In this document: positions 1-64,000 of the stretch, in pieces
Layout of the letters: every line of letters begins with the position of its first letter
How positions within the stretch are numbered: position 1 is the stretch's first letter
Origin: an uncultured Alphaproteobacteria bacterium
GTDB taxonomy: Bacteria > Pseudomonadota > Alphaproteobacteria > HIMB59 > GCA-002718135
Direction: 5' to 3'
Length of the DNA: 64,000 nucleotides
NCBI GenBank assembly: GCA_902530685.1
Contig: CACAAZ010000002.1
Coordinates: 2,103 to 66,102, forward strand
Translations under genes and position numbers: made by a program
Notes under the pieces: generated by a model
The model's input: the letters and a program-made list of their open reading frames with translations, nothing else
What the model was told of the DNA's origin: nothing
The model's database searches: none

Positions 1-99
1 TTGATCCAGAAATTTTAAAATTTACTTTGTTGTCGTTATTTTCAAATTTCTCAGATATTGTAGACATTTTGCAACCTATTAAAAGCAGGTAAACAAATA

Positions 100-603
100 T
101 TATTGGCAAGTACCTATTGATCCTAATGAGCATTTTTTACCATCAATCCAAATAGCATTTGATAAGTTTGCTTCATCAAAAATTGCACCTGAAATGTTCG
201 CACCAAGTAGATTTGCCTCATACAAATTTGCACCCTTAAAAGTTGCTCCAAACAGATTTGAGCCTTCAAAGTTTACTTTAGCTAGATTTGCATTGTCAAA
301 ATTAGCATTGTTACAATTTGCACCTTGTAAATTTGAAGCATATAAATTTGAATTATTAAAATTTGAGAAGATAAAATTACCAATTGATAGATTTGCATTA
401 TTAAGCTGAGATTTTTCAAAATTAGATAAAGATAAGTTAACTCCAGACATTTGAGAATTAGCCAAACCTGTACCAGAAAGATCGAGATTTTCTACAAAAT
501 TACAATTAGTCCAATCAACCTCATTTGCTGGTTGATCACTACATGCAGCAAATAAAGAATATGAGCTAAATAAACTTAAGGCGAATAAAATTAAATATCT
601 CAT
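100..603 (-). CDS. secreted pentapeptide-repeat protein
   Basis: Signal-peptide-like N-terminus (MRYLILFALSLFSSYSLFAA), then more than 20 tandem A(D/N)LxX-type pentapeptides (e.g. ANLYEANLLGANISGAIFDEANLSNA). Confidence 0.85.
   Translation of the reverse strand: MRYLILFALSLFSSYSLFAACSDQPANEVDWTNCNFVENLDLSGTGLANSQMSGVNLSLSNFEKSQLNNANLSIGNFIFSNFNNSNLYASNLQGANCNNANFDNANLAKVNFEGSNLFGATFKGANLYEANLLGANISGAIFDEANLSNAIWIDGKKCSLGSIGTCQ
148..501 (-). repeat. 15-nt periodic coding repeat underlying the pentapeptide repeats
   Basis: Units of the type aaatttgcacc / agatttgc recur every 15 nt; the antisense shadow ORF 194..409 reads as KFAP-like repeats for the same reason. Confidence 0.8.
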
Positions 604-644
604 ATCGATTTTTTATGATCAGTTTATGTTAAATTTAAGGCAAC

Positions 645-2411
645 TTAGCGTGAAGTGAGTTTTAATTCAATCCTTCTATTTTGCTGCAGATCACTCTCAG
701 TTTCTCCATCACTTATAGGATAAAATTCTCCATATCCTGCAGATGCTAATCTATTTGGTGGAAAACCAAGATCAAGAAGAAGTTTTAAAACTGTATTAGC
801 TCTAGCTGAAGATAATTCCCAGTTAGAAGGATATCTAATTGTTTGTATGGGTTTTTTATCAGTGTGTCCTTCTACCATGATAATCCAGTCAATATCTGAG
901 GGAATATCATTAGTAGTCTCTTTTAAAGTAAGGCCAATTTCACTTAACTTTTCTTTGCCAGATAGTTGTAAATCTGCTGAAGCAGAATCAAATAATAGTT
1001 CTGATTCAAAAATGAATCTATCTCCTACAATTTTAATGTCTTTTCTATCACCTAAAATAGATTGTAATTTTCCAAAAAACTCAGATCTATATTTTTGGAG
1101 TTCAAATACTTTTGATGTAAGGGCTTTGTTTAACTTTTCACCTAGCACCTCTATTTCTAAATCTTTAATCAAAGCCTGGCTTTCACTTGCTTCTAAAGCA
1201 TCATTAAGTAAAGCTATTTCTTTTTGTAAAGCATCAATTTGATTAGAGAGAATTTCTACCTGTTCTAATGTTTTTGAAGCTTGTATTTCCATATTTTTAA
1301 TTTCTTCAAGTGATGTTTCTTTTTGTATTTGATTTTCTTGTTCTAATGAAAAAATTTGACTTTGAAGTAACTCAAGTTTTTCTAGTTGTTGTTTTTGTTT
1401 ATCTTCTGACAAAGAAAGAACATTATTTAGTTCAGATATTTTTCCTCGCAAATTAAAAATTGTACTATCTTTCTGAATTAAATCTTTATTTAATCTTGCT
1501 AATTCTTCATTTTTAAACCTAATTGCATCAAGTTGTTCATTAAGTGATGCATCTTTTAAACCTAGACTATCATTAATCTCTAAAAGATCATTCATAAGTT
1601 CTTGATATTGAGATATTTGACTTTGTAGTTCTTCATCTCTCAATGATAGTTCAATGTTAGTTTTTTCTAATTCATCATTTAAGCTTAGAAGCTTTTCATT
1701 TTTATTTTTAATTGCAAGTAACTGCTCTTCAATTCCTCCATCCTCTAAACCCAGACTTTCGTTAATGGCCATTAAATTTTCATTTTTCTTATTTAATTCT
1801 GCTATTGTAGATTCGAGAGATTTTTCACTTTCAAGTAGTCTAAAATTAGCATTATCTAATTCTTGATTAAGTATTTTTAGTTGATCAATTCTTGTTGCAA
1901 GTGCTTTATTGATTCGTTCTCCGAGCCCCTCAGTTTCAAGTAAAGTAATTTCTTGTTCTTCATAAGTTTCTAATGCATTTGCAACTATTCTCAGTTCTTT
2001 TAAAAGACTACTAATTTGCTCGGATAAAGCTATTATATTTTGTTCCTGAACAAATATTTCTGATCGTTTTTTTGCAACATCAGTTTGTAATTGCTCACTT
2101 AATAATTGCTCACTTTGTAAATTTAATTCTGTATCTTCAAGCTTTTTCTCTGTTTCAGAAAGAGTTGAAAGAGCTTCTTCTTTATCTTTAGTTTCAATAA
2201 CAAGTATTTTAGATAATTCATTTATTTGTGTTCTTAAATCTTGAAGCGCCTTATCTCGGCCAGATATAGCATCACTCAGATAGATTTGCGAAACAGTAAA
2301 AACCATTAGCACAAATATGATTACTATTAAAAGAGTAGCTAGAACATCAACAAAACCCGGCCAAATATTTGTTGTATCAGCAAGTCTATTTCTTAAAGAC
2401 CTAGTAGACAT
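645..2411 (-). CDS. MotB/OmpA-family peptidoglycan-binding protein with ~400-aa coiled-coil spacer
   Basis: N-terminal TM helix with conserved Asp (IWPGFVDVLATLLIVIIF, as in MotB/TolR/ExbD). Residues ~50-445 are heptad-like and E/Q/L/K-rich. C-terminal OmpA/MotB domain (GHTDKKPI...SNWELSSARANTV...NRRIELKL). Confidence 0.8.
   Translation of the reverse strand: MSTRSLRNRLADTTNIWPGFVDVLATLLIVIIFVLMVFTVSQIYLSDAISGRDKALQDLRTQINELSKILVIETKDKEEALSTLSETEKKLEDTELNLQSEQLLSEQLQTDVAKKRSEIFVQEQNIIALSEQISSLLKELRIVANALETYEEQEITLLETEGLGERINKALATRIDQLKILNQELDNANFRLLESEKSLESTIAELNKKNENLMAINESLGLEDGGIEEQLLAIKNKNEKLLSLNDELEKTNIELSLRDEELQSQISQYQELMNDLLEINDSLGLKDASLNEQLDAIRFKNEELARLNKDLIQKDSTIFNLRGKISELNNVLSLSEDKQKQQLEKLELLQSQIFSLEQENQIQKETSLEEIKNMEIQASKTLEQVEILSNQIDALQKEIALLNDALEASESQALIKDLEIEVLGEKLNKALTSKVFELQKYRSEFFGKLQSILGDRKDIKIVGDRFIFESELLFDSASADLQLSGKEKLSEIGLTLKETTNDIPSDIDWIIMVEGHTDKKPIQTIRYPSNWELSSARANTVLKLLLDLGFPPNRLASAGYGEFYPISDGETESDLQQNRRIELKLTSR
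1482..1775 (-). repeat. internal tandem duplication (62-aa period) inside the coiled coil
   Basis: LMAINESLGLEDGGIEEQLLAIKNKNEKLLSLNDEL (res ~213-248) versus LLEINDSLGLKDASLNEQLDAIRFKNEELARLNKDL (res ~275-310). Confidence 0.7.
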
Positions 2412-2413
2412 TA

Positions 2414-3439
2414 TTATTTTTTAATTTTCTTTAGTTCTTTTTCAATTTTCTGAAAATATTCTTTAACTTTTTTTGCTTCTAATATTCCATTTTTGCTTAA
2501 AGCTTCTGTAAGGTTCATTAGTATAGATTGTGTGTTTAATTGTGAAGATAAGAAATTTGATAATTGTTTATCAAGACTTGAAGAGTTGGAATTAATTTTG
2601 TTAAGTATTTCATTAAACTTCTCTAAATTATTTGAAATTTTAGTTTGATTGTCAGATGATTTTTTAAAAGCATTTAGGAGGTTTTCTAAGTTATCATAGA
2701 TTTTTTGAATTGCTTCACCCGTAGGCTTATCTTCTACTTTAGAAAAATCTGGAGAAGAATTGCTATTAAGGATTTTTTCAAAGTATTGACTAAATTTATT
2801 TTGAGCTTGTCCAAGATTTAAATCAAGTAATCCTAATATTAAAGAGCCAGCTAAACCTAATAAAGAACTGCTGAATGCAATACTCATTCCTTCTAGTGGA
2901 GCATTTAATCCATCTTTAAGAGAATTAAAAAAACCGGCAACATTTGTATCATCTATGCCTAGGCCGCTGATAACATTGCCAACAGATCCAATGGTTTTTA
3001 GAAGTCCCCAGAAAGTTCCTAGAAGTCCTAAAAAGACTAGCAAGCCTACCAGGTAACGAGAAGTTTCTCTTATGCTTATCAAAGTCATATCAGAATTCTC
3101 TATCAATCTATTTATTGATGAACTTTTAAAAACAAATTTTCCGTCAAGATTTTTTAATTCAAGAGAAATATTTTTGTCTTGCCCTCTTAAATTAGAGAAT
3201 GCTTCTATAGAATTTGTAATATTAAAGTTCGAGAAAGATATATATTTATAATTCAAGTTAATGAGATGAAAAAAATTAAATATAATACCAATTACTAAAG
3301 CCAATAATATTATAATGTTAATGAAGATATTTGATAAAAAAGCATTTTGTAAAACTGGGTATAATAAAACAACAATAACAAATACTGCAACCAAGAATAT
3401 TGATCCTCTAATTATGTAATTATTTAAGGATAGTGCCAT
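2414..3439 (-). CDS. MotA/TolQ/ExbB proton-channel family protein with coiled-coil C-terminal tail
   Basis: Two N-terminal TM helices, then family-typical helices LGLLGTFWGLLKTIG and EGMSIAFSSSLLGLAGSLILGLL. ~110-aa K/E/N/S-rich tail. 2-nt gap to the MotB-like gene. Confidence 0.7.
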   Translation of the reverse strand: MALSLNNYIIRGSIFLVAVFVIVVLLYPVLQNAFLSNIFINIIILLALVIGIIFNFFHLINLNYKYISFSNFNITNSIEAFSNLRGQDKNISLELKNLDGKFVFKSSSINRLIENSDMTLISIRETSRYLVGLLVFLGLLGTFWGLLKTIGSVGNVISGLGIDDTNVAGFFNSLKDGLNAPLEGMSIAFSSSLLGLAGSLILGLLDLNLGQAQNKFSQYFEKILNSNSSPDFSKVEDKPTGEAIQKIYDNLENLLNAFKKSSDNQTKISNNLEKFNEILNKINSNSSSLDKQLSNFLSSQLNTQSILMNLTEALSKNGILEAKKVKEYFQKIEKELKKIKK

Positions 3440-3489
3440 AAATAAAAGATTATATTACCTATCTTGGAAATTCAATAAATATTGACTGT

Positions 3490-4674
3490 TTAGTTGTATA
3501 TATAATTTCTTGTGAGAGGCAGATTGTTAATATTCTTTGCTATTTGTATTTGAAAAACAACATTACCCATATTTACAAAGGAATACTTACTTGCCAATAG
3601 ATAAAACTCCCACATTCTAAAGAAGCGTTGATCAAACATCTTTATAATTTTATCTTTATTTTCGATAACATTTTGATACCACTTTGAAAGAGTGTGAGCA
3701 TAATGTAGTCTTAAAACCTCAACATCTGTTACATTTATATTAAGTTTTTGTGTTTCATTCATTACTTCAGATAATGATGGAATATAACCACCAGGGAAAA
3801 TATATTTTCTTATCCAAGGACTAGTAGCTGTTGGTTTACCCCTTTGACCAATAGTATGCAAAAGAAAAACACCATTTTCTTTCAGAATATCATTCGCTTT
3901 ACTTAAATAAGTTTTGAAGTATTTAACACCAACATGCTCGAACATTCCAACTGATACTATACGATCATATTTTTCAGTTTCATTTCTATAATCTTGTAAT
4001 GCAAATGAAACTTTATCACTTAAACCTTCTTTTTGTACGCGTTCAGATGCAGTTTTAAATTGATTTTCTGAAAGTGTAATTCCTTTAACTTTGGCGCCAG
4101 TAGATTTGGCTATTTCAATTGCCATTCCTCCCCAACCACACCCAATATCAAGAACATCCATATTTTCTGTAATTTGAAGTTTTTTAATTATGTGTTCTTT
4201 TTTATCTTTCTGTGCTTGATCTAAACTCATATTTGGATTGTGAAAATATGCACAAGAATATTGCATATCCTGATCAAGAAATAATTTATATAAATCTTCA
4301 TTTATATCGTAGTGGTGTGCTACATTTTTTTTTGAATTTACAAGCTGATTAATCTGCTGAAATGGCATAAAAATAGAAGATAAATATTCGTAAAATTTAT
4401 AAAACTTATTGTTAGAAATAAAGTCATCGTAACAATTAGTTATTAAATTAAGAAAGTCTTCTATAGTGCCTTTTTCAATAACTAACTCCTCATTCATATA
4501 TGCTTCACCTATATGAAGATTAGGGTTTAAGAATAGTTTTCTTTCAATAGATTTGTTTTTTAATCTTATACAAACGTGTGGATTTGAATTTCCAAATTTA
4601 TAAATCTTGTCATTAGAATCTATGATTTCTAATGTTCCATCAATGTTAAGTTTTTTCAATACACTAAATAACAT
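3490..4674 (-). CDS. cfa: cyclopropane-fatty-acyl-phospholipid synthase family SAM methyltransferase
   Basis: HYDINEDLYKLFLDQDMQYSCAYF and SAM motif VLDIGCGWGGMAIEIA; C-terminal FRMWEFYL typical of the CFA/mycolic-acid synthase family. Confidence 0.85.
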   Translation of the reverse strand: MLFSVLKKLNIDGTLEIIDSNDKIYKFGNSNPHVCIRLKNKSIERKLFLNPNLHIGEAYMNEELVIEKGTIEDFLNLITNCYDDFISNNKFYKFYEYLSSIFMPFQQINQLVNSKKNVAHHYDINEDLYKLFLDQDMQYSCAYFHNPNMSLDQAQKDKKEHIIKKLQITENMDVLDIGCGWGGMAIEIAKSTGAKVKGITLSENQFKTASERVQKEGLSDKVSFALQDYRNETEKYDRIVSVGMFEHVGVKYFKTYLSKANDILKENGVFLLHTIGQRGKPTATSPWIRKYIFPGGYIPSLSEVMNETQKLNINVTDVEVLRLHYAHTLSKWYQNVIENKDKIIKMFDQRFFRMWEFYLLASKYSFVNMGNVVFQIQIAKNINNLPLTRNYIYN

Positions 4675-4760
4675 GTTTTTTTATTTTAAGAAAAACGTCA
4701 CTTATGTCAATAACTCTAAATTATTAACATTTGATGAGAAAATAATTTGTAGAGATTGAC

Positions 4761-4985
4761 TTAAGCAGCAATGCGACGATTTTTTTGAGCTTCTTTTTCT
4801 TTTTTAAGCTCTTTTTCGTCAATATACGCAACATCACAGTGACTCTGACAATAAGGCTTTCCGGCAACGGTATCAGCTTCACAAAAATGAAAATCTTTCT
4901 CTTGTGGATCTCCGATTGGCCATTGGCAACTTGAGAAACTATGCATCACACTGTTTTGTTTAAAATAGTTTTTTAATATAGACAT
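4761..4985 (-). CDS. GcrA C-terminal-domain-like mini-protein
   Basis: CQWPIGDPQEKDFHFCEADTVAGKPYCQSHCDVAY matches the conserved Cys-rich C-terminal block of GcrA-family proteins. No N-terminal HTH domain, and no remnant of one in the 152-bp upstream spacer. Confidence 0.6.
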   Translation of the reverse strand: MSILKNYFKQNSVMHSFSSCQWPIGDPQEKDFHFCEADTVAGKPYCQSHCDVAYIDEKELKKEKEAQKNRRIAA

Positions 4986-5137
4986 AATATTTATTAATTT
5001 CGAAGTAGTTTATATTTATGAAAAAACCAGTATTCAACATTAAATATAAAAAAGTTGTTAATTATCAATATGTTAGTATCTTAATCTTTTTGACCTACTA
5101 TATGTTGATACATAATTTATAAGAAAAACGAATCGGT

Positions 5138-5320
5138 TTATCGAAAAAATAAAATTATAAACAATAGTGCCAAAAAAAACAGATAGGATTTGATCACAAA
5201 ACTTTTAGTTAATTTGGATTTAGGAGGTTTTCTCAAATATATAAAGAAAACAATGGTACTCCAAAATAATAAAAGTATTACCCAACCTGTTAAAAATGCG
5301 TAGTAAAAATCGACAGACAT
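5138..5320 (-). CDS. hypothetical small membrane protein
   Basis: 60-aa ORF with two hydrophobic helices, 17 nt downstream of msrA on the same strand; no family recognised. Confidence 0.3.
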   Translation of the reverse strand: MSVDFYYAFLTGWVILLLFWSTIVFFIYLRKPPKSKLTKSFVIKSYLFFLALLFIILFFR

Positions 5321-5340
5321 AAGTTCCCTAAAGAATTAAT

Positions 5341-5802
5341 CTATATAGCGCAGTGTAAACCTGTTTTTTGGATATATTTTTGATGATATTCTTCAGCTTT
5401 ATAGAATTCCTTAGCTTTTGATATTTCAGTGACGATATTTATTCCTGCACTTTTAGCATATTCATTTTTTGAATGAATAGATTTATTTTTTTGATCTTCG
5501 TTATAATAATATATCGCTGATCTATATTGTGTTCCAATATCAGGACCTTGTCTATTTAAAGTTGTAGGATCATGACACTTCCAGAAAACCTTCAAAAGAT
5601 CTTCATAAGATATTTTAGAATTATCAAATTCAATTAAAACAACCTCAGTATGATTTGTGTTTCCTTGGCAAACACTTTCATAAGAAGGGTTAATAGTATC
5701 ACCTCCAGAATAACCAACTAAGGTATTTATTACACCTGGAGTTTTACAAAATGTTTCTTCCACACCCCAGAAACAACCTGCCCCAAATAATGCTTTTTCC
5801 AT
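5341..5802 (-). CDS. msrA: peptide-methionine (S)-S-oxide reductase
   Basis: Active-site motif GAGCFWGVE at the N-terminus, typical length. Confidence 0.9.
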   Translation of the reverse strand: MEKALFGAGCFWGVEETFCKTPGVINTLVGYSGGDTINPSYESVCQGNTNHTEVVLIEFDNSKISYEDLLKVFWKCHDPTTLNRQGPDIGTQYRSAIYYYNEDQKNKSIHSKNEYAKSAGINIVTEISKAKEFYKAEEYHQKYIQKTGLHCAI

Positions 5803-5842
5803 ATTTATAAATATATATGTAATATAAAATATATCAATTTGT

Positions 5843-6424
5843 ATGAGTCCAAAATTTAAAATTTTAGATAAAAAGAATATTCACAACGGTTTCTTTAAAA
5901 TGAATGAAGTTACTCTTAAATACAAAAAATATAATGGAGATTGGAGTAATGAAATAAAAAGGGAGTTATTTGGTGGTGCACAAGTATCTGCAGTCTTACC
6001 ATATGACCCTATAAATAAAAAAATCGTTTTAATTCAACAGTTCAGACCAGGGACAATTTCTAGAGATAATCAAAATTATCTAGATGAAATAGTTGCTGGA
6101 ATAATTGACTCTGGTGAAACTCCAGAAGATACCGCAAAAAGAGAATGCTTGGAAGAAACTGGATGTGAAATAAGCAATCTTACATCTATACAAGGTTACT
6201 TTCCTGCTCCAGGATCATCCGAATCTTTTTACAATCTTTTTTTAGGTGAGGTAATTGCTCCAGACAAAGAAATTATAAGGGGTCTAGAGAATGAAAATGA
6301 GGACATATTAGTTAAAAGTTATAGTTTTGATAAGGTAAAAACAAAAATGAATAAAAAAGAAATTTTAAATGGACTTACACTAATAGCATTACAATGGTTT
6401 TTTTTAAATATTGAACAGTCTTAA
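5843..6424 (+). CDS. nudF: ADP-ribose pyrophosphatase-like Nudix hydrolase
   Basis: Nudix box GIIDSGETPEDTAKRECLEETG; NudF-like layout (ELFGGAQVSAVLPYDP...LIQQFRPG). Confidence 0.7.
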   Translation: MSPKFKILDKKNIHNGFFKMNEVTLKYKKYNGDWSNEIKRELFGGAQVSAVLPYDPINKKIVLIQQFRPGTISRDNQNYLDEIVAGIIDSGETPEDTAKRECLEETGCEISNLTSIQGYFPAPGSSESFYNLFLGEVIAPDKEIIRGLENENEDILVKSYSFDKVKTKMNKKEILNGLTLIALQWFFLNIEQS

Positions 6425-6756
6425 GTTCCTATACCTCTTTCATAAGGTTGAACTAATTCTTTACATATTAAGTTCATATCTAAAGTCTCAACATTTTTAT
6501 CTATAGTTTGATATTCCTGACACTCATATACTTCGTTATCTTTTTGGAGAACTGTAACAAATAAGATTATTGTTAAATCATTTCCAACCTCTATGTCACT
6601 TATAGCGTAGCTTTTAACTTCAAATCCTTCATTAATAAGATCTTTATAAGATTTATCTGACTCTAGCCATTGATCTATAATTGGATTAGCTATTGAAAGG
6701 TTAGAAAAAAACAGAAATACAGAAAATAAAAAAATAGTTAGTTTTCTTTTAGCCAT
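6421..6756 (-). CDS. hypothetical secreted protein
   Basis: Signal peptide (MAKRKLTIFLFSVFLFFSNLSIA); overlaps the upstream peroxiredoxin gene by 19 nt; no family recognised. Confidence 0.5.
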   Translation of the reverse strand: MAKRKLTIFLFSVFLFFSNLSIANPIIDQWLESDKSYKDLINEGFEVKSYAISDIEVGNDLTIILFVTVLQKDNEVYECQEYQTIDKNVETLDMNLICKELVQPYERGIGT

Positions 6757-7280
6757 TGTAGAACTTCATTTATATGTTTGTTAGGAGGAAAAATAGGGTA
6801 GAATACTTTTTTAACAATATTTTTTTCCACAATAAGAGTTGATCTTTTAAAATAAATTTTGTTTTCAATTTCAAAATGTGGCATTTTTAATGAGTTGAGC
6901 AAAATATTTTCTGAATCACTTAAAACATCATAAGGAATTACTAATCTATCTGTCATTTCCTTAATATAATCTATTGTTTGAGTTGATATTCCTATAGGCA
7001 GCGCATTAAGTTTGATTAATTCTTCATAATTATCTCTAAAACTACAGGTCTCCACAGTACAGCCAATGGCTCCTGGAGTTTGATTCCAATTTTTAGGTAA
7101 ACTTTCATTTGGATTACCTGTCATAGGATAAAAATATAATATTAAACGAAAAGTGTCAGATCTTTTTATTTTTAATAGATTACCCTGTTGATTTTTAAGA
7201 GAAATATCCGGCAAAAACTTATTTAAAAGATGATCAGCTTTTCCATCATTTTGCGGTTTAGGAAATTTGCTATAATCCAT
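6738..7280 (-). CDS. peroxiredoxin (Bcp/AhpC-TSA-like, thioredoxin fold)
   Basis: FYPMT...TPGAIGCTVETCSFRD resembles the FYPxDxTPGCTxE peroxidatic-Cys motif, with an inserted loop. Confidence 0.7.
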   Translation of the reverse strand: MDYSKFPKPQNDGKADHLLNKFLPDISLKNQQGNLLKIKRSDTFRLILYFYPMTGNPNESLPKNWNQTPGAIGCTVETCSFRDNYEELIKLNALPIGISTQTIDYIKEMTDRLVIPYDVLSDSENILLNSLKMPHFEIENKIYFKRSTLIVEKNIVKKVFYPIFPPNKHINEVLQWLKEN

Positions 7281-7328
7281 ACTAATTTATCTTGTATAAT
7301 CCAATTCTATATACCATAAGATACTTTT

Positions 7329-8267
7329 ATGACTCAAATTAAACCTCTGTCTAGTATAGAAACTCCTCGCTTTGCTGATGTTGCTACTTTTTTTCGTTTA
7401 CCTGTTGTGAAAGATTTAAATAAATTAGACTACTGTATTGCAGGTGTACCATGGGATGGGGGAACTACTAATAGACCGGGAGCTAGACATGGGCCAAGAG
7501 AAATTAGAAATGCATCATCACTTGTAAGGCTTTATCACCCTGTTTCACTTAAGAGTCCTTATGATAAATTTAATATTGCAGATATTGGTGATTGTCCTGT
7601 AAACCCAGCAGACTTAAATGATAGTTTAGATAAAATAGAAAAATTTTATTCAAATATTTATAATTCTAAAACAATACCATTATCAATTGGAGGTGATCAT
7701 TTAATTAGCTTACCAATTTTAAGAGGTATTGCAAAAGAAAAACCAATAGGTTTATTTCAGTTTGATTCTCATTCTGATACTTGGGATACATATTTTGGAG
7801 GATTCAAATATACTCATGGCACACCTTTTAGGCGAGCAATTGAAGAAAATCTTATTGATCCTAAAAAATATGTAATACTTGGGTTAAGGGGTGCTTTATA
7901 CGATCCAAATGATTTAACATGGGCTAGAGAACAAGGTGTAACCATCATTACTATAGATGAATATTATGAGATGGGGTTTAGTAAATGTGTTGAAAAAATC
8001 TATACCGTTTTAGGTAACACAGATACTTATTTTACTTTTGATATAGATGGCATTGATCCTACTTTTGCACCAGGAACTGGTACTCCAGAAGTTGGTGGTT
8101 TTAATGTAAGAGAAGCTCAATTAATAATAAGAGCGTTAAATAAATTAAAATTTATTGGAGGTGACGTAGTTGAGGTTTCGCCACCTTTTGATACAAATAA
8201 CATGACATCACATGTTGCAGCAACGATAGCTTTTGAAATGCTCTGCACCATGACAAAAACAAACTAA
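7329..8267 (+). CDS. ureohydrolase (agmatinase/guanidino-acid hydrolase family)
   Basis: Arginase-family Mn motifs GGDHLISLPILR, FDSHSDTWD and FDIDGIDPTFAPGTGTPEVGG. Confidence 0.85.
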   Translation: MTQIKPLSSIETPRFADVATFFRLPVVKDLNKLDYCIAGVPWDGGTTNRPGARHGPREIRNASSLVRLYHPVSLKSPYDKFNIADIGDCPVNPADLNDSLDKIEKFYSNIYNSKTIPLSIGGDHLISLPILRGIAKEKPIGLFQFDSHSDTWDTYFGGFKYTHGTPFRRAIEENLIDPKKYVILGLRGALYDPNDLTWAREQGVTIITIDEYYEMGFSKCVEKIYTVLGNTDTYFTFDIDGIDPTFAPGTGTPEVGGFNVREAQLIIRALNKLKFIGGDVVEVSPPFDTNNMTSHVAATIAFEMLCTMTKTN

Positions 8268-8301
8268 AATTTATTAAGTAAAGAATTACTGATAATTTCA
8301 A

Positions 8302-8871
8302 TTATAGAAATGGAACTAAACCAATAAATTTTCTAAATCTATCTCTAATTAAGATGGGGTTGAGAGGAATTGGAATAGTTGAAGTATTTCCTGGCTTTAT
8401 CTTTGAAATAATTACGTAAGAATTACTTTGATCTTCAATAGCTCTTGATAATACATTTGCTGTTTCTTCACCAGAACATTCCAATACATTCTTACAACCG
8501 GCACCTATTGCCACATTTTTTAAAGAAGTGTTTTCATTAGTGAATGTTTTTTGGTCTCCTGTTGAACCATATGTTCCATTATCAACTATCAACAAAGTAT
8601 AGTTTGGGGGAGCTCTGTTCCCAATTGTGGCTAATGTGCTCATATTCATTAATATAGAACCATCACCGTCTATACTAATAACATTTTTTTTTTGTGATAA
8701 TGATAGGCCTAAACCAATAGAAGAGGACAGTCCCATACTACCTAACATATAAAAATAATTTGGTTGATCATTTATTTTATAAAGTTCCTGTGATGGTAGG
8801 CCAATGTTACAAATAACTAAGTTATCTTTAAGAATCTTATTTATATTATTAAATAAATCAAAACGATTCAT
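8302..8871 (-). CDS. comE: sulfopyruvate decarboxylase beta subunit-like (ThDP-binding half)
   Basis: 189 aa; ThDP-binding motif SIDGDGSILMNMSTLATIG...LLIVDNGTYGSTG; 4-nt overlap with the alpha-like gene. Confidence 0.7.
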   Translation of the reverse strand: MNRFDLFNNINKILKDNLVICNIGLPSQELYKINDQPNYFYMLGSMGLSSSIGLGLSLSQKKNVISIDGDGSILMNMSTLATIGNRAPPNYTLLIVDNGTYGSTGDQKTFTNENTSLKNVAIGAGCKNVLECSGEETANVLSRAIEDQSNSYVIISKIKPGNTSTIPIPLNPILIRDRFRKFIGLVPFL

Positions 8872-9368
8872 TTATCATCTTTCATTAAATTGAAATCACA
8901 TAAAATAGCTATTGGTGACTCAACAACTTTGGCATGTTTACTAAATGTGGAAATTTTTTCTAAATCTTTTTCTGATGAGCAATGTAAAATTGGAATTCTA
9001 AGTATTTTGAAGAGATCTTCTGTAATTCTGGCCATTCCCACTTGAGCTCCTACAGGCTCACCTGCTGTACCTCTATAACTAATAAGAAAAACAACTGGTA
9101 TTTGGTAAAATTGTAATAATGAAGTAATTGCATTAATTGAATTTCCAATGCCAGTATTCTGCATTAATATACAAGGAAATTTGTTTCCTAAATAGGCGCC
9201 AGCGCAGATCCCCATACCTTCTTCCTCACGTGGTACAGCAGAATAGTAAATATCTTTATCTTTTTCAAGAATATTAATCATGTTAGCTAATAACTTACAT
9301 GGAACACTTAAGTAAAAATCTACTCCACCTTTTTTTAAATTATCGATAATTTTTTTACTAATTTTCAT
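8868..9368 (-). CDS. comD: sulfopyruvate decarboxylase alpha subunit-like (PYR-domain half)
   Basis: 166 aa; ThDP-enzyme N-terminal (pyrimidine-binding) domain with REEEGMGICAGAYL and QNTGIGNSINA. The split 166+189 aa architecture matches ComD/ComE. Confidence 0.7.
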   Translation of the reverse strand: MKISKKIIDNLKKGGVDFYLSVPCKLLANMINILEKDKDIYYSAVPREEEGMGICAGAYLGNKFPCILMQNTGIGNSINAITSLLQFYQIPVVFLISYRGTAGEPVGAQVGMARITEDLFKILRIPILHCSSEKDLEKISTFSKHAKVVESPIAILCDFNLMKDDK

Positions 9369-9415
9369 TTTTTTTTGATGTCTATAGATATAAAATGATT
9401 AAACAATAACTTAAT

Positions 9416-10468
9416 TTATTTAAAATTATTTCTTAATTTTATCTTAGTGTTTGAAGTATATTCTTCACCTTTTTTTAATATAGTTGATGGAAAATTTGGT
9501 TGATTAATTGCATCGGGGAAGATTTGTGTCTCTAAACACATTCCAAATTGTAAACCATAATTTCTATCATATTTTCCATTGTATGACTCCTTCATCATGT
9601 TACCAGTATAAAATTGTATTCCAGGTTGATCAGTTGCGTATTCGACTCCCATGCCGGTAATTTTACTGTAAATGGAAGCTATAGATTTATCAATTGAGTG
9701 ATTTTTAAGAACATAATTATGATCAATCCCACCACTATCTAAAAAAATATTATTTATTTCAAACGAATTATTTAGATCATATTTTGTATTAACTACATCT
9801 AATAACTTGCCTGTAGGAATTGAGCCTTCATCAGTTTCACAAATTTGATTAGATGATATTTTGACAACATGTTCTGTAATATTTTTGTAATTATCTCTAT
9901 GACCATGAAAGTTCCAATAATTATGATTAGTCATATTTATAATAGTATCTTGATCTGTAGTAGCATGAAAAGAAATTAAAATTTCATTTTTATCATTTAG
10001 CTCGTAAATAGTTTTACAATCTAAGTTACCTGGATAATTCTCTTCTAAATGTTTAGAATAGTATGTGAGCTCTACTTTTATGCTTTTACTCGTTTTATTA
10101 ATATCAGCTATTTGCCAAATCTTTTTATTAAAACCCTCCTTTCCGCCATGAAGATGATCAGGCGCTGTATTAGGATATAAATTATAATCCTCTCCATCAA
10201 GACTAAATTTACTTTGTCCTATTCTATTACAAACTCTTCCAATAATAGAATTAAAATATCCATGAGCTTCCAGGCAATCATCTAAATTACCATAACCTAA
10301 TAATACGTCCTCTGTTTCAGAGTCATTAGAAGAAGTTGGGATACATACTTCACTTATATAACCACCATATGTATAAAAGCTAAAACTGTAATTATTTGAA
10401 TTAATAATATTGACTACATCAATATCTAAACCTTTATCATTTTGAAGTTTGTTAATTCTATATTCCAT
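9416..10468 (-). CDS. galM: aldose 1-epimerase (mutarotase) family protein
   Basis: IGRVCNRIGQSKFSLDGEDYNLYPN...HLHGGKEGFNKKIW and MTNHNYWNF are family-typical blocks. Confidence 0.8.
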   Translation of the reverse strand: MEYRINKLQNDKGLDIDVVNIINSNNYSFSFYTYGGYISEVCIPTSSNDSETEDVLLGYGNLDDCLEAHGYFNSIIGRVCNRIGQSKFSLDGEDYNLYPNTAPDHLHGGKEGFNKKIWQIADINKTSKSIKVELTYYSKHLEENYPGNLDCKTIYELNDKNEILISFHATTDQDTIINMTNHNYWNFHGHRDNYKNITEHVVKISSNQICETDEGSIPTGKLLDVVNTKYDLNNSFEINNIFLDSGGIDHNYVLKNHSIDKSIASIYSKITGMGVEYATDQPGIQFYTGNMMKESYNGKYDRNYGLQFGMCLETQIFPDAINQPNFPSTILKKGEEYTSNTKIKLRNNFK

Positions 10469-11367
10469 TATGTTTTTCTTAATCTTTGAAAATTATTTTT
10501 TCTTTGTTGAAGATAAATGATTAATCCACCTAAAACTATGAAAAAAGTACCTGGAAAAAGTTGGTCAACTGGCCATTCTGCAAAAAATATCCAACCTAAA
10601 ATAAGTGCAAAAAATATTTCAATATAATCAAATGGCATAATTTTACTAAGTTCTGCTTTTCTAGCACCGTAGATTAATAATAAAGTTCCAGATCCTCCTG
10701 CAATTCCCATAACACAAACTATAAAGAAATCTTTTATACTTTTAAAATTTTCCCACATACCGAAAAACATTACTAACATACATGCAACTATGATTGTCCC
10801 TGTTTGACCGTATAAGTTAATAAGAGGTGAAGGAACATGATCCTCAAAACTTAAAGATGTTACCCTTGCTAATGAATATCCAAAAGCAGCAAGGATAGGA
10901 AGTAATAACATATAATTAAAGTCTGATGACCAAGGCTGCATAATTAAAACGATACCCACAAATCCAGAAATTACAGCACTCATTTTGTACCAACCAAATT
11001 TTTCACCTAATATAGGAATGGCAAGAAGAGTAACCATCATAGGTCCTGTGTATTCCATGGTAGCAACTAAAGCAAAAGGGAAGTAAGCATAAGAAGTGTA
11101 GAGACACAATTGAGCTAAGGCTACAAAAACTCCACGAAATAATCCTAACTTCCATTGCGTTATATTTATTTGTCTACCATTTCGGTGCCAATCTTGTGAA
11201 AAATATAAAGCAATGACACATGGGATCATCCCAAATAAATTTCGAAAAACAGAAAGTTGAGCAGCTGGGTAATCGTTTCGCAAAAACTTTATCGCTATGC
11301 CCATACAATCTAATAAGAACAAACCTGAAAGTGATAGGATAACAGCTAAAAATAAATTACTTTTCAT
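10468..11367 (-). CDS. DMT-superfamily (EamA-like) permease
   Basis: ~10 predicted TM helices, two-repeat EamA-like organisation; 1-nt overlap with galM. Confidence 0.75.
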   Translation of the reverse strand: MKSNLFLAVILSLSGLFLLDCMGIAIKFLRNDYPAAQLSVFRNLFGMIPCVIALYFSQDWHRNGRQINITQWKLGLFRGVFVALAQLCLYTSYAYFPFALVATMEYTGPMMVTLLAIPILGEKFGWYKMSAVISGFVGIVLIMQPWSSDFNYMLLLPILAAFGYSLARVTSLSFEDHVPSPLINLYGQTGTIIVACMLVMFFGMWENFKSIKDFFIVCVMGIAGGSGTLLLIYGARKAELSKIMPFDYIEIFFALILGWIFFAEWPVDQLFPGTFFIVLGGLIIYLQQRKNNFQRLRKT

Positions 11368-11398
11368 AAAATGTTATTTGTTTTTAAAAGATACTTTT

Positions 11399-12385
11399 TT
11401 ATAAAACACAACACTGGTCTACCCAGTGACCTGGTTCAACTTCAGTAAGGCCCATTGTTATCTCGCCACCTTTGCAATCTACACCAGGATGAGGACATCT
11501 TGTTCTAAATACACAACCTGGAGGTGGATTTAATGCACTAGGTATTTCTCCTTTTAGTTCAATAGCTTCAGATCTTTTCTCTGGATCAATTGAAGGAATA
11601 GAAGATAATAATGCTTTAGTATAGGAGTGTTTAGGGTTCTTAAATAATTCTCTTGAGGGGCCCATTTCAACTATATGCCCTAAATACATAACTGCAACAA
11701 CATCACATACATGCGCAACAACACTTAAATCATGACTAATAAATAAGTAAGTAAGGTTAAGTTCAGTTTGAAGTTGTTTTAAAAGATTTAATATATCTGC
11801 TTGTATTGATACATCTAAAGCAGCAACACTTTCATCTGCTACAATAAATTTTGGATTACTTACTAAGGCTCTTGCAATTGATATTCTTTGTCTTTGTCCT
11901 CCAGAAAATGCATGAGGGAATCTTCGTAAATGCTCAATATTTAGTCTACATTTAGCTGCGATATCTCTTACTCTTTCATCAGTCTCTTGTCTTGAGTTTG
12001 TTATTTTCATTACTTCTAAAGGTTCTGCAATAATATCCCTAACAGTCATTCTTGGGCTTAAAGCAGCATAAGGATCTTGAAAAATTAGTTGAGCTTTTTT
12101 TCTATATTCTTTTAAATCTTGTTTGTTCATATTAGTTAAATCATAATCTCTTTCATCATCATGAAAAATAACATTTCCTGAACTAATTTTATTAGCCCCA
12201 AGTATTGCTCTACCAAGAGTAGTTTTTCCTGAACCAGACTCACCCACTAAACCAAAAAAGGATCCTTTTTTAATTTTGATATTGATATTATTTACAGCAT
12301 GTATTTTTTGTTTTTTTGAAATAAAATTTTCTTGATAATCAAAATTTACTGAAACATTATTTACTGAAATTAAATTATCACTCAT
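11399..12385 (-). CDS. Opp/Dpp-type ABC transporter ATP-binding protein (F-like)
   Basis: Walker A GESGSGKTT, signature FSGGQRQR, Walker B IVADESVAALD, Cys-rich Opp-type C-terminal tail. Start moved to MSDNLISVNN (ATG 12383..12385), giving an 8-nt overlap. Confidence 0.9.
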   Translation of the reverse strand: MSDNLISVNNVSVNFDYQENFISKKQKIHAVNNINIKIKKGSFFGLVGESGSGKTTLGRAILGANKISSGNVIFHDDERDYDLTNMNKQDLKEYRKKAQLIFQDPYAALSPRMTVRDIIAEPLEVMKITNSRQETDERVRDIAAKCRLNIEHLRRFPHAFSGGQRQRISIARALVSNPKFIVADESVAALDVSIQADILNLLKQLQTELNLTYLFISHDLSVVAHVCDVVAVMYLGHIVEMGPSRELFKNPKHSYTKALLSSIPSIDPEKRSEAIELKGEIPSALNPPPGCVFRTRCPHPGVDCKGGEITMGLTEVEPGHWVDQCCVL

Positions 12386-13370
12386 TTTGACCACACTTAA
12401 TTCCGCATTGATCAACCCAGTGACCTTGTTCAACTTCAACTAATTTCATTTCTATTTTACCATCTTTTCCTTCTGGATTATGATGAGGGCATCGAGTTCT
12501 AAATACACAGCCTGTTGGTCTATCTAATGGACTTGGAATATTTCCAGGTATTGGGGATAACGGTGCGTCTAAATTATTTACATCAGGAAGTGCTTCTAAT
12601 AATCCCTTTGTATAAGGATGCTTTGGGTTTTTTAGAATTTTATTTACCGGTCCTTTTTCAACTACACTCCCAAGGTACATAACTGCAACATCATCTGCAA
12701 TTTGAGCTATTACGCCTAAGTCATGAGTAATAAAAATAACACCCATTTGATACTCTTGAATAATATCTTTTATTAAATTAATAACTTGAGCCTGAATAGT
12801 TACATCTAAAGCTGTTGTGGGTTCATCAGCTAATAATAATTTTGGCATTGTAGACAAAGCCATAGCTATCATTGCTCTTTGACGCATTCCTCCAGATAAT
12901 TCAAAAGCATACTGATTAAATCTTTTTTCTGCATCAGCTATTCCTACTCTATTGAGCATATTTATTGATAAAGATTTTGCCTCTTTTTTATTCATATTTT
13001 TTTTGTGAATTAATAATTGCTCGACCATTTGAGCTCCAATTTTTATAGCTGGAGCGAAGCTTGCCATAGGCTCTTGAAAAATCATTGAAACTTTGCCACC
13101 TCTTATTTTTTTTAGATCTTCTTTAGATGTAAATTTTAATACGTTTTCATTATCTAAAATTATCTCTGCATTGTTATTATAAAAAGTATTTCCAGGATTT
13201 AGTTGCATTATTGATTTTGCAGTTACAGATTTGCCTGATCCTGATTCTCCAACAATACCAAGTACCTTCCCTTGGTCAAGGGAAAGAGAAATGTTTTCTA
13301 CTGCTATAATTCTACCTTCATCAGTATCAAATTTTACATCTAAGTTTTTAACTTCTAATAAATGGCTCAT
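12378..13370 (-). CDS. Opp/Dpp-type ABC transporter ATP-binding protein (D-like)
   Basis: Walker A GESGSGKSV, signature LSGGMRQR, Walker B LLADEPTTALD, Cys-rich C-terminal tail. Confidence 0.9.
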   Translation of the reverse strand: MSHLLEVKNLDVKFDTDEGRIIAVENISLSLDQGKVLGIVGESGSGKSVTAKSIMQLNPGNTFYNNNAEIILDNENVLKFTSKEDLKKIRGGKVSMIFQEPMASFAPAIKIGAQMVEQLLIHKKNMNKKEAKSLSINMLNRVGIADAEKRFNQYAFELSGGMRQRAMIAMALSTMPKLLLADEPTTALDVTIQAQVINLIKDIIQEYQMGVIFITHDLGVIAQIADDVAVMYLGSVVEKGPVNKILKNPKHPYTKGLLEALPDVNNLDAPLSPIPGNIPSPLDRPTGCVFRTRCPHHNPEGKDGKIEMKLVEVEQGHWVDQCGIKCGQNE

Positions 13371-14534
13371 TTAATTTTTGACCTTATGAGGATCAGCCGC
13401 ATCTCGGAGACCATCTCCAACGTAAACAAATGATAAGATAAGAACAACTAAAAATACTACAGGTATAAAATACCACTGATAATTTAATAAAACGTCAGCT
13501 TTTGTAGCATTTTGTAATAATACACCAAGGGAATTTACTGGTTCTCGTAAACCCAATCCAATAAAACTTAAAGCAGTTTCCGAAAGAAGCATGTAAGGAA
13601 AACTGATAACTAAATCTACAATTATATAGCTTGTAAAACTTGGTAGCAAATGCCTTATAATTATATGAGTTGAAGAAGCTCCACACATTTGTGCAGCCAA
13701 AATATATTCTTGACTTCTCTCACTTAGTAAATGAGTTCTTACTCTTCTTGCTAATGTTGGCCATCCAATAAAACCTAATAGAGAAGCTATAAAAAAAAAT
13801 CTTATTTCTGAACTCCAAGTATCTGGCGCAAAAGCAGCTAGTACCATAAATAATGGAATTGGAGGAATAGTTCTTACTGCATCTGTAAACATTTGAAGCA
13901 GGCTATCTATCCAACCTCCATAATACCCTGCAATCCCTCCTATAATTAAAGATAATACAAATGAAATAAAAACACCTAAAGTTCCAACAGCAAGAGAAAT
14001 ATAGATTGCATTTAAAGTTCTGCTGAACAGATCTTTGCCAGCTTTGTCTGTTCCAAATAAATGTATACCACCTTCATCAACACCAAATAAATGAGTATTA
14101 AAAGTAAAACCTGGAATTTTAAAATCAAGAGCTTCTCCTGGTAAGTTTATATTAAAATTAAAAACTTTATACTCCCAACCTTCTACAAAAAATTGTACGT
14201 AACGTCTTTTCTCTTTGTCTTCTTTATAAACCCATCTAAAATTTGTATCTGCTCCTCTGTATTTTGTCATTCCATAAAGAAAGGGTCTTGGAGAAAAACC
14301 ATTTTCGTCCCAAAACATAGGAACCTGAGGGGCACCGTTTTCATAATCTTTGTCTCTTCCAGCTATTGTTGGATCATACGGTGACAAGAATTCAGAAAAA
14401 AGACTGGTAACTATCATAAAGATTAAAATTGAACCCGCAATCATTGCAGTTCTATTTCCAAAGAATCTATTTCTTACTAACTGCATTTGAGTTGCAGTGA
14501 AATATGCTTCCTTCTTTTTTAAATCAACCTCCAC
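13371..14534 (-). CDS. Opp/Dpp-type ABC transporter permease (C-like)
   Basis: Multi-TM protein; conserved loop ILAAQMCGASSTHIIIRHLLPS. Confidence 0.85.
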   Translation of the reverse strand: MEVDLKKKEAYFTATQMQLVRNRFFGNRTAMIAGSILIFMIVTSLFSEFLSPYDPTIAGRDKDYENGAPQVPMFWDENGFSPRPFLYGMTKYRGADTNFRWVYKEDKEKRRYVQFFVEGWEYKVFNFNINLPGEALDFKIPGFTFNTHLFGVDEGGIHLFGTDKAGKDLFSRTLNAIYISLAVGTLGVFISFVLSLIIGGIAGYYGGWIDSLLQMFTDAVRTIPPIPLFMVLAAFAPDTWSSEIRFFFIASLLGFIGWPTLARRVRTHLLSERSQEYILAAQMCGASSTHIIIRHLLPSFTSYIIVDLVISFPYMLLSETALSFIGLGLREPVNSLGVLLQNATKADVLLNYQWYFIPVVFLVVLILSFVYVGDGLRDAADPHKVKN

Positions 14535-15537
14535 CCATCACTCCTTTTCTAATTCTTGGATCTATTATTGCTAATATTATATCTGTAACAAAATTTACAA
14601 AGACAATTGTTGCAGTAAGTAAGAAAATTATTGCACCAGCTAATTGCTGATCATTTGACCTTGCTAAAGCCTCTATTAACAGTGCGCCTGATTCGGTTAA
14701 AATTAAGATTAGAGCAACTATTGGAAGCGCGCTAAAGATTCTATTTAAATCAAAACCTAAAGAATTAATTACAGGACCTAATGAATGCTTGGCAGGATAA
14801 CGAAGTAATAAACTCATTCCAGAGATTCCTCTTGCTCTTGCAGCCATCACGTATAGTTTATCGCTTTCATCAAGCATTAAAGCTCTTACGGTCTGTAATG
14901 CAAAGGCCGTAGCATTCCAACCTAGAACAAAAATCGGTAACCAAGCTCTACTCAAAAAATCTTTTACCCTATCGGATGACCAAGGAACATTTTCAAATTC
15001 TTCTGAAAAAAGACCTGTCATTGTATCGCCATAATAAATTGTCATAAACAACATTATACAAAGTGCTACTAAAAAATTTGGTAGAGCGATTCCTAAATAA
15101 CTTATAAATTTTAATGCGTTATCAAGAGATTTGTATTTAGTGGTCGCAGATATAATACCAACAGGTATTGCTATTGCGTAAGAAAAAAGTAGAGCTGTTA
15201 TACAAATCAATAATGATAGCATAAATCTTCCACTTAATAGTTCATTAATATCCATTCTAAGTATACAGCTTTGTCCAAATTCCCCTTTTAAAACAATATT
15301 TGATATCCAGCTAGAGAACCTTACTGCAAATGGTCTGTCTAAACCTAATTTTTTCTCTTCAGCTGCGATGTCTTCTACAGTAATATTTGAACCTTGTGTA
15401 TTTTTAAAAGCTAAATATCTCTCAGCACAATTCGAGGGAACAAATTCCATTAAAGAAAAAACAATTAGACTAACAAGAAAAAGAGTTAAGCAAGCTAATA
15501 ATGCTCGTGTTAAAGTAAACTGAATAAAATTAATCAT
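14524..15537 (-). CDS. Opp/Dpp-type ABC transporter permease (B-like)
   Basis: Multi-TM protein; conserved loop YVMAARARGISGMSLLLRYPAKHSLGPVIN. Confidence 0.85.
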   Translation of the reverse strand: MINFIQFTLTRALLACLTLFLVSLIVFSLMEFVPSNCAERYLAFKNTQGSNITVEDIAAEEKKLGLDRPFAVRFSSWISNIVLKGEFGQSCILRMDINELLSGRFMLSLLICITALLFSYAIAIPVGIISATTKYKSLDNALKFISYLGIALPNFLVALCIMLFMTIYYGDTMTGLFSEEFENVPWSSDRVKDFLSRAWLPIFVLGWNATAFALQTVRALMLDESDKLYVMAARARGISGMSLLLRYPAKHSLGPVINSLGFDLNRIFSALPIVALILILTESGALLIEALARSNDQQLAGAIIFLLTATIVFVNFVTDIILAIIDPRIRKGVMGGG

Positions 15538-15555
15538 TCTTAAATATTTTTAATT

Positions 15556-15592
15556 AAAAAAAATAAAAGCGGCAATAAGAATTGCCGCTTTT
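15556..15592 (-). terminator. intra-operon rho-independent terminator/attenuator after the binding-protein gene
   Basis: On the minus strand GCGGCAAT-tctt-ATTGCCGC (15569..15588), followed by TTTTATTTTTTTT. Confidence 0.7.
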
Positions 15593-15612
15593 AATAAGAT
15601 AATTATCCTTGA

Positions 15613-17649
15613 CTAATTAGAAAAATACCATTGCTGTGGTAGGTAAGGATATGTTCTGTAATACTCATAAGATGCAGTAGTAAACTCAGTAAAGTTTCCT
15701 AAAACATTTCTGTGGTAAACGGGGAAAGGAGGTGCAACAGTTCCAATAAATAAAAGATTTCCTGTCATTGTCGCAACTAATTTTTCTCCTAAACGTTTAT
15801 TTTCCTCAGAGCCAATAGGCGATGCTTGAAATGCAGCTATATCTTCTATCATTTCATAGGCATATCCTGGAGGTTGAACACCTGAGTCGCCATTAGAATC
15901 AATATACTCAGACCATAGCATAGCGTTTCTATGAGCAAAATAATCTTCGTATGGTGGAACGAAAAGTTTACCCTCTCCCATAATAAGAGCTAATGGCATA
16001 CCTTTTTTCCAAGCACCAACGTCAAGTTCATTTGCTGATTGAGATGATCTGTACTCGTCTGGAGTTATTTCTTTGAAATTAGTTTTAACACCAACTTCAT
16101 TCCAATAACGTGCAACTAGTTCTACCTCTCCACCACCAATACCTTGCGTAGCAAAATCGATATTTAGAACTAGAGGTTCACCATTTGGTAACTCTCTAAA
16201 ACCATCACCATTTCTATCTACCGCTCCTGTTTCATCTAACAGTGAATTAGCTAAATCAGGATCATATTGAGCATAATGTTGTGACCATTTCGCATCGACA
16301 AAATCTGGTCTTGGAGAAAATCCAATGTACTGTTGAGGTGTTCCTAGTCCATAATGAATAACATCATTAATTTCATTTCTATTTATTGCAACTGACATTG
16401 CCTGACGGAAACGAAGGTCACGGAATAAACCTCTTTTTGCTTCATCTGGATGAGTCAAGTTTAAACTAAAAGCTGCTGAACCAACACCAGGTTTAATTTG
16501 AACATTATATTCTCCAGCCTCTGATCCATCCATTAATTGAGGAACAGATTCAAGATTTAAAGATTGAGCTTTATAATCAACTTCTCCATTAACAAGTTTT
16601 AAGATTCTAATTTCGTTTTCATTAATATATCTCTCATTTTGATAATCGATGTAAGGTAGTTGATTACCAGCAGTATCTACCATATGAAAATATGGATTTG
16701 CAGCATACTTTCTACCTTCTGTAGTATCTTCAATAGTAATAAAAGATTCTAGAGATGGATAAACATCAGAAGGAAGATTAGCAACTTTGTCAGGAGTTGC
16801 TAAAAGTGGTGATGGTGTATCAGTCCAACATGAATTTCCATAATATGCTTTCAATACATCATATCCATTTTCATAACCTGCGGCTTGAGCAAGAGCATCA
16901 GCTCCCGAGTTAATATCAGGATGGAATTGACCTAAGTGATGCTTTGGAGCAAATCCTTGACAATAAGAATTTGCAAACATTGCAGTCAATCCTGGTTTTG
17001 GTGCAGGTAAATTAAATACTACAGTTTGAGGATCGATAATATCAACTGTCATTCTTTCTCCACCAACTAATAAATATCCATAGGGTTTCTCTCTTATGTT
17101 TGAATCCATCATAAGATGGTCATACCAAAATTTTACATCTTCAGCAGTAAATGGAGCTCCATCTGACCACTTGTGCCCTTTTCTTAAAACAAAAGTTAAC
17201 TGTGTGTAATCATCATTCCATTCATACGATTTTGCTATATTAGGAACAATTTGCTGAAGGTCATCACTGAAACGCACAAAATTTACATGTCTAGTTGATA
17301 ATAAATCAGATGTTCCTGCTTCAGTGGCGTTTGATAACATTTTGAATGTTCCACCATATGAACCAATAGAATCATAAGGTGAAATTACAAGAGGTTCATC
17401 AGGTAATCTACTTTCCACACTACCTAGCTCTCCATTACCTCTAATTGTTGCATTGATAGAAGCAACATTGGGATTTTCTTTAAAGCTCATTGTACATCCA
17501 GCTAAACTCTCATATTCAGAAAGTTCAAACTGCATTGGGAAAGCTCCTCCATCAACTTTCTTACCCGAGCAGTCTGCAGCAATTGCATTAAAACTCATCG
17601 TTAAAGCTGAAAAAGAAAATATTAATGTTAAAAATAATTTTTTAAACAT
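15613..17649 (-). CDS. ABC transporter substrate-binding protein, family 5 (peptide/opine/oligosaccharide type)
   Basis: Sec signal peptide MFKKLFLTLIFSFSALTMSFNAIA; large family-5-like body. Start moved to the ATG at 17647..17649, which is preceded by GGAGGA. Confidence 0.85.
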   Translation of the reverse strand: MFKKLFLTLIFSFSALTMSFNAIAADCSGKKVDGGAFPMQFELSEYESLAGCTMSFKENPNVASINATIRGNGELGSVESRLPDEPLVISPYDSIGSYGGTFKMLSNATEAGTSDLLSTRHVNFVRFSDDLQQIVPNIAKSYEWNDDYTQLTFVLRKGHKWSDGAPFTAEDVKFWYDHLMMDSNIREKPYGYLLVGGERMTVDIIDPQTVVFNLPAPKPGLTAMFANSYCQGFAPKHHLGQFHPDINSGADALAQAAGYENGYDVLKAYYGNSCWTDTPSPLLATPDKVANLPSDVYPSLESFITIEDTTEGRKYAANPYFHMVDTAGNQLPYIDYQNERYINENEIRILKLVNGEVDYKAQSLNLESVPQLMDGSEAGEYNVQIKPGVGSAAFSLNLTHPDEAKRGLFRDLRFRQAMSVAINRNEINDVIHYGLGTPQQYIGFSPRPDFVDAKWSQHYAQYDPDLANSLLDETGAVDRNGDGFRELPNGEPLVLNIDFATQGIGGGEVELVARYWNEVGVKTNFKEITPDEYRSSQSANELDVGAWKKGMPLALIMGEGKLFVPPYEDYFAHRNAMLWSEYIDSNGDSGVQPPGYAYEMIEDIAAFQASPIGSEENKRLGEKLVATMTGNLLFIGTVAPPFPVYHRNVLGNFTEFTTASYEYYRTYPYLPQQWYFSN

Positions 17650-17801
17650 ACTTTTTCCTCCTAAATAAATTAAGTAATAAATAATTTTTAAACGATAATT
17701 CAATAAATACAAAAAATATATTATGAATTTATTAAATTTTTAAATATAGTTTTATAATTGTTACTAAAAATTACTAAATTTAAGGCTTTTTTAATTTCTG
17801 A

Positions 17802-19328
17802 ATGAGAAAATCTGTCCTTTTTATATGTGCTGATCAATGGCGTTTCGACTGCTTTAGCTTCCTAAATCATCCATATGTACTTACACCTAACCTAGACAAA
17901 CTTGCTAAAAAAAGTGTTGTTTTTAAATCACATTTTGCCGGAATTGTTCCTTGTGGACCATCTAGGACTACAATGCTTACAGGCCTATATCCATTTATAC
18001 ATCGTTCAGTATATAATGGTGCGCCTCTTGATAAAAGATTTACAAATATCGCTAAAGAAGTTCGTAAACTAAATTATAATCCAAATCTTTACGGGTATAC
18101 AGATACATCTTGGGATCCAAGATACTTAGATCCAAAAGATAAAAAAAATTTTACTTATGAATCACCAATGGAGGGATTTGATGATGGTTGTGTTTTACCA
18201 GGAGGAAAACCTGAACTCTGGGCTAACCATCTCAATCAAAATGGTTTTAAAATTAATAAAGCAGAAGATTTATACAAAGGAAGAAAGCCTAAAGATGATC
18301 AAGCATATATTTATGAACCATATTATATTCCAACCGAATTTTCCGATACTGCATTTTTAGCAGACAAAGTCGTTAATGATTTAAAAAAAGTTAAAGGTTC
18401 ATTTTTTATGCATGTATCTTTTTTAAAACCACACCCACCCTTTCATGTAGCTGATCCATGGTTTAGTAAATTTAATCCAGATAGTATTAACTTATCTAAA
18501 AATGATATTTCACTGAAAGAATTATCAAAAAAACATCCACTACTTGAAGAGTTATGTAAAAAATTTTTACTAAAAGAAAATTTCTCTGAAATTAATTATA
18601 ATCTTTTAAAAGATCAAGATATCAAAAATATTATGAGTGTCTATTTTGCTATGTGTGCAGAAGTTGATTTTAATATTGGTAAAATTTTGAATGCTCTTAA
18701 AGAATCAGGGCAAGAAGAAAATACAATGATAATTTTTACTAGTGATCATGGAGAGATGTTAAATGAAAATAATTTATGGGGGAAATTAGGTTGGTGGGAC
18801 TCTTCTTATAGAATTCCATTATTTATTTATCTGCCTCAAAACAATCCAAAAGAAATTAACCATTTAACAGAATCTGTAGATGTTGCTCCTACAATTTTAG
18901 AATGGCTTGGTGGTGAAATCCCCATTGATTGGAATGGTCAATCACTGATGCACAATATCAATCATAAATACAAAAAATCACCTAATAAAGAATATGTTGT
19001 TTTTGATTATGATTTTAGAGAAAGTACTTCATTTGTTAAAGATAAAAAATTAGCACCCGAACAATGTAATCTATCGGTCATTAGAAATAATAAATGGAAA
19101 TATGTTCATTTTCCTTCATTGCCATGTTTATTATTTGATTTAGAAAAAGATCCTGAGGAAATAAATGATCTATCAGTCTTAAGACAATTTCAAGATATAA
19201 AACATGAACTAGTATCAAAATTGTTAAGTCACCGCATGATTCATCAGGAGCGACAATTATCAAACACTAAACTTTCCAGCTCAGGTGTTAATACAAATTC
19301 TGGGCCCTTTAGCAGAAAAATGGAATAA
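17802..19328 (+). CDS. Cys-type sulfatase, no signal peptide (cytoplasmic)
   Basis: LFICADQW metal site, formylglycine motif CGPSRTTMLTGLYP, TSDHGEMLNENNLWGK. Confidence 0.85.
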   Translation: MRKSVLFICADQWRFDCFSFLNHPYVLTPNLDKLAKKSVVFKSHFAGIVPCGPSRTTMLTGLYPFIHRSVYNGAPLDKRFTNIAKEVRKLNYNPNLYGYTDTSWDPRYLDPKDKKNFTYESPMEGFDDGCVLPGGKPELWANHLNQNGFKINKAEDLYKGRKPKDDQAYIYEPYYIPTEFSDTAFLADKVVNDLKKVKGSFFMHVSFLKPHPPFHVADPWFSKFNPDSINLSKNDISLKELSKKHPLLEELCKKFLLKENFSEINYNLLKDQDIKNIMSVYFAMCAEVDFNIGKILNALKESGQEENTMIIFTSDHGEMLNENNLWGKLGWWDSSYRIPLFIYLPQNNPKEINHLTESVDVAPTILEWLGGEIPIDWNGQSLMHNINHKYKKSPNKEYVVFDYDFRESTSFVKDKKLAPEQCNLSVIRNNKWKYVHFPSLPCLLFDLEKDPEEINDLSVLRQFQDIKHELVSKLLSHRMIHQERQLSNTKLSSSGVNTNSGPFSRKME

Positions 19329-19335
19329 TAAAGAT

Positions 19336-20385
19336 ATGTTAACGACTGTTATAGGCGCCTATCCAAAACCAAGCTACTTAAAAATAACTGATTGGTTTAA
19401 TGCTTCTGGTGGTACAGACACAGAATATCCAACTAAATTTTACGAAGATGAAATAAAAAAAATGGGCGATAATGTTGAAGAGTTATTTAATAGAGCTACC
19501 AAAGAAATAATTAGCGATCAGGAAGAATGCGGTATTGACATTCTAACCGATGGTGAAGTTAGAAGAGAAAATTATATTCACTATCATTGTAGATATTTAG
19601 AAGGAATTGATTTTGCAAATCTCACAGAAAAAATTGCCAGGACAGGGAATTATAAATGCTGGTTACCAACAATAACTTCAAAAGTTAAAGCAAAAGAATC
19701 TTTTTTAGTTGAAGAGTGGAAAAAAAATCAGAGTTTAACCAATAAAGATTTAAAAATTACTATTCCTGGACCAATGACTATAACAGATACCATAGCAAAT
19801 ACATTTTATGATTCAGATGAACATATGGGTGAAGACTTAGCTGATGCTATTAATGTAGAAATTAAAAGATTGGTTGATGCAGGATGTAAATATATTCAAG
19901 TCGATGAACCGTTGTTTGCTAGAAAACCAAAAAATGCTCTTAATTTTGGAATCAGAAACCTAGAAAGATGTTTTAAGGATATTAATAATCAAAGTATTGA
20001 AAAAATTACTCATATTTGTTGCGGCTATCCTGATAAATTAGATGCAGTAGATTATCCAAAAGCGCCTTTAGATTCTTACAGTAAAATTAGTAAAGCTTTA
20101 GATGAATCAATTATAGATACAGTTTCTATTGAAGATGCTCATCGATATAATGATTTAAATTTTTTAAAAGATTTTAAACAAACAAAAGTTATTTTTGGTT
20201 TAGTAAAAATAGCAAGCTCTCAAGTTGAGACTAAAGAAGAAATTGTCTCAAGAATAAATGATGCATTAAGGTTTATTCATAAGGAACAATTAATTGTCGC
20301 TCCTGATTGTGGCCTTGGTCACTTACCTCGAGATTTGGCAAAAATAAAATTAAAGATAATGGTAGAAGCTTCTAATAGTTTTTAG
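19336..20385 (+). CDS. cobalamin-independent methionine synthase catalytic-domain-only (core-MetE-like) protein
   Basis: MLTTVIGAYPKP start; Zn-ligand positions HICCG, IEDAH and PDCGLG. Start moved from 19285 to the ATG at 19336, just after the sulfatase stop. Confidence 0.75.
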   Translation: MLTTVIGAYPKPSYLKITDWFNASGGTDTEYPTKFYEDEIKKMGDNVEELFNRATKEIISDQEECGIDILTDGEVRRENYIHYHCRYLEGIDFANLTEKIARTGNYKCWLPTITSKVKAKESFLVEEWKKNQSLTNKDLKITIPGPMTITDTIANTFYDSDEHMGEDLADAINVEIKRLVDAGCKYIQVDEPLFARKPKNALNFGIRNLERCFKDINNQSIEKITHICCGYPDKLDAVDYPKAPLDSYSKISKALDESIIDTVSIEDAHRYNDLNFLKDFKQTKVIFGLVKIASSQVETKEEIVSRINDALRFIHKEQLIVAPDCGLGHLPRDLAKIKLKIMVEASNSF

Positions 20386-21497
20386 TGTACTAAAGTTTCT
20401 GGATTAGCATAATCATAATTTAAATCATCAGCAATAGCTTTATATGTAACGGCACCTTTAAAAATATTTAAACCATTCATAAAATTTTTATCATTTTTTA
20501 AAGCATCTTTAAAACCGTTAGAAGCTATGTTTTGAATAAATGGCAAAGTGACTGCATTTAAAGCAAGAGTGGAAGTTCTAGGAACTCCCCCTGGCATATT
20601 TGCAACACAATAATGAACAACATCATCAACAACATATGTAGGGTTTGCATGAGTTGTTGGTTTACTAGTTTCAACACAACCACCTTGATCAATTGCAACA
20701 TCAACAATTACAGATCCACTTTTCATCTCTTTTATCATGTCCTTAGTTATAATCTTTGGAGCATTAGAGCCTGGAACAAGTACGCCACCAATTAGTAAAT
20801 CACATTCGGAAATATAATCATTTAGATTTATCTTATCGCTGTGTAGTGGTTCTATTTTATCACCAAATTTTTCTTGTAATTCTTCTAATCTTTTTTCTGA
20901 TTTATCAACGATGAAAACTTTTGCTTGCATTCCGGTAGCAATTATTGCTGCATTTTCACCTACAACACCTCCACCTAAAATTAAGACATTTCCAGGTTGA
21001 ACCCCAGGCGCACCCCCTAAGAGTAAACCACTTCCACCCTTATGTTTTTCAAGTGAATACGCACCAGCTTGAATGGACATTCTACCGGCTACAGCACTCA
21101 TAGGTGCAAGAAGTGGTAATTTATTATTATGATCACTTACTGTTTCATAAGCAATACAAATTGAATTTGAATCAATTAAACCCTTTGTCAATTCTGGAGC
21201 TGCCGAAAGATGTAAGTAAGTAAACAAAATTTGGTTTTCTCTTATCATTGCTACTTCATTCATTAGAGGTTCTTTTACTTTTACAATCATTTCAGAATCA
21301 TTAAAAATATCCTCAGCTGAATTTACAATTTTTGCACCAGATAATTCATAATCACTATTGGAAAATCCAGCACCAATACCGGCATCTTTTTGAATTAGTA
21401 CTGTATGTTTATTCTTTACTAATTCTTTAACACTTTGCGGAGTAAGTCCAACCCTAGACTCCTGAGCTTTAATCTCAGAGGGAACACCTATTTTCAT
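20382..21497 (-). CDS. ald: alanine dehydrogenase
   Basis: MKIGVPSEIKAQESRVGLTP N-terminus, NAD fold ILGGGVVGENAA, typical 371 aa. Confidence 0.9.
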   Translation of the reverse strand: MKIGVPSEIKAQESRVGLTPQSVKELVKNKHTVLIQKDAGIGAGFSNSDYELSGAKIVNSAEDIFNDSEMIVKVKEPLMNEVAMIRENQILFTYLHLSAAPELTKGLIDSNSICIAYETVSDHNNKLPLLAPMSAVAGRMSIQAGAYSLEKHKGGSGLLLGGAPGVQPGNVLILGGGVVGENAAIIATGMQAKVFIVDKSEKRLEELQEKFGDKIEPLHSDKINLNDYISECDLLIGGVLVPGSNAPKIITKDMIKEMKSGSVIVDVAIDQGGCVETSKPTTHANPTYVVDDVVHYCVANMPGGVPRTSTLALNAVTLPFIQNIASNGFKDALKNDKNFMNGLNIFKGAVTYKAIADDLNYDYANPETLVH

Positions 21498-22837
21498 TAT
21501 CTGTCATGCATATAGTTTGAGATACCTGTTCTTAATTTTTCAATTATCTCATCAATATGTTTTTTTTCACAAGTAAATGGAGGTGCAACAATTAAACAAT
21601 CACCTGTTGCTTTCAAGCTTAAGCCTGCTTCAAATAATTTTTTAAAACAAGCATATCCAGCTTTGCCTAAACGCTCATCCATTTTAATATCAATTCCTCC
21701 CATCATTCCATATCCTCTTATATCAGTAATGATATCTAAGTCTTTCAAAGTAAATAAACCATCTAAGAAATATGGAGACATATCTTTTGCTCTATTAAAT
21801 AAATCTTCTTTCTCGATTATATCTTGCATTGCTAATCCTGCTGCCATTGAAACAGGTATAGCAGAATAAGTATAACCATGAAAAAATTCTATAGCTCCTG
21901 TAGGTGAAGCATCAACAATAGTGTCATAGATATGATCACGTGAAGCTACTGCTCCTAAAGGTACGACACCATTAGTGATTGCTTTAGCCATTGTCATAAT
22001 GTCAGGACATACATCAAAAGCTTGGGCTGCAAATGGAGCGCCCATTCTTCCCCAGCCAGTAATAACTTCATCAAAAATTAAAAGAATTCCGTGTTTGTCA
22101 CAAATTTCTCTTAGTCTTTTTAAATATCCTTTTGGCGGAACTAAAGTCCCTGTTGATCCTGCAACTGGCTCAACAATACATGCAGCAATATTTTCTGCAC
22201 CAATGTTACCAGCAATTCTTTCAAGATCATCTGCTAGATCAGCACCTGTTTCAGGTTCGCCTTTTACAAATAAATTTTCAGGTAAATGAGTATGTCGTAG
22301 ATGATGTACATTTGGCATGAGAATGTTTGAGAAAGTTTTTCTATTAGCAATCATTCCACCAACAGAAATTCCTCCAATATTCATTCCATGATAACCTCTT
22401 TCTCTTCCTACTATGTGAGATCTATGACCTTCTCCTTTTGCTTTAAAATATGCTATGGCTGTTTTAATTGCTGTTTCAACAGCTGATGAACCACAAATAG
22501 TAAAGAATATTTTATTTAAATCTTCAGGTGTATGTTTTGAAACTTTTCTAGCTAAATCAAATGAACCACCAAAACCTTGTTGGAATGGTTGAACATAATC
22601 TAATTGTTCTAATTGTTTTGAAACTGCTTCTCTTATTTCTGGTCTTGAATGACCCGCTGGACTACAAAATAATCCTGAACTAGCATCAATTAATTTATTT
22701 CCATAATGATCAGTATAATAAACACCTTCTGCCTTAACCATTAATCTTGGACTATTTTTATAGTCTCTATTAGATGTGAATGGCATCCAATGTTCTTCTA
22801 ATGAATTAGGTATTTCAGTTCTTTTTTCTAAGTCCAT
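21497..22837 (-). CDS. class-III omega-amino acid:pyruvate aminotransferase (beta-alanine/taurine-type)
   Basis: HWMPFTSNRDYKNSPRLMVKAEGVYYTD...SSGLFCSPAGH; PLP-Lys region IMTMAKAITNG; 1-nt overlap with ald. Confidence 0.8.
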   Translation of the reverse strand: MDLEKRTEIPNSLEEHWMPFTSNRDYKNSPRLMVKAEGVYYTDHYGNKLIDASSGLFCSPAGHSRPEIREAVSKQLEQLDYVQPFQQGFGGSFDLARKVSKHTPEDLNKIFFTICGSSAVETAIKTAIAYFKAKGEGHRSHIVGRERGYHGMNIGGISVGGMIANRKTFSNILMPNVHHLRHTHLPENLFVKGEPETGADLADDLERIAGNIGAENIAACIVEPVAGSTGTLVPPKGYLKRLREICDKHGILLIFDEVITGWGRMGAPFAAQAFDVCPDIMTMAKAITNGVVPLGAVASRDHIYDTIVDASPTGAIEFFHGYTYSAIPVSMAAGLAMQDIIEKEDLFNRAKDMSPYFLDGLFTLKDLDIITDIRGYGMMGGIDIKMDERLGKAGYACFKKLFEAGLSLKATGDCLIVAPPFTCEKKHIDEIIEKLRTGISNYMHDR

Positions 22838-22887
22838 TTTTTTCCTTAATAGAGATTGAGTATATGAAATTATCGATAAATCAAAGA

Positions 22888-22913
22888 ATATTTCTTACAC
22901 AATAAAGAAATAT
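22888..22913. promoter_or_regulatory. inverted repeat ATATTTCTT-N8-AAGAAATAT in the aminotransferase/pta divergent promoter
   Basis: Perfect 9-bp arms read directly at 22888..22896 and 22905..22913. Confidence 0.3.
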
Positions 22914-22955
22914 CATAGGAAAAATTGTAGCAGTGGTATAGAGAGAATACCAAAT

Positions 22956-23858
22956 ATGAGCACATTACCAGAAGATCTTAAAAGTAAAGCTTTAGAGACA
23001 CCTAATATACCCGCAGCTGTTGTGTGCCCCAATCAAGAAAGCATATTATCAGCTGTAATTGAAGGTAAAAATATGAACCTCATCGATCCAACTTTAATTG
23101 GAAACAAAAGTTTAATTGCTGAAACAGCGAAAAAATTAAGTTCGGATATTTCAAATTTTAATATTGTAGATGCTAGAGATGAAGAGGATAGTGCTTTAAT
23201 TGCTTGTCAAATGTCTAATGAAAATAAAAGTAAAATCATAATTAAAGGGAATCTTCATACTGATATTTTAATGCGCTCTTATTTAAAAAAAGAATTTAAT
23301 TTACTTGATGGTAGACGATTAAGTCATATTTGGCATATGACTACACCGCAGTTTAAAAAACCCCTTTTTATCACTGATGGCGCCCTGAATGTTTTACCAA
23401 GAGTTGATATTAAATTACAGATTCTCAAAAATGCTGTTCAGTTTTGTAATAAATTAAACATTAACAAACCAAAAGTTGCAATTTTATCAGGTACAGAAGA
23501 TCCAATAGAAAGCATGCCAAGTTCAGTTGATGCCAAAAAAGTTATGGAACTTGCATTAGAAGAAAAAATTAATGCTTTTGTTCATGGGCCACTTGCTTTT
23601 GATAATGCTGTGTCTGAGGACGCAGCTAAAATAAAAGGTATCAAAAATGATGTTGCTGGTGATACTGATGTATTATTAGTACCTAATTTAGAAACTGGAA
23701 ATTCTTTATCTAAAATAATGGTTTATTTTATGAATGCTTGTGCTGCAGGAATAGTAATTGGTGGTAAAGTACCAGTTGTAGTCCCTAGTAGAGCTGATAG
23801 TAAAAATTCTAAACTTGCATCAATTATGGCAGCTATCGTTGCTGCAAATAACAAATAA
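22956..23858 (+). CDS. pta: phosphate acetyl/butyryl-transferase (short Pta form)
   Basis: 300 aa; family blocks IIKGNLHTD, FITDGALNV and VPNLETGNSLSKI. Confidence 0.75.
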   Translation: MSTLPEDLKSKALETPNIPAAVVCPNQESILSAVIEGKNMNLIDPTLIGNKSLIAETAKKLSSDISNFNIVDARDEEDSALIACQMSNENKSKIIIKGNLHTDILMRSYLKKEFNLLDGRRLSHIWHMTTPQFKKPLFITDGALNVLPRVDIKLQILKNAVQFCNKLNINKPKVAILSGTEDPIESMPSSVDAKKVMELALEEKINAFVHGPLAFDNAVSEDAAKIKGIKNDVAGDTDVLLVPNLETGNSLSKIMVYFMNACAAGIVIGGKVPVVVPSRADSKNSKLASIMAAIVAANNK

Positions 23859-23882
23859 ATAAATAAATAAATTTAAACTCGA

Positions 23883-24740
23883 ATGCTATTGAGACATTAC
23901 TTTTTAATTTTAATAATCACTTTTTTATTTGGAAGTGCCTACCCAGTTCAAAAAGTTATTTTTAATGAAAATGTACCTCCATTATTAATGGGAAGCTTAA
24001 GAATGTTAGTAGTTTTTGTATGCCTTTTACCCTTTTGGAAATTTAGAATACCTGAAAAAAAATACTGGCTACCACTTCTCTTTTTTTCAATCTCTATGGG
24101 TTTTTTAGCAAATGTCTTTATGACATTATCTTTAAACGAAGCAAATATAGTTTCTCCAATCATTATTGGTTCTCAACTAGCTGTACCATTTGCAATATTA
24201 TTAAGCTCATTTTTTTTAAAAGAGAAAGTAAGTATTAAAAAATGGGTGTTTATATTTATTTCTTTTTTTGGCATAATTTTATTAGGTTTTGATCCATTAA
24301 TAAGAAATGAAATTTTTGCTTTAATCTTAATTACGTTAATGGCATTCTTCTATGCTAGTGCACAAGTATTTTCTAGATACTTGAAAGATTTAGAAGTCAC
24401 ACTTACAAATGCAGTAATGGGATTAGTAGGATTTATATTACTAATTATTTCATCATCAATTTATGAAGGACAAACAATAAACGAAATTAGAAATATTAGT
24501 TTACAGTCATGGTTATTAATATTGCATTCAGGCATCTTTGTTTCAATTGCTGCACACATGTCGATGTTCTATTTATATAGGATGTATCCTGTTAATAGAG
24601 TATTTCCATTTTACGCTTTATTTCCTGTATTTGGTGTGTTGTTAACATTTATAATTTTTTATGAAATACCAACTTTAATTACTTTAATTGGTGGTATAAT
24701 TGTGATCTTAGCAACTTATTTTATTAATAAAGAAAATTAA
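23883..24740 (+). CDS. DMT-superfamily (EamA-like) permease
   Basis: ~10 TM helices; 24 nt downstream of pta. Confidence 0.7.
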   Translation: MLLRHYFLILIITFLFGSAYPVQKVIFNENVPPLLMGSLRMLVVFVCLLPFWKFRIPEKKYWLPLLFFSISMGFLANVFMTLSLNEANIVSPIIIGSQLAVPFAILLSSFFLKEKVSIKKWVFIFISFFGIILLGFDPLIRNEIFALILITLMAFFYASAQVFSRYLKDLEVTLTNAVMGLVGFILLIISSSIYEGQTINEIRNISLQSWLLILHSGIFVSIAAHMSMFYLYRMYPVNRVFPFYALFPVFGVLLTFIIFYEIPTLITLIGGIIVILATYFINKEN

Positions 24741-24747
24741 TTTTAAA

Positions 24748-25515
24748 CTACTTGGCTGTCCATCCTCCATCAATAACTAGTGAAGAACCAGTCATCATTG
24801 ATGCAGCATCTGAAGCAAGATACACCACAGCAGTAGCAATATCACTTTCTGTTGCTACTTTTTCTAAAGGTATATTTTCAATTACAGATTTTTTAAAACT
24901 TTTATCTTTAAAAAATTTTTTGACCATTGGGGTTTCTACAAATGTAGGACAAACGGAATTAACTCTAATGTTGTGCTTAGCCAAATCAATAGCCATACCT
25001 TTGGTAAGACCTTCAACACCAAACTTGGTCATATTATAAACACTTCTAAGAGGAGCTCCTACTTTACCTAACTGAGAAGAGATATTTATTATTGATCCAC
25101 CAATGTTTTTTCTATTTTTTGATTTAAGCATAACTTTTGTAGCTAATTGAGCAATATCGAATGATGCTTTAATATTAAGATCAACCACTTCACTCATATC
25201 TTTTCTTTTGATTTTGGTAAAATATTCAGGTCTATTTGTACCAGCATTATTTACTAATATGTCTAATTTTTTGATTTCAGAAAATATTTTTTTTATTTCT
25301 TTTAAATTAGTTATATCACACACATAATAACTACATTTCTTTTTGAGTTTTTTAATTTTGTTTTGAACAATTAAAAGATCTTTCTCTGTACGACTAAGAA
25401 TTATTACATTTGCACCTGCTTCTGCTAACGCTATAGCACATGCTTTACCTATGCCTTTGCCTGACCCTGTCACAAGAGCAGTTTTGTTGTTTACAGTAAA
25501 ATTTTTTAGAAACAT
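24748..25515 (-). CDS. short-chain dehydrogenase/reductase (SDR)
   Basis: TGSGKGIGKACAIALAEAG cofactor motif, NNAG, catalytic YNMTK. Confidence 0.85.
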   Translation of the reverse strand: MFLKNFTVNNKTALVTGSGKGIGKACAIALAEAGANVIILSRTEKDLLIVQNKIKKLKKKCSYYVCDITNLKEIKKIFSEIKKLDILVNNAGTNRPEYFTKIKRKDMSEVVDLNIKASFDIAQLATKVMLKSKNRKNIGGSIINISSQLGKVGAPLRSVYNMTKFGVEGLTKGMAIDLAKHNIRVNSVCPTFVETPMVKKFFKDKSFKKSVIENIPLEKVATESDIATAVVYLASDAASMMTGSSLVIDGGWTAK

Positions 25516-25528
25516 TTAATCTGATTAT

Positions 25529-26188
25529 TTACAATGAAAAAATAGATTGATCTAATAAATTCATTTTTTTAATACACATTTGAAAACCATCTTCTAGGTG
25601 GTAATCACCTGGAAACCCAATGCATTTAATTCCAGCGTTTACGGCAGAATTACTACTTTCTTCAGTATCCTCTATTGCAAGACAATCTTCTGGCTGTAAA
25701 TTTAATTTGTCTAATGTGACTTTGTATATTTCTGGATGTGGTTTTTCATTTTTAACAAATGATTTATTACCAATAAAGTCAAATTCTTCTTTTGAAATTT
25801 GACCGGAAAGACTTTCAAATACTGCATCGACATTATTTAAAGTTGTAGAAGTTGAGAAAGCAAGTTTAATATTATTATCTTTTGTATACTTAATTATTTC
25901 ACCAACGCTCTTCCTTAATTTTTGTTTATTCCGAATAATGTACGAGCTAAAGATTTCTGTTTTTCTATTCCTAATTTGTAAAGCATTTACATTAGTGTTA
26001 TTTTTTTCAGCAAAATCTTCCACTCTTTTTGTCCCACCAGATTTTTTTAACAAAATTTTATAGTCTTGCTCGTCCCAATACCAATCAAGGCCAGCTTCTT
26101 TAAAAGCTTCATTAAATGAGTTACGTTGAATGTTAGAAGATTCAATTAGTGTCCCGATAGACCCAAATAGAAGTGCTTTATATTTCAT
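25529..26188 (-). CDS. HAD-superfamily-like protein with degenerate motif I
   Basis: HAD motifs III/IV present (EKPHPEIY; IEDTEESSNSAVNAG), but motif I reads LLFGSIGTL instead of hhhDxDGTL. Confidence 0.6.
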   Translation of the reverse strand: MKYKALLFGSIGTLIESSNIQRNSFNEAFKEAGLDWYWDEQDYKILLKKSGGTKRVEDFAEKNNTNVNALQIRNRKTEIFSSYIIRNKQKLRKSVGEIIKYTKDNNIKLAFSTSTTLNNVDAVFESLSGQISKEEFDFIGNKSFVKNEKPHPEIYKVTLDKLNLQPEDCLAIEDTEESSNSAVNAGIKCIGFPGDYHLEDGFQMCIKKMNLLDQSIFSL

Positions 26189-26206
26189 AAGATTAGAAAT
26201 TTATTA

Positions 26207-27088
26207 TTAACCTTTTACTGCTCCAGCAGTTAAACCACTTATTAATTGTCTTTGGAAAAACATGATTATCATAAAAAGTGGTGCAGTTGCAGAAACAACA
26301 CTTGAGACTGCCCACATATAATTTCCACTATGTTCAATTGTACCTAAATAAGCATTAATTTTAGGAACCATTGTATAATTCTGCTGATTTAATAGAAGTG
26401 AAGTAACTGTAAAATCATTATAGGCTAACATCATACTAAATAAACCTGCTGTAACAACTCCAGGCCACATAACAGGCATTATAACAAAGCGAAACGCTTG
26501 AAAATACGAACAGCCATCAATTAGTGCACTTTCATCTAACTCTTTAGGAACTGTTTTAAAGAAAGAGTAGAGTAACCATAATGTAAAGGGTTGATTGATT
26601 GCAACTAAAACAATTATGGTAGTTGGAAGTATGCCCCAAACGTTCAATTGGAAGAAAGGAAACAGATAACCAGAAACTAATGTAATGTGTGGCATCGCTC
26701 TAAAAATCAAGGCAGCTATTAAAATCCAAAAAGTATATTTATATGTCGATCTAGACAAGGCATAAGCACCTAATGTTCCTAAAAATAAAGAGATCGTAAC
26801 AACTGAAACTGTAATAATAATTGTATTCATTGTTGCTTTCCAAAATTCACCTTCTGTCCAAGACTCTACATATGCCTTAACTGTAGAGGTATCTCCTGTT
26901 TCTATCAAAGTATTAACTCCTGTGACTGCAAACATCCAATCAGCTCTTGAGAAAAAGTCGGCTTTTACTTTAAATGATCCCCAAAAAGTCCATATAAAAG
27001 GAAACACAGAAATAATTAACCAAGCAAGAATAAAAAAACTATTTAATAAAATTAGTTGTTTTGAGTATCTGTTAATTTTTGATTCCAT
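26207..27088 (-). CDS. carbohydrate-type ABC transporter permease (MalG/UgpE-like)
   Basis: 6-TM protein; EAA loop DESALIDGCSYFQAFRFVIMPVMWPG. Confidence 0.85.
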   Translation of the reverse strand: MESKINRYSKQLILLNSFFILAWLIISVFPFIWTFWGSFKVKADFFSRADWMFAVTGVNTLIETGDTSTVKAYVESWTEGEFWKATMNTIIITVSVVTISLFLGTLGAYALSRSTYKYTFWILIAALIFRAMPHITLVSGYLFPFFQLNVWGILPTTIIVLVAINQPFTLWLLYSFFKTVPKELDESALIDGCSYFQAFRFVIMPVMWPGVVTAGLFSMMLAYNDFTVTSLLLNQQNYTMVPKINAYLGTIEHSGNYMWAVSSVVSATAPLFMIIMFFQRQLISGLTAGAVKG

Positions 27089-27089
27089 A

Positions 27090-28118
27090 TTATCTTTCTG
27101 TCCTAAATTCTCTCCATGTTCTTATAAGTACTGGTGTTAATAGAATTGCTACACCAATAATAGTTAACATAGATGTTGCTCCTGCGGACCCAAATAACAT
27201 TTTGTTTTCACTTCTTAAGTCGTTATAAATCATCCAAGAAAGTGATTGAGCAACTCCTTCAGCAGCGAACCCAATTATTGGCTCAAGAACCCTAAAATTA
27301 TCCATTAGACAAATTAATATAATAAATGTTGCTACCGGATAAAGATGTGGAATAACAATGTGTCTGACTCTTTCATATCTTGAGGCGCCATCTATGATCG
27401 CTGCTTCAATTGGATCTTGAGGAACAGTTTGTAATGCAGCATAAAAAACAACAAATGCAAATGGAGTATTGTGCCAAATACCATAAATAATCAAAGTAAT
27501 CCAAGTCAATTGACTGGAAGACTTTAGTGATAGATTTGGATCATCAAATAAGAATTGAATAAATGAACCTAATATTCCTTTAGCATCTATCATCCAAAAT
27601 AAAACGAGAGATCCAATCAATGGTGTTACAATCATAGGCAGTATAACACCAAAAATGGTTGGGCCTTTTAAGCTTTTTGTAATTGTATTTACACTTAAAG
27701 CAACGATGAAACCTAAAACTACAACTGGTGGTGTAACTGCAAAACAAAATGTGAGTGTAAATAAAAGTGCTTTGTAAAAAGGTAAATTTAGTAAAATATC
27801 TGTAAACTCTGCTATCGATGAGGAATTAGTCCAGGCTTCTTTAATTTCATCAAAAGCCAAATGGTTTCTGTCGCCGTATGTTCCTAAACCATTAAACCTT
27901 CCAAGAGGTTGTTCTTCTTGTAATTTTGTTGTAGCTTCAATATCAACTTTTGTTTCCGTTTTACATCCAAATGGATCACATTTTTCTACTTCCATTAAAA
28001 TTTGTTCAGGCTCGATATGAAGAGACTGAAAAAAACTAGAAATAATTGGAAGACCAATAAATAATAACATTGCCAATCCACTTGGAAAGAAGAACCAAAA
28101 GAATGTTCTGTGGGGCAT
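27090..28118 (-). CDS. carbohydrate-type ABC transporter permease (MalF/UgpA-like)
   Basis: EAA loop EAAIIDGASRYERVRHIVIPHLYP; large first periplasmic loop. Confidence 0.85.
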   Translation of the reverse strand: MPHRTFFWFFFPSGLAMLLFIGLPIISSFFQSLHIEPEQILMEVEKCDPFGCKTETKVDIEATTKLQEEQPLGRFNGLGTYGDRNHLAFDEIKEAWTNSSSIAEFTDILLNLPFYKALLFTLTFCFAVTPPVVVLGFIVALSVNTITKSLKGPTIFGVILPMIVTPLIGSLVLFWMIDAKGILGSFIQFLFDDPNLSLKSSSQLTWITLIIYGIWHNTPFAFVVFYAALQTVPQDPIEAAIIDGASRYERVRHIVIPHLYPVATFIILICLMDNFRVLEPIIGFAAEGVAQSLSWMIYNDLRSENKMLFGSAGATSMLTIIGVAILLTPVLIRTWREFRTER

Positions 28119-28130
28119 CTATTTCTTACT

Positions 28131-28164
28131 AAAAAAAAAGTGGAACATAATAATGTTCCACTTT
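28131..28164 (-). terminator. intra-operon rho-independent terminator/attenuator after the binding-protein gene
   Basis: On the minus strand GTGGAACAT-tatt-ATGTTCCAC (28140..28161), followed by a run of 9 T. Confidence 0.75.
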
Positions 28165-28184
28165 ATCATAAATATTTATACGGT

Positions 28185-29420
28185 TTATAGAAAACCTTGC
28201 TCAGTAGCTTTTGCTACATAAGCAGCTTCTACATCCGCTAATGCTTTTTCAGCAGACTCATTTCCTTGTAGAAATTCAACAAGTTCTGTACTCAAAGCAC
28301 CATGTAATAGACTCATATATGGTAAGCTTGGGTATGGTGTTGCACCTCTGTTAGCAGCGTCAACAACTGGTCCTGCTGTATCTCCTGGTGAATAACCATC
28401 AATCAACCAAATTGTTGCATTTGGATTAGCATTTGCCATTTCTGTTGAAGTTGCTGCACCTAAAAGAGCTCTAAATGATGCTTCTGCATTTGCATCAGAA
28501 GTATTCGTTGCAATTCCAAAACCATCCCACCAAAGAGTTGTTGCTGGTTTACTTCCACCACCTACAGATGGAGAAGGAGCTAATCTAGTATCAGCTTTAA
28601 TTGCTTGATCACCTTCATCATCTAACAATGAAGCTGCACCTGAATTCCAGATATGCATTAATGCTACATTACCAGACTCCCATTCTTCTTTAACTGCATT
28701 TGTATCTTGAGTTAAGAAATCAGGGTTACTTACTTCTGTTAATCTTTTAAGCATATTAAGAGCAGCTACTCCTTTAGCGTTATTTACACTAACTTCAGCT
28801 GTCCCAGCTTTAAAGAAATCACCTCCGTGACCAAGGTACATGTTTACAAACTCTTGACCTAGGTTCCATCCAGATTTGAAAGCACCAGCGTATGGGTTAG
28901 CCATTTTGCCAGATGCTTTAATTTTTTCTGCAGCTGCAATTACTTCTTCGTATGTTGAAGGAACTGCGATACCTAAATCATTAAGAATACTTTCTCTATA
29001 CCAAAGATGTTGAGCATTAGCCATAAAAGCTATTGCATAGATCTTTCCATCAATCACAATTTTTTGGTTGTCTTGTAATGCACTTCCGTATTTAGCAACT
29101 AAATCATCAAGTGGACGAATTAAGTTATCATTCATTAAAGTTGTAATTGAACCATTAGTTACAAGTTTAGCAGAGAATTCAGCTGGGTTAGCTGAAAGTG
29201 CTGCAACTTGTAATTTATTATGATCAACGGAATGTGTTACAGAAAAATCCGCATCAGGTCCTGCACAACTTTTTACTTCATCCATGAAAATTCTGTATGT
29301 TGTAAATTCGTTTGCTAGAATCTTTATTGATCCATCTGTTACTCCACAAGGTGAGTGCCCACCGGCATATGCACTTGTGCTAACAAATGTGAACAATAGA
29401 GCTATTAATAGTTTTTTCAT
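28185..29420 (-). CDS. ABC transporter substrate-binding protein, family 1 (sugar/polyol type)
   Basis: Signal peptide MKKLLIALLFTFVSTSAYA; ~410 aa, family-1-like; heads the permease genes. Confidence 0.8.
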   Translation of the reverse strand: MKKLLIALLFTFVSTSAYAGGHSPCGVTDGSIKILANEFTTYRIFMDEVKSCAGPDADFSVTHSVDHNKLQVAALSANPAEFSAKLVTNGSITTLMNDNLIRPLDDLVAKYGSALQDNQKIVIDGKIYAIAFMANAQHLWYRESILNDLGIAVPSTYEEVIAAAEKIKASGKMANPYAGAFKSGWNLGQEFVNMYLGHGGDFFKAGTAEVSVNNAKGVAALNMLKRLTEVSNPDFLTQDTNAVKEEWESGNVALMHIWNSGAASLLDDEGDQAIKADTRLAPSPSVGGGSKPATTLWWDGFGIATNTSDANAEASFRALLGAATSTEMANANPNATIWLIDGYSPGDTAGPVVDAANRGATPYPSLPYMSLLHGALSTELVEFLQGNESAEKALADVEAAYVAKATEQGFL

Positions 29421-29442
29421 ATATTTCCCCTTATTAATAAAG

Positions 29443-29455
29443 TGTGAAATTCACA
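29443..29455. promoter_or_regulatory. palindrome TGTGAA-A-TTCACA in the 5' leader of the binding-protein gene
   Basis: Perfect 6-bp arms, 23-35 nt upstream of the ATG at 29420. Confidence 0.25.
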
Positions 29456-29511
29456 TTTAAGTATAAATCCTTTATATTGGTATTAGAAAATAATGCAATA
29501 ATATGAATTGA

Positions 29512-29529
29512 TATTCAAGATTTTGAATA
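29512..29529. promoter_or_regulatory. candidate operator TATTCA-N6-TGAATA (copy 1)
   Basis: Perfect palindrome 21 nt upstream of the LacI-family gene; the same motif recurs at 32158, 36341 (N7) and 36361. Confidence 0.5.
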
Positions 29530-29549
29530 TTGAAATGGGGGGATAATTC

Positions 29550-30548
29550 ATGAGTTTTAAAAAGACTGCGACATCACAGGACGTAGCAAAACTAGCAGGA
29601 GTATCCCAATCAGCTGTTTCAAGATGCTTTACTAAAGGTGCCAGCATTTCTAGTAGAACAAAGTTAAGAGTTTTAGAAGCAGCCAAGAAATTAAAGTATA
29701 AGGCGCCCTACACATCATCTAATTTAGCATCTAATGATGATAGTGGATTGGTAGCTGTCATTTTACCCTATGTTACGAGCAGATATTATCCAGAAGTTTT
29801 AATTGAGTTACATGAAGCACTTAGAAATGGAGGCTTTAGAATTTTATTAATTACGACTGATGATGGCGAAGAATTAGATGAAAAATTAATACAGCCATAC
29901 TTAAAAGAAAAACTCATTGCAATAATATCAGCAACAAAACCTACTGATAAATTTGTTGAAGATTGCAATCAAAAAAGAATACAATTTATTGCTTATAATA
30001 GAAGTTGGAATATACCAACGATAAGTTCCGTTGCGTGTGATCATCGTAACGGAGGAGAATTAGTTGCAGAATATTTTACAAAGAAAAATCATAAAAATAT
30101 TGGCATCATTGAAGGGCCAAAAGGATCTTTTGTAAGTGATGAGCGATGCAAAGGTTTTAAAAATTATCTTAAAAATAATAAAAAAATTAAATTAAATATT
30201 GAAAAAGGTTTTTTTACTTACGAAGGTGGATATCAAGCAACAGAAAAAATTTTCAATAAAAAGATAAGTGCAATATTTTGCGCTGATGATACGATGGCTT
30301 TCGGATGCTTAGATTATATTAAAAAAAATACTTCATTAAAAACACCTTCTCAATTAGAAATTATTGGTTATGACGATATATCAATGTCAGCTTGGGAATC
30401 ATATAACCTTACAACTGTCAGACAACCTATTAGACAAATGTCAAAACTAGCAACTCAATTAATAAATGAATATATTAAAGATCCAGATTTTGAGCCTATA
30501 AATCATATTGTACAGGGAAGACTTATAAAAAGAAAAACTACAAAATAA
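29550..30548 (+). CDS. LacI-family transcriptional regulator
   Basis: N-terminal HTH ATSQDVAKLAGVSQSAVSRCF plus periplasmic-binding-protein-like sugar-sensor body. Confidence 0.85.
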   Translation: MSFKKTATSQDVAKLAGVSQSAVSRCFTKGASISSRTKLRVLEAAKKLKYKAPYTSSNLASNDDSGLVAVILPYVTSRYYPEVLIELHEALRNGGFRILLITTDDGEELDEKLIQPYLKEKLIAIISATKPTDKFVEDCNQKRIQFIAYNRSWNIPTISSVACDHRNGGELVAEYFTKKNHKNIGIIEGPKGSFVSDERCKGFKNYLKNNKKIKLNIEKGFFTYEGGYQATEKIFNKKISAIFCADDTMAFGCLDYIKKNTSLKTPSQLEIIGYDDISMSAWESYNLTTVRQPIRQMSKLATQLINEYIKDPDFEPINHIVQGRLIKRKTTK

Positions 30549-30549
30549 T

Positions 30550-30969
30550 TTACTTAAATTTTAATCCCATCTGTTCGAAGACACCATGATTATCTACCAT
30601 AACGTAATTATCTAAAAATTTTCCATCTTTAATGGTCCAAAAATCTGAAAATTGCATTTTGATAGATTTGCCTGTTGGCTCCACTCCAAGATATGTTCCA
30701 CTATGTGTGCCTGTTAAAAATCCTGTTGCACTAATCCACTCACCTTCAGCAACCACAATATCATTTTTTACGTGATAATCTGGAAATGCTTCATAAAAAG
30801 GTTTTAGAACTTTATATTTAAAATTTTCTATACCATGAATATCACCAAAACCTGGAGGACCGTGCCAAACCATATCATCATGCCAGTACTTATGTTGTGC
30901 ATTTAGATCTTGAGCATTAAGTGCATCATACATATCAGCTAATAATTTTTTACTTTCATCTAAAGTCAT
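30550..30969 (-). CDS. SnoaL/NTF2-like (ester-cyclase type) protein, single domain
   Basis: GTHSGTYLGVEPTGKSIKMQFSDFWTIKDGKFLDNYVMVD signature; WHDDMVWHGPPGFG block shared with the second domains of 32213.. and 36417.. Confidence 0.7.
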   Translation of the reverse strand: MTLDESKKLLADMYDALNAQDLNAQHKYWHDDMVWHGPPGFGDIHGIENFKYKVLKPFYEAFPDYHVKNDIVVAEGEWISATGFLTGTHSGTYLGVEPTGKSIKMQFSDFWTIKDGKFLDNYVMVDNHGVFEQMGLKFK

Positions 30970-32105
30970 TTTTTATCTCCTAAAATTTGCATTAGTATTG
31001 CAAGCTCATTAAAACCAGTCCACTCTTTAGTAATTTTATTATTTTTAATTTCCCATTGAGTGATTCCCCACAAATACACTTCTCTATTAGTTGGTTGGCC
31101 ATATGAGCCATTACCTTTATGCGTTCCTACAGCGCCCCAACGAACCGATACTAAGTAACCATCTTTTGTATTGCCCATCCAGTATAGATCTTCAATACTG
31201 AGTGCAAGATCAGGGAACGAAGCTAAAAGTGAAATTATAAATTTTCTTAATTGCAAAACTCCTTTAAATTTACGACCAGTTGAACCTTCAAATTCTACCT
31301 TACTCGAGTATGCTTTATTTATTGCAGAAAAGTTTCGCCTATTCCAAATTGTATCATAAACTGCATGAACAAACTCTCTTACATTTGTAATTTTATCTGG
31401 AATATCAAAACTAATTGGTTTTAATTTAGTAATATTTCTTGTTGGTTTGGAGTTTTTAAAATGAGGGGAATAGGGTCCTGCAATTCCCTCATCGACAAGT
31501 TGCTTGGCAACCTGATTTACATCTAATCCGAGTTGTTTAATTAAACCTGCTGTATCGTAAACAACATTTTCGTAATAAATTTCATTATTTTTGGCTACAC
31601 AATTCGCAATACAAAATAATCTTACTTTTTTACCAGTTGGTTTGGAAAATTTACTAAATCCAGTATTTGTTCCAGTAATAATTGTTCTATGCGAAGTATG
31701 AAAACTTACATTTTCATCTCCTGCCCAAATAACTTCATCTGCAAATAATCGAATATCTGGAAAAGCGTTGTTTGTATGTACAGTATCAGCTACAATTTTT
31801 TCAGATCCAAATTGTAGACCAAATTCATCCCAAACTCTGCAATCTTTACTGTAGGTGTCATAGATGTAGCCAATATTTTTTTCTTCCCAGATTTGATATG
31901 TAATCCTTACAATATAATCGATTATATTTTTATACTGATCTTCAAACCCCTTCATTGATTGATGTTTAAGTTTTTTTGGTTTTGGATTTAATGATTTAGC
32001 TGTTCCTCCACCTCCATATACTTTTAATGAAATATCATAACTCTTAGGCATATGATTATCTTGGAGGGGTTCTGGTCTTTTATCTGTAATTTTATTAAAT
32101 TTCAT
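30966..32105 (-). CDS. tandem SnoaL/NTF2-like two-domain protein (type 1)
   Basis: Two signature copies (GTNTGFSKFSKPTGKKVRLF...NNEIYYENVVYD; GTHKGNGSYGQPTNREVYLW...NNKITKEWTGFN); paralogue of 34350..35342. Confidence 0.65.
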   Translation of the reverse strand: MKFNKITDKRPEPLQDNHMPKSYDISLKVYGGGGTAKSLNPKPKKLKHQSMKGFEDQYKNIIDYIVRITYQIWEEKNIGYIYDTYSKDCRVWDEFGLQFGSEKIVADTVHTNNAFPDIRLFADEVIWAGDENVSFHTSHRTIITGTNTGFSKFSKPTGKKVRLFCIANCVAKNNEIYYENVVYDTAGLIKQLGLDVNQVAKQLVDEGIAGPYSPHFKNSKPTRNITKLKPISFDIPDKITNVREFVHAVYDTIWNRRNFSAINKAYSSKVEFEGSTGRKFKGVLQLRKFIISLLASFPDLALSIEDLYWMGNTKDGYLVSVRWGAVGTHKGNGSYGQPTNREVYLWGITQWEIKNNKITKEWTGFNELAILMQILGDKK

Positions 32106-32157
32106 AATTTGTATTTGTAATGAGATACATTTAAAAATTTTTTAAAGCAATGAAATT

Positions 32158-32175
32158 TTATTCAAAAAAATGAAT
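32158..32175. promoter_or_regulatory. candidate operator TATTCA-N6-TGAATA (copy 2)
   Basis: Perfect palindrome, 53 nt upstream of the ATG at 32105 (-) and 38 nt upstream of the ATG at 32213 (+). Confidence 0.5.
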
Positions 32176-32212
32176 ATTGTCTTTTTTAGTTTATTAATAT
32201 AATCAAAATGAA

Positions 32213-33217
32213 ATGACTGATCTCCAAGCAGAAAAAAAATTAGTATTAGATTATTTAAATGAGTTAGATAGTTGCAACATTGATTCATTATCTGAAGTTA
32301 TATCCAAATACGCATCAGAAGATTTTAGTATGAAATGTACCCACCCATTCAACGAACTAGGTAGTATAGATCTTGTTGCTAATAATCTTTGGAAACCAAT
32401 TAAAGATTCATTTTCACCTATACAACGTCGATTAGATATATTTTATGCTGGGATAAATTCACTAGATAAAAATAAAGGGAAATGGATCTCCAGTATGGGT
32501 CATTTCATGGGTGTTTTCAATAAGCCGTTTGTAGGCCTTAAACCAAATAATAAATCAATTTTATTAAGATTTGCAGAATTTTACAAAGTGGAAAATAACA
32601 AAATTAGTGAAGGGGCTATTTTTTTAGATGTAATGAATTTAATGCAGCAACTAGGTCTTTCTATAATTCCTGAATCTACAGGTCTTGTTTGTGTAACACC
32701 TGGACCAAAGAATCATAAAGGTTTAAAATTTGATATTTCTAGTGAAAGTGAAAGTCAAAAAACATTAGATTTAATTCATAGAATGCGCGATCGACTTGTT
32801 AAAGGATCCAAAATGCAATCTTATAAAGAAGAATTAGAATTAGATTGGCATAATGACATGATTTGGTGGGGACCAGGAGGTATTGGAGCTTCTTATACTA
32901 TTGATGGTTATCAAAAAGGTCACACAAAACCATTTCAAGATGGTTTAGAGTTTGTTCGTTTCAATGGACACATACTTAGTAGCTCTGAAGATGATCTTGG
33001 AGGTTGGTTTGGTTGGCCAAATTTAATTATGAAACCTAAAGGAGAATATTTAGGATTAACAAATGCAAGTGATATTGAATCAGAAATGAGAGTTGTAGAT
33101 TTATATCGAAGAGATGGAGATAAGCTGGCTGAAAACTGGATCTTTATTGATCATTTACATTTTTTAAAAAAACTAGGAGTGGATCTTTTAGAAAGAGCAA
33201 AATTTTTAAATCAGTAA
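32213..33217 (+). CDS. tandem SnoaL/NTF2-like two-domain protein (type 2)
   Basis: Signatures GLKPNNKSILLRFAEFYKVENNKISEGAIFLD and WHNDMIWWGPGGIG...MRVVDLYRRDGDKLAENWIFID; paralogue of 36417..37514. Confidence 0.65.
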   Translation: MTDLQAEKKLVLDYLNELDSCNIDSLSEVISKYASEDFSMKCTHPFNELGSIDLVANNLWKPIKDSFSPIQRRLDIFYAGINSLDKNKGKWISSMGHFMGVFNKPFVGLKPNNKSILLRFAEFYKVENNKISEGAIFLDVMNLMQQLGLSIIPESTGLVCVTPGPKNHKGLKFDISSESESQKTLDLIHRMRDRLVKGSKMQSYKEELELDWHNDMIWWGPGGIGASYTIDGYQKGHTKPFQDGLEFVRFNGHILSSSEDDLGGWFGWPNLIMKPKGEYLGLTNASDIESEMRVVDLYRRDGDKLAENWIFIDHLHFLKKLGVDLLERAKFLNQ

Positions 33218-34345
33218 TTAGATAACTTTTGAGGCAAGTTTAGTACCTTCAACTAATGCATGGAGCTTTTCATAACAAATTTTTTCATCAATTTTTCCAA
33301 AACCAGCAAATGTACTAAAACCACAATCTGTCCCTGCCATTAATTGATCTTTTGGAATGACTGTAGAAAATTGAATTAATCTATCTGCAACAACTTCTGG
33401 ATGTTCAACAAAATTAGAGGTTGAGTCGATTACGCCAGGTACTAGGACTTTATCTTTTGGTAACTTTATATCTTGAAAAACTTTCCATTCATGTGCGTGT
33501 CTAGGATTAGAAGATTCAATGAGAAAGTATTTTATCTTTGATTTTAAAATAATAGGTAATATTTTCTCCAAAGCAATATCGTGTGTGTGGGGTCCTTCAT
33601 AATTACCCCAACATATATGCATTCTAGTTTGTTCAACATTTACATTAGATAATGCTGAGTTTAGGCATTCAATTTGTAGTTCTGCACGTTTAATAAACTC
33701 ATCTTCAGATAAATTTTTAAAATTCATATGTCTTGCTAAAGCAAGGTCTGGGCAATCTAATTGAACTTGGATATCTGATTTTGTTATTAGCTCATATTCT
33801 TTAGCCATAATATTAGATAATTTATCCAAATATTCATCTTCTGTGCTATAAAATTTATTTGGCATAAAAACATTTATGACACCAGGTGATGCTGAGTTCA
33901 TAAATGCATGTCGGTGATTTAGTTTATCAAGTGAATTTTTAAAATTATTTATATCCTGTAGAAGAGAAGTTTCATCTTTTACTTTTAATTCGTTTGTGCA
34001 ACATGGCCTGGTATAAGTTGGTGTGCCACCACTTTTAGCAATCTTTTCTTTATATTCTGGAAAATCGTCAAGATCAGCAGGTGCTCTTCTTTCGCTTTCA
34101 CCTGAGAACCCATCAATTCTATCTTTAATATATGTAGCGTAGCTAATTTTACTCATCTCCCCATCACTGATAAAATCAATTCCAACATCAAGTTGTCTCT
34201 TAACAATACTTTCTACGTTATTTTTTAATACTTCATCAAAACTACTTTTACTAAATTTCTCTCCTTTATCTTTTGCAAATAAAAAATCTGAAAGTTCTTT
34301 TGATCTAGGAAGGCTTCCAACATGTGTTGTCAAAATATTAGACAT
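33218..34345 (-). CDS. cobalamin-independent methionine synthase family II (core-MetE/YxjH-like) protein
   Basis: MSNILTTHVGSLPRS start; Zn-ligand positions HICWG, LIESSN and TDCGFS. Confidence 0.75.
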   Translation of the reverse strand: MSNILTTHVGSLPRSKELSDFLFAKDKGEKFSKSSFDEVLKNNVESIVKRQLDVGIDFISDGEMSKISYATYIKDRIDGFSGESERRAPADLDDFPEYKEKIAKSGGTPTYTRPCCTNELKVKDETSLLQDINNFKNSLDKLNHRHAFMNSASPGVINVFMPNKFYSTEDEYLDKLSNIMAKEYELITKSDIQVQLDCPDLALARHMNFKNLSEDEFIKRAELQIECLNSALSNVNVEQTRMHICWGNYEGPHTHDIALEKILPIILKSKIKYFLIESSNPRHAHEWKVFQDIKLPKDKVLVPGVIDSTSNFVEHPEVVADRLIQFSTVIPKDQLMAGTDCGFSTFAGFGKIDEKICYEKLHALVEGTKLASKVI

Positions 34346-34349
34346 TAAA

Positions 34350-35342
34350 TTAACCTGTTTTTAATAAAATCTGTTTCCAGATCATAGTTTCATCATAGAG
34401 AACCCATTCATTTTTAATACCTCTTTCTCCAAATTCAACATGATTAATACCCATTATATAAATTTTCGAATTAGAGGCTTTCCCAAAAAGACCATCCCCT
34501 TCATGTTTACCTACCAAAGACCATCGAACTGAAGCTTTTTTAGGTTCATATTTTTCTTCAGAAAAAGCAATGTGCTCAACTGAGAACAATGCTTTAGGAA
34601 AAGCATCTCTTAATTGTTTCCAAAATTTTATTACCTCATCTCTACCATGGTGAGTATTTCCCCCTGGTTGAAATTGCTGTATGGCTCTGTCATAATTATC
34701 ATTTATTGTTTTGTCTAAATTAATGTTCATAATAGAAGTTAAGATATTTGCATATAATTCTCCAATGTTACCAGATGCTAATACAGGAGATTTATAAATT
34801 GATTTAACAGGTGTATTTTCATCAAAGGGTTTACTAGCTTTTTCAGGACCGCCTTCATCATTAATTAGATTACTTGCAAATTTCTTAGGGTCAATTCCAA
34901 TTTGTCTCACAATTGCTCCTTGATCTCTCACAAGCCACTCATCATAAACTTGATTATTCATGCATGCACAATCAGCAATAGTTCGGTAATATAGTTTTTT
35001 TCCTGTCGCTTTCCCATACATCCCATCAACAGAATGAGTAGAAGTTGATAAAATGCGATGTGATGAAAAATATCCCTCATCATCATTTCCTGTCCAAATT
35101 ACATCTTCACCTAAAAGTGTTCTGTCTGGAAATAGTTTTTTACTAGCATAGGTACTTTCAATTACTGGGTCTGCACCATAAATTACTCCAGATGGAGATC
35201 TTGTAGGTGTGGGGAGGCTTACATTTGGAGTATCAGCATAATAATCTCTTATTGCTTCAACATCATTGTTTTCCCAAATTTGATATGTGATCTTTAAAAT
35301 ATAATCAGGAAAATCTTTGAATTGTGCATCAAATCCTTTCAT
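34350..35342 (-). CDS. tandem SnoaL/NTF2-like two-domain protein (type 1)
   Basis: KGFDAQFKDFPDYILKITYQIWE start parallels KGFEDQYKNIIDYIVRITYQIWE of 30966..32105; signatures GKATGKKLYYR...NNQVYDEWLVRD and GKHEGDGLFGKASNSKIYIMG...GIKNEWVLYD. Confidence 0.65.
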   Translation of the reverse strand: MKGFDAQFKDFPDYILKITYQIWENNDVEAIRDYYADTPNVSLPTPTRSPSGVIYGADPVIESTYASKKLFPDRTLLGEDVIWTGNDDEGYFSSHRILSTSTHSVDGMYGKATGKKLYYRTIADCACMNNQVYDEWLVRDQGAIVRQIGIDPKKFASNLINDEGGPEKASKPFDENTPVKSIYKSPVLASGNIGELYANILTSIMNINLDKTINDNYDRAIQQFQPGGNTHHGRDEVIKFWKQLRDAFPKALFSVEHIAFSEEKYEPKKASVRWSLVGKHEGDGLFGKASNSKIYIMGINHVEFGERGIKNEWVLYDETMIWKQILLKTG

Positions 35343-35353
35343 TTAATTAATAT

Positions 35354-36325
35354 TTAATTAGTTTGCCGTATTATAAATAAATTACCATCATGATCACTTA
35401 TCTGCCTGATTGAACGTAGTGAATTTTTTGGTACTGAAAAGGTATCTTTTTCTTTAATTACTACTTTATCTCCATCACAATCTATTTCCCATTCGCCAGA
35501 TAAACAATGATACACTTCTGATTTCTCTAGTTTGTATTCATGTATATGAGCACTCTTGCCGTTCAGAAGTGAAAGGCTAAAACCTGTTGAATGCGGTATA
35601 TTTGGAGTAAAAGATTTATCATGAATTTGAAACTGATCAATATAGTTAATAATTTTATTAGATTGATAGTGATCATCATCAACAAAGTATTTATCTTTAT
35701 CATTAAATCGAATAACAAATTTTTCTATGTCTTCTGAAGAGTAATGATCGAAACTCTCTAATTCATTATCTTTTAGTGGTTGAATAATTTTAGTCTCATC
35801 TGTTATTTTTTGTTTCTCCGTGTCAATTAAAGAATTATCATTCATTAATACCATGCCAGATTTTTTTGCATCTTTTAAAAGTTTAGGCGTCCAAGTAATA
35901 ACACCTGGATCATTTTCACCTAACACAACAAACATTAGCGCCTCTTCATCACTTACATTTTGAAAACCTCTGAACATGTTTGTAGGAAAAGAAGCAATAT
36001 CACCTTTTTTTAGGATCACTTCTCCCTCTGTGCCATCAACGCCCCAGTAAAAACGCCAAGCACCTGAATGAATAATAAAAACTTCTGCAGTTGTATGACT
36101 ATGTAAACCAGAACCATTCATTGGAGCAGCGCTTACCGCACCAATATTAAATCCATGTTCTTCAGGTATTTTAACGTTTTGTTTAGCATCTTCACTGACA
36201 CCAGGGCCAATTACTGAATAGTTTTTTCTATCTTGATGGCCTTTTAATTTTCCCTCAACAAATGGAATATTACTAGGAATAAGTTCATCGAATTTTGCTA
36301 ATCTAGATGTAATATTAATTGACAT
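35354..36325 (-). CDS. bicupin protein
   Basis: Two cupin motif-1-like blocks, GSGLHSHTTAEVFIIHSG and SAHIHEYKLEKSEVYHCLSG; beta-rich; 323 aa. Confidence 0.6.
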   Translation of the reverse strand: MSINITSRLAKFDELIPSNIPFVEGKLKGHQDRKNYSVIGPGVSEDAKQNVKIPEEHGFNIGAVSAAPMNGSGLHSHTTAEVFIIHSGAWRFYWGVDGTEGEVILKKGDIASFPTNMFRGFQNVSDEEALMFVVLGENDPGVITWTPKLLKDAKKSGMVLMNDNSLIDTEKQKITDETKIIQPLKDNELESFDHYSSEDIEKFVIRFNDKDKYFVDDDHYQSNKIINYIDQFQIHDKSFTPNIPHSTGFSLSLLNGKSAHIHEYKLEKSEVYHCLSGEWEIDCDGDKVVIKEKDTFSVPKNSLRSIRQISDHDGNLFIIRQTN

Positions 36326-36340
36326 ATTGTTATGATCTTT

Positions 36341-36359
36341 TATTCATTTTTTTTGAATA
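36341..36359. promoter_or_regulatory. candidate operator variant TATTCA-N7-TGAATA (copy 3)
   Basis: Read directly; lies immediately next to copy 4. Confidence 0.4.
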
Positions 36360-36360
36360 T

Positions 36361-36378
36361 TATTCAAAATAATGAATA
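36361..36378. promoter_or_regulatory. candidate operator TATTCA-N6-TGAATA (copy 4)
   Basis: Perfect palindrome between the bicupin gene (ATG 36325, -) and 36417 (+). Confidence 0.5.
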
Positions 36379-36416
36379 AATCAATTATTATTTAACAATA
36401 GTGTTATTAAATTATT

Positions 36417-37514
36417 ATGGCAAATAAAATACAAAACTTTGATACAGGTGAAAAAGGTAACTCAAAAATAATTCATTTAGATCTTGATCCAAAAATAAAT
36501 ATCGAAAACAAAATATATTTTAAAAATTTATTAAATAAAATTGCTGAATGTTCTATTGAAGATTTAGAAGATAATCTTGAAAATTTATATCACGTAGATG
36601 CAGAGCTTAATGGCTTTCATCCAGTTAATGAAATTAAGGGAATTGAAGAAATAAAAAATAAATATTTAATACCTTTAAAGAAAGCATTTCCTGATCTTGA
36701 AAGAAGAAATAATCTTGTTATTGGTGGAGCATTCAGAGATAAAGTTTTTGTTTCATTTGTTAGTCATTTAACTGGAACATTTTCAAATGAATGGTTAGGC
36801 GTTAAACCAACAAACAAAACAATTCATCTTCGAACATGTGAAGCACATCAAATAACTAATAACAAAATAATAAAATCCTACACATTGATTGATACTGTAG
36901 ATTTTATTCGTCAGGCTGGTCATTGGCCCATTAATAATTCTCTTGGTGTAGAGGGTATGTGGCCTTCTCCTATCACAGGTGATGGAGAAAATAATCAAAA
37001 TTTAGATAAGGAATTATCTCTTCAATCTTTAAATCAAGATTTAACTATGCAAAGAAGTTTAAATATTAAACCCGAGACTGAACCAGGTCTTACAAAAGAT
37101 CAAATAAGAGAAAAATTAATTAATCATCCTCAACAAGATTATTGGCATCCAAAAATGATGTGGTATGGACCAAGTGGTATAGGCACAGCTAGAGGTTTAG
37201 ATGGTTTTGTTGATCATCACCAACTCCCATTTAGACTTACATTTAAGGACAGAGATTATTGGAAAATCGGTCATTATATTGAAATTGGAGATGGAAATTA
37301 TTCTATGACTGGGGGTTGGCATAGTATCCAATGTGTCCATGGATCTAGTGATTGGCTAGGGTATGAACCAACTCATAAAAAAATAACAATGAGAGTAATG
37401 GATTTTTATTTACATCATGAAGGACTTATTAGGGAAAATTGGGTACCAATTGATATAGCACACATACTTGATCAAATAGGTATTGATATCTTTAAATTAA
37501 TTCATAAAAAATAA
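36417..37514 (+). CDS. tandem SnoaL/NTF2-like two-domain protein (type 2)
   Basis: Signatures [32 protein letters not shown] and [14 protein letters not shown]...[22 protein letters not shown]. Confidence 0.65.
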
Positions 37515-37516
37515 TT

Positions 37517-38839
37517 ATGGCAATAGAATATTTAAAAAAAGGATTAGATGAAAAACAAAGAATTGAAGATAATGATAAAGTAAAAAAAATTGTTGAGGAA
37601 ACATTAAGTAAAATTGAGTCAGAAGGCGATAAACATATTAGAGAGTTATCTCAAAAATTTGATAACTATTCTCCAGATAGTTTTCGATTAAGTGAAGATC
37701 AAATTAATCAATTAATGAGTGAAGTCTCTGATGATGACAAAGAAGATATAAAATTTGCTCAAAAACAAGTGCGATCATTTGCTGAAGCACAACTCAAAAC
37801 TTTAAGTGAATTAGAAGTAGAAACGCATCCAGGTGTGATTCTTGGTCATAAAAATATACCAGTACAAGCAGTTGGATGTTATGTCCCTGCAGGAAAATTC
37901 CCAATGGTAGCTTCTGCCCATATGTCAGTTGTTACTGCCTCTGTTGCTGGTGTACCAAGAATAGTAGCCACTACTCCACCTTTTAAAGGTAAACCAAATC
38001 CAGCAGTTGTTACAGCAATGAAAATGGGAGGTGCTCACGAAATTTATGTCTTAGGAGGAATGCAAGGAGTTGGTGCGATGGCTATTGGTACAGAAACAAT
38101 TAAACCTGTAGATATGCTTGTTGGACCCGGCAATGCATTTGTTGCTGAAGCAAAAAGACAATTGTATGGCAAAGTTGGTATCGATTTATTTGCTGGTCCA
38201 ACTGAAACAATGGTTATTGCAGATGAAACTGTTGATGGTGAAATATGTGCAACAGACTTATTAGGACAAGCAGAACATGGATATAATTCTCCTGCAGTAA
38301 TGATAACAAACTCAAGAAAACTTGCAGAAGAAACATTTAAAGAAATTGATAGAATTTTACAAATTTTACCTACTAAAGAAACAGCAAGTACTAGCTGGAG
38401 AGATTATGGAGAAATGATTTTATGTGATACTTATGAGGAGATGTTGTCTAAAGCAAATGATATAGCCTCAGAGCACGTTCAAGTTATGACAAAAAAAGAT
38501 GATTGGTTTTTAGAAAATATGACATCTTATGGAGCTCTATTTTTGGGTGCTAGAACTAATGTTGCTAATGGTGATAAAGTCATAGGTACTAACCATACTC
38601 TTCCTACTAAAAAAGCTGGAAGATATACTGGTGGTTTGTGGGTCGGTAAGTTCATTAAAACCCACACTTATCAAAAGATTACAACCGATGAAGCAGCTAC
38701 ACTTATTGGAGAATATGGATCAAGACTTTCACACCTTGAGGGATTTATTGGTCACGCTGAACAATGTAATGTTAGAGTGAGAAGATATGGTGGACTTAAT
38801 ATTGAGTATGGGAAACCAGCATCAAAAATAAAAAATTAA
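37517..38839 (+). CDS. histidinol-dehydrogenase-family NAD-dependent dehydrogenase (HisD paralogue; HpsN-like candidate)
   Basis: HisD hallmark blocks [32 protein letters not shown] and EGFIGHAE; located outside any his-operon context. Confidence 0.8.
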
Positions 38840-40710
38840 ATTTTATTATATTGTTTTAAATAAAGGATGACCTCATCTGCTAATTCTTCTGCAGATTTTA
38901 TTTTTGTTTCCAAAACAATTTCAGGTGATGACGGTATTTCATAATTTGAGTCAATCCCAGTAAAATTTTTTAATTTGCCAGATCTAGCTTTTTTATACAA
39001 ACCTTTTGGATCTCTTTTTTCACACTCCTCTATTGAGGTATCAACATATATTTCTATAAATTCATCACTCTCTAGTAATTCACGAGCCATTTTTCTTTCA
39101 GAATTAAAAGGTGAAATAAAAGAAACAATTGTTATTAGTCCAGCATCAACCATTAATCTAGATACTTCTGAAATTCTCCTTATATTTTCAACACGATCTA
39201 CATCTGTAAATCCTAAATCTTTGTTTAATCCATGTCTCACATTGTCACCGTCTAATAAGTAAGTATGTTTTCCTAGTTTATGTAACTTTTGCTCAATTAT
39301 ATTAGCTATAGTAGATTTTCCTGACCCTGATAATCCTGTAAACCATAAAACACATGGCTTTTGCCCGTTAATAGAGGATCGTAAGTTTTTATTTATTGAC
39401 ATTTGATGCCATGAAATATTTGATGCTCTTCTTAGTTCATGCTCAATAACACCTGCTCCTACAGTTTGATTATTGAATTGGTCAATTATTACAAAACTTC
39501 CTAATTTTTTATTATTTTTATAGGGATTAAAAATTGTATTTTTATTTAATGCAACTTTGGCATATCCAATTTCATTCAAGTTTAAAAATTTTGAAGCAAT
39601 TTTTTCGAATGAATTTATATTTATTTTATGAACTAAATCTGTGATCTTTCCTATTGTTTGAAAGTTTATAAATTTAAAGATATAATTTCTTTCAGGTATC
39701 ATATGTTCTTTATTCATCCAAATTATATGGGATGCAAATTGATCAGATAAAAAATAATTATGATTTTTAACAGAGCATAATAATTCACCTCTAGAAATAT
39801 CAACTGCTCTATCTAATGTTAGTGTTACCGCTTGCTCTTTAACGGCAAAGTCACTCTCTCCTTTTGGAGTTAATATTTTAATAATTTTAACTTTCTCTTT
39901 ACTTGAAAGGACATGAACCTCATCATTAACTTTTATTTTTCCTGAAGTGATTGTACCGCTATATCCTCTAAAATCAGAGCTTGATCTATTAACAAATTGA
40001 ATCGGTAATGAAAAAATTTCTTCTTCTAAAGATTCATTTAGACTAATTTCTTCAAGTTCATCTATTAAAGATTTTTCATTGTACCAGTTTATGTTTGAAT
40101 TTTTTTGAAATACATTATCACCAACTAATGCAGATATTGGAATAAACTTTTGTAAATTAAATTTAAATTCACTAGAAAATTTTTTAAAAGAAGAAATAAT
40201 ATCTTTAAATTTTTTTTGATCATAATTAATTAAATCCATTTTATTTACCGCAACTATAATATTTTCAATTCCAAGAAGAGATAAAATAAATGTGTGTCTT
40301 TTAGTTTGGTCAAGAATACCTTTAGTTGCATCAACTAATATAATTCCAACATCTGAGTTCGATGCTCCTGTAACCATATTGCGAGTGTATTCCTCATGGC
40401 CAGGAGTATCAGCAATAATAAATTTACATTTTTCAGTCTCAAAATAACGATAAGCAACATCTATAGTTATTCCCTGCTCTCTTTCAGCTTGTAAACCATC
40501 AATTAATAATGCTAAATCAATTTGCTTACCTTGTGTTCCATACTTTTCACTTTCAATCTTAATTTGAGTTAGCTGATCACTATAAATATTTTTTGAATCA
40601 AATAATAGTCTGCCAATAAGTGTTGATTTACCATCATCTACGGAACCACAAGTTAAAATTTTTAATTGTTTTTTATTATTTTGATTTTGAAAAAAAGTTT
40701 CTATATCCAT
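38836..40710 (-). CDS. cysNC: bifunctional sulfate adenylyltransferase subunit 1 / adenylylsulfate kinase
   Basis: GTPase motifs [17 protein letters not shown] and NKMD; C-terminal APS-kinase P-loop [11 protein letters not shown]. Confidence 0.9.
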
Positions 40711-41609
40711 TAAAAATAACCTTCTTGTTTTTTTTTCTCCATAGATCCAATTTGATCATTATCAATTAATCTTCCTTGTCTTTCTGAATATTTTGACTCT
40801 AGTAATTCAATAATGATTTCTTCAACATTAGTTGCATCAGACTCCACAGCGGCAGTTAATGGATAACAGCCCAATGTTCTAAATCTTACTTTTTTTTGTT
40901 CTATTTTTTCATTTTCCCTAATTTTTAAACGATCATCATCAACCATAATCATCATATCATTTCGTCTAATAACTGATCTTATTTTGGAAAAATATAACGG
41001 GACAAGTGGAATATTTTCCTGATAAATGTATTGCCAAATATCTATTTCAGTCCAATTAGATAATGGAAAAACTCTAACACTTTCATCTTTATCTATATTA
41101 GTATTGAACAAATTCCAAAGCTCTGGTTTTTGATTTTTTGGATCCCAACGATGTTTTTTGTCTCTGAATGAAAAAATTCTTTCTTTTGCTCGTGATTTTT
41201 CTTCGTCCCTTCTCGCACCTCCAAATGCAGCATCAAATTTATATTTATCTAATGCTTGAATTAATGACTGTGTTTTCATTATATCTGTATGAATTTTTGA
41301 GCCACTAGAAATAGGATTTATATTATTTCGCACCCCTTCTTTGTTAATATGAACCAATAAGTCTAAATTATACTTCTTAACAGTCACATCTCTAAAGTTT
41401 ATCATTTCTTTAAATTTCCAAGTTGTGTCTATGTGCATTAATTTAAATGGAATTTTATTTGGATAAAAAGCTTTTTGAGCTAAATGGAGCATTACTGATG
41501 AATCTTTTCCAATCGAATAAAGCATTACAGGATTTTCAAATTCAGCTACTACTTCTCTGATTATATGAATGCTTTCAGATTCTAGTTTTTCAATATGTGA
41601 TAATTTCAT
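40710..41609 (-). CDS. cysD: sulfate adenylyltransferase subunit 2
   Basis: [35 protein letters not shown] and [10 protein letters not shown]. Start placed at MKLSH (ATG 41607..41609); the longer ORF reaches 41636. Confidence 0.9.
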
Positions 41610-41610
41610 G

Positions 41611-42414
41611 CTAATCTGCTTTTGATAAATTTCCATAAGCTATAAAATCAGGATTTAAAATATCTTCTTTAGTATTGTATAAAATATCTTTGTTATCAAT
41701 TGTTTTCAATTTTCCTCCTGCTTCTTCTAAAATAATATGACCAGCAGCTATATCCCATTCGGAAGTTGGTCCCAATCTTGGATAAATATCAGCCTCACCC
41801 TCAGCAAGGATGCAAAACTTAAGAGAACTACCGATTGTGATTAGTTCAAAATTCGTAAATTTTTTTTCTACCCAATTCTGAAAATCTTTACTCGAATGTG
41901 ATCGACTACCAATAACCCTAGTAGTTATATTTTTCTCTTTTTTTATATTTATTTTATTAAAATCTTTTAAAGTACTTAAATTTGAATTAGTTTTTAATTT
42001 ATAACATCCATTATTTTTAAGTGCATAGTATAAAATAGATTTTGCAGGAGAATAAATTATTCCAAAAATTGGATAATTATTTTCAATCAATGAAATATTG
42101 ACCGTAAACTCTCCATTTCTATTTATAAATTCTTTTGTTCCATCTAGAGGATCTATAAGCCAATATGTATTCCAATCTTTTCTATTTTCCCAACTAACTA
42201 AACTTTCTTCACTCAAAATTGGGATGTTTGGCTCGAGTCTTTTTAATCTGTTAACTATTAAATTATTTGAATTTATATCAGCTTGTGTAATTGGTGATTT
42301 GTCTTTTTTAGAATTAACAATAATTTCATTATCATAGATCTTAAGTATTTCTCTTCCTGAATCTATTGCAATGTTTAAGAGTTCTAAAATTCGTTTTTCA
42401 TGGTTAAGTTTCAT
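41611..42414 (-). CDS. cysQ: 3'(2'),5'-bisphosphate nucleotidase
   Basis: Inositol-monophosphatase-fold motifs [13 protein letters not shown] and [16 protein letters not shown]; sits in the cysD/cysNC context. Confidence 0.8.
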
Positions 42415-42421
42415 TTTTAAA

Positions 42422-43333
42422 TTAAATAAAGATAAAATATATATAACAAGCGTATAATATTAGACCTATACTTCCATAAATTCTTCCTATTTTTTTTACA
42501 AAGAACATAAAGCCTAAGGTTATAAAGGTAATTAAAAGCATGAAAAGTAAGTCTTGTGTGGCTATTATTTGTGGCATTGAAAATGGTCCAAAAAAAGAAC
42601 TGATACCTAATACACCAAGTACATTGTAAATATTTGAACCTAAAATATTACCAAGAGCAAAATCAACTTTTCTCTTTATAGCTGACATTATACCTACTAC
42701 TAATTCTGGTAGTGACGTTCCAAAGGCGATTATTGATAATCCAATTACAGCTTCTGAAACATTGAAATAATTTGCAATGCTAATAGCTGAGTTTACAAAT
42801 AATTCAGATCCATATATTAAAAATATAATTCCAATTAAAATTAAGAATATAGATAAAATCGTTGAATATTCACTTTTTTTTATTTCTTCTAAATCTAATG
42901 AGCCTTTTTTAAATTGTAGATACATAATTAAAATTAGCAAAATCATTGAAACAATTCCAAATAAGTAATTAAAATATAAAAAACTCATTAGAATTAAAGC
43001 GACTCCAAGACCTATGTTTATCCAAGCTTGATTAATTTGATTTTTAGTCACGTTAGATATTGGTAAAATAACAGCGGTAGCTGCCATAACTAATATTAAA
43101 TTTGCAATATTACTTCCAACTACCGCTCCAATTGCTAGATCTGCATGATTATTAATAACAGCATTAATGCTACTAGCTAATTCAGGTAATGAAGTGCCGC
43201 CAGCAACAATAACAACACCAATTGCAAATAATGAAATATTTAATTTTTTTCCAAAACTAACTGAGCCTTTTATAACTATTTCTGCACCAGCAACTAAAAG
43301 CAACAAACCTATAATTAGATATAAAAGATCCAC
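42422..43333 (-). CDS. CaCA-family cation/Ca2+ exchanger (YrbG-like)
   Basis: Two alpha-repeat motifs, GTSLPELASS and GTSLPELVVG, in a ~10-TM protein. Confidence 0.8.
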   Translation of the reverse strand: MDLLYLIIGLLLLVAGAEIVIKGSVSFGKKLNISLFAIGVVIVAGGTSLPELASSINAVINNHADLAIGAVVGSNIANLILVMAATAVILPISNVTKNQINQAWINIGLGVALILMSFLYFNYLFGIVSMILLILIMYLQFKKGSLDLEEIKKSEYSTILSIFLILIGIIFLIYGSELFVNSAISIANYFNVSEAVIGLSIIAFGTSLPELVVGIMSAIKRKVDFALGNILGSNIYNVLGVLGISSFFGPFSMPQIIATQDLLFMLLITFITLGFMFFVKKIGRIYGSIGLILYACYIYFIFI

Positions 43334-43340
43334 TAATAAA

Positions 43341-45110
43341 TTACTGAATAACTGTGTCTTTAGGATCTATGCCAGCAACCTCAACAGGAGCTTTCATAGC
43401 ATCTCTTCTAAATGGTTCTCCAAGCTCTTGATTAAGCATTACTTCTATAAAAGTTGTAGTGCCTTCCATTTGCTCTTTGCATGAAAGCTTTAAAGCTTCA
43501 GTTAATTCTTCCTGTGTGTTAACTTTAATTCCTTTAAATCCACAAGCATCAGCAATTTTTGCATAGCTAAGTTTAGGATCAAGTTCAGTACCAACAAAAT
43601 TATTATTGTACCAAAGAGTTGTATTTCTTTTTTCTGCACCCCATTGATAATTTCTAAAAATAATCATTGTTATATTTGGCCACCCTTCTCTATTGCATGA
43701 TGTCATTTCACTCATACTAATTCCGAAAGCACCATCTCCAGCAAAACCAACTACTGGAGTGTCCGGACAGCCTATTTTAGCGCCAATTACCGATGGAAAT
43801 CCATAGCCACACGGGCCAAACAAACCAGGAGCTAAATATTTTCTTCCATTTTCAAAAGTTGGATAAGCATTCCCAATTGCACAATTGTTTCCTATGTCAC
43901 TAGAAATTATTGCATCTTCTGGTAATCCTGCTTGAATTGCTCTCCACGCCATTCTTGGAGACATCTTTTCGGGATCTCTATCTCTTGAATCTTTATTCCA
44001 GGAAGTTCCTGGATCATCATCTTCGTGATCAAGTCCGGTTAAGGTCTGTAACCAAGATGATTTAGTTTGATGAATTAAATCTTCTCTCTCTTTTCTATGA
44101 TCATTTCCTGCATCAGTAGAGAGATTTTCTAATATTTGCTTTGCTACTAATTTTGCATCACCACAAATACCAACACTAATTTTTTTTGTAAGTCCAATTC
44201 GATCAGAGTTAATATCTACTTGAATTACTTGTGCATTTTTTGGCCAATAATCGATTCCATAACTAGGAAGAGTTGAAAAGGGATTAAGTCTGGTTCCAAG
44301 AGCAAGAACTACGTCAGCTTTAGAAATAATTTCCATTGCAGCTTTTGAACCATTGTAGCCTAAAGGGCCAACTGCAAGACGATGCTTACCTGCGAAACTA
44401 TCATTGTGTTGATAGCCACATGCAACAGGAGCACTTAATTTTTCCGCAAGATTTTTACAATCTTCAATTGCATCTGCCAAAATAACTCCAGCTCCAGATA
44501 AAATAACTGGAAATTTTGCTTTAGATAATAAATCAGCTGCTTTTTTTATTGCCTCTGATCCTCCAGAAGGTCTTTCAAATTTGATTATTGGTGGGATCTC
44601 GATTTCAACAACTTGAGTCCAAAAATCTCTTGGAATATTTATTTGAGCAGGAGCTGATCCCTTAATTGCTTTAGAGATAACTCTATTTAAGACTTCAGCT
44701 ACTCTTGATGGATCTCTAACTTCTTCTTGATAGCAGACCATATCTTTAAATAAATTCATTTGTTCTACTTCTTGAAATCCACCTTGACCAATAGTTTTAT
44801 TTGCTGCCTGTGGTGTCACAAGTAGCATTGGTGTATGGTTCCAATAAGCTGTTTTGATTGGAGTAACTAAACCAGTAATACCAGGACCGTTTTGAGCAAT
44901 ACACATTGCAATTTTGCCTGTTGATCTAGTATAACCATCAGCCATAATTCCACCATTGGACTCATGAGCCACATCCCAAAATTTAATTCCAGCTTTAGGA
45001 AATAAATCAGAGATTGGCATAAAAGCTGATCCTATAATACCAAAGGCATGTTGTACTCCATGTTTTTGAAGAACTTTTACAAAAGCCTCTTCAGTTGTCA
45101 TTTTAGGCAT
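43341..45110 (-). CDS. xsc: sulfoacetaldehyde acetyltransferase
   Basis: 589-aa ThDP enzyme. MPKMTTEEAFVKVLQKHGVQHAFGIIGSAFMPISDLFPKAGI and QNGPGITGLVTPIKTAYWNHTPMLLVTPQAANKTIGQGGFQEVEQ match Xsc as I remember it. ThDP motif GDGAFGISMSE. Confidence 0.85.
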   Translation of the reverse strand: MPKMTTEEAFVKVLQKHGVQHAFGIIGSAFMPISDLFPKAGIKFWDVAHESNGGIMADGYTRSTGKIAMCIAQNGPGITGLVTPIKTAYWNHTPMLLVTPQAANKTIGQGGFQEVEQMNLFKDMVCYQEEVRDPSRVAEVLNRVISKAIKGSAPAQINIPRDFWTQVVEIEIPPIIKFERPSGGSEAIKKAADLLSKAKFPVILSGAGVILADAIEDCKNLAEKLSAPVACGYQHNDSFAGKHRLAVGPLGYNGSKAAMEIISKADVVLALGTRLNPFSTLPSYGIDYWPKNAQVIQVDINSDRIGLTKKISVGICGDAKLVAKQILENLSTDAGNDHRKEREDLIHQTKSSWLQTLTGLDHEDDDPGTSWNKDSRDRDPEKMSPRMAWRAIQAGLPEDAIISSDIGNNCAIGNAYPTFENGRKYLAPGLFGPCGYGFPSVIGAKIGCPDTPVVGFAGDGAFGISMSEMTSCNREGWPNITMIIFRNYQWGAEKRNTTLWYNNNFVGTELDPKLSYAKIADACGFKGIKVNTQEELTEALKLSCKEQMEGTTTFIEVMLNQELGEPFRRDAMKAPVEVAGIDPKDTVIQ

Positions 45111-45244
45111 ATTTACTCCCTTAAAACCATAACATCCCTATATTATATTAAACAATAAATGAACTATAATAATTTCATAAGTTTATTTAGATTGTTATAT
45201 AAAAGTATTATTAAAGAATTACCGACTTTTTTAAGGTTGCTAAA

Positions 45245-47077
45245 ATGACGCTTCAGGGACAAGAAATAATAAAAGCTATTTCAAAGACTTTACCAAATCA
45301 GCCAGGTGTTTATCAAATGGAGGATAACAAAGGAAATATACTATATATTGGAAAAGCAAAAAATTTATCAAATAGAGTTAAAAATTATTTATCAATTAAT
45401 AATTTAACTAGAAGAATACAGAGAATGGTTAGCTTAACAAATTCTATGAATTTTTTCGTTACGAACACTGAATTAGAAGCAATTATATTAGAATGTAACT
45501 TAATAAAAAAACATAAACCAAGATTTAATGTTTTATTAAGAGACGATAAATCTTTTCCTTTTATTTTTATTTCATCTGAACATGATTTCCCAAGAATTGA
45601 AAAACATAGAGGCCCCAAAAATAAGACGGGAAGATATTATGGACCCTTTGCAAGCCCTGATGCAGTTAATAGAACTATAAATACTATACAAAGAATATTT
45701 TTGCTTAGATCATGTACTGATAAGGAGGTATCTAAAGGTAATAAGCTTTGCTTTAATTATTATCTTAAAAGATGTTCAGGTCCTTGTGGAGGAAAAATTA
45801 CAAAGAAAGCATACGCAAAGCTTATAGAATCAGCTGATGATTTTTTGAGTAGTGGAAATTCAGAAAAAATTCAAAAGAACTTTACTAATCAAATGTATGT
45901 TGCATCAAAAAATAAAAACTTTGAACTAGCTGCTTCCTTAAGAGATAGATTAAAAGCTCTTAAGCATATTGCACAAAATAATTCTATAAAAATTAAGGAT
46001 ATAAGGGATGCTGATGTATTCGCTATTGATAGTAGGAATGGCAAAACGTGTATTTATGGAAGTTTTTTTCGCAATAATACATCTTATGGAGGCAAAGCAT
46101 TTTATCCTGATCATGATCAATTAGCTGAAAAGGAAGAGATTATGCTTGGTTTTCTAAATATATTTTATGCTGATAAAGAAATACCAAAATATATTCTGAC
46201 AAATACTAATATTAAAAAAAGTGCTAGTTTTAATATTTTAGGAAAAAATTTTGAAAATACAAAAATTTTAACACCACAAAAGGGTCCTAAAAAAAATCTT
46301 TTAAAATTTGCAGAAAAAAATTCACGTATTAATTTAGAGTTAAGATTAAATAAATTAAAATCTTTTGATAGTTTTACTAATGAAATAAAAAAAATATTCC
46401 AAATTAAAAAAGATATCAATAAAATTGAAGCATATGATAATAGTCATACATTTGGAAAATTTCCAGTAGGTGTAATGATAGCTTATAACAATAATGGTTT
46501 TATAAAGTCAAATTACAGAAAGTTTAACATAAAATTTAATGTTGAAGACAATAAAAACAAGGTAGATGATTACTATATGATGAAAGAAATGCTCATTAGG
46601 AGATTTAATAACACCAAATTCAGGGATGAAATTGATCTTCCTGATTTATTGTTAATAGATGGAGGAAAAGGCCAATATAATTCAGCAAAAGAAGTAATGG
46701 ATAAACTGAAAATTAATATTCCTATAATTTCAATGGCAAAAGGAGCTGATAGAAACTCAGGGAGAGAGATTTTAATACATGAAAAGTTCACACATAGATT
46801 GAATGAAAATAGTACTCTACTTCATTTTTTGCAGAACATAAGAGATGAAGTTCACAGATTTGCTATTACAACACACAGAACAAAAAGATCAAAAATGAGT
46901 ATCAAGTCAGTATTTGATGAGCTTAAAGGTATTGGTCCAGAAAGAAAAAAAATATTAAAGAAACACTTTGGGACTATTGAAAATATCAAACTAGCTACCT
47001 TTGAAGATTTAAAAAAAGTTAAATCAATACCTTTAAATATTCTTAGACAAATTTATGAATATTTTCATAGCGTTTAA
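45245..47077 (+). CDS. uvrC: excinuclease ABC subunit C
   Basis: GIY-YIG N-terminus (GVYQMEDNKGNILYIGKAKNLSNRV), UVR domain, C-terminal HhH. Confidence 0.95.
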   Translation: MTLQGQEIIKAISKTLPNQPGVYQMEDNKGNILYIGKAKNLSNRVKNYLSINNLTRRIQRMVSLTNSMNFFVTNTELEAIILECNLIKKHKPRFNVLLRDDKSFPFIFISSEHDFPRIEKHRGPKNKTGRYYGPFASPDAVNRTINTIQRIFLLRSCTDKEVSKGNKLCFNYYLKRCSGPCGGKITKKAYAKLIESADDFLSSGNSEKIQKNFTNQMYVASKNKNFELAASLRDRLKALKHIAQNNSIKIKDIRDADVFAIDSRNGKTCIYGSFFRNNTSYGGKAFYPDHDQLAEKEEIMLGFLNIFYADKEIPKYILTNTNIKKSASFNILGKNFENTKILTPQKGPKKNLLKFAEKNSRINLELRLNKLKSFDSFTNEIKKIFQIKKDINKIEAYDNSHTFGKFPVGVMIAYNNNGFIKSNYRKFNIKFNVEDNKNKVDDYYMMKEMLIRRFNNTKFRDEIDLPDLLLIDGGKGQYNSAKEVMDKLKINIPIISMAKGADRNSGREILIHEKFTHRLNENSTLLHFLQNIRDEVHRFAITTHRTKRSKMSIKSVFDELKGIGPERKKILKKHFGTIENIKLATFEDLKKVKSIPLNILRQIYEYFHSV

Positions 47078-47106
47078 AAAATTCTTAATTTAGAGTTATA
47101 TTTTAA

Positions 47107-47649
47107 ATGAACCTATCAAATATATTAACATTAATAAGAATAATAATTATTCCTATAATTGTCTTATGTATTTATTTTAAAAATCCTTTTTTTGGATGGA
47201 GTGCATTTATTTTATTTTGCTTGGCAAGTGTTACCGATTATTTTGATGGTTACTTAGCTAGAATAAGAAATGAAGTTACGAACTTTGGAACATTCTTAGA
47301 CCCTATAGCTGATAAACTACTAGTCTCAGCTGTGATTCTTATTTTAACATCGAAAGGTATTATAGCTGATTGGGAGACAATTCCTGCATTAATTATATTA
47401 CTTAGAGAAATTACTGTATCAGGTTTACGAGAATATCTAGCTGGTATAAAAGTTAGTGTCCCAGTATCAAGAATTGCAAAGTTAAAAACTTTATTTCAAC
47501 TTTGTGCGTTAGCATTATTGATACTTTCAGAGAGTATTACAAACATTATTTCAATTATATATTTGGGAAAATTATTTCTATGGATTGCTGGTTTATTAAC
47601 ACTTTATACAGCATATGACTATGTGAAAGCTTCAATCAAACACTTTTAA
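47107..47649 (+). CDS. pgsA: CDP-diacylglycerol--glycerol-3-phosphate 3-phosphatidyltransferase
   Basis: CDP-alcohol phosphatidyltransferase motif DYFDGYLAR...GTFLDPIADK. Confidence 0.85.
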   Translation: MNLSNILTLIRIIIIPIIVLCIYFKNPFFGWSAFILFCLASVTDYFDGYLARIRNEVTNFGTFLDPIADKLLVSAVILILTSKGIIADWETIPALIILLREITVSGLREYLAGIKVSVPVSRIAKLKTLFQLCALALLILSESITNIISIIYLGKLFLWIAGLLTLYTAYDYVKASIKHF

Positions 47650-47650
47650 T

Positions 47651-47896
47651 ATGATAATAAAATACTTTGCATGGATAAAAGATATTACTGATAAAGACTA
47701 TGATGAAATCAAAAATAACCCTCCAAAGACAATAAATGATTTAAAAAAAATGTTGTGCGAGTCATATCCTGATTTAGAAAAACACATTAATAGTGATATA
47801 TTAAGATATGCAATTAATATGGAGTACACTTCAATTAACCAAAAATTAAATTCAAAAGATGAAATCGCTATATTCCCTCCAGTAAGTGGAGGTTAA
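47651..47896 (+). CDS. moaD: molybdopterin synthase sulfur-carrier subunit
   Basis: 81 aa, ubiquitin-like size, C-terminal GG; 1-nt overlap with moaE. Confidence 0.75.
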   Translation: MIIKYFAWIKDITDKDYDEIKNNPPKTINDLKKMLCESYPDLEKHINSDILRYAINMEYTSINQKLNSKDEIAIFPPVSGG

Positions 47897-48312
47897 TGAT
47901 TAAGATTCAGAAAAAAAATTTCAATTTAGAAAAAGAAATAAAAAATATAAAAGATAATTTAAGTAGTGTAGGTGCAGTCAGTTCTTTTATTGGTTATGTC
48001 AGGGACTTTAATAATAATGAGGATGTTAAGAGTATCTGTTTAGAGGTTTACTACGAAATGGCAATTAAAGAACTAGCTAAAATCAAAAATAATGCGATTA
48101 AAAAATGGAATCTAGCTGATTGTCTGATAATACATAGATACGGCGAATTAAAAGTTAGTGAAAAAATCGTTCTTGTAGCTTGCTTTTCTGAACACAGAAA
48201 AAATAGTTTTGAAGCTTGTAAATATATAATGGATTTTCTCAAAAAAGATGCACCTTTTTGGAAAAAAGAATTTTATTATAAAAGATCTAGCTGGTTAAAA
48301 AATACTATTTAG
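47896..48312 (+). CDS. moaE: molybdopterin synthase catalytic subunit
   Basis: GAVSSFIGYVRD and FWKKE blocks typical of MoaE; 138 aa. Confidence 0.8.
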   Translation: MIKIQKKNFNLEKEIKNIKDNLSSVGAVSSFIGYVRDFNNNEDVKSICLEVYYEMAIKELAKIKNNAIKKWNLADCLIIHRYGELKVSEKIVLVACFSEHRKNSFEACKYIMDFLKKDAPFWKKEFYYKRSSWLKNTI

Positions 48313-49189
48313 TTTCAGTTACTATTTTTCTGTAATCTTTCATAAATTTAAAAGTTATAGAATTATCTCCAGTTGTGAATTTAAAAGAATCAATAGATTT
48401 TACAGGGGTTATTTCCGCAGCAGTTCCAGTTAAGAATATTTCCTCAAAGTCATTCAATTCCTCGGGTTTAATATAACGTTCAATAAGTTTGAAACCTTGA
48501 TCCTTAACCATCTCGATTACTGTTTGACGGGTAATACCATTTAAAAAACAATCTGGAATAGGAGTATGGATTTCATCTCCTTTTATTAAAAAAATATTTG
48601 AACTAGTTGCTTCTGCAACAAATCCTCTGTAATCTAGCATCAATGCCTCGTTGTAGCCTTTTTCCTCAGCGAAAGATTTAGAGAGTGTACAAATTAAATA
48701 AGGTCCTGATGCTTTTGCTTCAAAAGGTATAGAATCTGGAGGTGGTCTTTTCCAAGGTGATGTGATAAGATTTAACCCTTCTTTCATATCTTCAAGCTTG
48801 TAATAAGTTGTCCAATCATCCCAAACAGCTATTGAAACATGAACATTAGATTTTGATGTTGATAAGCCCATCAAGTTACTACCTCTCCAAGCAAAAGGTC
48901 TTACATAACAATCTTTGAAATTCATTTTAGCTATTAAACTGTCTTTAGCATTATTAATTTCAGTTTCAGAATAAGGAATTTTTATACCAACTGTTTCTGC
49001 AGATTTAAAAAATCTTTTAGTATGTTGTTCACTTTTAAAGATTTTACCATTGTAGGCTCTCTCTCCCTCAAAAACTGCGCTAGCATAGTGCAACCCTTGA
49101 TTAATAACATGTGTTTTAGCCTGTTTCCATTCAACAAATTGGCCATCGTACCAAATCCATCCATCTCTATTTTCAAATGTTTTAAGCAT
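48305..49189 (-). CDS. ilvE: branched-chain amino acid aminotransferase (class IV)
   Basis: GLHYASAVFEGERAY, and later class-IV fold blocks (LTGTAAEITPV). Confidence 0.85.
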   Translation of the reverse strand: MLKTFENRDGWIWYDGQFVEWKQAKTHVINQGLHYASAVFEGERAYNGKIFKSEQHTKRFFKSAETVGIKIPYSETEINNAKDSLIAKMNFKDCYVRPFAWRGSNLMGLSTSKSNVHVSIAVWDDWTTYYKLEDMKEGLNLITSPWKRPPPDSIPFEAKASGPYLICTLSKSFAEEKGYNEALMLDYRGFVAEATSSNIFLIKGDEIHTPIPDCFLNGITRQTVIEMVKDQGFKLIERYIKPEELNDFEEIFLTGTAAEITPVKSIDSFKFTTGDNSITFKFMKDYRKIVTETK

Positions 49190-49250
49190 ATTTTAAATTT
49201 TATAATTTTTTAATGACAATCGACTATCAGTCATGCATAATTAAGTCAAT

Positions 49251-49733
49251 ATGGTTGACCTAAATAAATTAATAACACCTCTTTTTTTGAATGAGACTGA
49301 GATTCGTAAAATTATTGAATTAATGTTTTTTTCTTATAGAGATTTTACAGCAGGACCTGATGAAGTACTTGAAAAAATGAATTTTGGCCGTGCCCATCAT
49401 AGAGTTATATATTTTGTTGGTAAAAGAAATAATCTAACTATTAAAGAACTTCTATCAATTCTTCAAATCACTAAACAAAGCCTTTCAAGGGTCCTTAACC
49501 AGTTAGTAAAAGAAAAATATATTTTACTTTCTATTGGTAAGGATAAAAGAACTAAAAAATTATCTTTATCTAAAAAAGGAATTGATCTAGAAAAACAATT
49601 ATCAGATATTCAAATTTCAAAAATCTATAACGTTATTAAAAATTTTGATGAGGTAGATATAAACGGATTTAAGAAAATTTTATTTAAAATGTTAGATAAA
49701 AAAAATCAAAACGTATTTAATAAAATTAATTAA
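49251..49733 (+). CDS. MarR-family transcriptional regulator
   Basis: Winged-HTH region LTIKELLSILQITKQSLSRVLNQLVKEKYI; 160 aa. Confidence 0.7.
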   Translation: MVDLNKLITPLFLNETEIRKIIELMFFSYRDFTAGPDEVLEKMNFGRAHHRVIYFVGKRNNLTIKELLSILQITKQSLSRVLNQLVKEKYILLSIGKDKRTKKLSLSKKGIDLEKQLSDIQISKIYNVIKNFDEVDINGFKKILFKMLDKKNQNVFNKIN

Positions 49734-49738
49734 GTTAT

Positions 49739-50419
49739 ATGCAGAAAAGTATACTTATAGTTGATGATGATGAAAGACTTAGAGAATTATTAAAAGATTA
49801 TTTAAGTGAAAAAAATTTTGATATCTATGTAAGTGAAGATTTTAACGAGGCTAAAGAAATTCTACCTTTAATAAAATTTGATATAATTATCTTAGATAGA
49901 ATGATGCCATCAGGAGATGGTATTGAGTTAATTGATTTTATTAAAAATAATTTTGATTCACCAGTCATAATGCTTACAGCCATGGGTAGTGATAAAAACA
50001 AAATTGATGGTTTTAAGTATGGAGCGAACGATTATTTATCAAAACCGTTTGAACCTGAAGAACTTTATTTAAGAATTCAAAATCTTTTAGATTTATATAA
50101 CAACAAAAACGATGATACATCACTTATAAAATTTGGTAAATTTAGTTTTAATCTATCTACTGCAGAGTTAAAAGAAAATAATAAGATTGTTTATTTAACT
50201 GAAAGTGAGAATGAATTATTGCTGAGATTAATTAGTAAGAAAAATTCAATAGTTTTAAGAGAGGAATTAGCAGAACAAGATTTTGATGAATCTGAATTAA
50301 GAAAGGTAGATGTCAGAATTACAAGACTAAGACAAAAAATTGAGACAAATGCAAAACAACCTCAATTTATCAAAACTATTAGAGGAAAAGGTTATAAATT
50401 AATTTGTAATGAAATTTAA
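49739..50419 (+). CDS. OmpR-family response regulator
   Basis: Receiver domain (ILIVDDD...LDRMMP...KPF) plus winged-helix output (IKTIRGKGYKL). Confidence 0.85.
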   Translation: MQKSILIVDDDERLRELLKDYLSEKNFDIYVSEDFNEAKEILPLIKFDIIILDRMMPSGDGIELIDFIKNNFDSPVIMLTAMGSDKNKIDGFKYGANDYLSKPFEPEELYLRIQNLLDLYNNKNDDTSLIKFGKFSFNLSTAELKENNKIVYLTESENELLLRLISKKNSIVLREELAEQDFDESELRKVDVRITRLRQKIETNAKQPQFIKTIRGKGYKLICNEI

Positions 50420-51711
50420 TGATTAAGAAAATAATACCCTCTACCCTAATTGGAAGATCAATAATCATTATCTTTGTCCCCATAGTTGTTATAGTTTTAC
50501 TGACTTCAATTGTATTCTATCAGACATCATGGAGTATTATTTCTAAAAGATTAACTGAATCTGTGGCTGCAGATATAAATGTTTTAGTTAAACTAATTGG
50601 TAGTAACCTTAGTGTTAATGCAATTAATATAGCAGAACAAGATTTTAAAATGAAAGTCAATATTATCAAAGATAAACAGTTATTATCTTCAAAATTTAAT
50701 CTTAATTCAGGAATATTGTCTAATAGATTGAATCAATCTTTAAGAAATTTGAAAAAGAAATTTGATTATGATTTATCAAATCTTGAAGAAGGTGTTTTAA
50801 TATTCATTCAAATTGATAACGATATTTTGGAAATTAATGTTGATAAAGATAGGCTATATAGTGAGACTGCTTTTGTTTTTCTTCTTTGGATGATTTTTGC
50901 TTCTATAATTCTTTTTTTTATGTCTTATTTTTTAATGAGCAGACAATTGATGCCTCTCAAAAAACTAGCTATAATTGCTGAAACATTTGGAAGAGGTTTA
51001 GATGCTCCAGATATTAAGATTGCAGGAGCTTATGAAATAAGGCAGACGGCCAATGCTTTCAATCAGATGAGAACAAGAATTAAAAGATTTTTAAAACAAA
51101 GAACAGAAATGCTAGCCGGAGTAAGTCATGATCTAAGAACACCTCTAACAAGAATGAAATTACAAATTTCATTGATGAAAGATAAGAAAGCAAAATCTGA
51201 ACTTGAAGCAGATGTCAACGAAATGACTTCAATGTTAGATAGTTATGTTAGTTTTGTAAAAACAGAATCTCCTGAACCAATAGAAACAATTATTATTAAT
51301 GAATTAATTGGTGATATTGTTAAAACTATCAAAAAAAATAGTGTTGATATAGTGATTAATGAAAAGAACACTATTCAAACCTCTGGAAGACAAATCCAAA
51401 TTAAGAGAGCTTTCAATAATATTATTGATAATTCAAAAAGGTATGCAAAAAAAATTGAAATAAATCTTTATAAAAATGAGAAAGAATGCGTTATAGAGTT
51501 TAACGATGATGGTGAAGGAATTCCAAGTAACAAATATGAAGATGTTTTTAAACCATTTTTTACTTTAGATCCGTCAAGGAATAAACTTAAAGGAGAGAGT
51601 GGTTTAGGATTAACTATTACAAGGGATATTATAAGATCACATGGAGGTGATGTTAAATTATCTGAGTCAAATCTAGGAGGTCTTCAACTTAAAGTTTTAC
51701 TTCCTCTTTGA
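50419..51711 (+). CDS. sensor histidine kinase (EnvZ-like architecture)
   Basis: Two TM helices, HAMP, H-box AGVSHDLRTPLT, ATPase G-boxes DDGEGIP and GESGLGLTI; 1-nt overlap with the regulator. Confidence 0.85.
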   Translation: MIKKIIPSTLIGRSIIIIFVPIVVIVLLTSIVFYQTSWSIISKRLTESVAADINVLVKLIGSNLSVNAINIAEQDFKMKVNIIKDKQLLSSKFNLNSGILSNRLNQSLRNLKKKFDYDLSNLEEGVLIFIQIDNDILEINVDKDRLYSETAFVFLLWMIFASIILFFMSYFLMSRQLMPLKKLAIIAETFGRGLDAPDIKIAGAYEIRQTANAFNQMRTRIKRFLKQRTEMLAGVSHDLRTPLTRMKLQISLMKDKKAKSELEADVNEMTSMLDSYVSFVKTESPEPIETIIINELIGDIVKTIKKNSVDIVINEKNTIQTSGRQIQIKRAFNNIIDNSKRYAKKIEINLYKNEKECVIEFNDDGEGIPSNKYEDVFKPFFTLDPSRNKLKGESGLGLTITRDIIRSHGGDVKLSESNLGGLQLKVLLPL

Positions 51712-51713
51712 TT

Positions 51714-52061
51714 TTAAAATAATTTACCCCCATTGTTTACCTGTTTATCTGGAGACAATAAAACTGGCTCATTTTCTATATCTGGTACACCAAGAACTAA
51801 TACTTCTGAAATAATTTTACCAATTTGTTTTGGTTCAAAATTTACAACAGCAATGACTTGCTTATTAATTAATTCATCACTTTTATAATATTTTTGTAAT
51901 TGTGCAGAAGTTTTTTTTATACCAATTTTTTCACCAAAATCTATTTTCAAAATTATGGATGGTTTTTTTAGTTCATTATATTCATATGCTTCAATTACTG
52001 TTCCTATTCTTATATCCACATTTTCAAATTCTTCATAATTGATAAAATTATGAGAGCTCAT
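51714..52061 (-). CDS. tRNA-binding domain protein (CsaA/EMAP-like)
   Basis: IRIGTVIEAY...KIDFGEKIGIKKTSAQL...VIAVVNFEPKQIGKIISEVLVLG matches the OB-fold tRNA-binding domain family. Confidence 0.75.
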   Translation of the reverse strand: MSSHNFINYEEFENVDIRIGTVIEAYEYNELKKPSIILKIDFGEKIGIKKTSAQLQKYYKSDELINKQVIAVVNFEPKQIGKIISEVLVLGVPDIENEPVLLSPDKQVNNGGKLF

Positions 52062-52594
52062 GAAAATTTTATAACTTTTTCAATATTGTTTAAATATTTA
52101 TCTAAGGTACTCATTGTTTTTTCTAAACTTTCATTTTCATCATTAAACCAAGTGAATAGAGTTATATAATAAAGAGCAAAAATAATTTTAATTTTTATAA
52201 CACCTTGGATACCGCTAGTATTAATATTTGCAAAAGTAGCAATCAAAATTTTGCTCTCAATTAATTTAGGAATAAGTTTTAATACTCCTTGTGGTCTAGA
52301 CATAAAATGATTAATTATATTTTTTACAGAAATTCTATATTCATTCAATATATCATAACGTGCCATGATAATTTCAAATAGCATATCTCTCTGTGATGAC
52401 TTTTCTATATTAACAAGATTTTTTTTTAATTGAAAATCAAAGAAGTCATTAATATTTAAGATTAGATCAATTTTATTATTCATGTTTGACACTTTAGTAT
52501 TAGATAAAAAATTTTTAAGATTAATATCTTTAAATTTTTTTTTCTCTAAATATTGTAAAGTTTTTTTTGCTAGAGATATTTTATTTTGATTCAC
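52058..52594 (-). CDS. COQ9-like / TetR-fold protein (tentative)
   Basis: The C-terminal stretch IKIIFALYYITLFTWFNDENESLEKTMSTLDKYLNNIEKV resembles the COQ9-family C-terminus; weak, from memory only. Confidence 0.4.
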   Translation of the reverse strand: MNQNKISLAKKTLQYLEKKKFKDINLKNFLSNTKVSNMNNKIDLILNINDFFDFQLKKNLVNIEKSSQRDMLFEIIMARYDILNEYRISVKNIINHFMSRPQGVLKLIPKLIESKILIATFANINTSGIQGVIKIKIIFALYYITLFTWFNDENESLEKTMSTLDKYLNNIEKVIKFS

Positions 52595-53406
52595 TTACTT
52601 TCACCTTGTTGTTTTGCTCTTATGTATGCTGCCTTAAAAACTTGATTAAAAATATTATCAACCTTATTTATTTTCATTTTCATGATACCTGCTTCGGTTG
52701 TACCTCCTCTTGTTGCAATAGTTTCAACCATTTTTTCAGCAGAAATATTATTAGAGTTTAATAGATTTAGAGAACCTCGAAAAGTTTCATTAATTAAAAT
52801 TTTAGCTTTGTTTTTGGAAAAACCTAAATTAATTGCAGATTTTTCCATAATATCAATTAACTCAAATATAAAACCCGGACCACTCCCTGATACAGCGGTT
52901 GCTTTATCTATAAAAGTTTCACTATTAAAAAAAAGAGTTTTGCCACTCAGAGAGAACAATTTATCAATTTCTTTAATTTCTTTTTTATTAATAGATTTAT
53001 TCGTATAAATGCAATGTACACCCTCTCCTATTAAAGCAGGCATGTTTGGCATCACTCTTACAATTTTGCTAATATTTAATAAATTTTTTTTAAAAATTTC
53101 TGTTTTTTTGCCAGCTATTACACTTATTGCTATAGATTTTTTATTAAAATTTGCATTTTTTAATTCTTTAAAGACATTTGTTAATTCAAGAGGTCGAGTT
53201 GCAAATATTATATAATCAAGATTATTTTGATTATTGATGTCATCAATTGATTTAAAAAATTTTATTTTCTTATTTCTATTTCTTTTTTTAAGAATTGGAT
53301 ATTTTTTTTTATCTATAACACTGATGGTGTAACTCTTAGAGTTAGACCATCCGGACATTAAAGATCCTCCCATATGACCACATCCGATTAATAAGATATT
53401 TTTCAT
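52591..53406 (-). CDS. proC: pyrroline-5-carboxylate reductase
   Basis: NAD motif ILLIGCGHMGGS, RVMPNMPALIGEG, SGSGPGFIFELID. Confidence 0.9.
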   Translation of the reverse strand: MKNILLIGCGHMGGSLMSGWSNSKSYTISVIDKKKYPILKKRNRNKKIKFFKSIDDINNQNNLDYIIFATRPLELTNVFKELKNANFNKKSIAISVIAGKKTEIFKKNLLNISKIVRVMPNMPALIGEGVHCIYTNKSINKKEIKEIDKLFSLSGKTLFFNSETFIDKATAVSGSGPGFIFELIDIMEKSAINLGFSKNKAKILINETFRGSLNLLNSNNISAEKMVETIATRGGTTEAGIMKMKINKVDNIFNQVFKAAYIRAKQQGESK

Positions 53407-53438
53407 CTATCTATAATATAGCAGTTTTATTATAAAAA

Positions 53439-53927
53439 TTAAGCTCTGCCAATAACTTCAAAATTAGAGAATTTTATAGCTTCTTTAGGAGAAATGTCGT
53501 CAAAGAGAACTTGCTGAAAACTTGGATAATATTTTTCACATTCGTAAATTCCAATATCAACAAGATCTTCAAATTTTTTGTGTAATGTTTCTGTTGAATT
53601 ATTTGATAATAGAGTATGTCTAAAAGCTGGGATACCATTTTTACTTGTTATATCAAAATGCCCAATCCATAAGTTTTCGTTTATAAGTCCTAGCAGTTCA
53701 TACGCATTATTGAGTTTAGTTTCAGGAAACTTAATATCAAAAGTTATTGAAAAACTTAGTGCATTAATATTTTCAGACCATGTAAAATATAATCTGTAAG
53801 CGCACCAATGGGATGCAATCTCAGCAACTAATTCGTGATCAGCAGCTCTACTAAAATTCCATTTTTTTTGATGAATAACATCTTCAATGATATCTATGGG
53901 ATTTAACAATATATTCTCATTTTCCAT
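53439..53927 (-). CDS. YbjN-domain protein
   Basis: WCAYRLYFTWSENINALSFSITFD...LINENLWIGHFDI...IPAFRHTLL matches the alphaproteobacterial YbjN-like family, which is usually next to proC. Confidence 0.75.
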   Translation of the reverse strand: MENENILLNPIDIIEDVIHQKKWNFSRAADHELVAEIASHWCAYRLYFTWSENINALSFSITFDIKFPETKLNNAYELLGLINENLWIGHFDITSKNGIPAFRHTLLSNNSTETLHKKFEDLVDIGIYECEKYYPSFQQVLFDDISPKEAIKFSNFEVIGRA

Positions 53928-54035
53928 ACATTATATAGTCATGGCACATATAATTAGTACTAAATCTTGATTACTAAATTGAACTCGTGTTTTGCAAGGC
54001 AAAATCTATTAAAAATGTGAATTAGTTGAGGATTC

Positions 54036-54326
54036 CTACCTTTTTGATTTCTTTTTAATAGTTTTTTTCTTTTTGACTGTTTTTTTCTTAGATTTTAGGG
54101 TTTTAGATGATGTTTTTTTTAATTTTTCATTTTCGATAATTACTTTTTGCACCATTTTTTTTAGTGTATCAAATTCATCTTTTTTAACGAGATTCATTTT
54201 TTTTATTATTTTGTTAACTCGTAAAGATACAATTGTTTCAATTTCCTCTTTTAAACCTGAAAAAGTGCTCATAGCATCAACTGCAAATTTCGATAAATCA
54301 GAAAGTATTTTGTTTCTATCAACCAT
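54036..54326 (-). CDS. ubiK: UbiK/BMFP-like coiled-coil accessory factor with polylysine tail
   Basis: LVKKDEFDTLKKMVQKVIIENEKLKK core typical of the UbiK/YqiC family; the last ~27 residues are K-rich. Confidence 0.6.
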   Translation of the reverse strand: MVDRNKILSDLSKFAVDAMSTFSGLKEEIETIVSLRVNKIIKKMNLVKKDEFDTLKKMVQKVIIENEKLKKTSSKTLKSKKKTVKKKKTIKKKSKR

Positions 54327-54349
54327 GTTATACTATTAAATATACATAA

Positions 54350-55141
54350 ATGATTTTTATTCAACCATCAATAGATCCTGTCATCTTATCAATCGGTTTC
54401 ATTGAGATAAGATGGTACAGCTTAGCATATATCTTGGGATTTCTTTTAGGAATTTATATTATTAAAAGATTAAACGCAATTTATGGCAATCAATACAGCA
54501 ATAAAAATATAGATAGCTTTCTTATTTGGGCAGTATTAGGTGTAATTATTGGAGGACGAACAGGTTATGTTATTTTTTATCAACTTAATGAATTTTTAAA
54601 TAGTCCTTTATATCTATTTGAAATTTGGAATGGTGGTATGTCATTTCATGGTGGTTTGATAGGTATAATAATAAGTACTTATATATTTGCAAAAATTAAT
54701 GGAAAAAGTTTTTTCTACCTTTCTGATTTAGTTTCAATTGTTGCTCCTATTGGATTATTCTTTGGAAGAATTGCAAACTTTATTAATACTGAACTAATAG
54801 GTAGACCAACCGATTTTTATATATCAGTTATTTATCCATCAATAGATAATATACCAAGACATCCTTCTCAAATATATGAAGCTTTTCTTGAGGGAATTAT
54901 TTTATTTCTCATATTATCAGTCTATTTTAATAGGATAAAGAAATACAATATTTACGGAGTAATTAGTGCTCTATTTTTAATATTTTATTCCATATTTAGA
55001 TTTTTAATAGAATACGTCAGAGAACCTGATTTGCACCTAGGGTTATTTTTCAATTTTATTTCAATGGGCCAAATACTTTGTATACCTTTTTTTATTTTTG
55101 GAATATTAATAATTCAAAATGTTAAGCAAAAGAAAAATTAA
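54350..55141 (+). CDS. lgt: prolipoprotein diacylglyceryl transferase
   Basis: IRWYSLAYILGF, GGRTGYV, GMSFHGGLIG, GRIANFINTELIGRPT, RHPSQIYEA. Confidence 0.9.
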   Translation: MIFIQPSIDPVILSIGFIEIRWYSLAYILGFLLGIYIIKRLNAIYGNQYSNKNIDSFLIWAVLGVIIGGRTGYVIFYQLNEFLNSPLYLFEIWNGGMSFHGGLIGIIISTYIFAKINGKSFFYLSDLVSIVAPIGLFFGRIANFINTELIGRPTDFYISVIYPSIDNIPRHPSQIYEAFLEGIILFLILSVYFNRIKKYNIYGVISALFLIFYSIFRFLIEYVREPDLHLGLFFNFISMGQILCIPFFIFGILIIQNVKQKKN

Positions 55142-56171
55142 TAAAATAAAAATTCTTAACAATAAAAAAAAATTTCGTTTAGATAAATTTATAGAATTAG
55201 CTCTTTTTTCAAGTAACGGTTATTACTTAAGAAAAAAACCCATAGGAAAAAAATATGACTTTGTTACATCTCCAGAAATTTCGCAAATGTTTGGAGAAAT
55301 TATTAGTGTTTATTTACTTTATCATTGGAAAGATAAAATAAACTCAAAATTTAATTTAATTGAATTAGGTCCAGGAAACGGAACCTTATTTAAAGATATT
55401 GAAAGAACTGCACAGATACTTCCAGACTTTTTTGCAAATGCTGATGTTAATTTAATAGAAATAAATGAAGAATTAAGAGAAATACAAAAAAAAAATTTAA
55501 ATTATTTTACACAATCAAAAATTAGATGGTCAAAAGTTTTAAATTTCAAATCTAAACTGCCTTCAATTATATATTCAAATGAATTTTTTGACTGTTTTCC
55601 TGTACGGCAATTTTTCAATGATAATAGTCATTGGTTTGAAAGATATGTAAAATTTAATGAAAAAGAAAATAAATATTATTCTATAAATAAACCAGTAATT
55701 AGTAAAAAAGTATTAGTTGATTTAAGAAAATACAAAAAACAAAAAATTTATGAAGTTTCTTATTCAAGAAACAAATACTTTGAGCAAATTTGTAAATATC
55801 TAAGAAAAAATAGAGGTATGTGCATTTTAATTGATTATGGATATAATGTGAAAATAAAAAACTTTACATTACAAGCAATATATAATCATAAAAAAACTAG
55901 TATATTTGAAAATATAGGTCAACAAGACATTTCAAGCCATGTAAATTTTAACGAATTAATTGAAATAGCAAAACAAAACAAATTAAAAATAGACGAATTT
56001 ATTTCACAAAGAGAATTTTTAATAAAGTATGGAATATTAGAACGAAAGAAAAAATTACTATCTAAAAACTCTAATTTAAAAAAAAATTTAATAAACGAAG
56101 AAGTTGATAGATTAATTAATATTGATAGGATGGGAAAATTATTTAAGTGCCTTGTTGTTTCTAACTTATGA
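55119..56171 (+). CDS. MidA/NDUFAF7-family SAM-dependent methyltransferase
   Basis: FIELALFSSNGYY...DFVTSPEISQMFGE...ELGPGNGTL are family-typical blocks. Confidence 0.75.
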   Translation: MLSKRKINKIKILNNKKKFRLDKFIELALFSSNGYYLRKKPIGKKYDFVTSPEISQMFGEIISVYLLYHWKDKINSKFNLIELGPGNGTLFKDIERTAQILPDFFANADVNLIEINEELREIQKKNLNYFTQSKIRWSKVLNFKSKLPSIIYSNEFFDCFPVRQFFNDNSHWFERYVKFNEKENKYYSINKPVISKKVLVDLRKYKKQKIYEVSYSRNKYFEQICKYLRKNRGMCILIDYGYNVKIKNFTLQAIYNHKKTSIFENIGQQDISSHVNFNELIEIAKQNKLKIDEFISQREFLIKYGILERKKKLLSKNSNLKKNLINEEVDRLINIDRMGKLFKCLVVSNL

Positions 56172-56932
56172 TTACTAAAAATTATTTTACACATCCAAAA
56201 ATAAAGTCTTTTGTTAAAGCTGGTTTTTTTACTAGAAATGGTGGAGTATCAAAAAAAGAAAACTATTCATTGAACTGCAGCTTAAACCACAGAGATACTG
56301 AAATAAATGTAAAAAAAAATATTAATATTTGTCTAAAAAATTTGAATATCAAAAAAAAGGTTAAATTAATTAATCAAATACACTCAAACAAAATCGTCAA
56401 AATTAATAGAAAAAATGTAGATAAAAAATATTCTGGAGATGGGTTAATTTCAAATAATAAGCAAATTGCTTTAGGAGTTTTAACTGCAGATTGCTGTCCA
56501 ATTTTTATTTTTGATAAAAATAAAAAATATATTTGTGCTCTTCATTCAGGCTGGAAAGGTGCATTAAAAAATATAGCTGCTCAAGGTGTAAAATACTTTG
56601 TTAAACGAAACGTAATTAAAAAAAATATTGTTGTTCTTATTGGACCTTGTTTGACCTTTAAAAACTTTGAAGTTTCAAAAGACTTTAAAAACAAGTTCAT
56701 AAGTAAAAATAAAAAATATTCTATTTTCTTCAAACACAAAAATAAAGACAAAGATTTATTTAACTTAAGAAAATTGATTAACTATCAAATTAAGGAATTA
56801 GGTATTAAAAATATATATAACATTAATAAAGATACCTTTTCGAATAAAAAAATTTTTTTTAGCCATCGTCGGGAATCACAAAAATTTAGAGATACCGGAA
56901 GAATGCTCAATATCATTGCATTTAATGATTAA
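56168..56932 (+). CDS. pgeF: peptidoglycan editing factor PgeF (YfiH/laccase-domain family)
   Basis: QIHSNKI, LTADCCPIF and LHSGWKG motifs. Confidence 0.8.
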   Translation: MITKNYFTHPKIKSFVKAGFFTRNGGVSKKENYSLNCSLNHRDTEINVKKNINICLKNLNIKKKVKLINQIHSNKIVKINRKNVDKKYSGDGLISNNKQIALGVLTADCCPIFIFDKNKKYICALHSGWKGALKNIAAQGVKYFVKRNVIKKNIVVLIGPCLTFKNFEVSKDFKNKFISKNKKYSIFFKHKNKDKDLFNLRKLINYQIKELGIKNIYNINKDTFSNKKIFFSHRRESQKFRDTGRMLNIIAFND

Positions 56933-56979
56933 TTTTGGTTGATCTATTATTATTCTAATATAATAATGAAATCGATTAT

Positions 56980-57915
56980 ATGAAAATAATCGCCTGTAAC
57001 AGTAGCAAATCCTTAGCTAAAAAAATTTCTAATCATATTGATGTTCAATTAGCAGATGCCTCAGTTAGAACTTTTAATGATAGAGAGATATTTGTGGAAA
57101 TAAATGAAAATATTAGAGGTGAAGATGTTTTTATTATTCAATCTACATCACACCCAGCAAATGACCATTTAATGGAACTTTTAATTACGATTGATGCTGC
57201 AAGAAGAGGTTCAGCAAAAAGGATTACTGCTGTTATTCCATATTATGGATATGCAAGACAAGATAGAAAGACTGGACCTAGAACTCCAATCACTGCCAAA
57301 CTTGTTGCAAATCTAATTACATCTGCAGGAGCTGATAGGGTTTTAACAATGGACTTGCATGCTGGTCAAATTCAAGGTTTTTTTGATATCCCTTTAGATA
57401 ATATTTTTTCTGTAAGACCAATAATTGATGATGTTAAAGAAAAATTTAATGGAAATAAAGATTTAGTTGTAGCTTCACCTGATGTTGGTGGTGTTGTTAG
57501 AGCTAGAGCTTTTGCTAAGAGATTAGACGCTGGACTAGCAATTGCTGATAAAAGAAGAGAAAAAGCTGGTGAGTCTGAAGTAATGAATATTATCGGCGAT
57601 GTAAAAGATAAAACTTGTATCTTACTAGATGATATAGCTGACTCTGCAGGCACGCTGTGTAATGCTGCAGAGGCTCTTAGTAAAAATGGGGCTAAAGAAA
57701 TTTACTCTTATATTGTTCACGGTGTACTATCCGGAGATGCGCTAAAAAAGATTGAAAATTCAAGCATAAAAGAATTAGTATTAACTGATACAATTGAGCC
57801 TTCTAAGGAGGTAAAAAGTACAAAAAACATTAGACATATTAGTATTGCTCCTTTAATGGGTGATGCGATTAAAAGGATTAACACTGATACTTCAGTGTCT
57901 GCTCTTTTCGATTAA
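56980..57915 (+). CDS. prs: ribose-phosphate pyrophosphokinase
   Basis: [14 protein letters not shown] loop [11 protein letters not shown]; 311 aa. Confidence 0.95.
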
Positions 57916-57926
57916 AATATTTTATT

Positions 57927-58604
57927 ATGAGTGATTTTAAAGCAATTGAAAGAAATAAAGATATTGGCTCCAATCATAGTCTTTTGATGAAGGGACTAGT
58001 TCCTGGCATAATATACGGTAAAGGAACTGAGCCAAAGAAAATTGCCTTGGAAGATAAAATACTGTTAAGATTAATGGGTACTGGATCTTTTTATTCTACT
58101 ATCATTGATCTTGATGTTGATGGAAAAAAAGAAAAAATACTTCCTAAGCAGTTACAATATCACCCTGTTAGTGATCGACTTATACATTTTGATTTTCTGA
58201 GAGTTCAAGAAAATACAAAAGTAAATGTTGAAATTCCTGTCAAGTTTTTGAATCAAGATAAATGTCCTGGTTTGAAAAAAGGTGGAGTTTTAAACACGGT
58301 TAGAAGACTTGTTGAACTTACATGTAATGCAAACAATATACCTAGCAAATTAGAATTTGATTTAATTGAAAGTGAAATAGGTGATGCTGTTAAAATTAGT
58401 AATATTCAACTACCTGAGGGAGTTGCTCCTACTATATCTGATAGAGATTTTGTAATAGCTACTTTAGTTCCACCAACTGTAGAAGTTGAAACTAAAACTG
58501 AAGAATCGTCAGAAGAAGGTGCAGCAGAAGGCGGTGAAGAGAAATCAGAGGAAAAGAAGGAAGAAACTTCTGATAATAAAGAAGAAAATAAAGAATCTAA
58601 GTAA
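57927..58604 (+). CDS. rplY: 50S ribosomal protein L25/general stress protein Ctc
   Basis: L25/Ctc beta-barrel N-domain plus acidic E/K-rich tail; conserved prs-rplY-pth-ychF order. Confidence 0.85.
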   Translation: MSDFKAIERNKDIGSNHSLLMKGLVPGIIYGKGTEPKKIALEDKILLRLMGTGSFYSTIIDLDVDGKKEKILPKQLQYHPVSDRLIHFDFLRVQENTKVNVEIPVKFLNQDKCPGLKKGGVLNTVRRLVELTCNANNIPSKLEFDLIESEIGDAVKISNIQLPEGVAPTISDRDFVIATLVPPTVEVETKTEESSEEGAAEGGEEKSEEKKEETSDNKEENKESK

Positions 58605-58625
58605 CTTTACTTTATATTTCATTAT

Positions 58626-59186
58626 ATGTTTTTAATTTGTGGACTTGGGAACCCAGGTGTAAATTATAAAAAAACCAGACATAATGTAGGTTTCCATTTA
58701 GTGGATAATATAATCTCACATTTTAATTTAGACAAAATCAAAGTAGATAAAAAAAAAGAATTGTATTCAGGTGTAATCAAAAACAAAAAAATCTTTGTGT
58801 TAAAACCTCTTACTTTTATGAATTTGTCTGGAAAAGCTGTTTCAGAAATCGTAAATTTTTATAAAATAAAATTAGACCATATTTTTGTAATCCATGATGA
58901 TCTTGATTTAGAATTGTCAAAGGTAAAAATAAAACAAGGTGGTGGTAACGGAGGTCATAATGGATTGGAAAGTATTGACCAATTTATAGGAGAAAATTAT
59001 TTTAGAATACGTATTGGAATTGATCATCCAGGACATAAAGATTTAGTCTCAAACTATGTTTTAAATAAATTTTTAAAATCAGAAGAAGAAAAAATAAATA
59101 AAAAGCTTGATAAAATGGTTAATAATATTGATTTAATATTTTCAGATATTCCTCTATTTTTAACAAAAATAAGTGAGCCAAATTAA
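58626..59186 (+). CDS. pth: peptidyl-tRNA hydrolase
   Basis: GLGNPG...TRHNVGF and GGHNGL motifs. Confidence 0.9.
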   Translation: MFLICGLGNPGVNYKKTRHNVGFHLVDNIISHFNLDKIKVDKKKELYSGVIKNKKIFVLKPLTFMNLSGKAVSEIVNFYKIKLDHIFVIHDDLDLELSKVKIKQGGGNGGHNGLESIDQFIGENYFRIRIGIDHPGHKDLVSNYVLNKFLKSEEEKINKKLDKMVNNIDLIFSDIPLFLTKISEPN

Positions 59187-59188
59187 TT

Positions 59189-60289
59189 ATGGGATTTAAG
59201 TGTGGGATAGTTGGATTACCAAATGTTGGTAAATCTACTTTATTTAATGCACTCACCCAATCAAATAAAGCTGAGGCTGCAAATTATCCATTTGCAACTA
59301 TAGAACCAAATATAGGAAGAGTTGCAGTCCCTGATGATAGATTAGATAAACTAGCAGTCATTGGAAAGAGTGAAAAAATAGTTCCTTCTTTTATGGATTT
59401 TGTTGATATTGCGGGATTAGTAAAAGGAGCCTCTCAGGGAGAAGGTTTAGGAAATAAATTTTTAGGACATGTTAGGGAAGTTGACGCAATAGCACATGTT
59501 GTTAGATGCTTTGAAGATACTAACATTACTCATGTATCATCAAAAATTGATCCATTAGATGATATTGAAACAATAAATTTAGAATTGCAATTGGCTGATC
59601 TTGAAAGTTTGAACAATAAAAAGTCTAGTTTAGAAAAAAAATTAAAAGCAAATGACAAAGAGGCTAAACATCAATTAGATGTTATAAATAAAATCTTACA
59701 GATGCTAGAGACTGACAGTATCTTAACAATTAATGAGTTTTCTAGTAATGAAATTTACTTTGTAAATAGTCTTAACTTAATTAGTCTAAAGCCTACTATG
59801 TATATATGTAATGTAGATGAAGAATCTATTCATACTGGAAACGAGTTATCAAAAAAAGTCATTGAGTTTGCAAAAAAAAATAATCATTCAGTAGTTTTAA
59901 TATCTGCATCAATAGAAGCACAAATAGCAGAATTAGAAAATGAGGAAGAAAAAATTGAATTTCTAAAAGAACTAAATTTAGATCAAACAACATTAAATAA
60001 AGTTATAAAATCCGGATATGAACTTTTAGGTTTAATTAACTATTTTACATGTGGTCCAAAGGAAACAAGGTCATGGACAATAAAAAGAGAAACACTTGCA
60101 CCACAAGCTGCTGGAAAAATTCATACTGATTTTGAAAAAGGATTTATTAGAGCAGAGACTATCTCTTATGACGACTATATAGACAATAATGGTGATGCTG
60201 GAAGTAGAGATTCTGGAAAGTTAAGACAGGAGGGTAAAGATTATATCGTCAAAGATGGTGATGTAATGAATTTTTTATTTAATGTCTAA
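59189..60289 (+). CDS. ychF: redox-regulated ATPase YchF
   Basis: GIVGLPNVGKSTLFNALT, DIAGLVKGAS, C-terminal TGS-like FIRAE...GKDYIVKDGDV. Confidence 0.95.
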   Translation: MGFKCGIVGLPNVGKSTLFNALTQSNKAEAANYPFATIEPNIGRVAVPDDRLDKLAVIGKSEKIVPSFMDFVDIAGLVKGASQGEGLGNKFLGHVREVDAIAHVVRCFEDTNITHVSSKIDPLDDIETINLELQLADLESLNNKKSSLEKKLKANDKEAKHQLDVINKILQMLETDSILTINEFSSNEIYFVNSLNLISLKPTMYICNVDEESIHTGNELSKKVIEFAKKNNHSVVLISASIEAQIAELENEEEKIEFLKELNLDQTTLNKVIKSGYELLGLINYFTCGPKETRSWTIKRETLAPQAAGKIHTDFEKGFIRAETISYDDYIDNNGDAGSRDSGKLRQEGKDYIVKDGDVMNFLFNV

Positions 60290-61035
60290 GTAACGTCTCG
60301 CCAAAGTCTATTTTTTGCTAAGTACACAATCGTTCCTAGAATAATAAAGAATAATATTACCTTAATTCCTAAATTTTTTCTTTGTTCCATTTCTGGTTCA
60401 GCAGCCCAGTGGAGAAAATGAGTCACGTCAGCGGATAACTGTTCTGCATTATTATCAGTGCCATCATCATAATCTACACTTCCATCGGCTATAGGTGCTG
60501 GCATAGCTATTTGATTTCCAGCCATCCATTTATTGTACCACATTCCATTACCGACCTCCATTCCCTTTGGAGGTTCAACATAACCTAGAAGAAGATTATA
60601 AATATAATCAACTCCATATTTTCTAGCTTTTGTAATTACACTCAAATCTGGAGGATAAGCTCCATTGTTATTTGCTCTTGCTTCATTATCATTGGCGTAT
60701 GGATTAACAAACCTGTCTGCTGGTCTAGCCGGTCTTTCAAACATTTCACCATCATCATTTGGACCGTCTAATACAGTATATTCAGAAGCAATTACTTTTA
60801 CTTGAGCCTCGGAAAAACCAATATCAATAAGATCTCTGTAATACAGAAGTTTCATTGAATGACATCCTGCACATACTTCTCTATAAACTTTATAGCCCCT
60901 TTGAATTGCAGCTCTATCAAAAGTTCCCGTTACACCTTTAAAAGACCAATCATGTTTTGGCATTTTTTCAGTACTCATTTCTGCAGCAAATAGATTTGAA
61001 GATAATAATAAAAAAATAATAAGTAATAGGCGCAT
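60286..61035 (-). CDS. petC: cytochrome c1
   Basis: Signal peptide, heme motif CAGCHSM, C-terminal TM anchor. Confidence 0.85.
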   Translation of the reverse strand: MRLLLIIFLLLSSNLFAAEMSTEKMPKHDWSFKGVTGTFDRAAIQRGYKVYREVCAGCHSMKLLYYRDLIDIGFSEAQVKVIASEYTVLDGPNDDGEMFERPARPADRFVNPYANDNEARANNNGAYPPDLSVITKARKYGVDYIYNLLLGYVEPPKGMEVGNGMWYNKWMAGNQIAMPAPIADGSVDYDDGTDNNAEQLSADVTHFLHWAAEPEMEQRKNLGIKVILFFIILGTIVYLAKNRLWRDVT

Positions 61036-62327
61036 TATAGATTTGTATCTTTTTGCATTGCTGGTGAAGGAATTCCTTTTTCTCCTCCACCAATATTAGG
61101 AGCTATATTTTTAGCATAAACATCACTAATACTGAGCGGTAGCTTACTTGGCTTCTCTATCCAACCAACAAAAGGTGTAATGATAAAGAAAAAACCAAAG
61201 TAGTAAAGTAAACCAACTCTTGCAATTAAAAGATATAAACCTTCAGCAGGAAGCATACCAACGTAGCCTAATGCAAAGAAGTTAACAAAAAAGCCCATCA
61301 TAAACCACTTATATATTGGTCTATAATTACAGCTTCTCACTTTTGATCTATCAAGCCAAGGTAGAACAAAGAGAATTACTATCGCACCAAACATTAGGAG
61401 AACTCCTCCTAATTTATCAGGTACTGCTCTTAAAATTGCATAAAAAGGTGCAAGGTACCAATTTGGAACAATGTGAGCTGGAGTGACAAGTGGGTCTGCT
61501 GGAATATAATTATCAACTTCAGCCATAAGATTTGGTCCAAAGAATATTACCGCTGAAATAGCAACACCAAAAGCACACATAGCTACTGTATCTTTAATTA
61601 ACATATATGGAAAAAAGTTTACTGAGTCATTGTTAGTTTTAATGTCAATCCCATCAGGATTATTTGAACCATGAACATGAACCGCAGCAACATGTAAACC
61701 TACAACACCAAAAATAACAAATGGTAAAACATAATGAAGAGCAAAGAAACGATTTAAAGTAGCATTTCCAACATTGTAATCACCAAGAAGCCATGTTTTT
61801 AATCCCTCACCAATAAATGGAATTGCACTAAATAAATTTGTTATAACTGTAGCACCCCAATAAGACATTTGTCCCCATGGTAATGTGTAACCAAGAAAAG
61901 AAGTTGCCATCATTAATAAAAATATGAATACACCTAAAATCCAATTAAGTTCTCTTGGATATTTGTAAGAACCAAAATACATTGCTCTTACTATATGAAT
62001 GTAAACTATGATGAAGAAAAAGGCTGCACCATTGGAATGGATGTATCGCATTAACCAACCGTAATTGACATCTCTCATTATTCTTTCAACACTATCAAAT
62101 GCCAAATCAGTATGTGGTGTGTAATTCATCGCAAGAAAAATTCCGCTTACTATCATTGTAACAAGTGTAATTGTTGCCAATGCACCAAAACTCCAAAAAT
62201 AGTTACAATTTTTAGGCATCGGATAATCGCCGTATTCTTTTTTGAAATACGAAATTATTGGTAAACGAAACTCTATCCAATTAAGGACAGGGTTTTTAAA
62301 CTGATGTACTTTTCTATTCTTATCCAT
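61035..62327 (-). CDS. petB: cytochrome b
   Basis: Typical 8-TM cytochrome b (WSFGAL..., RYIHSNGAAFFF, PEWYLAPFYAILR-like PNWYLAPFYAILR). Confidence 0.95.
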   Translation of the reverse strand: MDKNRKVHQFKNPVLNWIEFRLPIISYFKKEYGDYPMPKNCNYFWSFGALATITLVTMIVSGIFLAMNYTPHTDLAFDSVERIMRDVNYGWLMRYIHSNGAAFFFIIVYIHIVRAMYFGSYKYPRELNWILGVFIFLLMMATSFLGYTLPWGQMSYWGATVITNLFSAIPFIGEGLKTWLLGDYNVGNATLNRFFALHYVLPFVIFGVVGLHVAAVHVHGSNNPDGIDIKTNNDSVNFFPYMLIKDTVAMCAFGVAISAVIFFGPNLMAEVDNYIPADPLVTPAHIVPNWYLAPFYAILRAVPDKLGGVLLMFGAIVILFVLPWLDRSKVRSCNYRPIYKWFMMGFFVNFFALGYVGMLPAEGLYLLIARVGLLYYFGFFFIITPFVGWIEKPSKLPLSISDVYAKNIAPNIGGGEKGIPSPAMQKDTNL

Positions 62328-62328
62328 G

Positions 62329-62856
62329 TTATCCTATCTTTATAGTATTATCATTTAAAAAGGTATAGGGCGGAACGTCCAAGTTTTTTGGTGCTGGTCC
62401 CTTTCTTATCCTACCTGATGTATCGTAATGTGAACCATGACATGGGCAGTACCAACCATCGTACTCACCTTTCATATCTGAAACCTTCTGACCAAGTGGA
62501 ACACAACCTAAGTGTGTACATACTCCCACTAAAACTAACCATTCTTCTTTTTGTACTCTATCAGCATCATCTTGTGGATCTCTTAAGTCAGAAGCTTGAA
62601 CCATTTTAGCTGCATCAATCTCATCTTTTGTTCTTTTTTTTATGAAAACAGGTTTTCCACGCCACTTTATTGTTATACTTTGACCTTCTTCAATAGCACT
62701 AATATCTACTTCTGTTGATCCTGCAGCTAATGTATCTTCTGCTGGACTCATACTTTTAAGAAAAGGCCATATAAAAGCAGCTGTTCCAACAGCACCAAGC
62801 GTTACGGTGCTAAGTTGTAGGAAATCTCTTCTCTTATTATTGGGTTTTTTAGCCAT
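62329..62856 (-). CDS. petA: ubiquinol-cytochrome c reductase Rieske iron-sulfur subunit
   Basis: Tat-like RRDFL signal/anchor; Rieske boxes CTHLGC and CPCHGS. Confidence 0.9.
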
Positions 62857-62951
62857 TTATTTTGAATTTCTTATATCTTAATTACTCAAAAAAATACTTT
62901 TTAAATATGTGCCAGCGTGACGCAAGTAATAAAATAATATAGTAAAAAAAC

Positions 62952-63398
62952 ATGAGAATTGCTCTATTTGAACCCGACATACCACAGAATGCAGGAAACA
63001 TATTTAGACTAGGTGCCTGTCTTGGAATACCAGTAGATATAATAGAGCCAGCTGGCTTTGTGATTGATGATAAGAGACTAAAAAGAGCATCAATGGATTA
63101 CTATGATTATCTAGAATTAAAAAAACATTTAAGTTGGGAAAAATTTTATGATTGGTCAAAAGATAATTCATATCGACTCGTTCTTCTAACAACAAAAAGT
63201 AAAAAAAGTTATTTCGATTATAAATTTCAATCAAATGATATTATTTTATTTGGCAGAGAAAGTGCTGGAGCGCCTGATTTTGTTCATAGCTCTGTCGATG
63301 AAAGATTAACAATACCAATGATAAAGGGGCCTAGATCGATTAATCTTAGTAGTTCAGTTGCTATTGTAGCTGGTGAAATGTTACGTCAATTAGCTTAA
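62952..63398 (+). CDS. trmL: tRNA (cytidine/uridine-2'-O)-methyltransferase (SpoU/TrmL type)
   Basis: MRIALFEPDIPQNAGNIFRLGACLG N-terminus and SLNLSSSVAI knot motif; 148 aa. Confidence 0.85.
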   Translation: MRIALFEPDIPQNAGNIFRLGACLGIPVDIIEPAGFVIDDKRLKRASMDYYDYLELKKHLSWEKFYDWSKDNSYRLVLLTTKSKKSYFDYKFQSNDIILFGRESAGAPDFVHSSVDERLTIPMIKGPRSINLSSSVAIVAGEMLRQLA

Positions 63399-64000
63399 GC
63401 TAAGCTTCCCATTTTTCCTTCTTGATAGTCCATCATTGCTTGCTTGATTTCACCTTCAGAATTAGCCACAAAAGGACCATAACGTGCAACAGGTTCTTTA
63501 AGTGGCTTACCTGCTAAAACTAGGTAGGATCCTTTTTCTGATATTGATGTAAGTTGAATCTCATCACTTGACTGATCAAAGTAAATCATATCACCTTTAT
63601 TAGCGATTTTATCTTCCTCGTTAAATTGTAATTGACCATCGATAATATAGATCATAAGATTTTGTTCTTTATCAACATTAAACTTTGTCATATCTGGTTT
63701 TGAAAATTGAATATCAAATATTGATACAGGTGAATATGTTTGAACTTTGGATTTGGTTCCATTTATTTCTCCCACAAGAACTTTAATTTCTATATTTGCA
63801 TTTTCAGATACTGTTGGAATAGTGTTTCTTTTAATATGTTGGTACCAAGGTTTAACTTTTTTATTTTTTTTTGGAAGGTTAACCCAGATTTGTAAACCTT
63901 GCATGATACCACCACTCTTCTTAAATTTTTCTGTTACTAACTCAGAATGGATTAAACCTGACCCAGTTGTCATCCATTGTACATCACCAGTTTCAATTTC
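63395..64000 (-). CDS. pirin-family protein (5' end beyond the window)
   Basis: The reading frame stays open to position 64000 (EIETGDVQWMTTGSGLIHSE matches the pirin GDxQWMTAGxGIxHSE block); bicupin C-domain follows. Confidence 0.8.
   Translation of the reverse strand, partial: EIETGDVQWMTTGSGLIHSELVTEKFKKSGGIMQGLQIWVNLPKKNKKVKPWYQHIKRNTIPTVSENANIEIKVLVGEINGTKSKVQTYSPVSIFDIQFSKPDMTKFNVDKEQNLMIYIIDGQLQFNEEDKIANKGDMIYFDQSSDEIQLTSISEKGSYLVLAGKPLKEPVARYGPFVANSEGEIKQAMMDYQEGKMGSLA

What the first reader, a model, noticed from the sequence alone, without database searches (positions are those of the whole stretch)
645..3439. Orphan stator-like MotA/MotB pair in which the PG-anchored subunit carries a ~400-residue coiled coil
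Seen: 2414..3439 has the MotA/TolQ/ExbB channel helices (LGLLGTFWGLL; SIAFSSSLLGLAGSLILGLL) plus a ~110-aa coiled-coil tail. Two nt downstream, 645..2411 has a MotB/TolR-type TM helix with the conserved Asp (FVDVLATLLIVIIF). It then has ~395 residues of heptad-rich sequence and a C-terminal OmpA/MotB peptidoglycan-binding domain. No flagellar, Tol-Pal, TonB or gliding genes are in the window. Established: 5:2 MotAB/ExbBD/TolQR-type units convert ion-motive force into rotation or force. Inference: as one continuous helix at 0.15 nm per residue, the spacer would be ~59 nm long. That is longer than a typical periplasm, so it must fold back, lie along the wall, or span to something else. The architecture is the inverse of Zorya ZorA/ZorB, where the long tail is on the MotA-like subunit. 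I know of no assigned function for this arrangement. It may be an envelope-associated motor or tether in a non-flagellated, streamlined cell.
Basis: partly seen in the sequence, partly recalled or inferred. Interest (0 to 1): 0.6.

Follow-up and report, generated by a model that had tools for sequence, protein, structure and literature searches.

The report
Wall-anchored ion motor, heptad-quantised rod
Two adjacent genes in this SAR11-type marine bacterium encode what looks like a small ion-driven membrane motor, tied to the cell wall by a roughly 60 nm rigid protein rod. The pair belongs to a widespread gene family of Alphaproteobacteria that is catalogued in databases but has no published function.

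Summary
A (2414-3439, minus strand, 341 aa) is a 4-TM MotA/ExbB/ZorA-type channel subunit. B (645-2411, minus strand, 588 aa) has a MotB-type TM helix with an Asp, a proline-free coiled coil of about 410 residues, and a canonical OmpA-like wall-binding domain.

The pair is not an orphan. B passes the NCBIfam PRK09039 model (NF006543). That model is over cut-off in 158 of 251 sampled alphaproteobacterial genomes, and the A gene sits directly upstream.

The closest known relative is the ZorAB core of Zorya. However, there are no Zorya effectors, the A tail is short, and the long element is on B.

SAR11 genomes have no FliG, TonB or TonB-dependent receptors, and they carry a separate TolQR.

The main new result concerns rod length. 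The spacing between the Asp motif and the wall-domain motif is 4 mod 7 in 67 of 84 diverse relatives, in 4 of 4 giant relatives (up to about 950 rod residues), and in all 101 SAR11 sequences. SAR11 variants differ by 1, 2 or 3 copies of a 28-residue repeat. The rod is therefore one continuous coiled coil, not a folded-back bundle.

The function remains unknown; a housekeeping role in the envelope is inferred. This scan has reported the same family many times on other DNA.

The parts
2414..3439 (-). Gene A: a 341-aa ZorA/MotA/ExbB-type channel subunit, presumed to form the pentameric ring.
   Evidence: ORF. PADLOC ZorA3 and ZorA1 models match at E = 9e-13 to 7e-11 over the TM core. The AF2 model has pLDDT 88. 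The top Foldseek matches are ZorA 8qyk, 8vvn and 8qyd, followed by ExbB, TolQ and PomA/MotA.
3272..3406 (-). A TM1 (aa 12-30) and TM2 (aa 38-56), joined by a 7-residue uncharged loop.
   Evidence: Hydropathy and loop charges. N37, N41 and G51 are conserved in alignment A1.
3062..3262 (-). A membrane-proximal cytoplasmic domain (aa 60-126), made of short helices and a beta-hairpin (aa 95-104).
   Evidence: AF2 secondary structure. The domain carries 8 Lys/Arg, so it is cytoplasmic. The same helix plus beta-hairpin layout is described for the cytoplasmic domain of ZorA.
2825..3055 (-). A channel helices TM3 (aa 129-147, with invariant T142) and TM4 (aa 187-205, with S190 and S192), plus the periplasmic loop containing invariant P181.
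   Evidence: Invariant columns G138, L139, G141, T142, F143, G145, L146, P181, M185, F189, S192, G195 and L196 across 70 family members. These residues correspond to the ZorA Thr147/Ser184 selectivity filter.
2420..2719 (-). A cytoplasmic helical tail (aa 241-340). It lacks the C-terminal motif that about half of the family members carry.
   Evidence: AF2 helices 241-320 and 322-340. Alignment A1 shows the family consensus continuing beyond the end of the SAR11 protein. The motif was found in 111 of 224 sequences and not in the window protein.
645..2411 (-). Gene B: a 588-aa PRK09039-family peptidoglycan-binding protein, presumed to form the dimeric axle.
   Evidence: NF006543 scores 356.4 bits against a cut-off of 305. 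PADLOC ZorB3 matches at E = 1.2e-22. The AF2 model has pLDDT 78.
2298..2354 (-). B TM helix (aa 20-38), with the invariant Asp D22 at codon 2346-2348.
   Evidence: W17, V21, D22 and F33 are invariant in 44 sequences from alpha-, beta-, gamma- and deltaproteobacterial and Binatia records. Hydropathy; codon.
1047..2276 (-). B periplasmic coiled-coil rod (aa 46-455, about 410 residues, roughly 60 nm if straight).
   Evidence: No Pro. One a/d register runs throughout. AF2 predicts it as all-helical with three short Gly-containing breaks. Its length is in phase with the family rule of 4 mod 7.
1617..1700 (-). One copy of a 28-residue (four-heptad) repeat unit, aa 238-265. Sister strains have 2 or 3 copies.
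   Evidence: Alignment A3 of the 588-, 616- and 644-aa variants. Lengths come and coordinates.
1857..2042 (-). Internal duplicate (aa 124-185) of the family-conserved distal coil segment (aa 383-445, nt 1077-1265).
   Evidence: Local alignment score 101, z = 11.4 against shuffles.
1443..1811 (-). Internal duplication of about 60 residues: aa 201-259 and aa 264-323.
   Evidence: Local alignment score 104, z = 12.3 against shuffles.
648..1037 (-). B OmpA-like peptidoglycan-binding domain (aa 459-588), with the canonical GHTD, N..LS..RA and NRRIE motifs.
   Evidence: PF00691 at E = 1.8e-15. G515, H516, D518, N530, L533, S534, R537, N578, R579, R580 and E582 are invariant. The nearest solved domains are MotS 9ljk and MotB 6ysf.
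100..603 (-). Neighbouring gene: an exported pentapeptide-repeat protein with a probable lipoprotein signal. It is a SAR11-specific neighbour and not part of the family module.
   Evidence: PF00805 at E = 3.6e-21. It is found downstream of B only in the four SAR11-type loci among 80.

Best explanation
The two genes encode the SAR11 version of a conserved, mainly alphaproteobacterial, non-flagellar member of the MotAB/ExbBD/TolQR/ZorAB class of ion-driven membrane motors.

Shown:
- A is a 4-TM channel subunit whose core is most like ZorA. Its polar filter residues (T142, S190/S192) are conserved.
- B has a single TM helix with an invariant Asp.
- B continues as one uninterrupted coiled coil whose length is quantised in whole heptads across the family.
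- B ends in a canonical OmpA-type peptidoglycan-binding domain.
- The pair is a tightly coupled two-gene unit in the core genome, separate from TolQR.

Inferred:
- Five A subunits surround a B dimer.
- Ion flow through the Asp site makes the A ring turn relative to B2, which is held by the wall.
- The two B chains form a parallel two-stranded rod of about 60 nm in this strain (about 65 and 69 nm in sister strains). The rod acts as a long stator arm, tether or torsion element running obliquely or along the inner face of the wall.
- The output is either the short cytoplasmic tail of A or tension on the wall.
- The job is housekeeping maintenance or sensing of the envelope rather than motility, uptake or phage defence.
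For: Family membership:
- NF006543 scores 356 bits, above its cut-off of 305.
- The model is over cut-off in 158 of 251 class-level genomes.
- A is adjacent to B in 20 of 20 loci and in about 72 of 80 loci.
- Public records name the proteins 'peptidoglycan-binding protein' and 'flagellar motor protein MotA' or 'MotA/TolQ/ExbB proton channel family protein'.

Motor core:
- D22 is invariant in B.
- T142, S192 and P181 are invariant in A.
- All 70 family members hit a ZorA model at E <= 1e-5, and 54 of 70 hit PF01618 at E <= 0.01.
- Foldseek ranks ZorA first, then ExbB, TolQ and PomA/MotA.

Wall anchor: the OmpA motifs are invariant.

Continuous rod:
- The spacing between the two motifs is 4 mod 7 in 67 of 84 relatives (chi-square p = 7e-62) and in all 101 SAR11 sequences.
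- It is also 4 mod 7 in 4 of 4 additional long homologues, with d = 333, 487, 613 and 984.
- By distinct lengths, 27 of 40 are in phase, where about 6 would be expected by chance.
- The A tail serves as a control and shows no such phase.
- SAR11 variants differ by a 28-residue copy number at a single site.
- One a/d register runs across all three AF2 'breaks'.

Not another known system:
- SAR11 genomes have no FliG, TonB_C or TonB-dependent receptors, and they carry a separate TolQ/TolR/Pal.
- No Zorya effectors lie nearby.

Housekeeping role:
- In other Alphaproteobacteria the flanking genes are core genes: inositol monophosphatase, ThiE, L31 and aldolase.
- The pair is retained in many genomes of about 1 Mb.
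Against: - There are no experimental data for any member, and no paper was found in six literature searches.
- Stoichiometry, rotation and the coupling ion were not tested.
- The Pfam MotA_ExbB score of the window protein is below threshold.
- The AF2 monomer model of B breaks the helix at aa 153-162, 220-225 and 283-290 and has a pTM of only 0.35, so kinks or hinges cannot be excluded.
- Every rod in the family, from 18 nm to about 140 nm, is longer than the roughly 9 nm gap between inner membrane and wall quoted for E. coli. The geometry is therefore unexplained.
- A long two-stranded coil is torsionally soft, which is awkward for a stator arm.
- The SAR11 A protein lacks the conserved C-terminal tail motif.
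- About a fifth of sampled Alphaproteobacteria, including the Caulobacter control genome, show no match, so the function is dispensable in some lineages.
Confidence: 0.6

Rival explanations
1. The rod is not extended. The helices fold back on each other at the Gly-containing motifs, forming an antiparallel bundle, so the wall-binding domain sits within about 10-20 nm of the membrane as in MotB or ZorB.
For: The AF2 monomer model splits the rod into helices 19-152, 163-219, 226-282 and 291-453, and two of these are equal 57-residue segments. The straight rod is several times longer than a typical gap between inner membrane and wall.
Against: Sister strains add 28 or 56 residues inside only one of the two '57-residue' helices, which would unbalance a hairpin. 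One hydrophobic register continues across all three breaks. Across the family the length changes in whole heptads over a range of 122 to about 950 residues. The shortest members have no room for a hairpin. Monomer AF2 models of dimeric coiled coils commonly introduce artificial breaks.
Confidence: 0.12
2. The pair is a passive structural tether or spacer between the inner membrane and the wall. The channel-like core is an evolutionary relic used only for assembly, with no ion-driven movement.
For: No partner that would receive torque is known. The rod length varies widely, as expected for a spacer. As far as I know, SAR11 has an unusually large periplasm, which would suit a long spacer.
Against: The Asp of B and the Thr/Ser/Pro/Gly residues of the A channel helices are invariant over very divergent lineages. 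A relic would not be expected to keep them. A 5:2-type ring is an expensive way to anchor a rod.
Confidence: 0.12
3. It is a Zorya-like anti-phage sensor whose effector genes lie elsewhere in the genome or have not been recognised.
For: ZorA models are the best sequence and fold matches for A. ZorB3 matches B. Longer-tailed ZorA-like paralogues sit next to ATPase genes in some Alphaproteobacteria.
Against: No ZorC, D, E, F or G matches were found among the neighbours. The A tail is about 100 residues, against roughly 500 in ZorA. Presence is near-universal, the gene is single-copy, and it sits in a syntenic core-genome position in most Alphaproteobacteria. That is unlike the patchy distribution of defence islands. 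ZorB has no linker, whereas B has a long rod.
Confidence: 0.06
4. It is a diverged paralogue working inside a known system: an extra Tol-Pal, Ton or flagellar stator unit.
For: Public records label the proteins MotA, MotB or biopolymer transport protein. In two Chiayiivirga records a TonB-dependent receptor lies directly upstream.
Against: SAR11 genomes with the pair have no FliG, no TonB_C and no TonB-dependent receptors, and they keep a complete separate TolQ/TolR/Pal. All MotA, MotB and ExbB family models score far below their cut-offs. B has an OmpA domain rather than an ExbD/TolR domain.
Confidence: 0.04

Closest known systems
ZorA-ZorB core of the Zorya anti-phage system (cryo-EM 8qyd, 8qyk, 8vvn; PMC11946911)
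   Same: It gives the best sequence-profile and fold matches for A. The shared features are the channel helices with a Thr/Ser filter facing an essential Asp on the partner, a membrane-proximal cytoplasmic domain with a beta-hairpin, a C-terminal helical tail on A, and a B subunit with one TM helix and an OmpA-type wall-binding domain.
   Different: The A tail is about 100 residues, not about 500. A has four predicted TM helices, whereas ZorA has three. The ZorB wall domain is fused to its TM helix without a linker, while here a coiled coil of 122 to about 950 residues intervenes. No ZorC/D/E/F/G effectors are present. The context is core-genome, single-copy and largely syntenic rather than a defence island.
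NCBIfam PRK09039 set (NF006542 to NF006546), 'peptidoglycan-binding protein', with the adjacent gene annotated MotA or MotA/TolQ/ExbB family
   Same: B passes the NF006543 cut-off. The gene order, the invariant Asp and the OmpA motifs are shared. This is the family to which the window pair belongs.
   Different: Typical members are about 340-390 aa with rods of about 150-200 residues. The SAR11 protein has about 410 rod residues, gained by internal duplications. Its A subunit lacks the usual C-terminal motif. The upstream third gene found in about half of the loci is missing. The family has a name but no assigned function.
Flagellar stator MotAB / PomAB
   Same: A has four TM helices. B has a TM Asp, a helical segment and an OmpA-like domain whose nearest solved relatives are MotS and MotB.
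   Different: SAR11 has no flagellar genes. The MotA and MotB equivalog models score 14-100 bits against cut-offs of 250-300. There is no large cytoplasmic torque-generating domain. The linker is a long coiled coil rather than a plug plus a flexible linker.
TolQ-TolR-TolA-Pal
   Same: It is a proton-driven 5:2-type unit that acts on the wall and outer-membrane layer through a long helical periplasmic element (TolA domain II) and an OmpA-like wall binder (Pal). B resembles a fusion of the TolR TM helix, a TolA-like rod and a Pal-like domain.
   Different: A genuine TolQ/TolR/Pal set exists elsewhere in the genome. B has no ExbD/TolR periplasmic domain. No TolA- or TolB-like partners are linked to the pair.

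Membership tests
5:2 ion-driven motor superfamily (MotAB / ExbBD / TolQR / ZorAB) | The A subunit has two channel-lining TM helices with conserved Gly/Thr/Ser/Pro residues. | tested here: met
   G138, L139, G141, T142, F143, G145, L146, P181, F189, S192, G195 and L196 are invariant in 70 sequences. Foldseek matches ZorA, ExbB, TolQ, PomA and MotA chains with probability up to 1.0.
5:2 ion-driven motor superfamily (MotAB / ExbBD / TolQR / ZorAB) | The B subunit has a single N-terminal TM helix carrying the universally conserved Asp. | tested here: met
   D22 is invariant in 44 sequences from several classes. One hydrophobic segment lies at aa 20-38.
5:2 ion-driven motor superfamily (MotAB / ExbBD / TolQR / ZorAB) | Pfam MotA_ExbB (PF01618) at or above the gathering score. 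| tested here: not met
   The window protein scores 15.4 bits against a cut-off of 22.9. 54 of 70 relatives match at E <= 0.01, with a best E of only 3.6e-6.
5:2 ion-driven motor superfamily (MotAB / ExbBD / TolQR / ZorAB) | A5B2 stoichiometry and ion-driven rotation. | not testable with these tools
   Only single-chain structure prediction was available, and there are no experimental data.
Zorya (types I-III) | ZorAB is encoded together with effectors (ZorC+ZorD, ZorE, or ZorF+ZorG). | tested here: not met
   A PADLOC scan of six neighbouring proteins found no Zor effector. The neighbours in relatives are housekeeping genes.
Zorya (types I-III) | A long ZorA cytoplasmic tail (about 70 nm, several hundred residues). 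| tested here: not met
   The tail helix spans aa 241-340 only. Tail length across the family is narrowly distributed and short. The ZorA tail is described.
Zorya (types I-III) | The ZorB wall-binding domain is fused to the TM helix without a linker. | tested here: not met
   About 410 coiled-coil residues separate the TM helix from the OmpA domain. The ZorB arrangement is described.
Flagellar stator MotAB/PomAB | The genome encodes a flagellar rotor (FliG), and the proteins pass the MotA/MotB equivalog models. | tested here: not met
   No FliG_C in G000, G209 (96% complete) or G030 (99% complete). MotA1 scores 14 bits against a cut-off of 304, and the MotB/MotS/MotD models score 34-100 bits against cut-offs of 250-300.
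ExbBD-TonB / TolQR | The B subunit has an ExbD/TolR periplasmic domain, and TonB/TolA partners and their clients are present. | tested here: not met
   PF02472 hits only the TolR gene on contig C20. No TonB_C and no TonB-dependent receptors were found. A separate TolQ and Pal are present.
NCBIfam PRK09039 (NF006543) peptidoglycan-binding protein | The whole-protein score is at or above the curated cut-off. | tested here: met
   356.4 bits against a cut-off of 305, in two stretches: the N-terminal region and aa 298-588.
NCBIfam PRK09039 (NF006543) peptidoglycan-binding protein | A ZorA-like A gene lies immediately upstream on the same strand. | tested here: met
   The gap is 2 nt in the window. 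The arrangement is seen in 20 of 20 loci and about 72 of 80 loci.

The most novel reading that the evidence does not exclude
The family may be a housekeeping, proton-driven periplasmic machine in which the heptad-quantised B2 coiled coil carries the mechanical load. The rod could work as a ruler, a leash or a torsion spring that couples rotation of the A ring to the peptidoglycan at a set distance of 18 to about 140 nm from the motor. That would let the cell sense or adjust the spacing or tension between membrane and wall. It could also be the ancestral module from which Zorya's envelope-sensing ZorAB was recruited. In SAR11, the enlarged periplasm is recalled from a cryo-tomography study that I could not open here. 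There, the lengthened rod and its 28-residue copy-number polymorphism would tune this distance.
Probability: 0.25. Interest if true: 0.8.

Novelty: new variant of a known kind. Interest (0 to 1): 0.55.

Why it matters
Only a handful of jobs are known for the 5:2 ion-driven motors: flagellar rotation, Ton uptake, Tol-Pal envelope maintenance, gliding and type IX secretion, and Zorya defence.

This family would be a further branch that is very widespread. It is present in most sampled Alphaproteobacteria. In SAR11, one of the most abundant organisms on Earth, it is one of only two such motors kept; the other is TolQR.

The architecture is distinctive. The long helical element sits on the wall-binding subunit, and its length is strictly quantised in heptads over an eight-fold range. 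That gives a simple, testable structural rule. It also suggests that rod length is a tuned parameter of the cell envelope.

Public records label the proteins as flagellar MotA or chemotaxis MotB. This is misleading for non-motile organisms and for metagenomic inference of motility.

Tried and rejected
Literature: six full-text searches found no paper on this family. The search terms covered PRK09039; MotA/ExbB/ZorA/GldL/AglR phylogeny; Pelagibacter with MotA/MotB; ZorA/ZorB with Alphaproteobacteria; names of the 'ZorAB-like' or 'MotAB-like' type; and annotation phrases combined with Tn-seq.
- The mBio 2025 survey of stator relatives (PMC12505986) groups non-flagellar homologues only broadly.
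- The Sinorhizobium Rgs/Tol-Pal paper does not mention MotA, MotB, ExbB or OmpA at all.
- The SAR11 cryo-tomography paper could not be opened by DOI, so periplasm size is quoted from memory only.

Searches against solved structures:
- The single A sequence gave only chance coiled-coil hits.
- The A1 profile was swamped by coiled-coil proteins, and ZorA 8vvn appeared only at E = 0.055.

A tail: I tested whether the A tail is also length-quantised. It is not, so it serves as a negative control.

Neighbours: I looked for informative neighbours in non-alphaproteobacterial copies. The pair mostly stands alone between oppositely oriented genes.

Paralogues: I followed weaker A-like hits in relatives. 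They are longer ZorA-like paralogues with different partners and not the same family.

My crude sliding coiled-coil score was too noisy. The phase-resolved profile replaced it.

One very long frame, G079 (L118), did not match my motif patterns and was left unresolved.

Full report
**What is in the window.** The window has about 29% G+C. The close matches are SAR11-type single-cell and metagenome assemblies. On the minus strand, ORF A (2414-3439, 341 aa) is followed after 2 nt by ORF B (645-2411, 588 aa).

A has four hydrophobic helices at aa 12-30, 38-56, 129-147 and 187-205. The loops at aa 31-37 and 152-182 are almost uncharged. The segment aa 60-126 carries 8 Lys/Arg. This gives an N-in, 4-TM topology with a cytoplasmic middle domain and a cytoplasmic C-terminal tail.

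B has an Arg-rich N-terminus and one TM helix (aa 20-38) containing D22. About 410 residues follow with no proline, 18% Leu and 15% Glu. B ends in an OmpA domain (PF00691, E = 1.8e-15, aa 473-579).

**It is not an orphan.** B passes the NCBIfam model NF006543 (PRK09039.1-2, 'peptidoglycan-binding protein') with 356 bits against a cut-off of 305.
- In 251 genomes drawn evenly from the class, 198 match at E <= 1e-10 and 158 exceed the cut-off.
- In the 20 best loci the A homologue lies directly upstream of B in all 20.
- Among 80 named records from the genome collection, B directly follows A in about 72.
- These records include Azospirillum, Nitrospirillum, Bradyrhizobium, Kordiimonas, Defluviicoccus, Acetobacteraceae and Holosporales. 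A few come from other classes: Thauera, Chiayiivirga, Desulfobacula and Binatia.
- A phylum-level sample found strong A matches in 65 alphaproteobacterial genomes and in 6 from other classes.
- An exhaustive search with A found 936 cluster representatives at E <= 1e-10.
- Public records call B 'peptidoglycan-binding protein' or 'chemotaxis protein MotB'. They call A 'flagellar motor protein MotA', 'MotA/TolQ/ExbB proton channel family protein', 'biopolymer transport protein' or 'hypothetical protein'.

**What kind of machine it is.** The residues that define the ion pathway of 5:2 motors are invariant.
- In B, W17, V21, D22 and F33 are invariant across 44 sequences.
- In A, G138, L139, G141, T142, F143, G145, L146, P181, M185, F189, S192, G195 and L196 are invariant across 70 sequences.
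- T142 and S190/S192 correspond to the ZorA Thr147/Ser184 filter that faces ZorB Asp26.

A scores below the Pfam MotA_ExbB threshold (15.4 versus 22.9 bits). It does hit PADLOC ZorA models at E = 9e-13. All 70 aligned relatives hit a ZorA1 model at E <= 1e-5, whereas 54 of 70 reach PF01618 at E <= 0.01.

The AF2 model of A (pLDDT 88) shows the two channel helices, a cytoplasmic domain with short helices and a beta-hairpin, and a 100-residue tail helix. Foldseek against the PDB ranks ZorA (8qyk, 8vvn, 8qyd) first, then ExbB, TolQ and PomA/MotA.

The OmpA domain of B keeps every canonical wall-binding motif. Its nearest solved relatives are the MotS and MotB periplasmic domains.

**What it is not.**
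- This assembly is only 56% complete, so I also searched a same-genus genome (96% complete) and a same-order genome (99% complete). None of the three has FliG, TonB_C or a TonB-dependent receptor.
- Each has exactly one bona fide TolQ with an adjacent TolR, plus this pair.
- No Zorya effector is near the pair, and the A tail is about a fifth of a ZorA tail.
- In other Alphaproteobacteria the flanking genes are core genes: inositol monophosphatase, ThiE, ribosomal protein L31, aldolase and an ABC exporter.
- The synteny of cfa, A, B and the pentapeptide gene seen here is confined to the four SAR11-type loci.

**The rod.** I measured the distance d from the WPGFVD-type motif in the TM helix to the YRSEFF-type motif just before the OmpA domain.
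- Among 84 non-redundant relatives outside SAR11, d ranges from 151 to 463 and is 4 mod 7 in 67 (chi-square p = 7e-62). A further 10 are 0 mod 7, which is the offset produced by a 3-residue insertion or a 4-residue deletion.
- All 101 distinct SAR11-type sequences have d = 424, 452, 480 or 473, and each of these is 4 mod 7.
- Four further long homologues fetched afterwards have d = 333, 487, 613 and 984, again all 4 mod 7. The last is a 1146-aa protein with about 950 proline-free rod residues.
- Counting distinct lengths rather than sequences, 27 of 40 are in phase, where about 6 would be expected. This reduces the concern that related sequences inflate the test.
- The equivalent measurement on the A tail shows no phase preference.

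Within SAR11, the 588-, 616- and 644-aa forms are otherwise 95-98% identical. They differ by 1, 2 or 3 copies of one 28-residue unit, which lies at aa 238-265 here.

In the window protein, strong hydrophobic residues occupy positions 0 and 3 mod 7 from aa 46 to about aa 420. This includes the three places where the AF2 monomer model breaks the helix.

The extra length of the SAR11 rod arose by internal duplication. Residues 124-185 copy the family-conserved distal coil at 383-445 (z = 11.4). Residues 201-259 copy 264-323 (z = 12.3).

Taken together, these results indicate a single continuous coiled coil from the membrane to the wall-binding domain. They argue against a folded-back hairpin, because a one-sided insertion of 28 residues would unbalance a hairpin.

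**Geometry.** At about 0.148 nm per residue, the rod is about 60 nm here, about 18-30 nm in typical relatives, and about 140 nm in the longest. All of these exceed the roughly 9 nm gap between inner membrane and wall quoted for E. coli.

As I recall from a cryo-tomography study, SAR11 has an unusually voluminous periplasm. I could not open that paper. This could accommodate a longer reach, but the 140 nm relatives show that perpendicular spanning cannot be the general rule. The rod must often run obliquely or along the wall, or act as a leash that lets the motor range around its anchor point. This part is inference.

**Mechanism proposed.** By analogy with solved 5:2 motors, five A subunits would surround the two B TM helices. 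Protonation cycles of D22 would drive the A ring around B2. B2 would be held by the wall through its parallel two-stranded rod. Output could be the pentameric A tail in the cytoplasm, or tension and torsion applied to the wall. Four observations point to a housekeeping envelope role: core-genome synteny, a single copy per genome, frequent retention in genomes of about 1 Mb, and the absence of effectors. The specific task is unknown.

**An accessory gene.** In 41 of 80 loci, including one gammaproteobacterial record, a third gene lies directly upstream of A. It encodes a signal peptide, a conserved short N-terminal motif, a Pro/Ala-rich spacer and a degenerate OmpA-like domain. It is absent from the SAR11 loci. 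This protein is a candidate periplasmic partner.

**Relation to earlier work in this scan.** Look-ups show that the same family has been reported many times on other genomes. Those reports gave the same classification: ZorAB-like, PRK09039, function unknown. Some noted length changes in 7-residue steps. I reached the family assignment independently before reading them. I then re-tested the heptad rule across the whole family with a control.

**Limits.** No multimer prediction, no expression data and no experimental literature were available. Stoichiometry, rotation, coupling ion, rod orientation and function are all inferred.

Noticed in passing
window 100-603 (minus strand): An exported pentapeptide-repeat protein with a lipoprotein-like signal (the sequence ends ...FAAC) lies 41 nt downstream of B. 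Among 80 loci that carry the A/B pair, it follows B only in the four SAR11-type loci.
   Followed up: partly
window 3490-4674 (minus strand) and 4683-4710: A cyclopropane-fatty-acyl-phospholipid synthase gene ends 50 nt upstream of A. It has the best promoter-like site of the region (11 of 12 matches) in front of it, and no terminator lies between it and A. The genes cfa, A, B and the pentapeptide gene may form one transcript. This gene order is conserved only in SAR11-type loci.
   Followed up: partly
   Followed up: no
L058:5898-6908, L099:1938-2900 and 39 other loci: A third gene lies directly upstream of A in 41 of 80 loci. It encodes a cleavable signal peptide, a conserved V.VDLSV-type motif, a Pro/Ala-rich spacer and a degenerate OmpA-like domain in which the GHTD motif is replaced by AYAGG. 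It is absent from SAR11. It may be a periplasmic partner of the motor.
   Followed up: partly
L119:1615-5055: This B homologue is 1146 aa long, with about 950 proline-free rod residues (about 140 nm if straight). It is still in heptad phase (d = 984), and an A gene lies just upstream.
   Followed up: partly
L124:1762-7533, L125:5754-10914, L123:5765-8241: Some alphaproteobacterial genomes carry a second, longer A-like paralogue (525-630 aa, ZorA-model hits). In two cases it is followed by large genes with ABC/AriA-type ATPase matches. These may be uncharacterised defence modules related to Zorya and are distinct from the housekeeping pair.
   Followed up: partly
L098:86-1504 and L103:4111-6774: In two Chiayiivirga (Xanthomonadales) records a TonB-dependent receptor gene lies directly upstream of A on the same strand. 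This may be incidental.
   Followed up: no
L118 (G079:C1:805500-812500): The search reported a 1260-aa open frame matching NF006543 here, but my motif patterns did not find the TM or pre-OmpA motifs. It is unresolved.
   Followed up: no

What the first reader, a model, noticed from the sequence alone, without database searches (positions are those of the whole stretch)
7329..45110. Window-scale pattern: an organosulfur catabolic network dispersed over ~38 kb rather than in one operon, with identifiable missing steps
Seen, as family calls: ComDE-like sulfopyruvate decarboxylase (8302..9368) and a cytoplasmic sulfatase (17802..19328). An omega-aminotransferase plus alanine dehydrogenase (20382..22837), which is the classical Tpa+Ald pairing of taurine degraders. 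Pta (22956..23858), a HisD/HpsN-like dehydrogenase (37517..38839), Xsc (43341..45110) and cysQ/D/NC. Established: taurine -> sulfoacetaldehyde (Tpa, with Ald regenerating pyruvate) -> acetyl-P + sulfite (Xsc) -> acetyl-CoA (Pta). DHPS -> sulfolactate (HpsN) -> sulfopyruvate -> sulfoacetaldehyde (ComDE) feeds into the same trunk. Several steps are absent from the window: a sulfolactate dehydrogenase (SlcD/ComC type), tauABC or TRAP-type sulfonate importers, a TauE-type sulfite exporter and a sulfite dehydrogenase. Inference: the two ABC importers, the two DMT permeases, the SDR or the uncharacterised cluster may supply the missing functions.
Basis: partly seen in the sequence, partly recalled or inferred. 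Interest (0 to 1): 0.6.

Follow-up and report, generated by a model that had tools for sequence, protein, structure and literature searches.

The report
Modular organosulfonate gene block, HIMB59 bacterium
An abundant small-genome ocean bacterium (HIMB59/AEGEAN-169 group) keeps a known taurine-to-acetyl-CoA pathway and several add-on modules in one conserved 38-kb block, but the proposed DHPS branch is not supported and this genome holds only a shortened sulfosugar module.

Summary
All family calls and coordinates check out. The genome is HIMB59/AEGEAN-169, not SAR11 proper.

**Supported:** the C2 trunk. Xsc, a short Pta and an omega-aminotransferase plus Ald are conserved family-wide. In true Pelagibacteraceae the 71-72% identical aminotransferase-Ald pair sits divergently beside tauABC. 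No acetate kinase was found in 22 genus genomes.

**Not supported as written:** the DHPS branch.
- The HisD paralogue is not HisD; the real one lies beside hisG on another contig. It also lacks the HpsN sulfonate-binding motif (K-F-P-M instead of R-Y-A/S-H).
- It falls outside the canonical HpsN clade and belongs to a separate LacI regulon.
- ComDE ends a saccharide-type ABC importer/mutarotase operon. In 16 of 21 sister genomes a D-2-hydroxyacid dehydrogenase lies just downstream, with a sugar kinase between in the genomes mapped; some also carry an SftI-like isomerase. This suggests a sulfoquinovose-type route. This genome has a short form without them.
- cysQ/D/NC looks anabolic: PAPS for a sulfotransferase, with no sulfite reductase found.

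**Missing steps:** two TauE-family genes occur elsewhere. No tauABC, sulfolactate dehydrogenase or sulfite dehydrogenase was found in the 1.05 Mb assembled.

This scan has already reported the ComDE/sulfoquinovose cluster and an Xsc neighbourhood in other HIMB59-type genomes. Enzymes are known kinds; the arrangement is a variant. Interest is moderate.

The parts
43341..45110 (-). xsc, sulfoacetaldehyde acetyltransferase. It is the desulfonating trunk enzyme.
   Evidence: NF005713 1021 bits (cut-off 620) and TIGR03457 951 bits (cut-off 676). Over the cut-off in 84 of 101 family genomes and 11 of 11 high-quality ones.
42422..43333 (-). CaCA-family (Na/Ca-exchanger type) permease, 7 nt downstream of xsc. 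Candidate sulfite or ion transporter; function not shown.
   Evidence: TIGR00367 199 bits. A CaCA gene lies next to xsc, or to xsc plus a GMC gene, in all mapped genomes, including other genera.
38836..42414 (-). cysQ (41611-42414), cysD (40710-41636) and cysNC (38836-40710). They make and recycle PAPS and are probably anabolic.
   Evidence: Equivalog scores are above cut-off. cysD is in 13 of 22 genus genomes. No NIR_SIR sulfite reductase in 0 of 22. A Sulfotransfer_3 gene lies at G000:C7:30420-30983; 9 of 13 CysD-positive genomes have one against 2 of 9 CysD-negative.
37517..38839 (+). HisD-family paralogue, sister to HpsN, with K-F-P-M in place of the R-Y-A/S-H sulfonate motif. It is the last gene of the Sno5 operon.
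   Evidence: Best solved relative is HpsN 8v35 at 402.7 bits, against 258 for HisD. Motif read from the alignment against PMC11382572. All 120 close orthologues carry KFPM. Tree. The true hisD lies beside hisG on C9.
24748..37514 (.). LacI regulon: SDR, HAD, two sugar-type ABC permeases, an SBP_bac_1 binding protein, LacI, five SnoaL-domain genes, a MetE-like gene and a bicupin. The substrate is unknown.
   Evidence: The perfect palindrome TATTCA-N6-TGAATA occurs only at 29512, 32159 and 36361, all in divergent promoter regions of this cluster. The core cluster plus the HisD paralogue also occurs in another genus, unlinked to xsc.
22956..24740 (+). Short-type pta (22956-23858) plus an EamA/DMT permease (23883-24740), divergent from the aminotransferase.
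   Evidence: PRK08190 306 bits against 282. An EamA-pta pair facing aminotransferase-ald is found in all mapped family genomes. AckA is in 0 of 22.
20382..22837 (-). Omega-amino acid:pyruvate aminotransferase (21497-22837; Tpa-type by context, AptA/beta-alanine type by sequence) plus alanine dehydrogenase (20382-21497).
   Evidence: It is 97-100% identical across most of the genus (85-92% in its most divergent members) and 81-89% in other genera. The 71-72% identical Pelagibacteraceae orthologues sit divergent to tauA/tauB/tauC.
17802..20385 (+). Cytoplasmic PehA-like sulfatase (17802-19328) and a core-MetE-like protein (19285-20385).
   Evidence: no signal peptide; CGPSR motif. The MetE-like gene is conserved next to ald across genera. 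The sulfatase is variable: absent in G021 and replaced in G094.
8302..17712 (-). One co-directional unit: 699-aa family-5 binding protein, oppBCDF-type ABC genes, a DMT permease, aldose-1-epimerase, comD and comE.
   Evidence: The binding protein's closest solved relatives are an uncharacterised 'putative oligopeptide' binder (5ipw), then SPH1118 and further saccharide binders. There is a strong hairpin terminator-like site after the binding-protein gene at 15564-15593. ComE is in 77 of 89 genus genomes and 1 of 11 outside.

Best explanation
The 38-kb stretch is a genus-conserved block of four separable modules in a HIMB59/AEGEAN-169 bacterium. They are anchored between uvrC-xsc and agmatinase.

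**Module A: the C2 trunk (shown by family scores and synteny; chemistry inferred).**
- The omega-aminotransferase transfers the amino group of taurine to pyruvate, giving sulfoacetaldehyde. It probably also accepts hypotaurine and beta-alanine.
- Ald regenerates pyruvate and releases ammonium.
- Xsc splits sulfoacetaldehyde into acetyl phosphate and sulfite.
- The short Pta makes acetyl-CoA.
- The EamA permease after pta and the CaCA permease after xsc are the best candidates for the missing taurine and sulfite transport (inferred).

**Module B: ComDE.**
- ComDE closes a saccharide-type ABC importer/DMT/mutarotase operon.
- In 16 of 21 sister genomes a D-2-hydroxyacid dehydrogenase lies about 1.4-1.9 kb downstream of comE. 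In the four genomes mapped around it, a PfkB kinase lies between.
- In three of the mapped genomes the operon faces an SftI-like isomerase and a Gfo-type enzyme.
- This suggests a route: sulfosugar -> sulfolactate -> sulfopyruvate -> sulfoacetaldehyde -> Xsc.
- This genome has a short form without those genes, as do two relatives. The source of sulfopyruvate here is therefore open.

**Module C: a LacI regulon.** It comprises a sugar-type ABC importer, HAD, SDR, SnoaL proteins, a bicupin and a MetE-like protein. It ends in an HpsN-sister dehydrogenase whose substrate is unknown.

**Module D: cysQ-cysD-cysNC.** It makes PAPS for sulfation and is not catabolic.

**Fate of sulfite.** It is most likely exported. 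Two TauE-family genes and a YeiH gene lie elsewhere, and no sulfite-oxidising enzyme was found.
For: **Family scores:**

**Taxon:** (GORG single-cell genomes, MarineAlpha5 bins, a HIMB59-labelled MAG).

**Conservation**
- Xsc is over the cut-off in 84 of 101 family genomes.
- ComE is in 77 of 89 genus genomes.
- Block synteny.
- The core EamA-pta facing aminotransferase-ald, and xsc-CaCA, also occur in other genera.

**Module A**
- tauABC is divergent to the orthologous aminotransferase-ald pair in Pelagibacteraceae, with pta nearby.
- SAR11_0807 TauA binds taurine (PMC11485210). In HTCC1062, tauA is locus 0807 and ald is 0809 (PMC3870248).
- AckA was found in 0 of 22 genus genomes.

**Module B**
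- The binding protein's solved relatives include saccharide binders.
- Kinase, 2-hydroxyacid dehydrogenase and SftI-like genes in G033.
- The dehydrogenase lies within 1.4-1.9 kb downstream of comE in 16 of 21 relatives and 6 of 6 high-quality ones.
- These genes are absent from this genome. The short form recurs in G026 and G030.

**Module C**
- The palindrome is restricted to this cluster.
- The HisD paralogue follows Sno5 in every genome mapped that carries the cluster, including G007 where it is unlinked to xsc.

**Module D:**

**Elsewhere in the genome**
- Two TauE-family genes plus YeiH.
- No TauA, AprA or Sat.
- No SorA or SoeA. The only Oxidored_molyb hit is MsrP, and the molybdopterin enzymes are Fdh and BisC types.
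Against: - No substrate was assayed.
- By sequence the aminotransferase is a beta-alanine:pyruvate/AptA-type enzyme. MmsA is present, so a beta-alanine route is possible.
- In two other HIMB59-family genera a PotD-type polyamine importer and agmatinase lie just beyond ald-metE, which hints at polyamine or beta-alanine use.
- No taurine importer was identified in this genome or family: TIGR01729 in 0 of 101, and NMT1 only in 9 of 22 and unlinked.
- The ComE score is just under the curated cut-off.
- In the short form ComDE has no identified supplier of sulfopyruvate.
- The assembly is incomplete (56% by marker genes, 1.05 Mb), so absences are provisional.
- The SftI-like match is weak (289 bits against a cut-off of 700) and has no solved relative.
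Confidence: 0.65

Rival explanations
1. The HisD paralogue is a working DHPS-3-dehydrogenase. Its sulfolactate is oxidised by an unidentified dehydrogenase to sulfopyruvate, and ComDE feeds this into Xsc. The window is then one DHPS-plus-taurine network.
For: - The paralogue's closest solved relative is HpsN: 402.7 bits, and about 47% identical to an HpsN-type representative.
- The catalytic Glu-His, the Asp and the sulfonate-contacting Lys ('GDK') are kept.
- In 12 genus genomes a member of the canonical HpsN clade (520 bits to CpHpsN) takes its place in the same cluster.
- JGI annotation calls the orthologues sulfopropanediol 3-dehydrogenase.
- Purified SAR11 HpsO/HpsP/HpsN homologues act on DHPS with the same chiral specificity (PMC11131964). 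Whether the assayed SAR11 HpsN is an orthologue of this gene was not checked.
Against: - The HpsN-defining motif G-R-Y-A/S-H, including the sulfonate-binding His126, reads G-K-F-P-M in the window protein and in all 120 close orthologues.
- The protein lies outside the canonical HpsN clade, which has support 0.98; its own clade has 0.945.
- No hpsO, hpsP or DHPS TRAP genes are nearby.
- It belongs to a LacI regulon with SnoaL, bicupin and MetE-like genes, which also occurs away from xsc.
- The paralogue and ComE are lost independently. G018 and G019 have ComE only; G021 and G023 have the paralogue only.
- The only Ldh_2 protein in the genome is DpkA-like: 237 bits, against 131 to sulfolactate dehydrogenase.
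- The SAR11 HpsN homologue tested had a Km of about 106 mM for DHPS.
Confidence: 0.2
2. The aminotransferase-Ald pair serves beta-alanine or polyamine catabolism, not taurine. Its closeness to pta and xsc is then a historical accident of a compact genome.
For: - The NCBIfam equivalog is AptA. The best solved relatives are beta-alanine:pyruvate transaminases.
- MmsA is present.
- Agmatinase bounds the block. In other HIMB59-family genera a PotD-type importer lies two genes from ald.
Against: - The EamA-pta pair facing aminotransferase-ald is invariant across genera.
- Pelagibacteraceae orthologues are paired with tauABC.
- Pta has no other evident source of acetyl phosphate, since AckA is in 0 of 22. 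Phosphoketolase was not tested.
- Beta-alanine and taurine have the same shape, so the sequence family does not exclude taurine.
Confidence: 0.12
3. ComDE is a phosphonopyruvate decarboxylase or some other 2-oxo-acid decarboxylase unrelated to sulfonates.
For: ComE is 3 bits below the curated cut-off. In the short form no supplier of sulfopyruvate was found.
Against: - The phosphonopyruvate decarboxylase model scores far lower: 99 and 131 bits against a cut-off of 312.
- None of the neighbouring genes is a PEP mutase.
- The split two-subunit form is the ComDE form.
- Linkage to xsc is conserved within the genus.
- A 2-hydroxyacid dehydrogenase follows comE in most relatives.
Confidence: 0.03

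Closest known systems
Taurine dissimilation via Tpa-Ald-Xsc-Pta (Ruegeria pomeroyi tauABC-tpa / xsc-pta; also inferred for SAR11)
   Same: The same four enzyme families are present, and the aminotransferase is paired with alanine dehydrogenase. Orthologues in Pelagibacteraceae sit beside tauABC (PMC4334477; 10.1101/2024.12.10.627767).
   Different: - No tauABC, tauR or TRAP importer was found. An EamA permease sits at the divergent position that tauABC occupies in Pelagibacteraceae.
- xsc is about 20 kb from pta and is followed by a CaCA permease.
- No SoeABC or other sulfite dehydrogenase was found.
- By sequence the aminotransferase is AptA/beta-alanine type.
Sulfolactate degradation through sulfopyruvate decarboxylase and Xsc (Roseovarius nubinhibens SlcD-ComDE-Xsc-Pta)
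   Same: A split ComDE is linked to Xsc and Pta. In sister genomes a 2-hydroxyacid dehydrogenase lies just downstream of comE.
   Different: - There is no SlcD or ComC-type dehydrogenase and no SlcHFG transporter.
- ComDE sits in a saccharide-type ABC importer/mutarotase operon.
- This genome lacks the dehydrogenase altogether.
Sulfoglycolysis clusters (sulfo-EMP of E. coli YihRSTV; sulfo-SFT SftI of Bacillus aryabhattai, PMC7491151; NAD-dependent sulfoquinovosidase SqgA, PMC10755693)
   Same: Sister genomes combine a mutarotase, an SftI-like isomerase, a PfkB kinase and a Gfo/IDH-fold enzyme around comDE. Earlier reports of this scan read the same cluster in other HIMB59 genomes as sulfoquinovose breakdown.
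   Different: - This window keeps only the importer, DMT, mutarotase and ComDE.
- No aldolase or transaldolase was seen.
- The SftI-like score is far below the cut-off.
- The Gfo-type gene was not tested against SqgA.
DHPS-3-dehydrogenase HpsN (Cupriavidus pinatubonensis 8v35; R. pomeroyi 8wwe)
   Same: It has the same fold family, full-length alignment, and keeps the catalytic Glu-His, the Asp and the Lys of 'GDK'.
   Different: - The sulfonate-recognition motif R-Y-A/S-H is replaced by K-F-P-M.
- It forms a separate clade.
- Its gene context is SnoaL/bicupin/MetE-like/LacI, not hpsOP.

Membership tests
Sulfoacetaldehyde acetyltransferase Xsc | Score above the curated equivalog cut-off over the full length | tested here: met
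   TIGR03457 950.8 bits against 676.4, and NF005713 1021 against 620.
Sulfopyruvate decarboxylase ComDE | Split alpha and beta subunits that score above the TIGR03845 and TIGR03846 cut-offs and above the phosphonopyruvate decarboxylase model | tested here: inconclusive
   Alpha subunit: 165.2 against 147.95, met. Beta subunit: 218.6 against 221.5, 3 bits short. The phosphonopyruvate decarboxylase model scores 99 and 131 against 312. Two adjacent ORFs overlap by 4 nt.
Sulfopyruvate decarboxylase ComDE | A supplier of sulfopyruvate (sulfolactate dehydrogenase or cysteate aminotransferase) in the same genome | tested here: not met
   No orthologue of the comE-linked 2-hydroxyacid dehydrogenase was found. 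The only Ldh_2 protein is DpkA-like. A cysteate aminotransferase was not tested. The assembly is incomplete.
DHPS-3-dehydrogenase HpsN | HpsN-specific motif G-R-Y-A/S-H with the sulfonate- and zinc-binding His126 (PMC11382572) | tested here: not met
   It reads G-K-F-P-M in the window protein and in 120 of 120 close orthologues.
DHPS-3-dehydrogenase HpsN | Catalytic Glu318-His319, Asp352 and the sulfonate-contacting Lys353 | tested here: met
   'SEH' and 'GDK' are conserved in the alignments.
DHPS-3-dehydrogenase HpsN | Placement inside the clade of characterised HpsN enzymes | tested here: not met
   FastTree LG+gamma on 78 sequences. The canonical clade has support 0.98 and excludes it. The window clade has support 0.945.
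Histidinol dehydrogenase HisD | It is the genome's histidine-pathway copy (his-operon context, GDY and G-S-A-P-L type motifs) | tested here: not met
   A second copy at C9:37210-38493 follows hisG and carries GDY. The window copy scores 258 bits to HisD structures against 403 to HpsN.
Taurine:pyruvate aminotransferase Tpa | A class III pyruvate-dependent aminotransferase paired with Ald and genomically tied to taurine uptake or to Xsc/Pta | tested here: met
   It overlaps ald by 1 nt and is divergent to pta. Orthologues are divergent to tauABC in Pelagibacteraceae.
Taurine:pyruvate aminotransferase Tpa | Demonstrated preference for taurine over beta-alanine | not testable with these tools
   Sequence places it in the AptA/beta-alanine:pyruvate group. 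Enzyme kinetics are needed.
Phosphate acetyltransferase Pta | PTA_PTB family membership above a curated cut-off, and a source of acetyl phosphate | tested here: met
   PRK08190 306 bits against 282. The classical pta equivalog TIGR00651 gives only 68 against 311, so this is the short Pta/Ptb type. Xsc is present and AckA is in 0 of 22.
Formylglycine sulfatase | C/S-x-P-x-R maturation motif and a maturation enzyme in the genome | tested here: inconclusive
   C51-G-P-S-R is present and there is no signal peptide. FGE and anSME were not searched for. The PehA equivalog scores 411 against 900.

The most novel reading that the evidence does not exclude
In the HIMB59/AEGEAN-169 lineage the xsc neighbourhood is a plug-in platform for organosulfur modules. 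Two of its parts would be new biochemistry.

1. An HpsN-sister dehydrogenase works with SnoaL-fold, bicupin and MetE-like enzymes on a not-yet-recognised algal sulfonate or related polyol.
2. EamA and CaCA permeases replace TauABC and TauE as the taurine and sulfite transporters.
Probability: 0.22. Interest if true: 0.65.

Novelty: new variant of a known kind. Interest (0 to 1): 0.4.

Why it matters
HIMB59/AEGEAN-169 cells are abundant in oligotrophic surface oceans. The three genome papers on the clade that I could read never mention taurine or sulfonates.

Three practical points follow.

- **A new consumer.** A family-wide Xsc trunk, with genus-specific add-on modules, would add a consumer to marine sulfonate budgets.
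- **Over-counted hpsN.** Genes counted as hpsN in metagenomes and metatranscriptomes include a very abundant type that lacks the sulfonate-binding motif. Clusters of close orthologues hold 858, 477 and 470 member sequences. DHPS-oxidation potential may therefore be over-counted.
- **Strain-level differences.** ComDE/sulfosugar capacity differs between close relatives, as shown by the long and short forms. This matters for resolving niches at the strain level.

Tried and rejected
**Candidates examined and rejected**
- *Ldh_2 gene on C18 as the missing sulfolactate dehydrogenase.* Rejected. It is closer to DpkA (237 bits) than to ComC 2x06 (131) and sits among sugar genes.
- *GD_AH hit on C4 as SuyAB.* Rejected. 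It is a fused 499-aa galactarate-dehydratase-like protein next to a xylose-dehydrogenase-like SDR.
- *Oxidored_molyb hit as SorA.* Rejected. It is MsrP with MsrQ.
- *Molybdopterin enzymes as SoeA.* Rejected. They are Fdh-alpha and BisC/TorA types.
- *PotD-like binding protein next to ald-metE in genus g2 as TauA.* Rejected by its solved relatives.

**Checks that gave negative or uninformative results**
- The LacI palindrome was sought at the aminotransferase/pta, binding-protein/sulfatase and xsc/uvrC promoters. It was not found.
- Promoter and terminator scans were no better than shuffled sequence, apart from one hairpin after the binding-protein gene.
- The mutarotase matches generic galactose mutarotases only.
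- The SftI-like protein has no solved relative.

**Steps that could not be run**
- A search with 'TIGR00069.1' failed on accession format.

Full report
**1. Observation**

| Gene | Coordinates | Score |
|---|---|---|
| ComD | 8868-9368 | TIGR03845, 165 bits vs cut-off 148 |
| ComE | 8302-8871 | TIGR03846, 218.6 vs 221.5 |
| PehA-like sulfatase | 17802-19328 | 411 bits |
| Ald | 20382-21497 | 483 vs 392 |
| Omega-aminotransferase | 21497-22837 | AptA model, 585 vs 500 |
| Short Pta/Ptb-type transferase | 22956-23858 | PRK08190, 306 vs 282 |
| HisD-family protein | 37517-38839 | TIGR00069, 431 bits |
| CysNC, CysD, CysQ, CaCA permease | 38836-43333 | above cut-offs |
| Xsc | 43341-45110 | 1021 bits |

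For ComD and ComE the phosphonopyruvate decarboxylase model reaches only 99-131 bits against a cut-off of 312. The sulfatase has no signal peptide and carries a C-G-P-S-R formylglycine motif.

The rest of the window holds no TRAP system, TauE or sulfite dehydrogenase.

**2. Whose genome this is**

- The assembly has 1.05 Mb in 45 contigs and is 56% complete by marker genes.
- Named relatives are GORG single-cell genomes, 'MarineAlpha5' bins and a 'HIMB59' MAG. True Pelagibacteraceae have only 71-73% identical orthologues of the aminotransferase.
- The genome therefore belongs to the HIMB59/AEGEAN-169 lineage, formerly SAR11 subclade V.
- Three genome papers on that lineage never mention taurine, sulfonates or sulfoacetaldehyde.

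**3. The block is conserved and modular**

- Xsc is over the cut-off in 84 of 101 sampled family genomes and in all 11 high-quality ones.
- ComE is nearly genus-specific: 77 of 89 in the genus and 1 of 11 outside.
- In more than 40 genomes xsc and comE lie on one contig, 18-58 kb apart.
- Mapping the window's proteins onto sister genomes shows the same order from uvrC-xsc to comE-agmatinase, with insertions and deletions.

Two units are conserved across the family's other genera:
- xsc, usually followed by an IseJ-like GMC oxidoreductase, then a CaCA permease;
- an EamA permease and pta, facing aminotransferase-ald, followed by a core-MetE-like gene.

This genome lacks the GMC gene; xsc and CaCA are 7 nt apart.

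**4. The C2 trunk is supported**

- In Pelagibacteraceae single-cell genomes the orthologous aminotransferase-ald pair is divergent to a TauA/SsuA-family binding protein, a TauB-like ATPase (270 bits) and a TauC-like permease. In two of them pta lies a few genes further on.
- SAR11_0807 TauA has been shown to bind taurine (PMC11485210).
- In HTCC1062, tauA is locus 0807 and ald is 0809 (PMC3870248).
- No acetate kinase was found in 22 genus genomes. Acetyl phosphate from Xsc is therefore the obvious substrate for Pta. Phosphoketolase was not tested.

Two caveats apply:
- By sequence the aminotransferase is an AptA/beta-alanine:pyruvate type, and MmsA is present. Beta-alanine is probably a second substrate.
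- No taurine importer was found. TIGR01729 matched 0 of 101 genomes. NMT1-family binding proteins occur in 9 of 22 and are unlinked.

The EamA gene sits at the divergent position that tauABC occupies in Pelagibacteraceae. This makes it a transport candidate by inference only.

**5. The DHPS branch is not supported as drawn**

The HisD paralogue is not HisD. A second copy follows hisG on contig C9. The paralogue's best solved relative is HpsN at 403 bits, against 258 for HisD.

It does not meet the HpsN definition:
- HpsN is defined by the motif G-R-Y-A/S-H, whose His126 binds the sulfonate (PMC11382572).
- The window protein reads G-K-F-P-M, as do all 120 close metagenomic orthologues.
- In a tree of 78 family representatives the canonical HpsN clade (support 0.98) excludes it. 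It groups with K-Y-P-M sequences (support 0.945).

Its regulation and distribution also separate it from ComDE:
- The gene starts 2 nt after a SnoaL gene.
- The perfect palindrome TATTCA-N6-TGAATA occurs only in the three divergent promoters of the LacI/ABC/SnoaL cluster.
- The cluster with its dehydrogenase also exists in another genus away from xsc.
- The paralogue and ComE are lost independently. G018 and G019 keep ComE only. G021 and G023 keep the paralogue only; in G021 this was verified within a contig.

One fact keeps the door open. In 12 genus genomes a member of the canonical HpsN clade (520 bits to CpHpsN, motif G-R-Y-N-N) replaces the paralogue in the same cluster. A sulfonated alcohol therefore remains a possible substrate.

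**6. What ComDE is attached to**

- ComDE ends a co-directional unit of a 699-aa family-5 binding protein, oppBCDF-type genes, a DMT permease and an aldose-1-epimerase.
- The binding protein's solved relatives include saccharide binders: SPH1118, an alpha-galactoside binder and a chitin-oligosaccharide binder. Its top hit is an uncharacterised 'putative oligopeptide' binder.
- In 16 of 21 genus genomes of at least 85% completeness, and in 6 of 6 high-quality ones, a D-2-hydroxyacid dehydrogenase lies 1.4-1.9 kb downstream of comE.
- In the four genomes I mapped around it (G033, G035, G031, G027), a PfkB kinase lies between comE and the dehydrogenase.
- In G033, G035 and G027 the operon faces a Gfo-type enzyme, an SftI-like isomerase (289 bits, cut-off 700) and a further sugar ABC system.

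However, none of these genes is present in this genome. Here comE is followed after 34 bp by the end of the agmatinase gene. G026 and G030 have a similar short form. G027 carries a broken dehydrogenase. G021 has other sugar-acid genes instead of comDE.

After I had reached this reading, a look-up showed that earlier reports of this scan read the long form in other HIMB59 genomes as a sulfoquinovose breakdown cluster. I checked only parts of that claim.

**7. cysQ/D/NC and the fate of sulfite**

- No NIR_SIR sulfite reductase was found in 22 genus genomes.
- cysD is accessory, present in 13 of 22.
- A Sulfotransfer_3 gene lies on C7. Such genes occur in 9 of 13 CysD-positive genomes against 2 of 9 CysD-negative ones. 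The genomes are related, so this is only suggestive.
- PAPS for sulfation is therefore the likeliest role.
- AprBA sits in this same slot in G022, and an AprA/AprB-sized gene pair lies there in G007. A TRAP system and a DddP-like gene also appear beside xsc in G022.

In this genome I found two TauE-family genes, one beside a YeiH gene. I found no SorA, SoeA, AprA or Sat. Export of sulfite is the most economical reading.

**8. Verdict**

- The taurine trunk is well supported by comparative evidence.
- The DHPS-to-ComDE link is not supported.
- The ComDE module is a truncated member of a sulfosugar-type cluster.
- The cys genes are probably anabolic.

The enzymes are known kinds. The arrangement and the lineage are new variants.

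Noticed in passing
window:42422-43333 and L032, L035, L037: A CaCA (Na/Ca-exchanger family) permease lies next to xsc, or to xsc plus a GMC gene, in all mapped HIMB59-family genomes, including distant genera at 34-40% identity. I know of no described role for this family in sulfonate clusters.
   Followed up: partly
L021:8997-10610; L037:8958-13753: Most relatives carry an IseJ-like GMC oxidoreductase (577 bits to the choline-dehydrogenase subfamily) convergent with xsc. G022 and G031 add a TRAP dctPQM set after it. This is a likely isethionate route. The GMC gene is cleanly absent from this window and from G094.
   Followed up: partly
L037:15099-16397; L037:19431-L038:1760: In G022 the slot between CaCA and the HisD paralogue holds a DddP-like DMSP lyase homologue (359 bits, cut-off 600) and aprBA. 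In G007 an AprA/AprB-sized gene pair lies beside cysQ; I did not run it against the Apr models. The xsc flank is a variable organosulfur slot.
   Followed up: partly
G000:C12:10010-12085 (L011): A TauE-family gene (174 bits) lies directly beside a YeiH-family 'putative sulfate exporter' gene. This is a possible sulfite/sulfate export pair far from the window.
   Followed up: no
A tree of 78 HisD-family representatives: A large group of HisD paralogues with G-R-Y/F-P-L motifs is neither HisD-like (G-x-A-x-Y/L with GDY) nor HpsN-like. It seems to be uncharacterised.
   Followed up: no
L133:2175-3100 (G027): In G027 the comE-linked 2-hydroxyacid dehydrogenase appears split into 163-aa and 129-aa ORFs. 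This may be a pseudogene on the way to the short form seen in this window. I did not confirm that the two fragments are homologous to the dehydrogenase.
   Followed up: no
window:15564-15593 (- strand): A 13-bp-stem hairpin with a T-run lies right after the 699-aa binding-protein gene and before oppB. This is the usual attenuator that gives excess binding-protein transcript.
   Followed up: no
window:19285-20385 and L048, L049, L050: A core-MetE-like gene (Meth_synt_2, 366 aa) is convergent with ald in every HIMB59-family genome mapped, whatever lies beyond it. A second, more distant MetE-like gene sits in the SnoaL cluster.
   Followed up: no
L110:3085-4113: In some Pelagibacteraceae an Ldh_2 protein lies between tauC and pta. 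It scores 252 bits to L-sulfolactate dehydrogenase and 233 to ureidoglycolate dehydrogenase. It is a candidate sulfolactate dehydrogenase wired into the SAR11 taurine locus.
   Followed up: no
window:47896-48312; G000:C8:25862-27388; G000:C4:45962-48247: MoaE lies beside the block. Elsewhere the genome encodes MsrPQ and a BisC/TorA-type S/N-oxide reductase, so molybdenum cofactor is used, but not by a recognisable sulfite dehydrogenase.
   Followed up: partly

Follow-up and report, generated by a model that had tools for sequence, protein, structure and literature searches.

Palindromic arrays in three divergent promoter regions of a SAR11 importer and SnoaL gene cluster as candidate operators of the adjacent LacI-family regulator

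Gene cluster and palindromic arrays in the window

The window, that is, the whole 64-kb stretch of DNA that was analyzed, carries a 14-gene cluster that includes a gene for a LacI-family regulator (Table 1). The gene identities given in the preliminary description agree with the Pfam assignments (LacI, SBP_bac_1 and two permeases, several SnoaL proteins, bicupin, MetE-like, and HisD-like). The genes of operon 1 are separated by short intergenic gaps, and an ATPase gene is absent from it. PDB sequence searches with the binding protein, the MetE-like protein, the bicupin, and the double-SnoaL protein returned remote matches or none, and the substrate of the pathway is therefore not assignable from structures. 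Literature searches for SnoaL together with histidinol dehydrogenase, LacI, and cupin, or for SAR11 together with SnoaL, found nothing; papers on DHPS/hpsN in SAR11 deal with genes different from those of the cluster. Scanning the window for Rfam families and tRNAs gave no matches.

The window contains three exact copies of the palindrome TATTCA-N6-TGAATA, where 0.03 would be expected, and none of 100 dinucleotide shuffles contained three or more. The preliminary description had reported these three perfect copies, and the count holds, as do the N7 variant and the distances of copy 1 from the start codons of LacI (29550) and the binding protein (29420), whereas copy 2 had been placed at 32158-32175 and lies at 32159-32176. 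All N6 and N7 palindromes fall within three regions of divergent promoters located from 24748 to 38839, and no further intergenic copy, exact or with one mismatch, was found in the 64 kb. When up to two mismatches were allowed, the number of matches in the window was at chance level (22 versus 16 expected). A metagenome pattern search with TATTCAANNNNTTGAATA returned at least 120 matches in unrelated AT-rich sequences from gut, soil, and other sources, and the cluster was absent among the matches listed.

The palindromes had been regarded as single 18-mer sites; the palindrome itself stands, but the true units are arrays in which as many as four half-sites alternate in the layout [H1-N6/7-H2]-N1/2-[H3-N6-H4], with the half-site consensus 5'-(T)TG[A/C]ATA-3'. 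In array 1, H3-H4 corresponds to palindrome copy 1, and the extra half-sites previously described around this copy (TGAAT at 29504-29508 and TGAAA at 29531-35) were found again. This array ends 20 nt 5' of the lacI start codon and occupies the stretch 72-109 nt upstream of the start of the binding-protein gene. The H1 position of array 2 (32139-44) is degenerate in the window (TTTTTA) and reads ATTTCA in relatives. In locus L204, all four half-sites of this array are perfect.

Table 1. Positions of the regulator gene, its predicted targets, and the palindromic features in the window
Feature	Position	Strand	Description
Target operon 1	24748..29420	-	CUT1-type binding protein, two permeases, HAD hydrolase, SDR
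Candidate operator array 1	29492..29529		between binding-protein operon and lacI
Array 1 half-sites			H1 AATGCA 29492-97, N6, H2 TGAATT 29504-09, N2, H3 TATTCA 29512-17, N6, H4 TGAATA 29524-29
Palindrome copy 1	29512-29529		exact TATTCA-N6-TGAATA
LacI-family regulator, candidate binder	29550..30548	+	332 aa; Pfam LacI HTH and Peripla_BP domains
Target operon 2a	30550..32105	-	double-SnoaL protein (379 aa) and SnoaL protein (139 aa); array 2 upstream
Candidate operator array 2	32151..32176		between genes 30966-32105(-) and 32213-33217(+)
Array 2 half-sites			H2 TGAAAT 32151-56, N2, H3 TATTCA 32159-64, N6, H4 TGAATA 32171-76
Palindrome copy 2	32159-32176		exact TATTCA-N6-TGAATA
Target gene 2b	32213..33217	+	SnoaL-domain protein (334 aa)
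Target operon 3a	33218..36325	-	bicupin, SnoaL-domain protein (330 aa), MetE-like; array 3 upstream
Candidate operator array 3	36341..36378		between bicupin gene and gene 36417-37514
Array 3 composition			TATTCA-N7-TGAATA (36341-59), 1 nt, TATTCA-N6-TGAATA (36361-78)
N7 variant	36341-36359		TATTCA-N7-TGAATA; sole N7 copy in window
Palindrome copy 3	36361-36378		exact TATTCA-N6-TGAATA
Target operon 3b	36417..38839	+	double-SnoaL protein (365 aa) and histidinol-dehydrogenase-family protein (440 aa)

Conservation in SAR11 and in distant Proteobacteria

Two checks proposed in the preliminary description, a search of relatives with the N6/N7 pattern and a phylogenetic footprint of the orthologous promoters, were run on 28 orthologous SAR11 loci (467 kb). 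Exact copies were in strong excess (52 N6 versus 0.25 expected; 21 N7 versus 0.35 expected) and confined to the same three intergenic positions, and the motif was present at these promoter regions even where the SAR11 LacI is only 69-75% identical. In the footprint, the half-sites are invariant and the spacers differ between lineages. The four-half-site layout upstream of lacI is kept in all SAR11 lineages with interchange of TGCA and TGAA cores, and swaps between TGCA and TTCA/TGAA occur at identical half-site positions. Array 3 does not vary among 14 unique SAR11 sequences, whereas the rest of its 91-bp intergenic region is poorly conserved. A generalized match within the permease gene of two relatives (L013 and L021) lies in coding sequence and was rejected as an operator.

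In distant high-GC Proteobacteria, the LacI gene co-clusters with SnoaL, bicupin, HisD-like, and MetE-like genes, and the promoters of these loci carry a canonical LacI-type operator, TTGCAT-nCGn-ATGCAA. The palindrome TTGCATnCGnATGCAA precedes lacI as well as members of the same gene families, and the top recurrent palindromes in these loci are TGCAT-N4-ATGCA and TTGCA-N6-TGCAA. Sites with up to two mismatches to TTGCATnCGnATGCAA number 80 in 45 of the 55 distant loci, against 1.05 expected; none of the 80 lies inside a recognized gene, and 56 are located at most 300 bp upstream of a cluster homolog (HisD 20, LacI 13, bicupin 9, and others). The half-site TTGCAT varies to TTGAAT and ATGAAT (C to A), and its G never varies. 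The recognition helix LAGVSQSAVSR is common to the SAR11 regulator and the distant orthologs, an identity that is partly ascertainment because the distant loci were retrieved partly via the peptide LAGVSQSAV. Judged from these comparisons, the SAR11 system appears to be a derived form of the canonical operator TTGCAT-nCGn-ATGCAA controlling a homologous cluster elsewhere in Proteobacteria. The cluster with its textbook operator occurs in Sphingomonas, Erythrobacter, Pseudomonas, Woeseia, SAR324, and others, and the presence of the same regulon in so many genera implies a broad distribution of the pathway.

The hinge of the regulator and the center of the operator vary together. The hinge helix YxPNxxARxL that reads a central CG is present in the distant orthologs, where the hinge is canonical (YxPNAxAxxL), and is absent from the SAR11 regulators, whose linker is variable, Ser/Asn-rich, and one residue longer than the distant hinge. 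Correspondingly, the SAR11 operator center is a non-conserved A/T stretch without a central CG. Among 1303 LacI-family motifs, a central CG was found in 1173 and a center without CG in 78, so that the CG is typical and not universal (PMC4052901). An AlphaFold model of the regulator, whose quality is too low (pLDDT 58.9) to establish hinge disorder, contains no helix at residues 49-69. The SAR11 regulator seems to have kept the recognition helix and lost the conserved hinge helix, and the paired loss of the hinge and the CG center would provide a natural example of regulator-operator co-evolution under AT drift.

The LacI-family regulator and rival explanations

The candidate regulator has an N-terminal HTH domain (PF00356, E = 1e-10, 41.7 bits versus a cut-off of 27) and a C-terminal effector domain resembling periplasmic binding proteins (Peripla_BP_1, _3, and _4, each above its cut-off), and the palindrome upstream of its own and neighboring genes is conserved in orthologs. 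PDB matches to CcpA, RbsR, and PurR span its full length, with the HTH included in the CcpA alignment. None of the RbsR, CcpA, PurR, or GalR assignments applies, since all 19 NCBIfam equivalog matches of the regulator are far below their cut-offs (the best, RbsR, scores 190.9 versus 382; CcpA, 120 versus 442). CytR orthology is likewise not indicated by NF008269 (130.1 bits versus 436), and the CytR DNA-binding domain (2l8n) is a weak PDB match (E = 0.0034). No transcription factor other than LacI is encoded in the 10 kb to either side; a MarR protein, a response regulator, and a histidine kinase, which make up the rest of the window's regulators, are at least 13 kb away and unrelated to the cluster.

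The palindromes are very probably operator sites of this adjacent regulator, which is predicted to repress the 14-gene cluster, its own gene included. The preliminary description had singled out the same protein, a choice favored by its linkage to the cluster in all loci examined and by the LacI-type operators of the distant loci, and computation also supports the regulon that it had proposed (the regulator gene, the operon for the ABC importer, and the two halves of the SnoaL cluster). The regulator may bind each array as two side-by-side dimers approximately 20 bp, or two helical turns, apart. Because the arrays would overlap the promoters or sit just downstream of them, the bound regulator would repress transcription of lacI, of the operon for the CUT1-type importer, and of the two halves of the SnoaL/bicupin/MetE-like/HisD-like cluster. 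Repression could be lifted by an effector that is either a sugar-like solute taken up by the importer or an intermediate of the pathway.

It is improbable that an unlinked transcription factor, such as a global regulator encoded elsewhere, binds the motif while LacI is a bystander or binds other sites. The variable A/T-rich center and the 11-12 bp half-site spacing would also suit other dimeric HTH families, but in the 64 kb and the 467 kb from relatives the motif is limited to the cluster, it follows the LacI gene from lineage to lineage, it grades into the TGCA-type LacI operator of the distant orthologs, and no second regulator is encoded nearby. More doubtful still, and very unlikely in our judgment, is that the half-sites are promoter or architectural elements, either -35-like TTGAAT boxes placed back to back in divergent promoters or sites of the IHF type. 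Hexamers resembling a -35 box (TTCAAA) are predicted inside H3/H4 at arrays 1 and 3, and TTCAA-N4-TTG is one mismatch from the IHF core. However, promoter predictions overlapping the arrays do not exceed chance for DNA this rich in AT, two promoters would not call for as many as four alternating copies in each region, all other promoters in the window lack the motif, and the homologous position in GC-rich genomes is occupied by a CG-centered LacI palindrome with no -35 box. Several of the flanking genes are paralogous, and the copies might then be coincidences, or relics left when promoter regions of SnoaL paralogs were duplicated; the chance of this is negligible, given that the shuffle statistics rule out coincidence, that the similarity among the three promoter regions is restricted to the half-sites, and that these half-sites stay invariant while the spacers drift.

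With the adjacent LacI-family protein as regulator of the same regulon, the dimer may still bind in either of two registers. The outward-facing 18-mer is favored with slightly better than even confidence. The inward-facing 14-mer TGAAT-N4-ATTCA (H2-H3), which would retain the ancestral LacI geometry and make the 18-mer a by-product of flanking auxiliary half-sites, is the less probable of the two. The ancestral half-site TTGCAT points to the dyad, the natural distant variants TTGAAT and ATGAAT keep the invariant G, and the 18-mer register places a T where the outer TG of the family otherwise always has its G; TGAATA-N2-TATTCA is also perfect at array 1 in three relatives (L012, L014, and L016) and at array 2 in L204. 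Against the 14-mer, every SAR11 lineage has an H2-H3 gap in array 3 that is shorter by one base, H1 and H4 would remain as orphans despite perfect conservation, 82% of sites have an A at position -3 of the 18-mer register, and the 14-mer taken by itself shows no enrichment in the window (11 versus 11.3 expected with up to one mismatch). The combined three-half-site pattern showed no enrichment in the window either. Co-variation of TGCA and TGAA cores within half-site pairs was mixed, in loci that are phylogenetically non-independent.

SAR11 bacteria, known for their small number of regulators, rank among the most abundant marine organisms. We put forward, as a tentative though quite possible picture, that the SAR11 branch of a widespread uncharacterized LacI subfamily, devoid of the hinge helix and the operator CG, binds in a CytR-like manner via flexible linkers to four-half-site arrays, and that this would make the 14-gene importer-plus-SnoaL/bicupin/HisD-like/MetE-like pathway one of the few switched catabolic modules in a streamlined, regulator-poor organism, the same regulon with its canonical operator marking a widely distributed catabolic pathway in Proteobacteria. 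The conserved LacI regulon would join a sugar-type ABC importer and nine enzymes of unknown function into a functional unit, and the effector of the regulator or the ligand of the binding protein should reveal an unrecognized substrate.

Comparison with known LacI-family systems

The kind of switch is ordinary, and its architecture is unusual and loosened. The comparative-genomics catalog of Ravcheev et al. 2014 (PMC4052901) describes local LacI-family repressors with autoregulated palindromic operators. The SAR11 regulator resembles them in its LacI HTH and sugar-binding-like domains, apparent autoregulation, palindromes of even length located 20-110 bp before start codons, and an adjacent ABC importer and catabolic genes as predicted targets, and its distant orthologs use a CG-centered 16-mer. 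In contrast to the cataloged repressors, the hinge helix is not conserved in SAR11 and the regulated pathway is uncharacterized; the operators lack a conserved CG at the center, include one conserved odd N7 copy, and form arrays of up to four half-sites, traits that are atypical for the LacI family.

The closest known analog of the SAR11 system appears to be CytR. In PMC3454398 (citing Pedersen & Valentin-Hansen 1997 and Jorgensen et al. 1998), Escherichia coli CytR is described as recognizing octamer half-sites with a TGCA core, its unstructured interdomain linker relaxing their spacing and orientation. Compared with the CytR optimum as given there, AATGCAAC-GC-GTTGCATT, the SAR11 consensus TAT[T/G]CAA-N4-TTG[A/C]ATA shares the register, and the SAR11 linker is likewise atypical and non-conserved, with spacings of N6 and N7. 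Unlike CytR, of which it is not an ortholog, the SAR11 regulator has targets other than nucleoside genes, and its putative flexible binding is deduced here from sequence. No CRP-type TGTGA-N6-TCACA was seen beside the arrays; the nearby TGTGAAATTCACA (29443-55) has N3 spacing.

The lac repressor dimer tolerates one extra central base pair, as seen from O1 and the symmetric operator, and N6 and N7 copies similarly coexist in SAR11. In contrast to the SAR11 system, the lac repressor has a folded hinge helix, a CG center, and auxiliary operators that are distant and looped rather than adjacent. Operators of the CcpA/cre and Cra/PtxS types are represented by TGWAANCGNTWWCA and TGAAAC-GTTTCA. The SAR11 sites differ from these in lacking a central CG and in belonging to a local rather than a global regulator, and the inward SAR11 14-mer TGAATAnnTATTCA fits the TG...CA frame of the family.

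Half-site arrays in the window and in SAR11 loci

Pattern search of the window (G+C content about 30%) recovered three exact copies of TATTCA-N6-TGAATA (the 18-mer) against an expectation of 0.03, and no dinucleotide shuffle attained three. These copies, their excess over chance, the N7 variant and the absence of the motif from three other long intergenic regions had all been claimed in the preliminary description and were borne out, no additional intergenic copy being found across the 64 kb by a pattern search that included mismatches; the second copy also exists, but its earlier position, 32158-32175, was one base off. Matches with up to two mismatches were at chance level (22 versus 16 expected), and the signal of the 18-mer therefore resides in the perfect copies. 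Duplication of a promoter as their source was ruled out because the three regions are alike at the half-sites only.

Features of the window discussed in this part, with positions in the window
Feature	Position	Strand	Basis
CUT1-type binding protein, two permeases, HAD hydrolase, SDR (importer operon)	29420 to 24748	-	Pfam
LacI-family regulator (LacI)	29550-30548	+	Pfam
Single- and double-SnoaL proteins, bicupin, MetE-like, histidinol-dehydrogenase-family (HisD-like) protein	30550-38839	both	Pfam
Array 1	29492-29529		
Array 2	32151-32176		
Array 3	36341-36378		
Exact 18-mer copies	29512-29529, 32159-32176, 36361-36378		pattern search
N7 variant of the 18-mer	36341-36359		pattern search
Array 2, position of H1	32139-32144		
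Palindrome TGTGAAATTCACA	29443-29455		
MarR-family gene, then OmpR-type response regulator and histidine kinase	49251-51711		
Sulfur/sulfonate-flavoured flanks	17802-23858, 38836-45110		

The nearest homologues of LacI occur in single-cell and metagenome assemblies of Pelagibacteraceae (SAR11). A locus scan with one genome per species yielded 25 SAR11 loci, with regulators 69-100% identical, and 55 loci in other Proteobacteria, with regulators 32-39% identical; three further SAR11 loci from contig look-ups gave a SAR11 total of 28 loci and 467 kb. These 28 loci contain 52 exact N6 copies (0.25 expected) and 21 exact N7 copies (0.35 expected), every one of which falls at one of three orthologous intergenic positions. 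The half-sites are invariant, whereas the six-base spacers vary by lineage (AGATTT, AGGTTT, AGTATT, ATATAT; AAAAAA, AAAAAT; AAATAA, AAATAT, TATTAT, AATTAT), and in the alignment of the bicupin/SnoaL intergenic region (14 unique sequences) the block TTTATTCATTTTT..TGAATA.TATTCA.....TGAATAAATCAAT is invariant and the remainder poorly conserved. Gene order is kept across the SAR11 loci; in divergent lineages the ABC importer is a different one (40-62% identity) and the genes on either side of array 2 are absent, and lacI is retained, as is the stretch running from the bicupin gene to the HisD-like gene. The cluster is modular in L013-L024, L204, L205 and L207 (SAR11 loci), some lineages missing three SnoaL genes together with array 2 and some adding RraA-like, alpha/beta hydrolase and additional SnoaL genes, while the arrays stay at the remaining divergent promoters. 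A match to the generalised pattern AATTCA-N6-TGCAT[AT] within the lacI coding region of several divergent lineages (L015, 10429; L021 and L022, 10417; L024, 2889) may be a chance occurrence or an auxiliary operator inside the gene.

Each region is laid out as [H1-N6/7-H2]-N1/2-[H3-N6-H4], where H1 to H4 are the half-sites in order. Array 1 reads AATGCA-N6-TGAATT-ga-TATTCA-N6-TGAATA in the window and ATTGCA-N6-TGAATA-aa-TATGCA-N6-TGAATA, AATGCA-N6-TGAATA-at-TATTCA-N6-TGCATA or ATTGCA-N6-TGCATT-aa-TATTCA-N6-TGAATA in other lineages, and array 3 reads TATTCA-N7-TGAATA-n-TATTCA-N6-TGAATA in essentially every lineage. Array 2 of relatives reads ATTTCA-N6-TGAAAT-tt-TATTCA-N6-TGAATA, with four perfect half-sites in one lineage; its H1 is TTTTTA in the window versus ATTTCA in locus L001 and close relatives (98-100% identical proteins), so that this genome has lost it. 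TGCA-type and TTCA/TGAA-type cores interchange at identical positions, and therefore one protein must accept both. Of the unique sites, 82% have A at position -3 of the 18-mer, which makes the consensus TAT[T/G]CAA-N4-TTG[A/C]ATA.

Distant loci and the candidate binder

The strongest evidence on the identity of the putative binder comes from sequences of the distant proteobacterial loci L026-L080 (e.g., L059, 2752-20508; L076; L045; L053), in which a LacI homologue is again grouped with HisD-like, SDR, MetE-like, bicupin and multiple SnoaL genes, a CUT1 importer being present in some and absent in others. In an unbiased count of 5-mer palindromes, TGCAT-N4-ATGCA (27/55 distant loci) and TTGCA-N6-TGCAA (26/55) came out on top. 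TTGCATnCGnATGCAA, at up to two mismatches, has 80 sites in 45 distant loci versus 1.05 expected; none lies inside a recognised gene, and 56 have a cluster homologue no more than 300 bp downstream, the genes concerned being HisD (20), LacI (13), bicupin (9), SDR (7) and those of the SnoaL proteins Sno139 (8), Sno365 (7) and Sno334 (6), named by length in amino acids. Judged by its form, even with a central CG, this palindrome is a textbook LacI operator; among 1303 LacI-family motifs, 1251 are even palindromes and 1173 carry a CG at the centre, and autoregulation applies to 72% of the regulators (PMC4052901). The SAR11 half-sites have the TGCA core in common with it, at equal distance from the dyad. 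The earlier nomination of the adjacent LacI as candidate binder agrees with these LacI-type operators at distant LacI loci and with its being the sole regulator within 10 kb on each side; the other window regulators (one MarR protein, one two-component pair) lie at 49-52 kb in a different neighbourhood, with no motif copies nearby.

The recognition helix LAGVSQSAVSR is identical in SAR11 and distant proteins, partly by construction because this peptide was one of two search patterns. The hinge, which lay outside the search patterns, is a canonical YxPNA[I/M]A[R/S]xL in the distant proteins; the SAR11 linker has one extra residue, is rich in Ser and Asn, and has its own sequence in each lineage (KAPYTSSNLASNDD, KPQTFLQDSQNIED, KHQTIQHSFSSSVD), and the conserved Tyr of TSYDVA is Gln. 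The operator centre is n-CG-n in distant taxa versus non-conserved A/T in SAR11, a division that matches that of the hinge. An AlphaFold model lacks a helix at 49-69, with a pLDDT of 58.9 that is too uncertain to count.

Pairing of half-sites

TGCA is self-complementary, and each pairing register therefore differs from the ancestral site by a single change of core. The chances are slightly better than even that the outward-facing 18-mer is the dimer site: it has N6 spacing in all three arrays, leaves every half-site of arrays 1 and 3 paired, is the only register statistically enriched, and puts 11 bp between the centres of the core 5-mers ATTCA/TGAAT, a fitting distance for unkinked DNA. The CytR optimum AATGCAAC-GC-GTTGCATT has this register too (PMC3454398). 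A dimer on the inward-facing TGAAT-N4-ATTCA, which is rather unlikely, would retain the TG...CA frame of the LacI family and correspond to the distant-site variants TTGAAT and ATGAAT, in all of which the G is unchanged; however, its gap is one base shorter at array 3 in all lineages, and the perfectly conserved H1 and H4 are left unexplained. The small remaining probability belongs to mixed or other pairing modes.

Proposed regulation and pathway

On the lacI side, 20 nt separate the end of array 1 from the start codon and about 8 nt separate it from the ribosome-binding site; relative to the binding-protein gene, the array is 72-109 nt upstream. Array 3 takes up 38 of the 91 bases that separate two divergent operons. 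In such short divergent intergenic DNA, any promoters must overlap the arrays, which would imply that the bound regulator represses by occlusion or roadblock; consensus promoter matches that overlap the arrays were found, at no more than the chance level for AT-rich window DNA. The proposed regulon would comprise six transcription units and 14 genes, and the effector, by analogy with LacI-family behaviour, may be the imported solute or a pathway intermediate. No ATP-binding subunit is present in the importer operon, so the ATPase must be encoded elsewhere, and its gene could be an extra regulon member. The hypothesis that a LacI dimer co-controls its own gene, the importer operon and the SnoaL cluster is supported, as far as sequence analysis reaches, by footprint, linkage and distant operators. 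In kind, the predicted system is an ordinary LacI-type local regulon; it rises above routine in combining a CytR-like loss of hinge and operator CG centre with the four-half-site arrays of SAR11, and, in an organism whose regulators are very few, in its tie to an uncharacterised pathway of wide distribution.

The palindrome TGTGAAATTCACA, 23-35 nt ahead of the start codon of the binding-protein gene, is kept in related loci, reading TGTGAATTTCACA in the SAR11 loci L204 and L207 with arms retained and centre flipped. It differs from the LacI-type half-sites, its arms being CRP-like but with N3 spacing, and may be the site of another regulator.

Within CUT1, the binding protein is a remote member (PDB matches to trehalose/maltose binders, 2e-11, and the sulfoquinovosyl-glycerol binder SmoF, 7e-7), and PDB sequence searches gave no solved-structure relative of the bicupin or the double-SnoaL protein. 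Literature searches found no cluster description or published function, distant versions included. Distant clusters are widespread (Sphingomonadales, Hyphomonadaceae, Pseudomonas, Woeseia, Steroidobacteraceae, SAR324), and in them TonB receptors or SSF symporters replace or accompany the ABC system, with an HpcH/HpaI aldolase and an Amidohydro_2 enzyme also found. A Hyphomonadaceae locus adds all of these (TonB-dependent receptor, SSF symporter, HpcH/HpaI aldolase, Amidohydro_2 enzyme) and an alpha/beta hydrolase, a gene content suggestive of the breakdown of a compound resembling a sugar or a sugar acid. The flanks of the window cluster encode a sulfatase adjoining a second MetE-like gene, alanine dehydrogenase and a class-III aminotransferase (similar to taurine:pyruvate aminotransferase/Ald), phosphate acetyltransferase, CysNC, CysD, a CysQ-like phosphatase and a possibly Xsc-like TPP enzyme of 589 aa, which hints that the cluster substrate might be sulfonated or sulfated.
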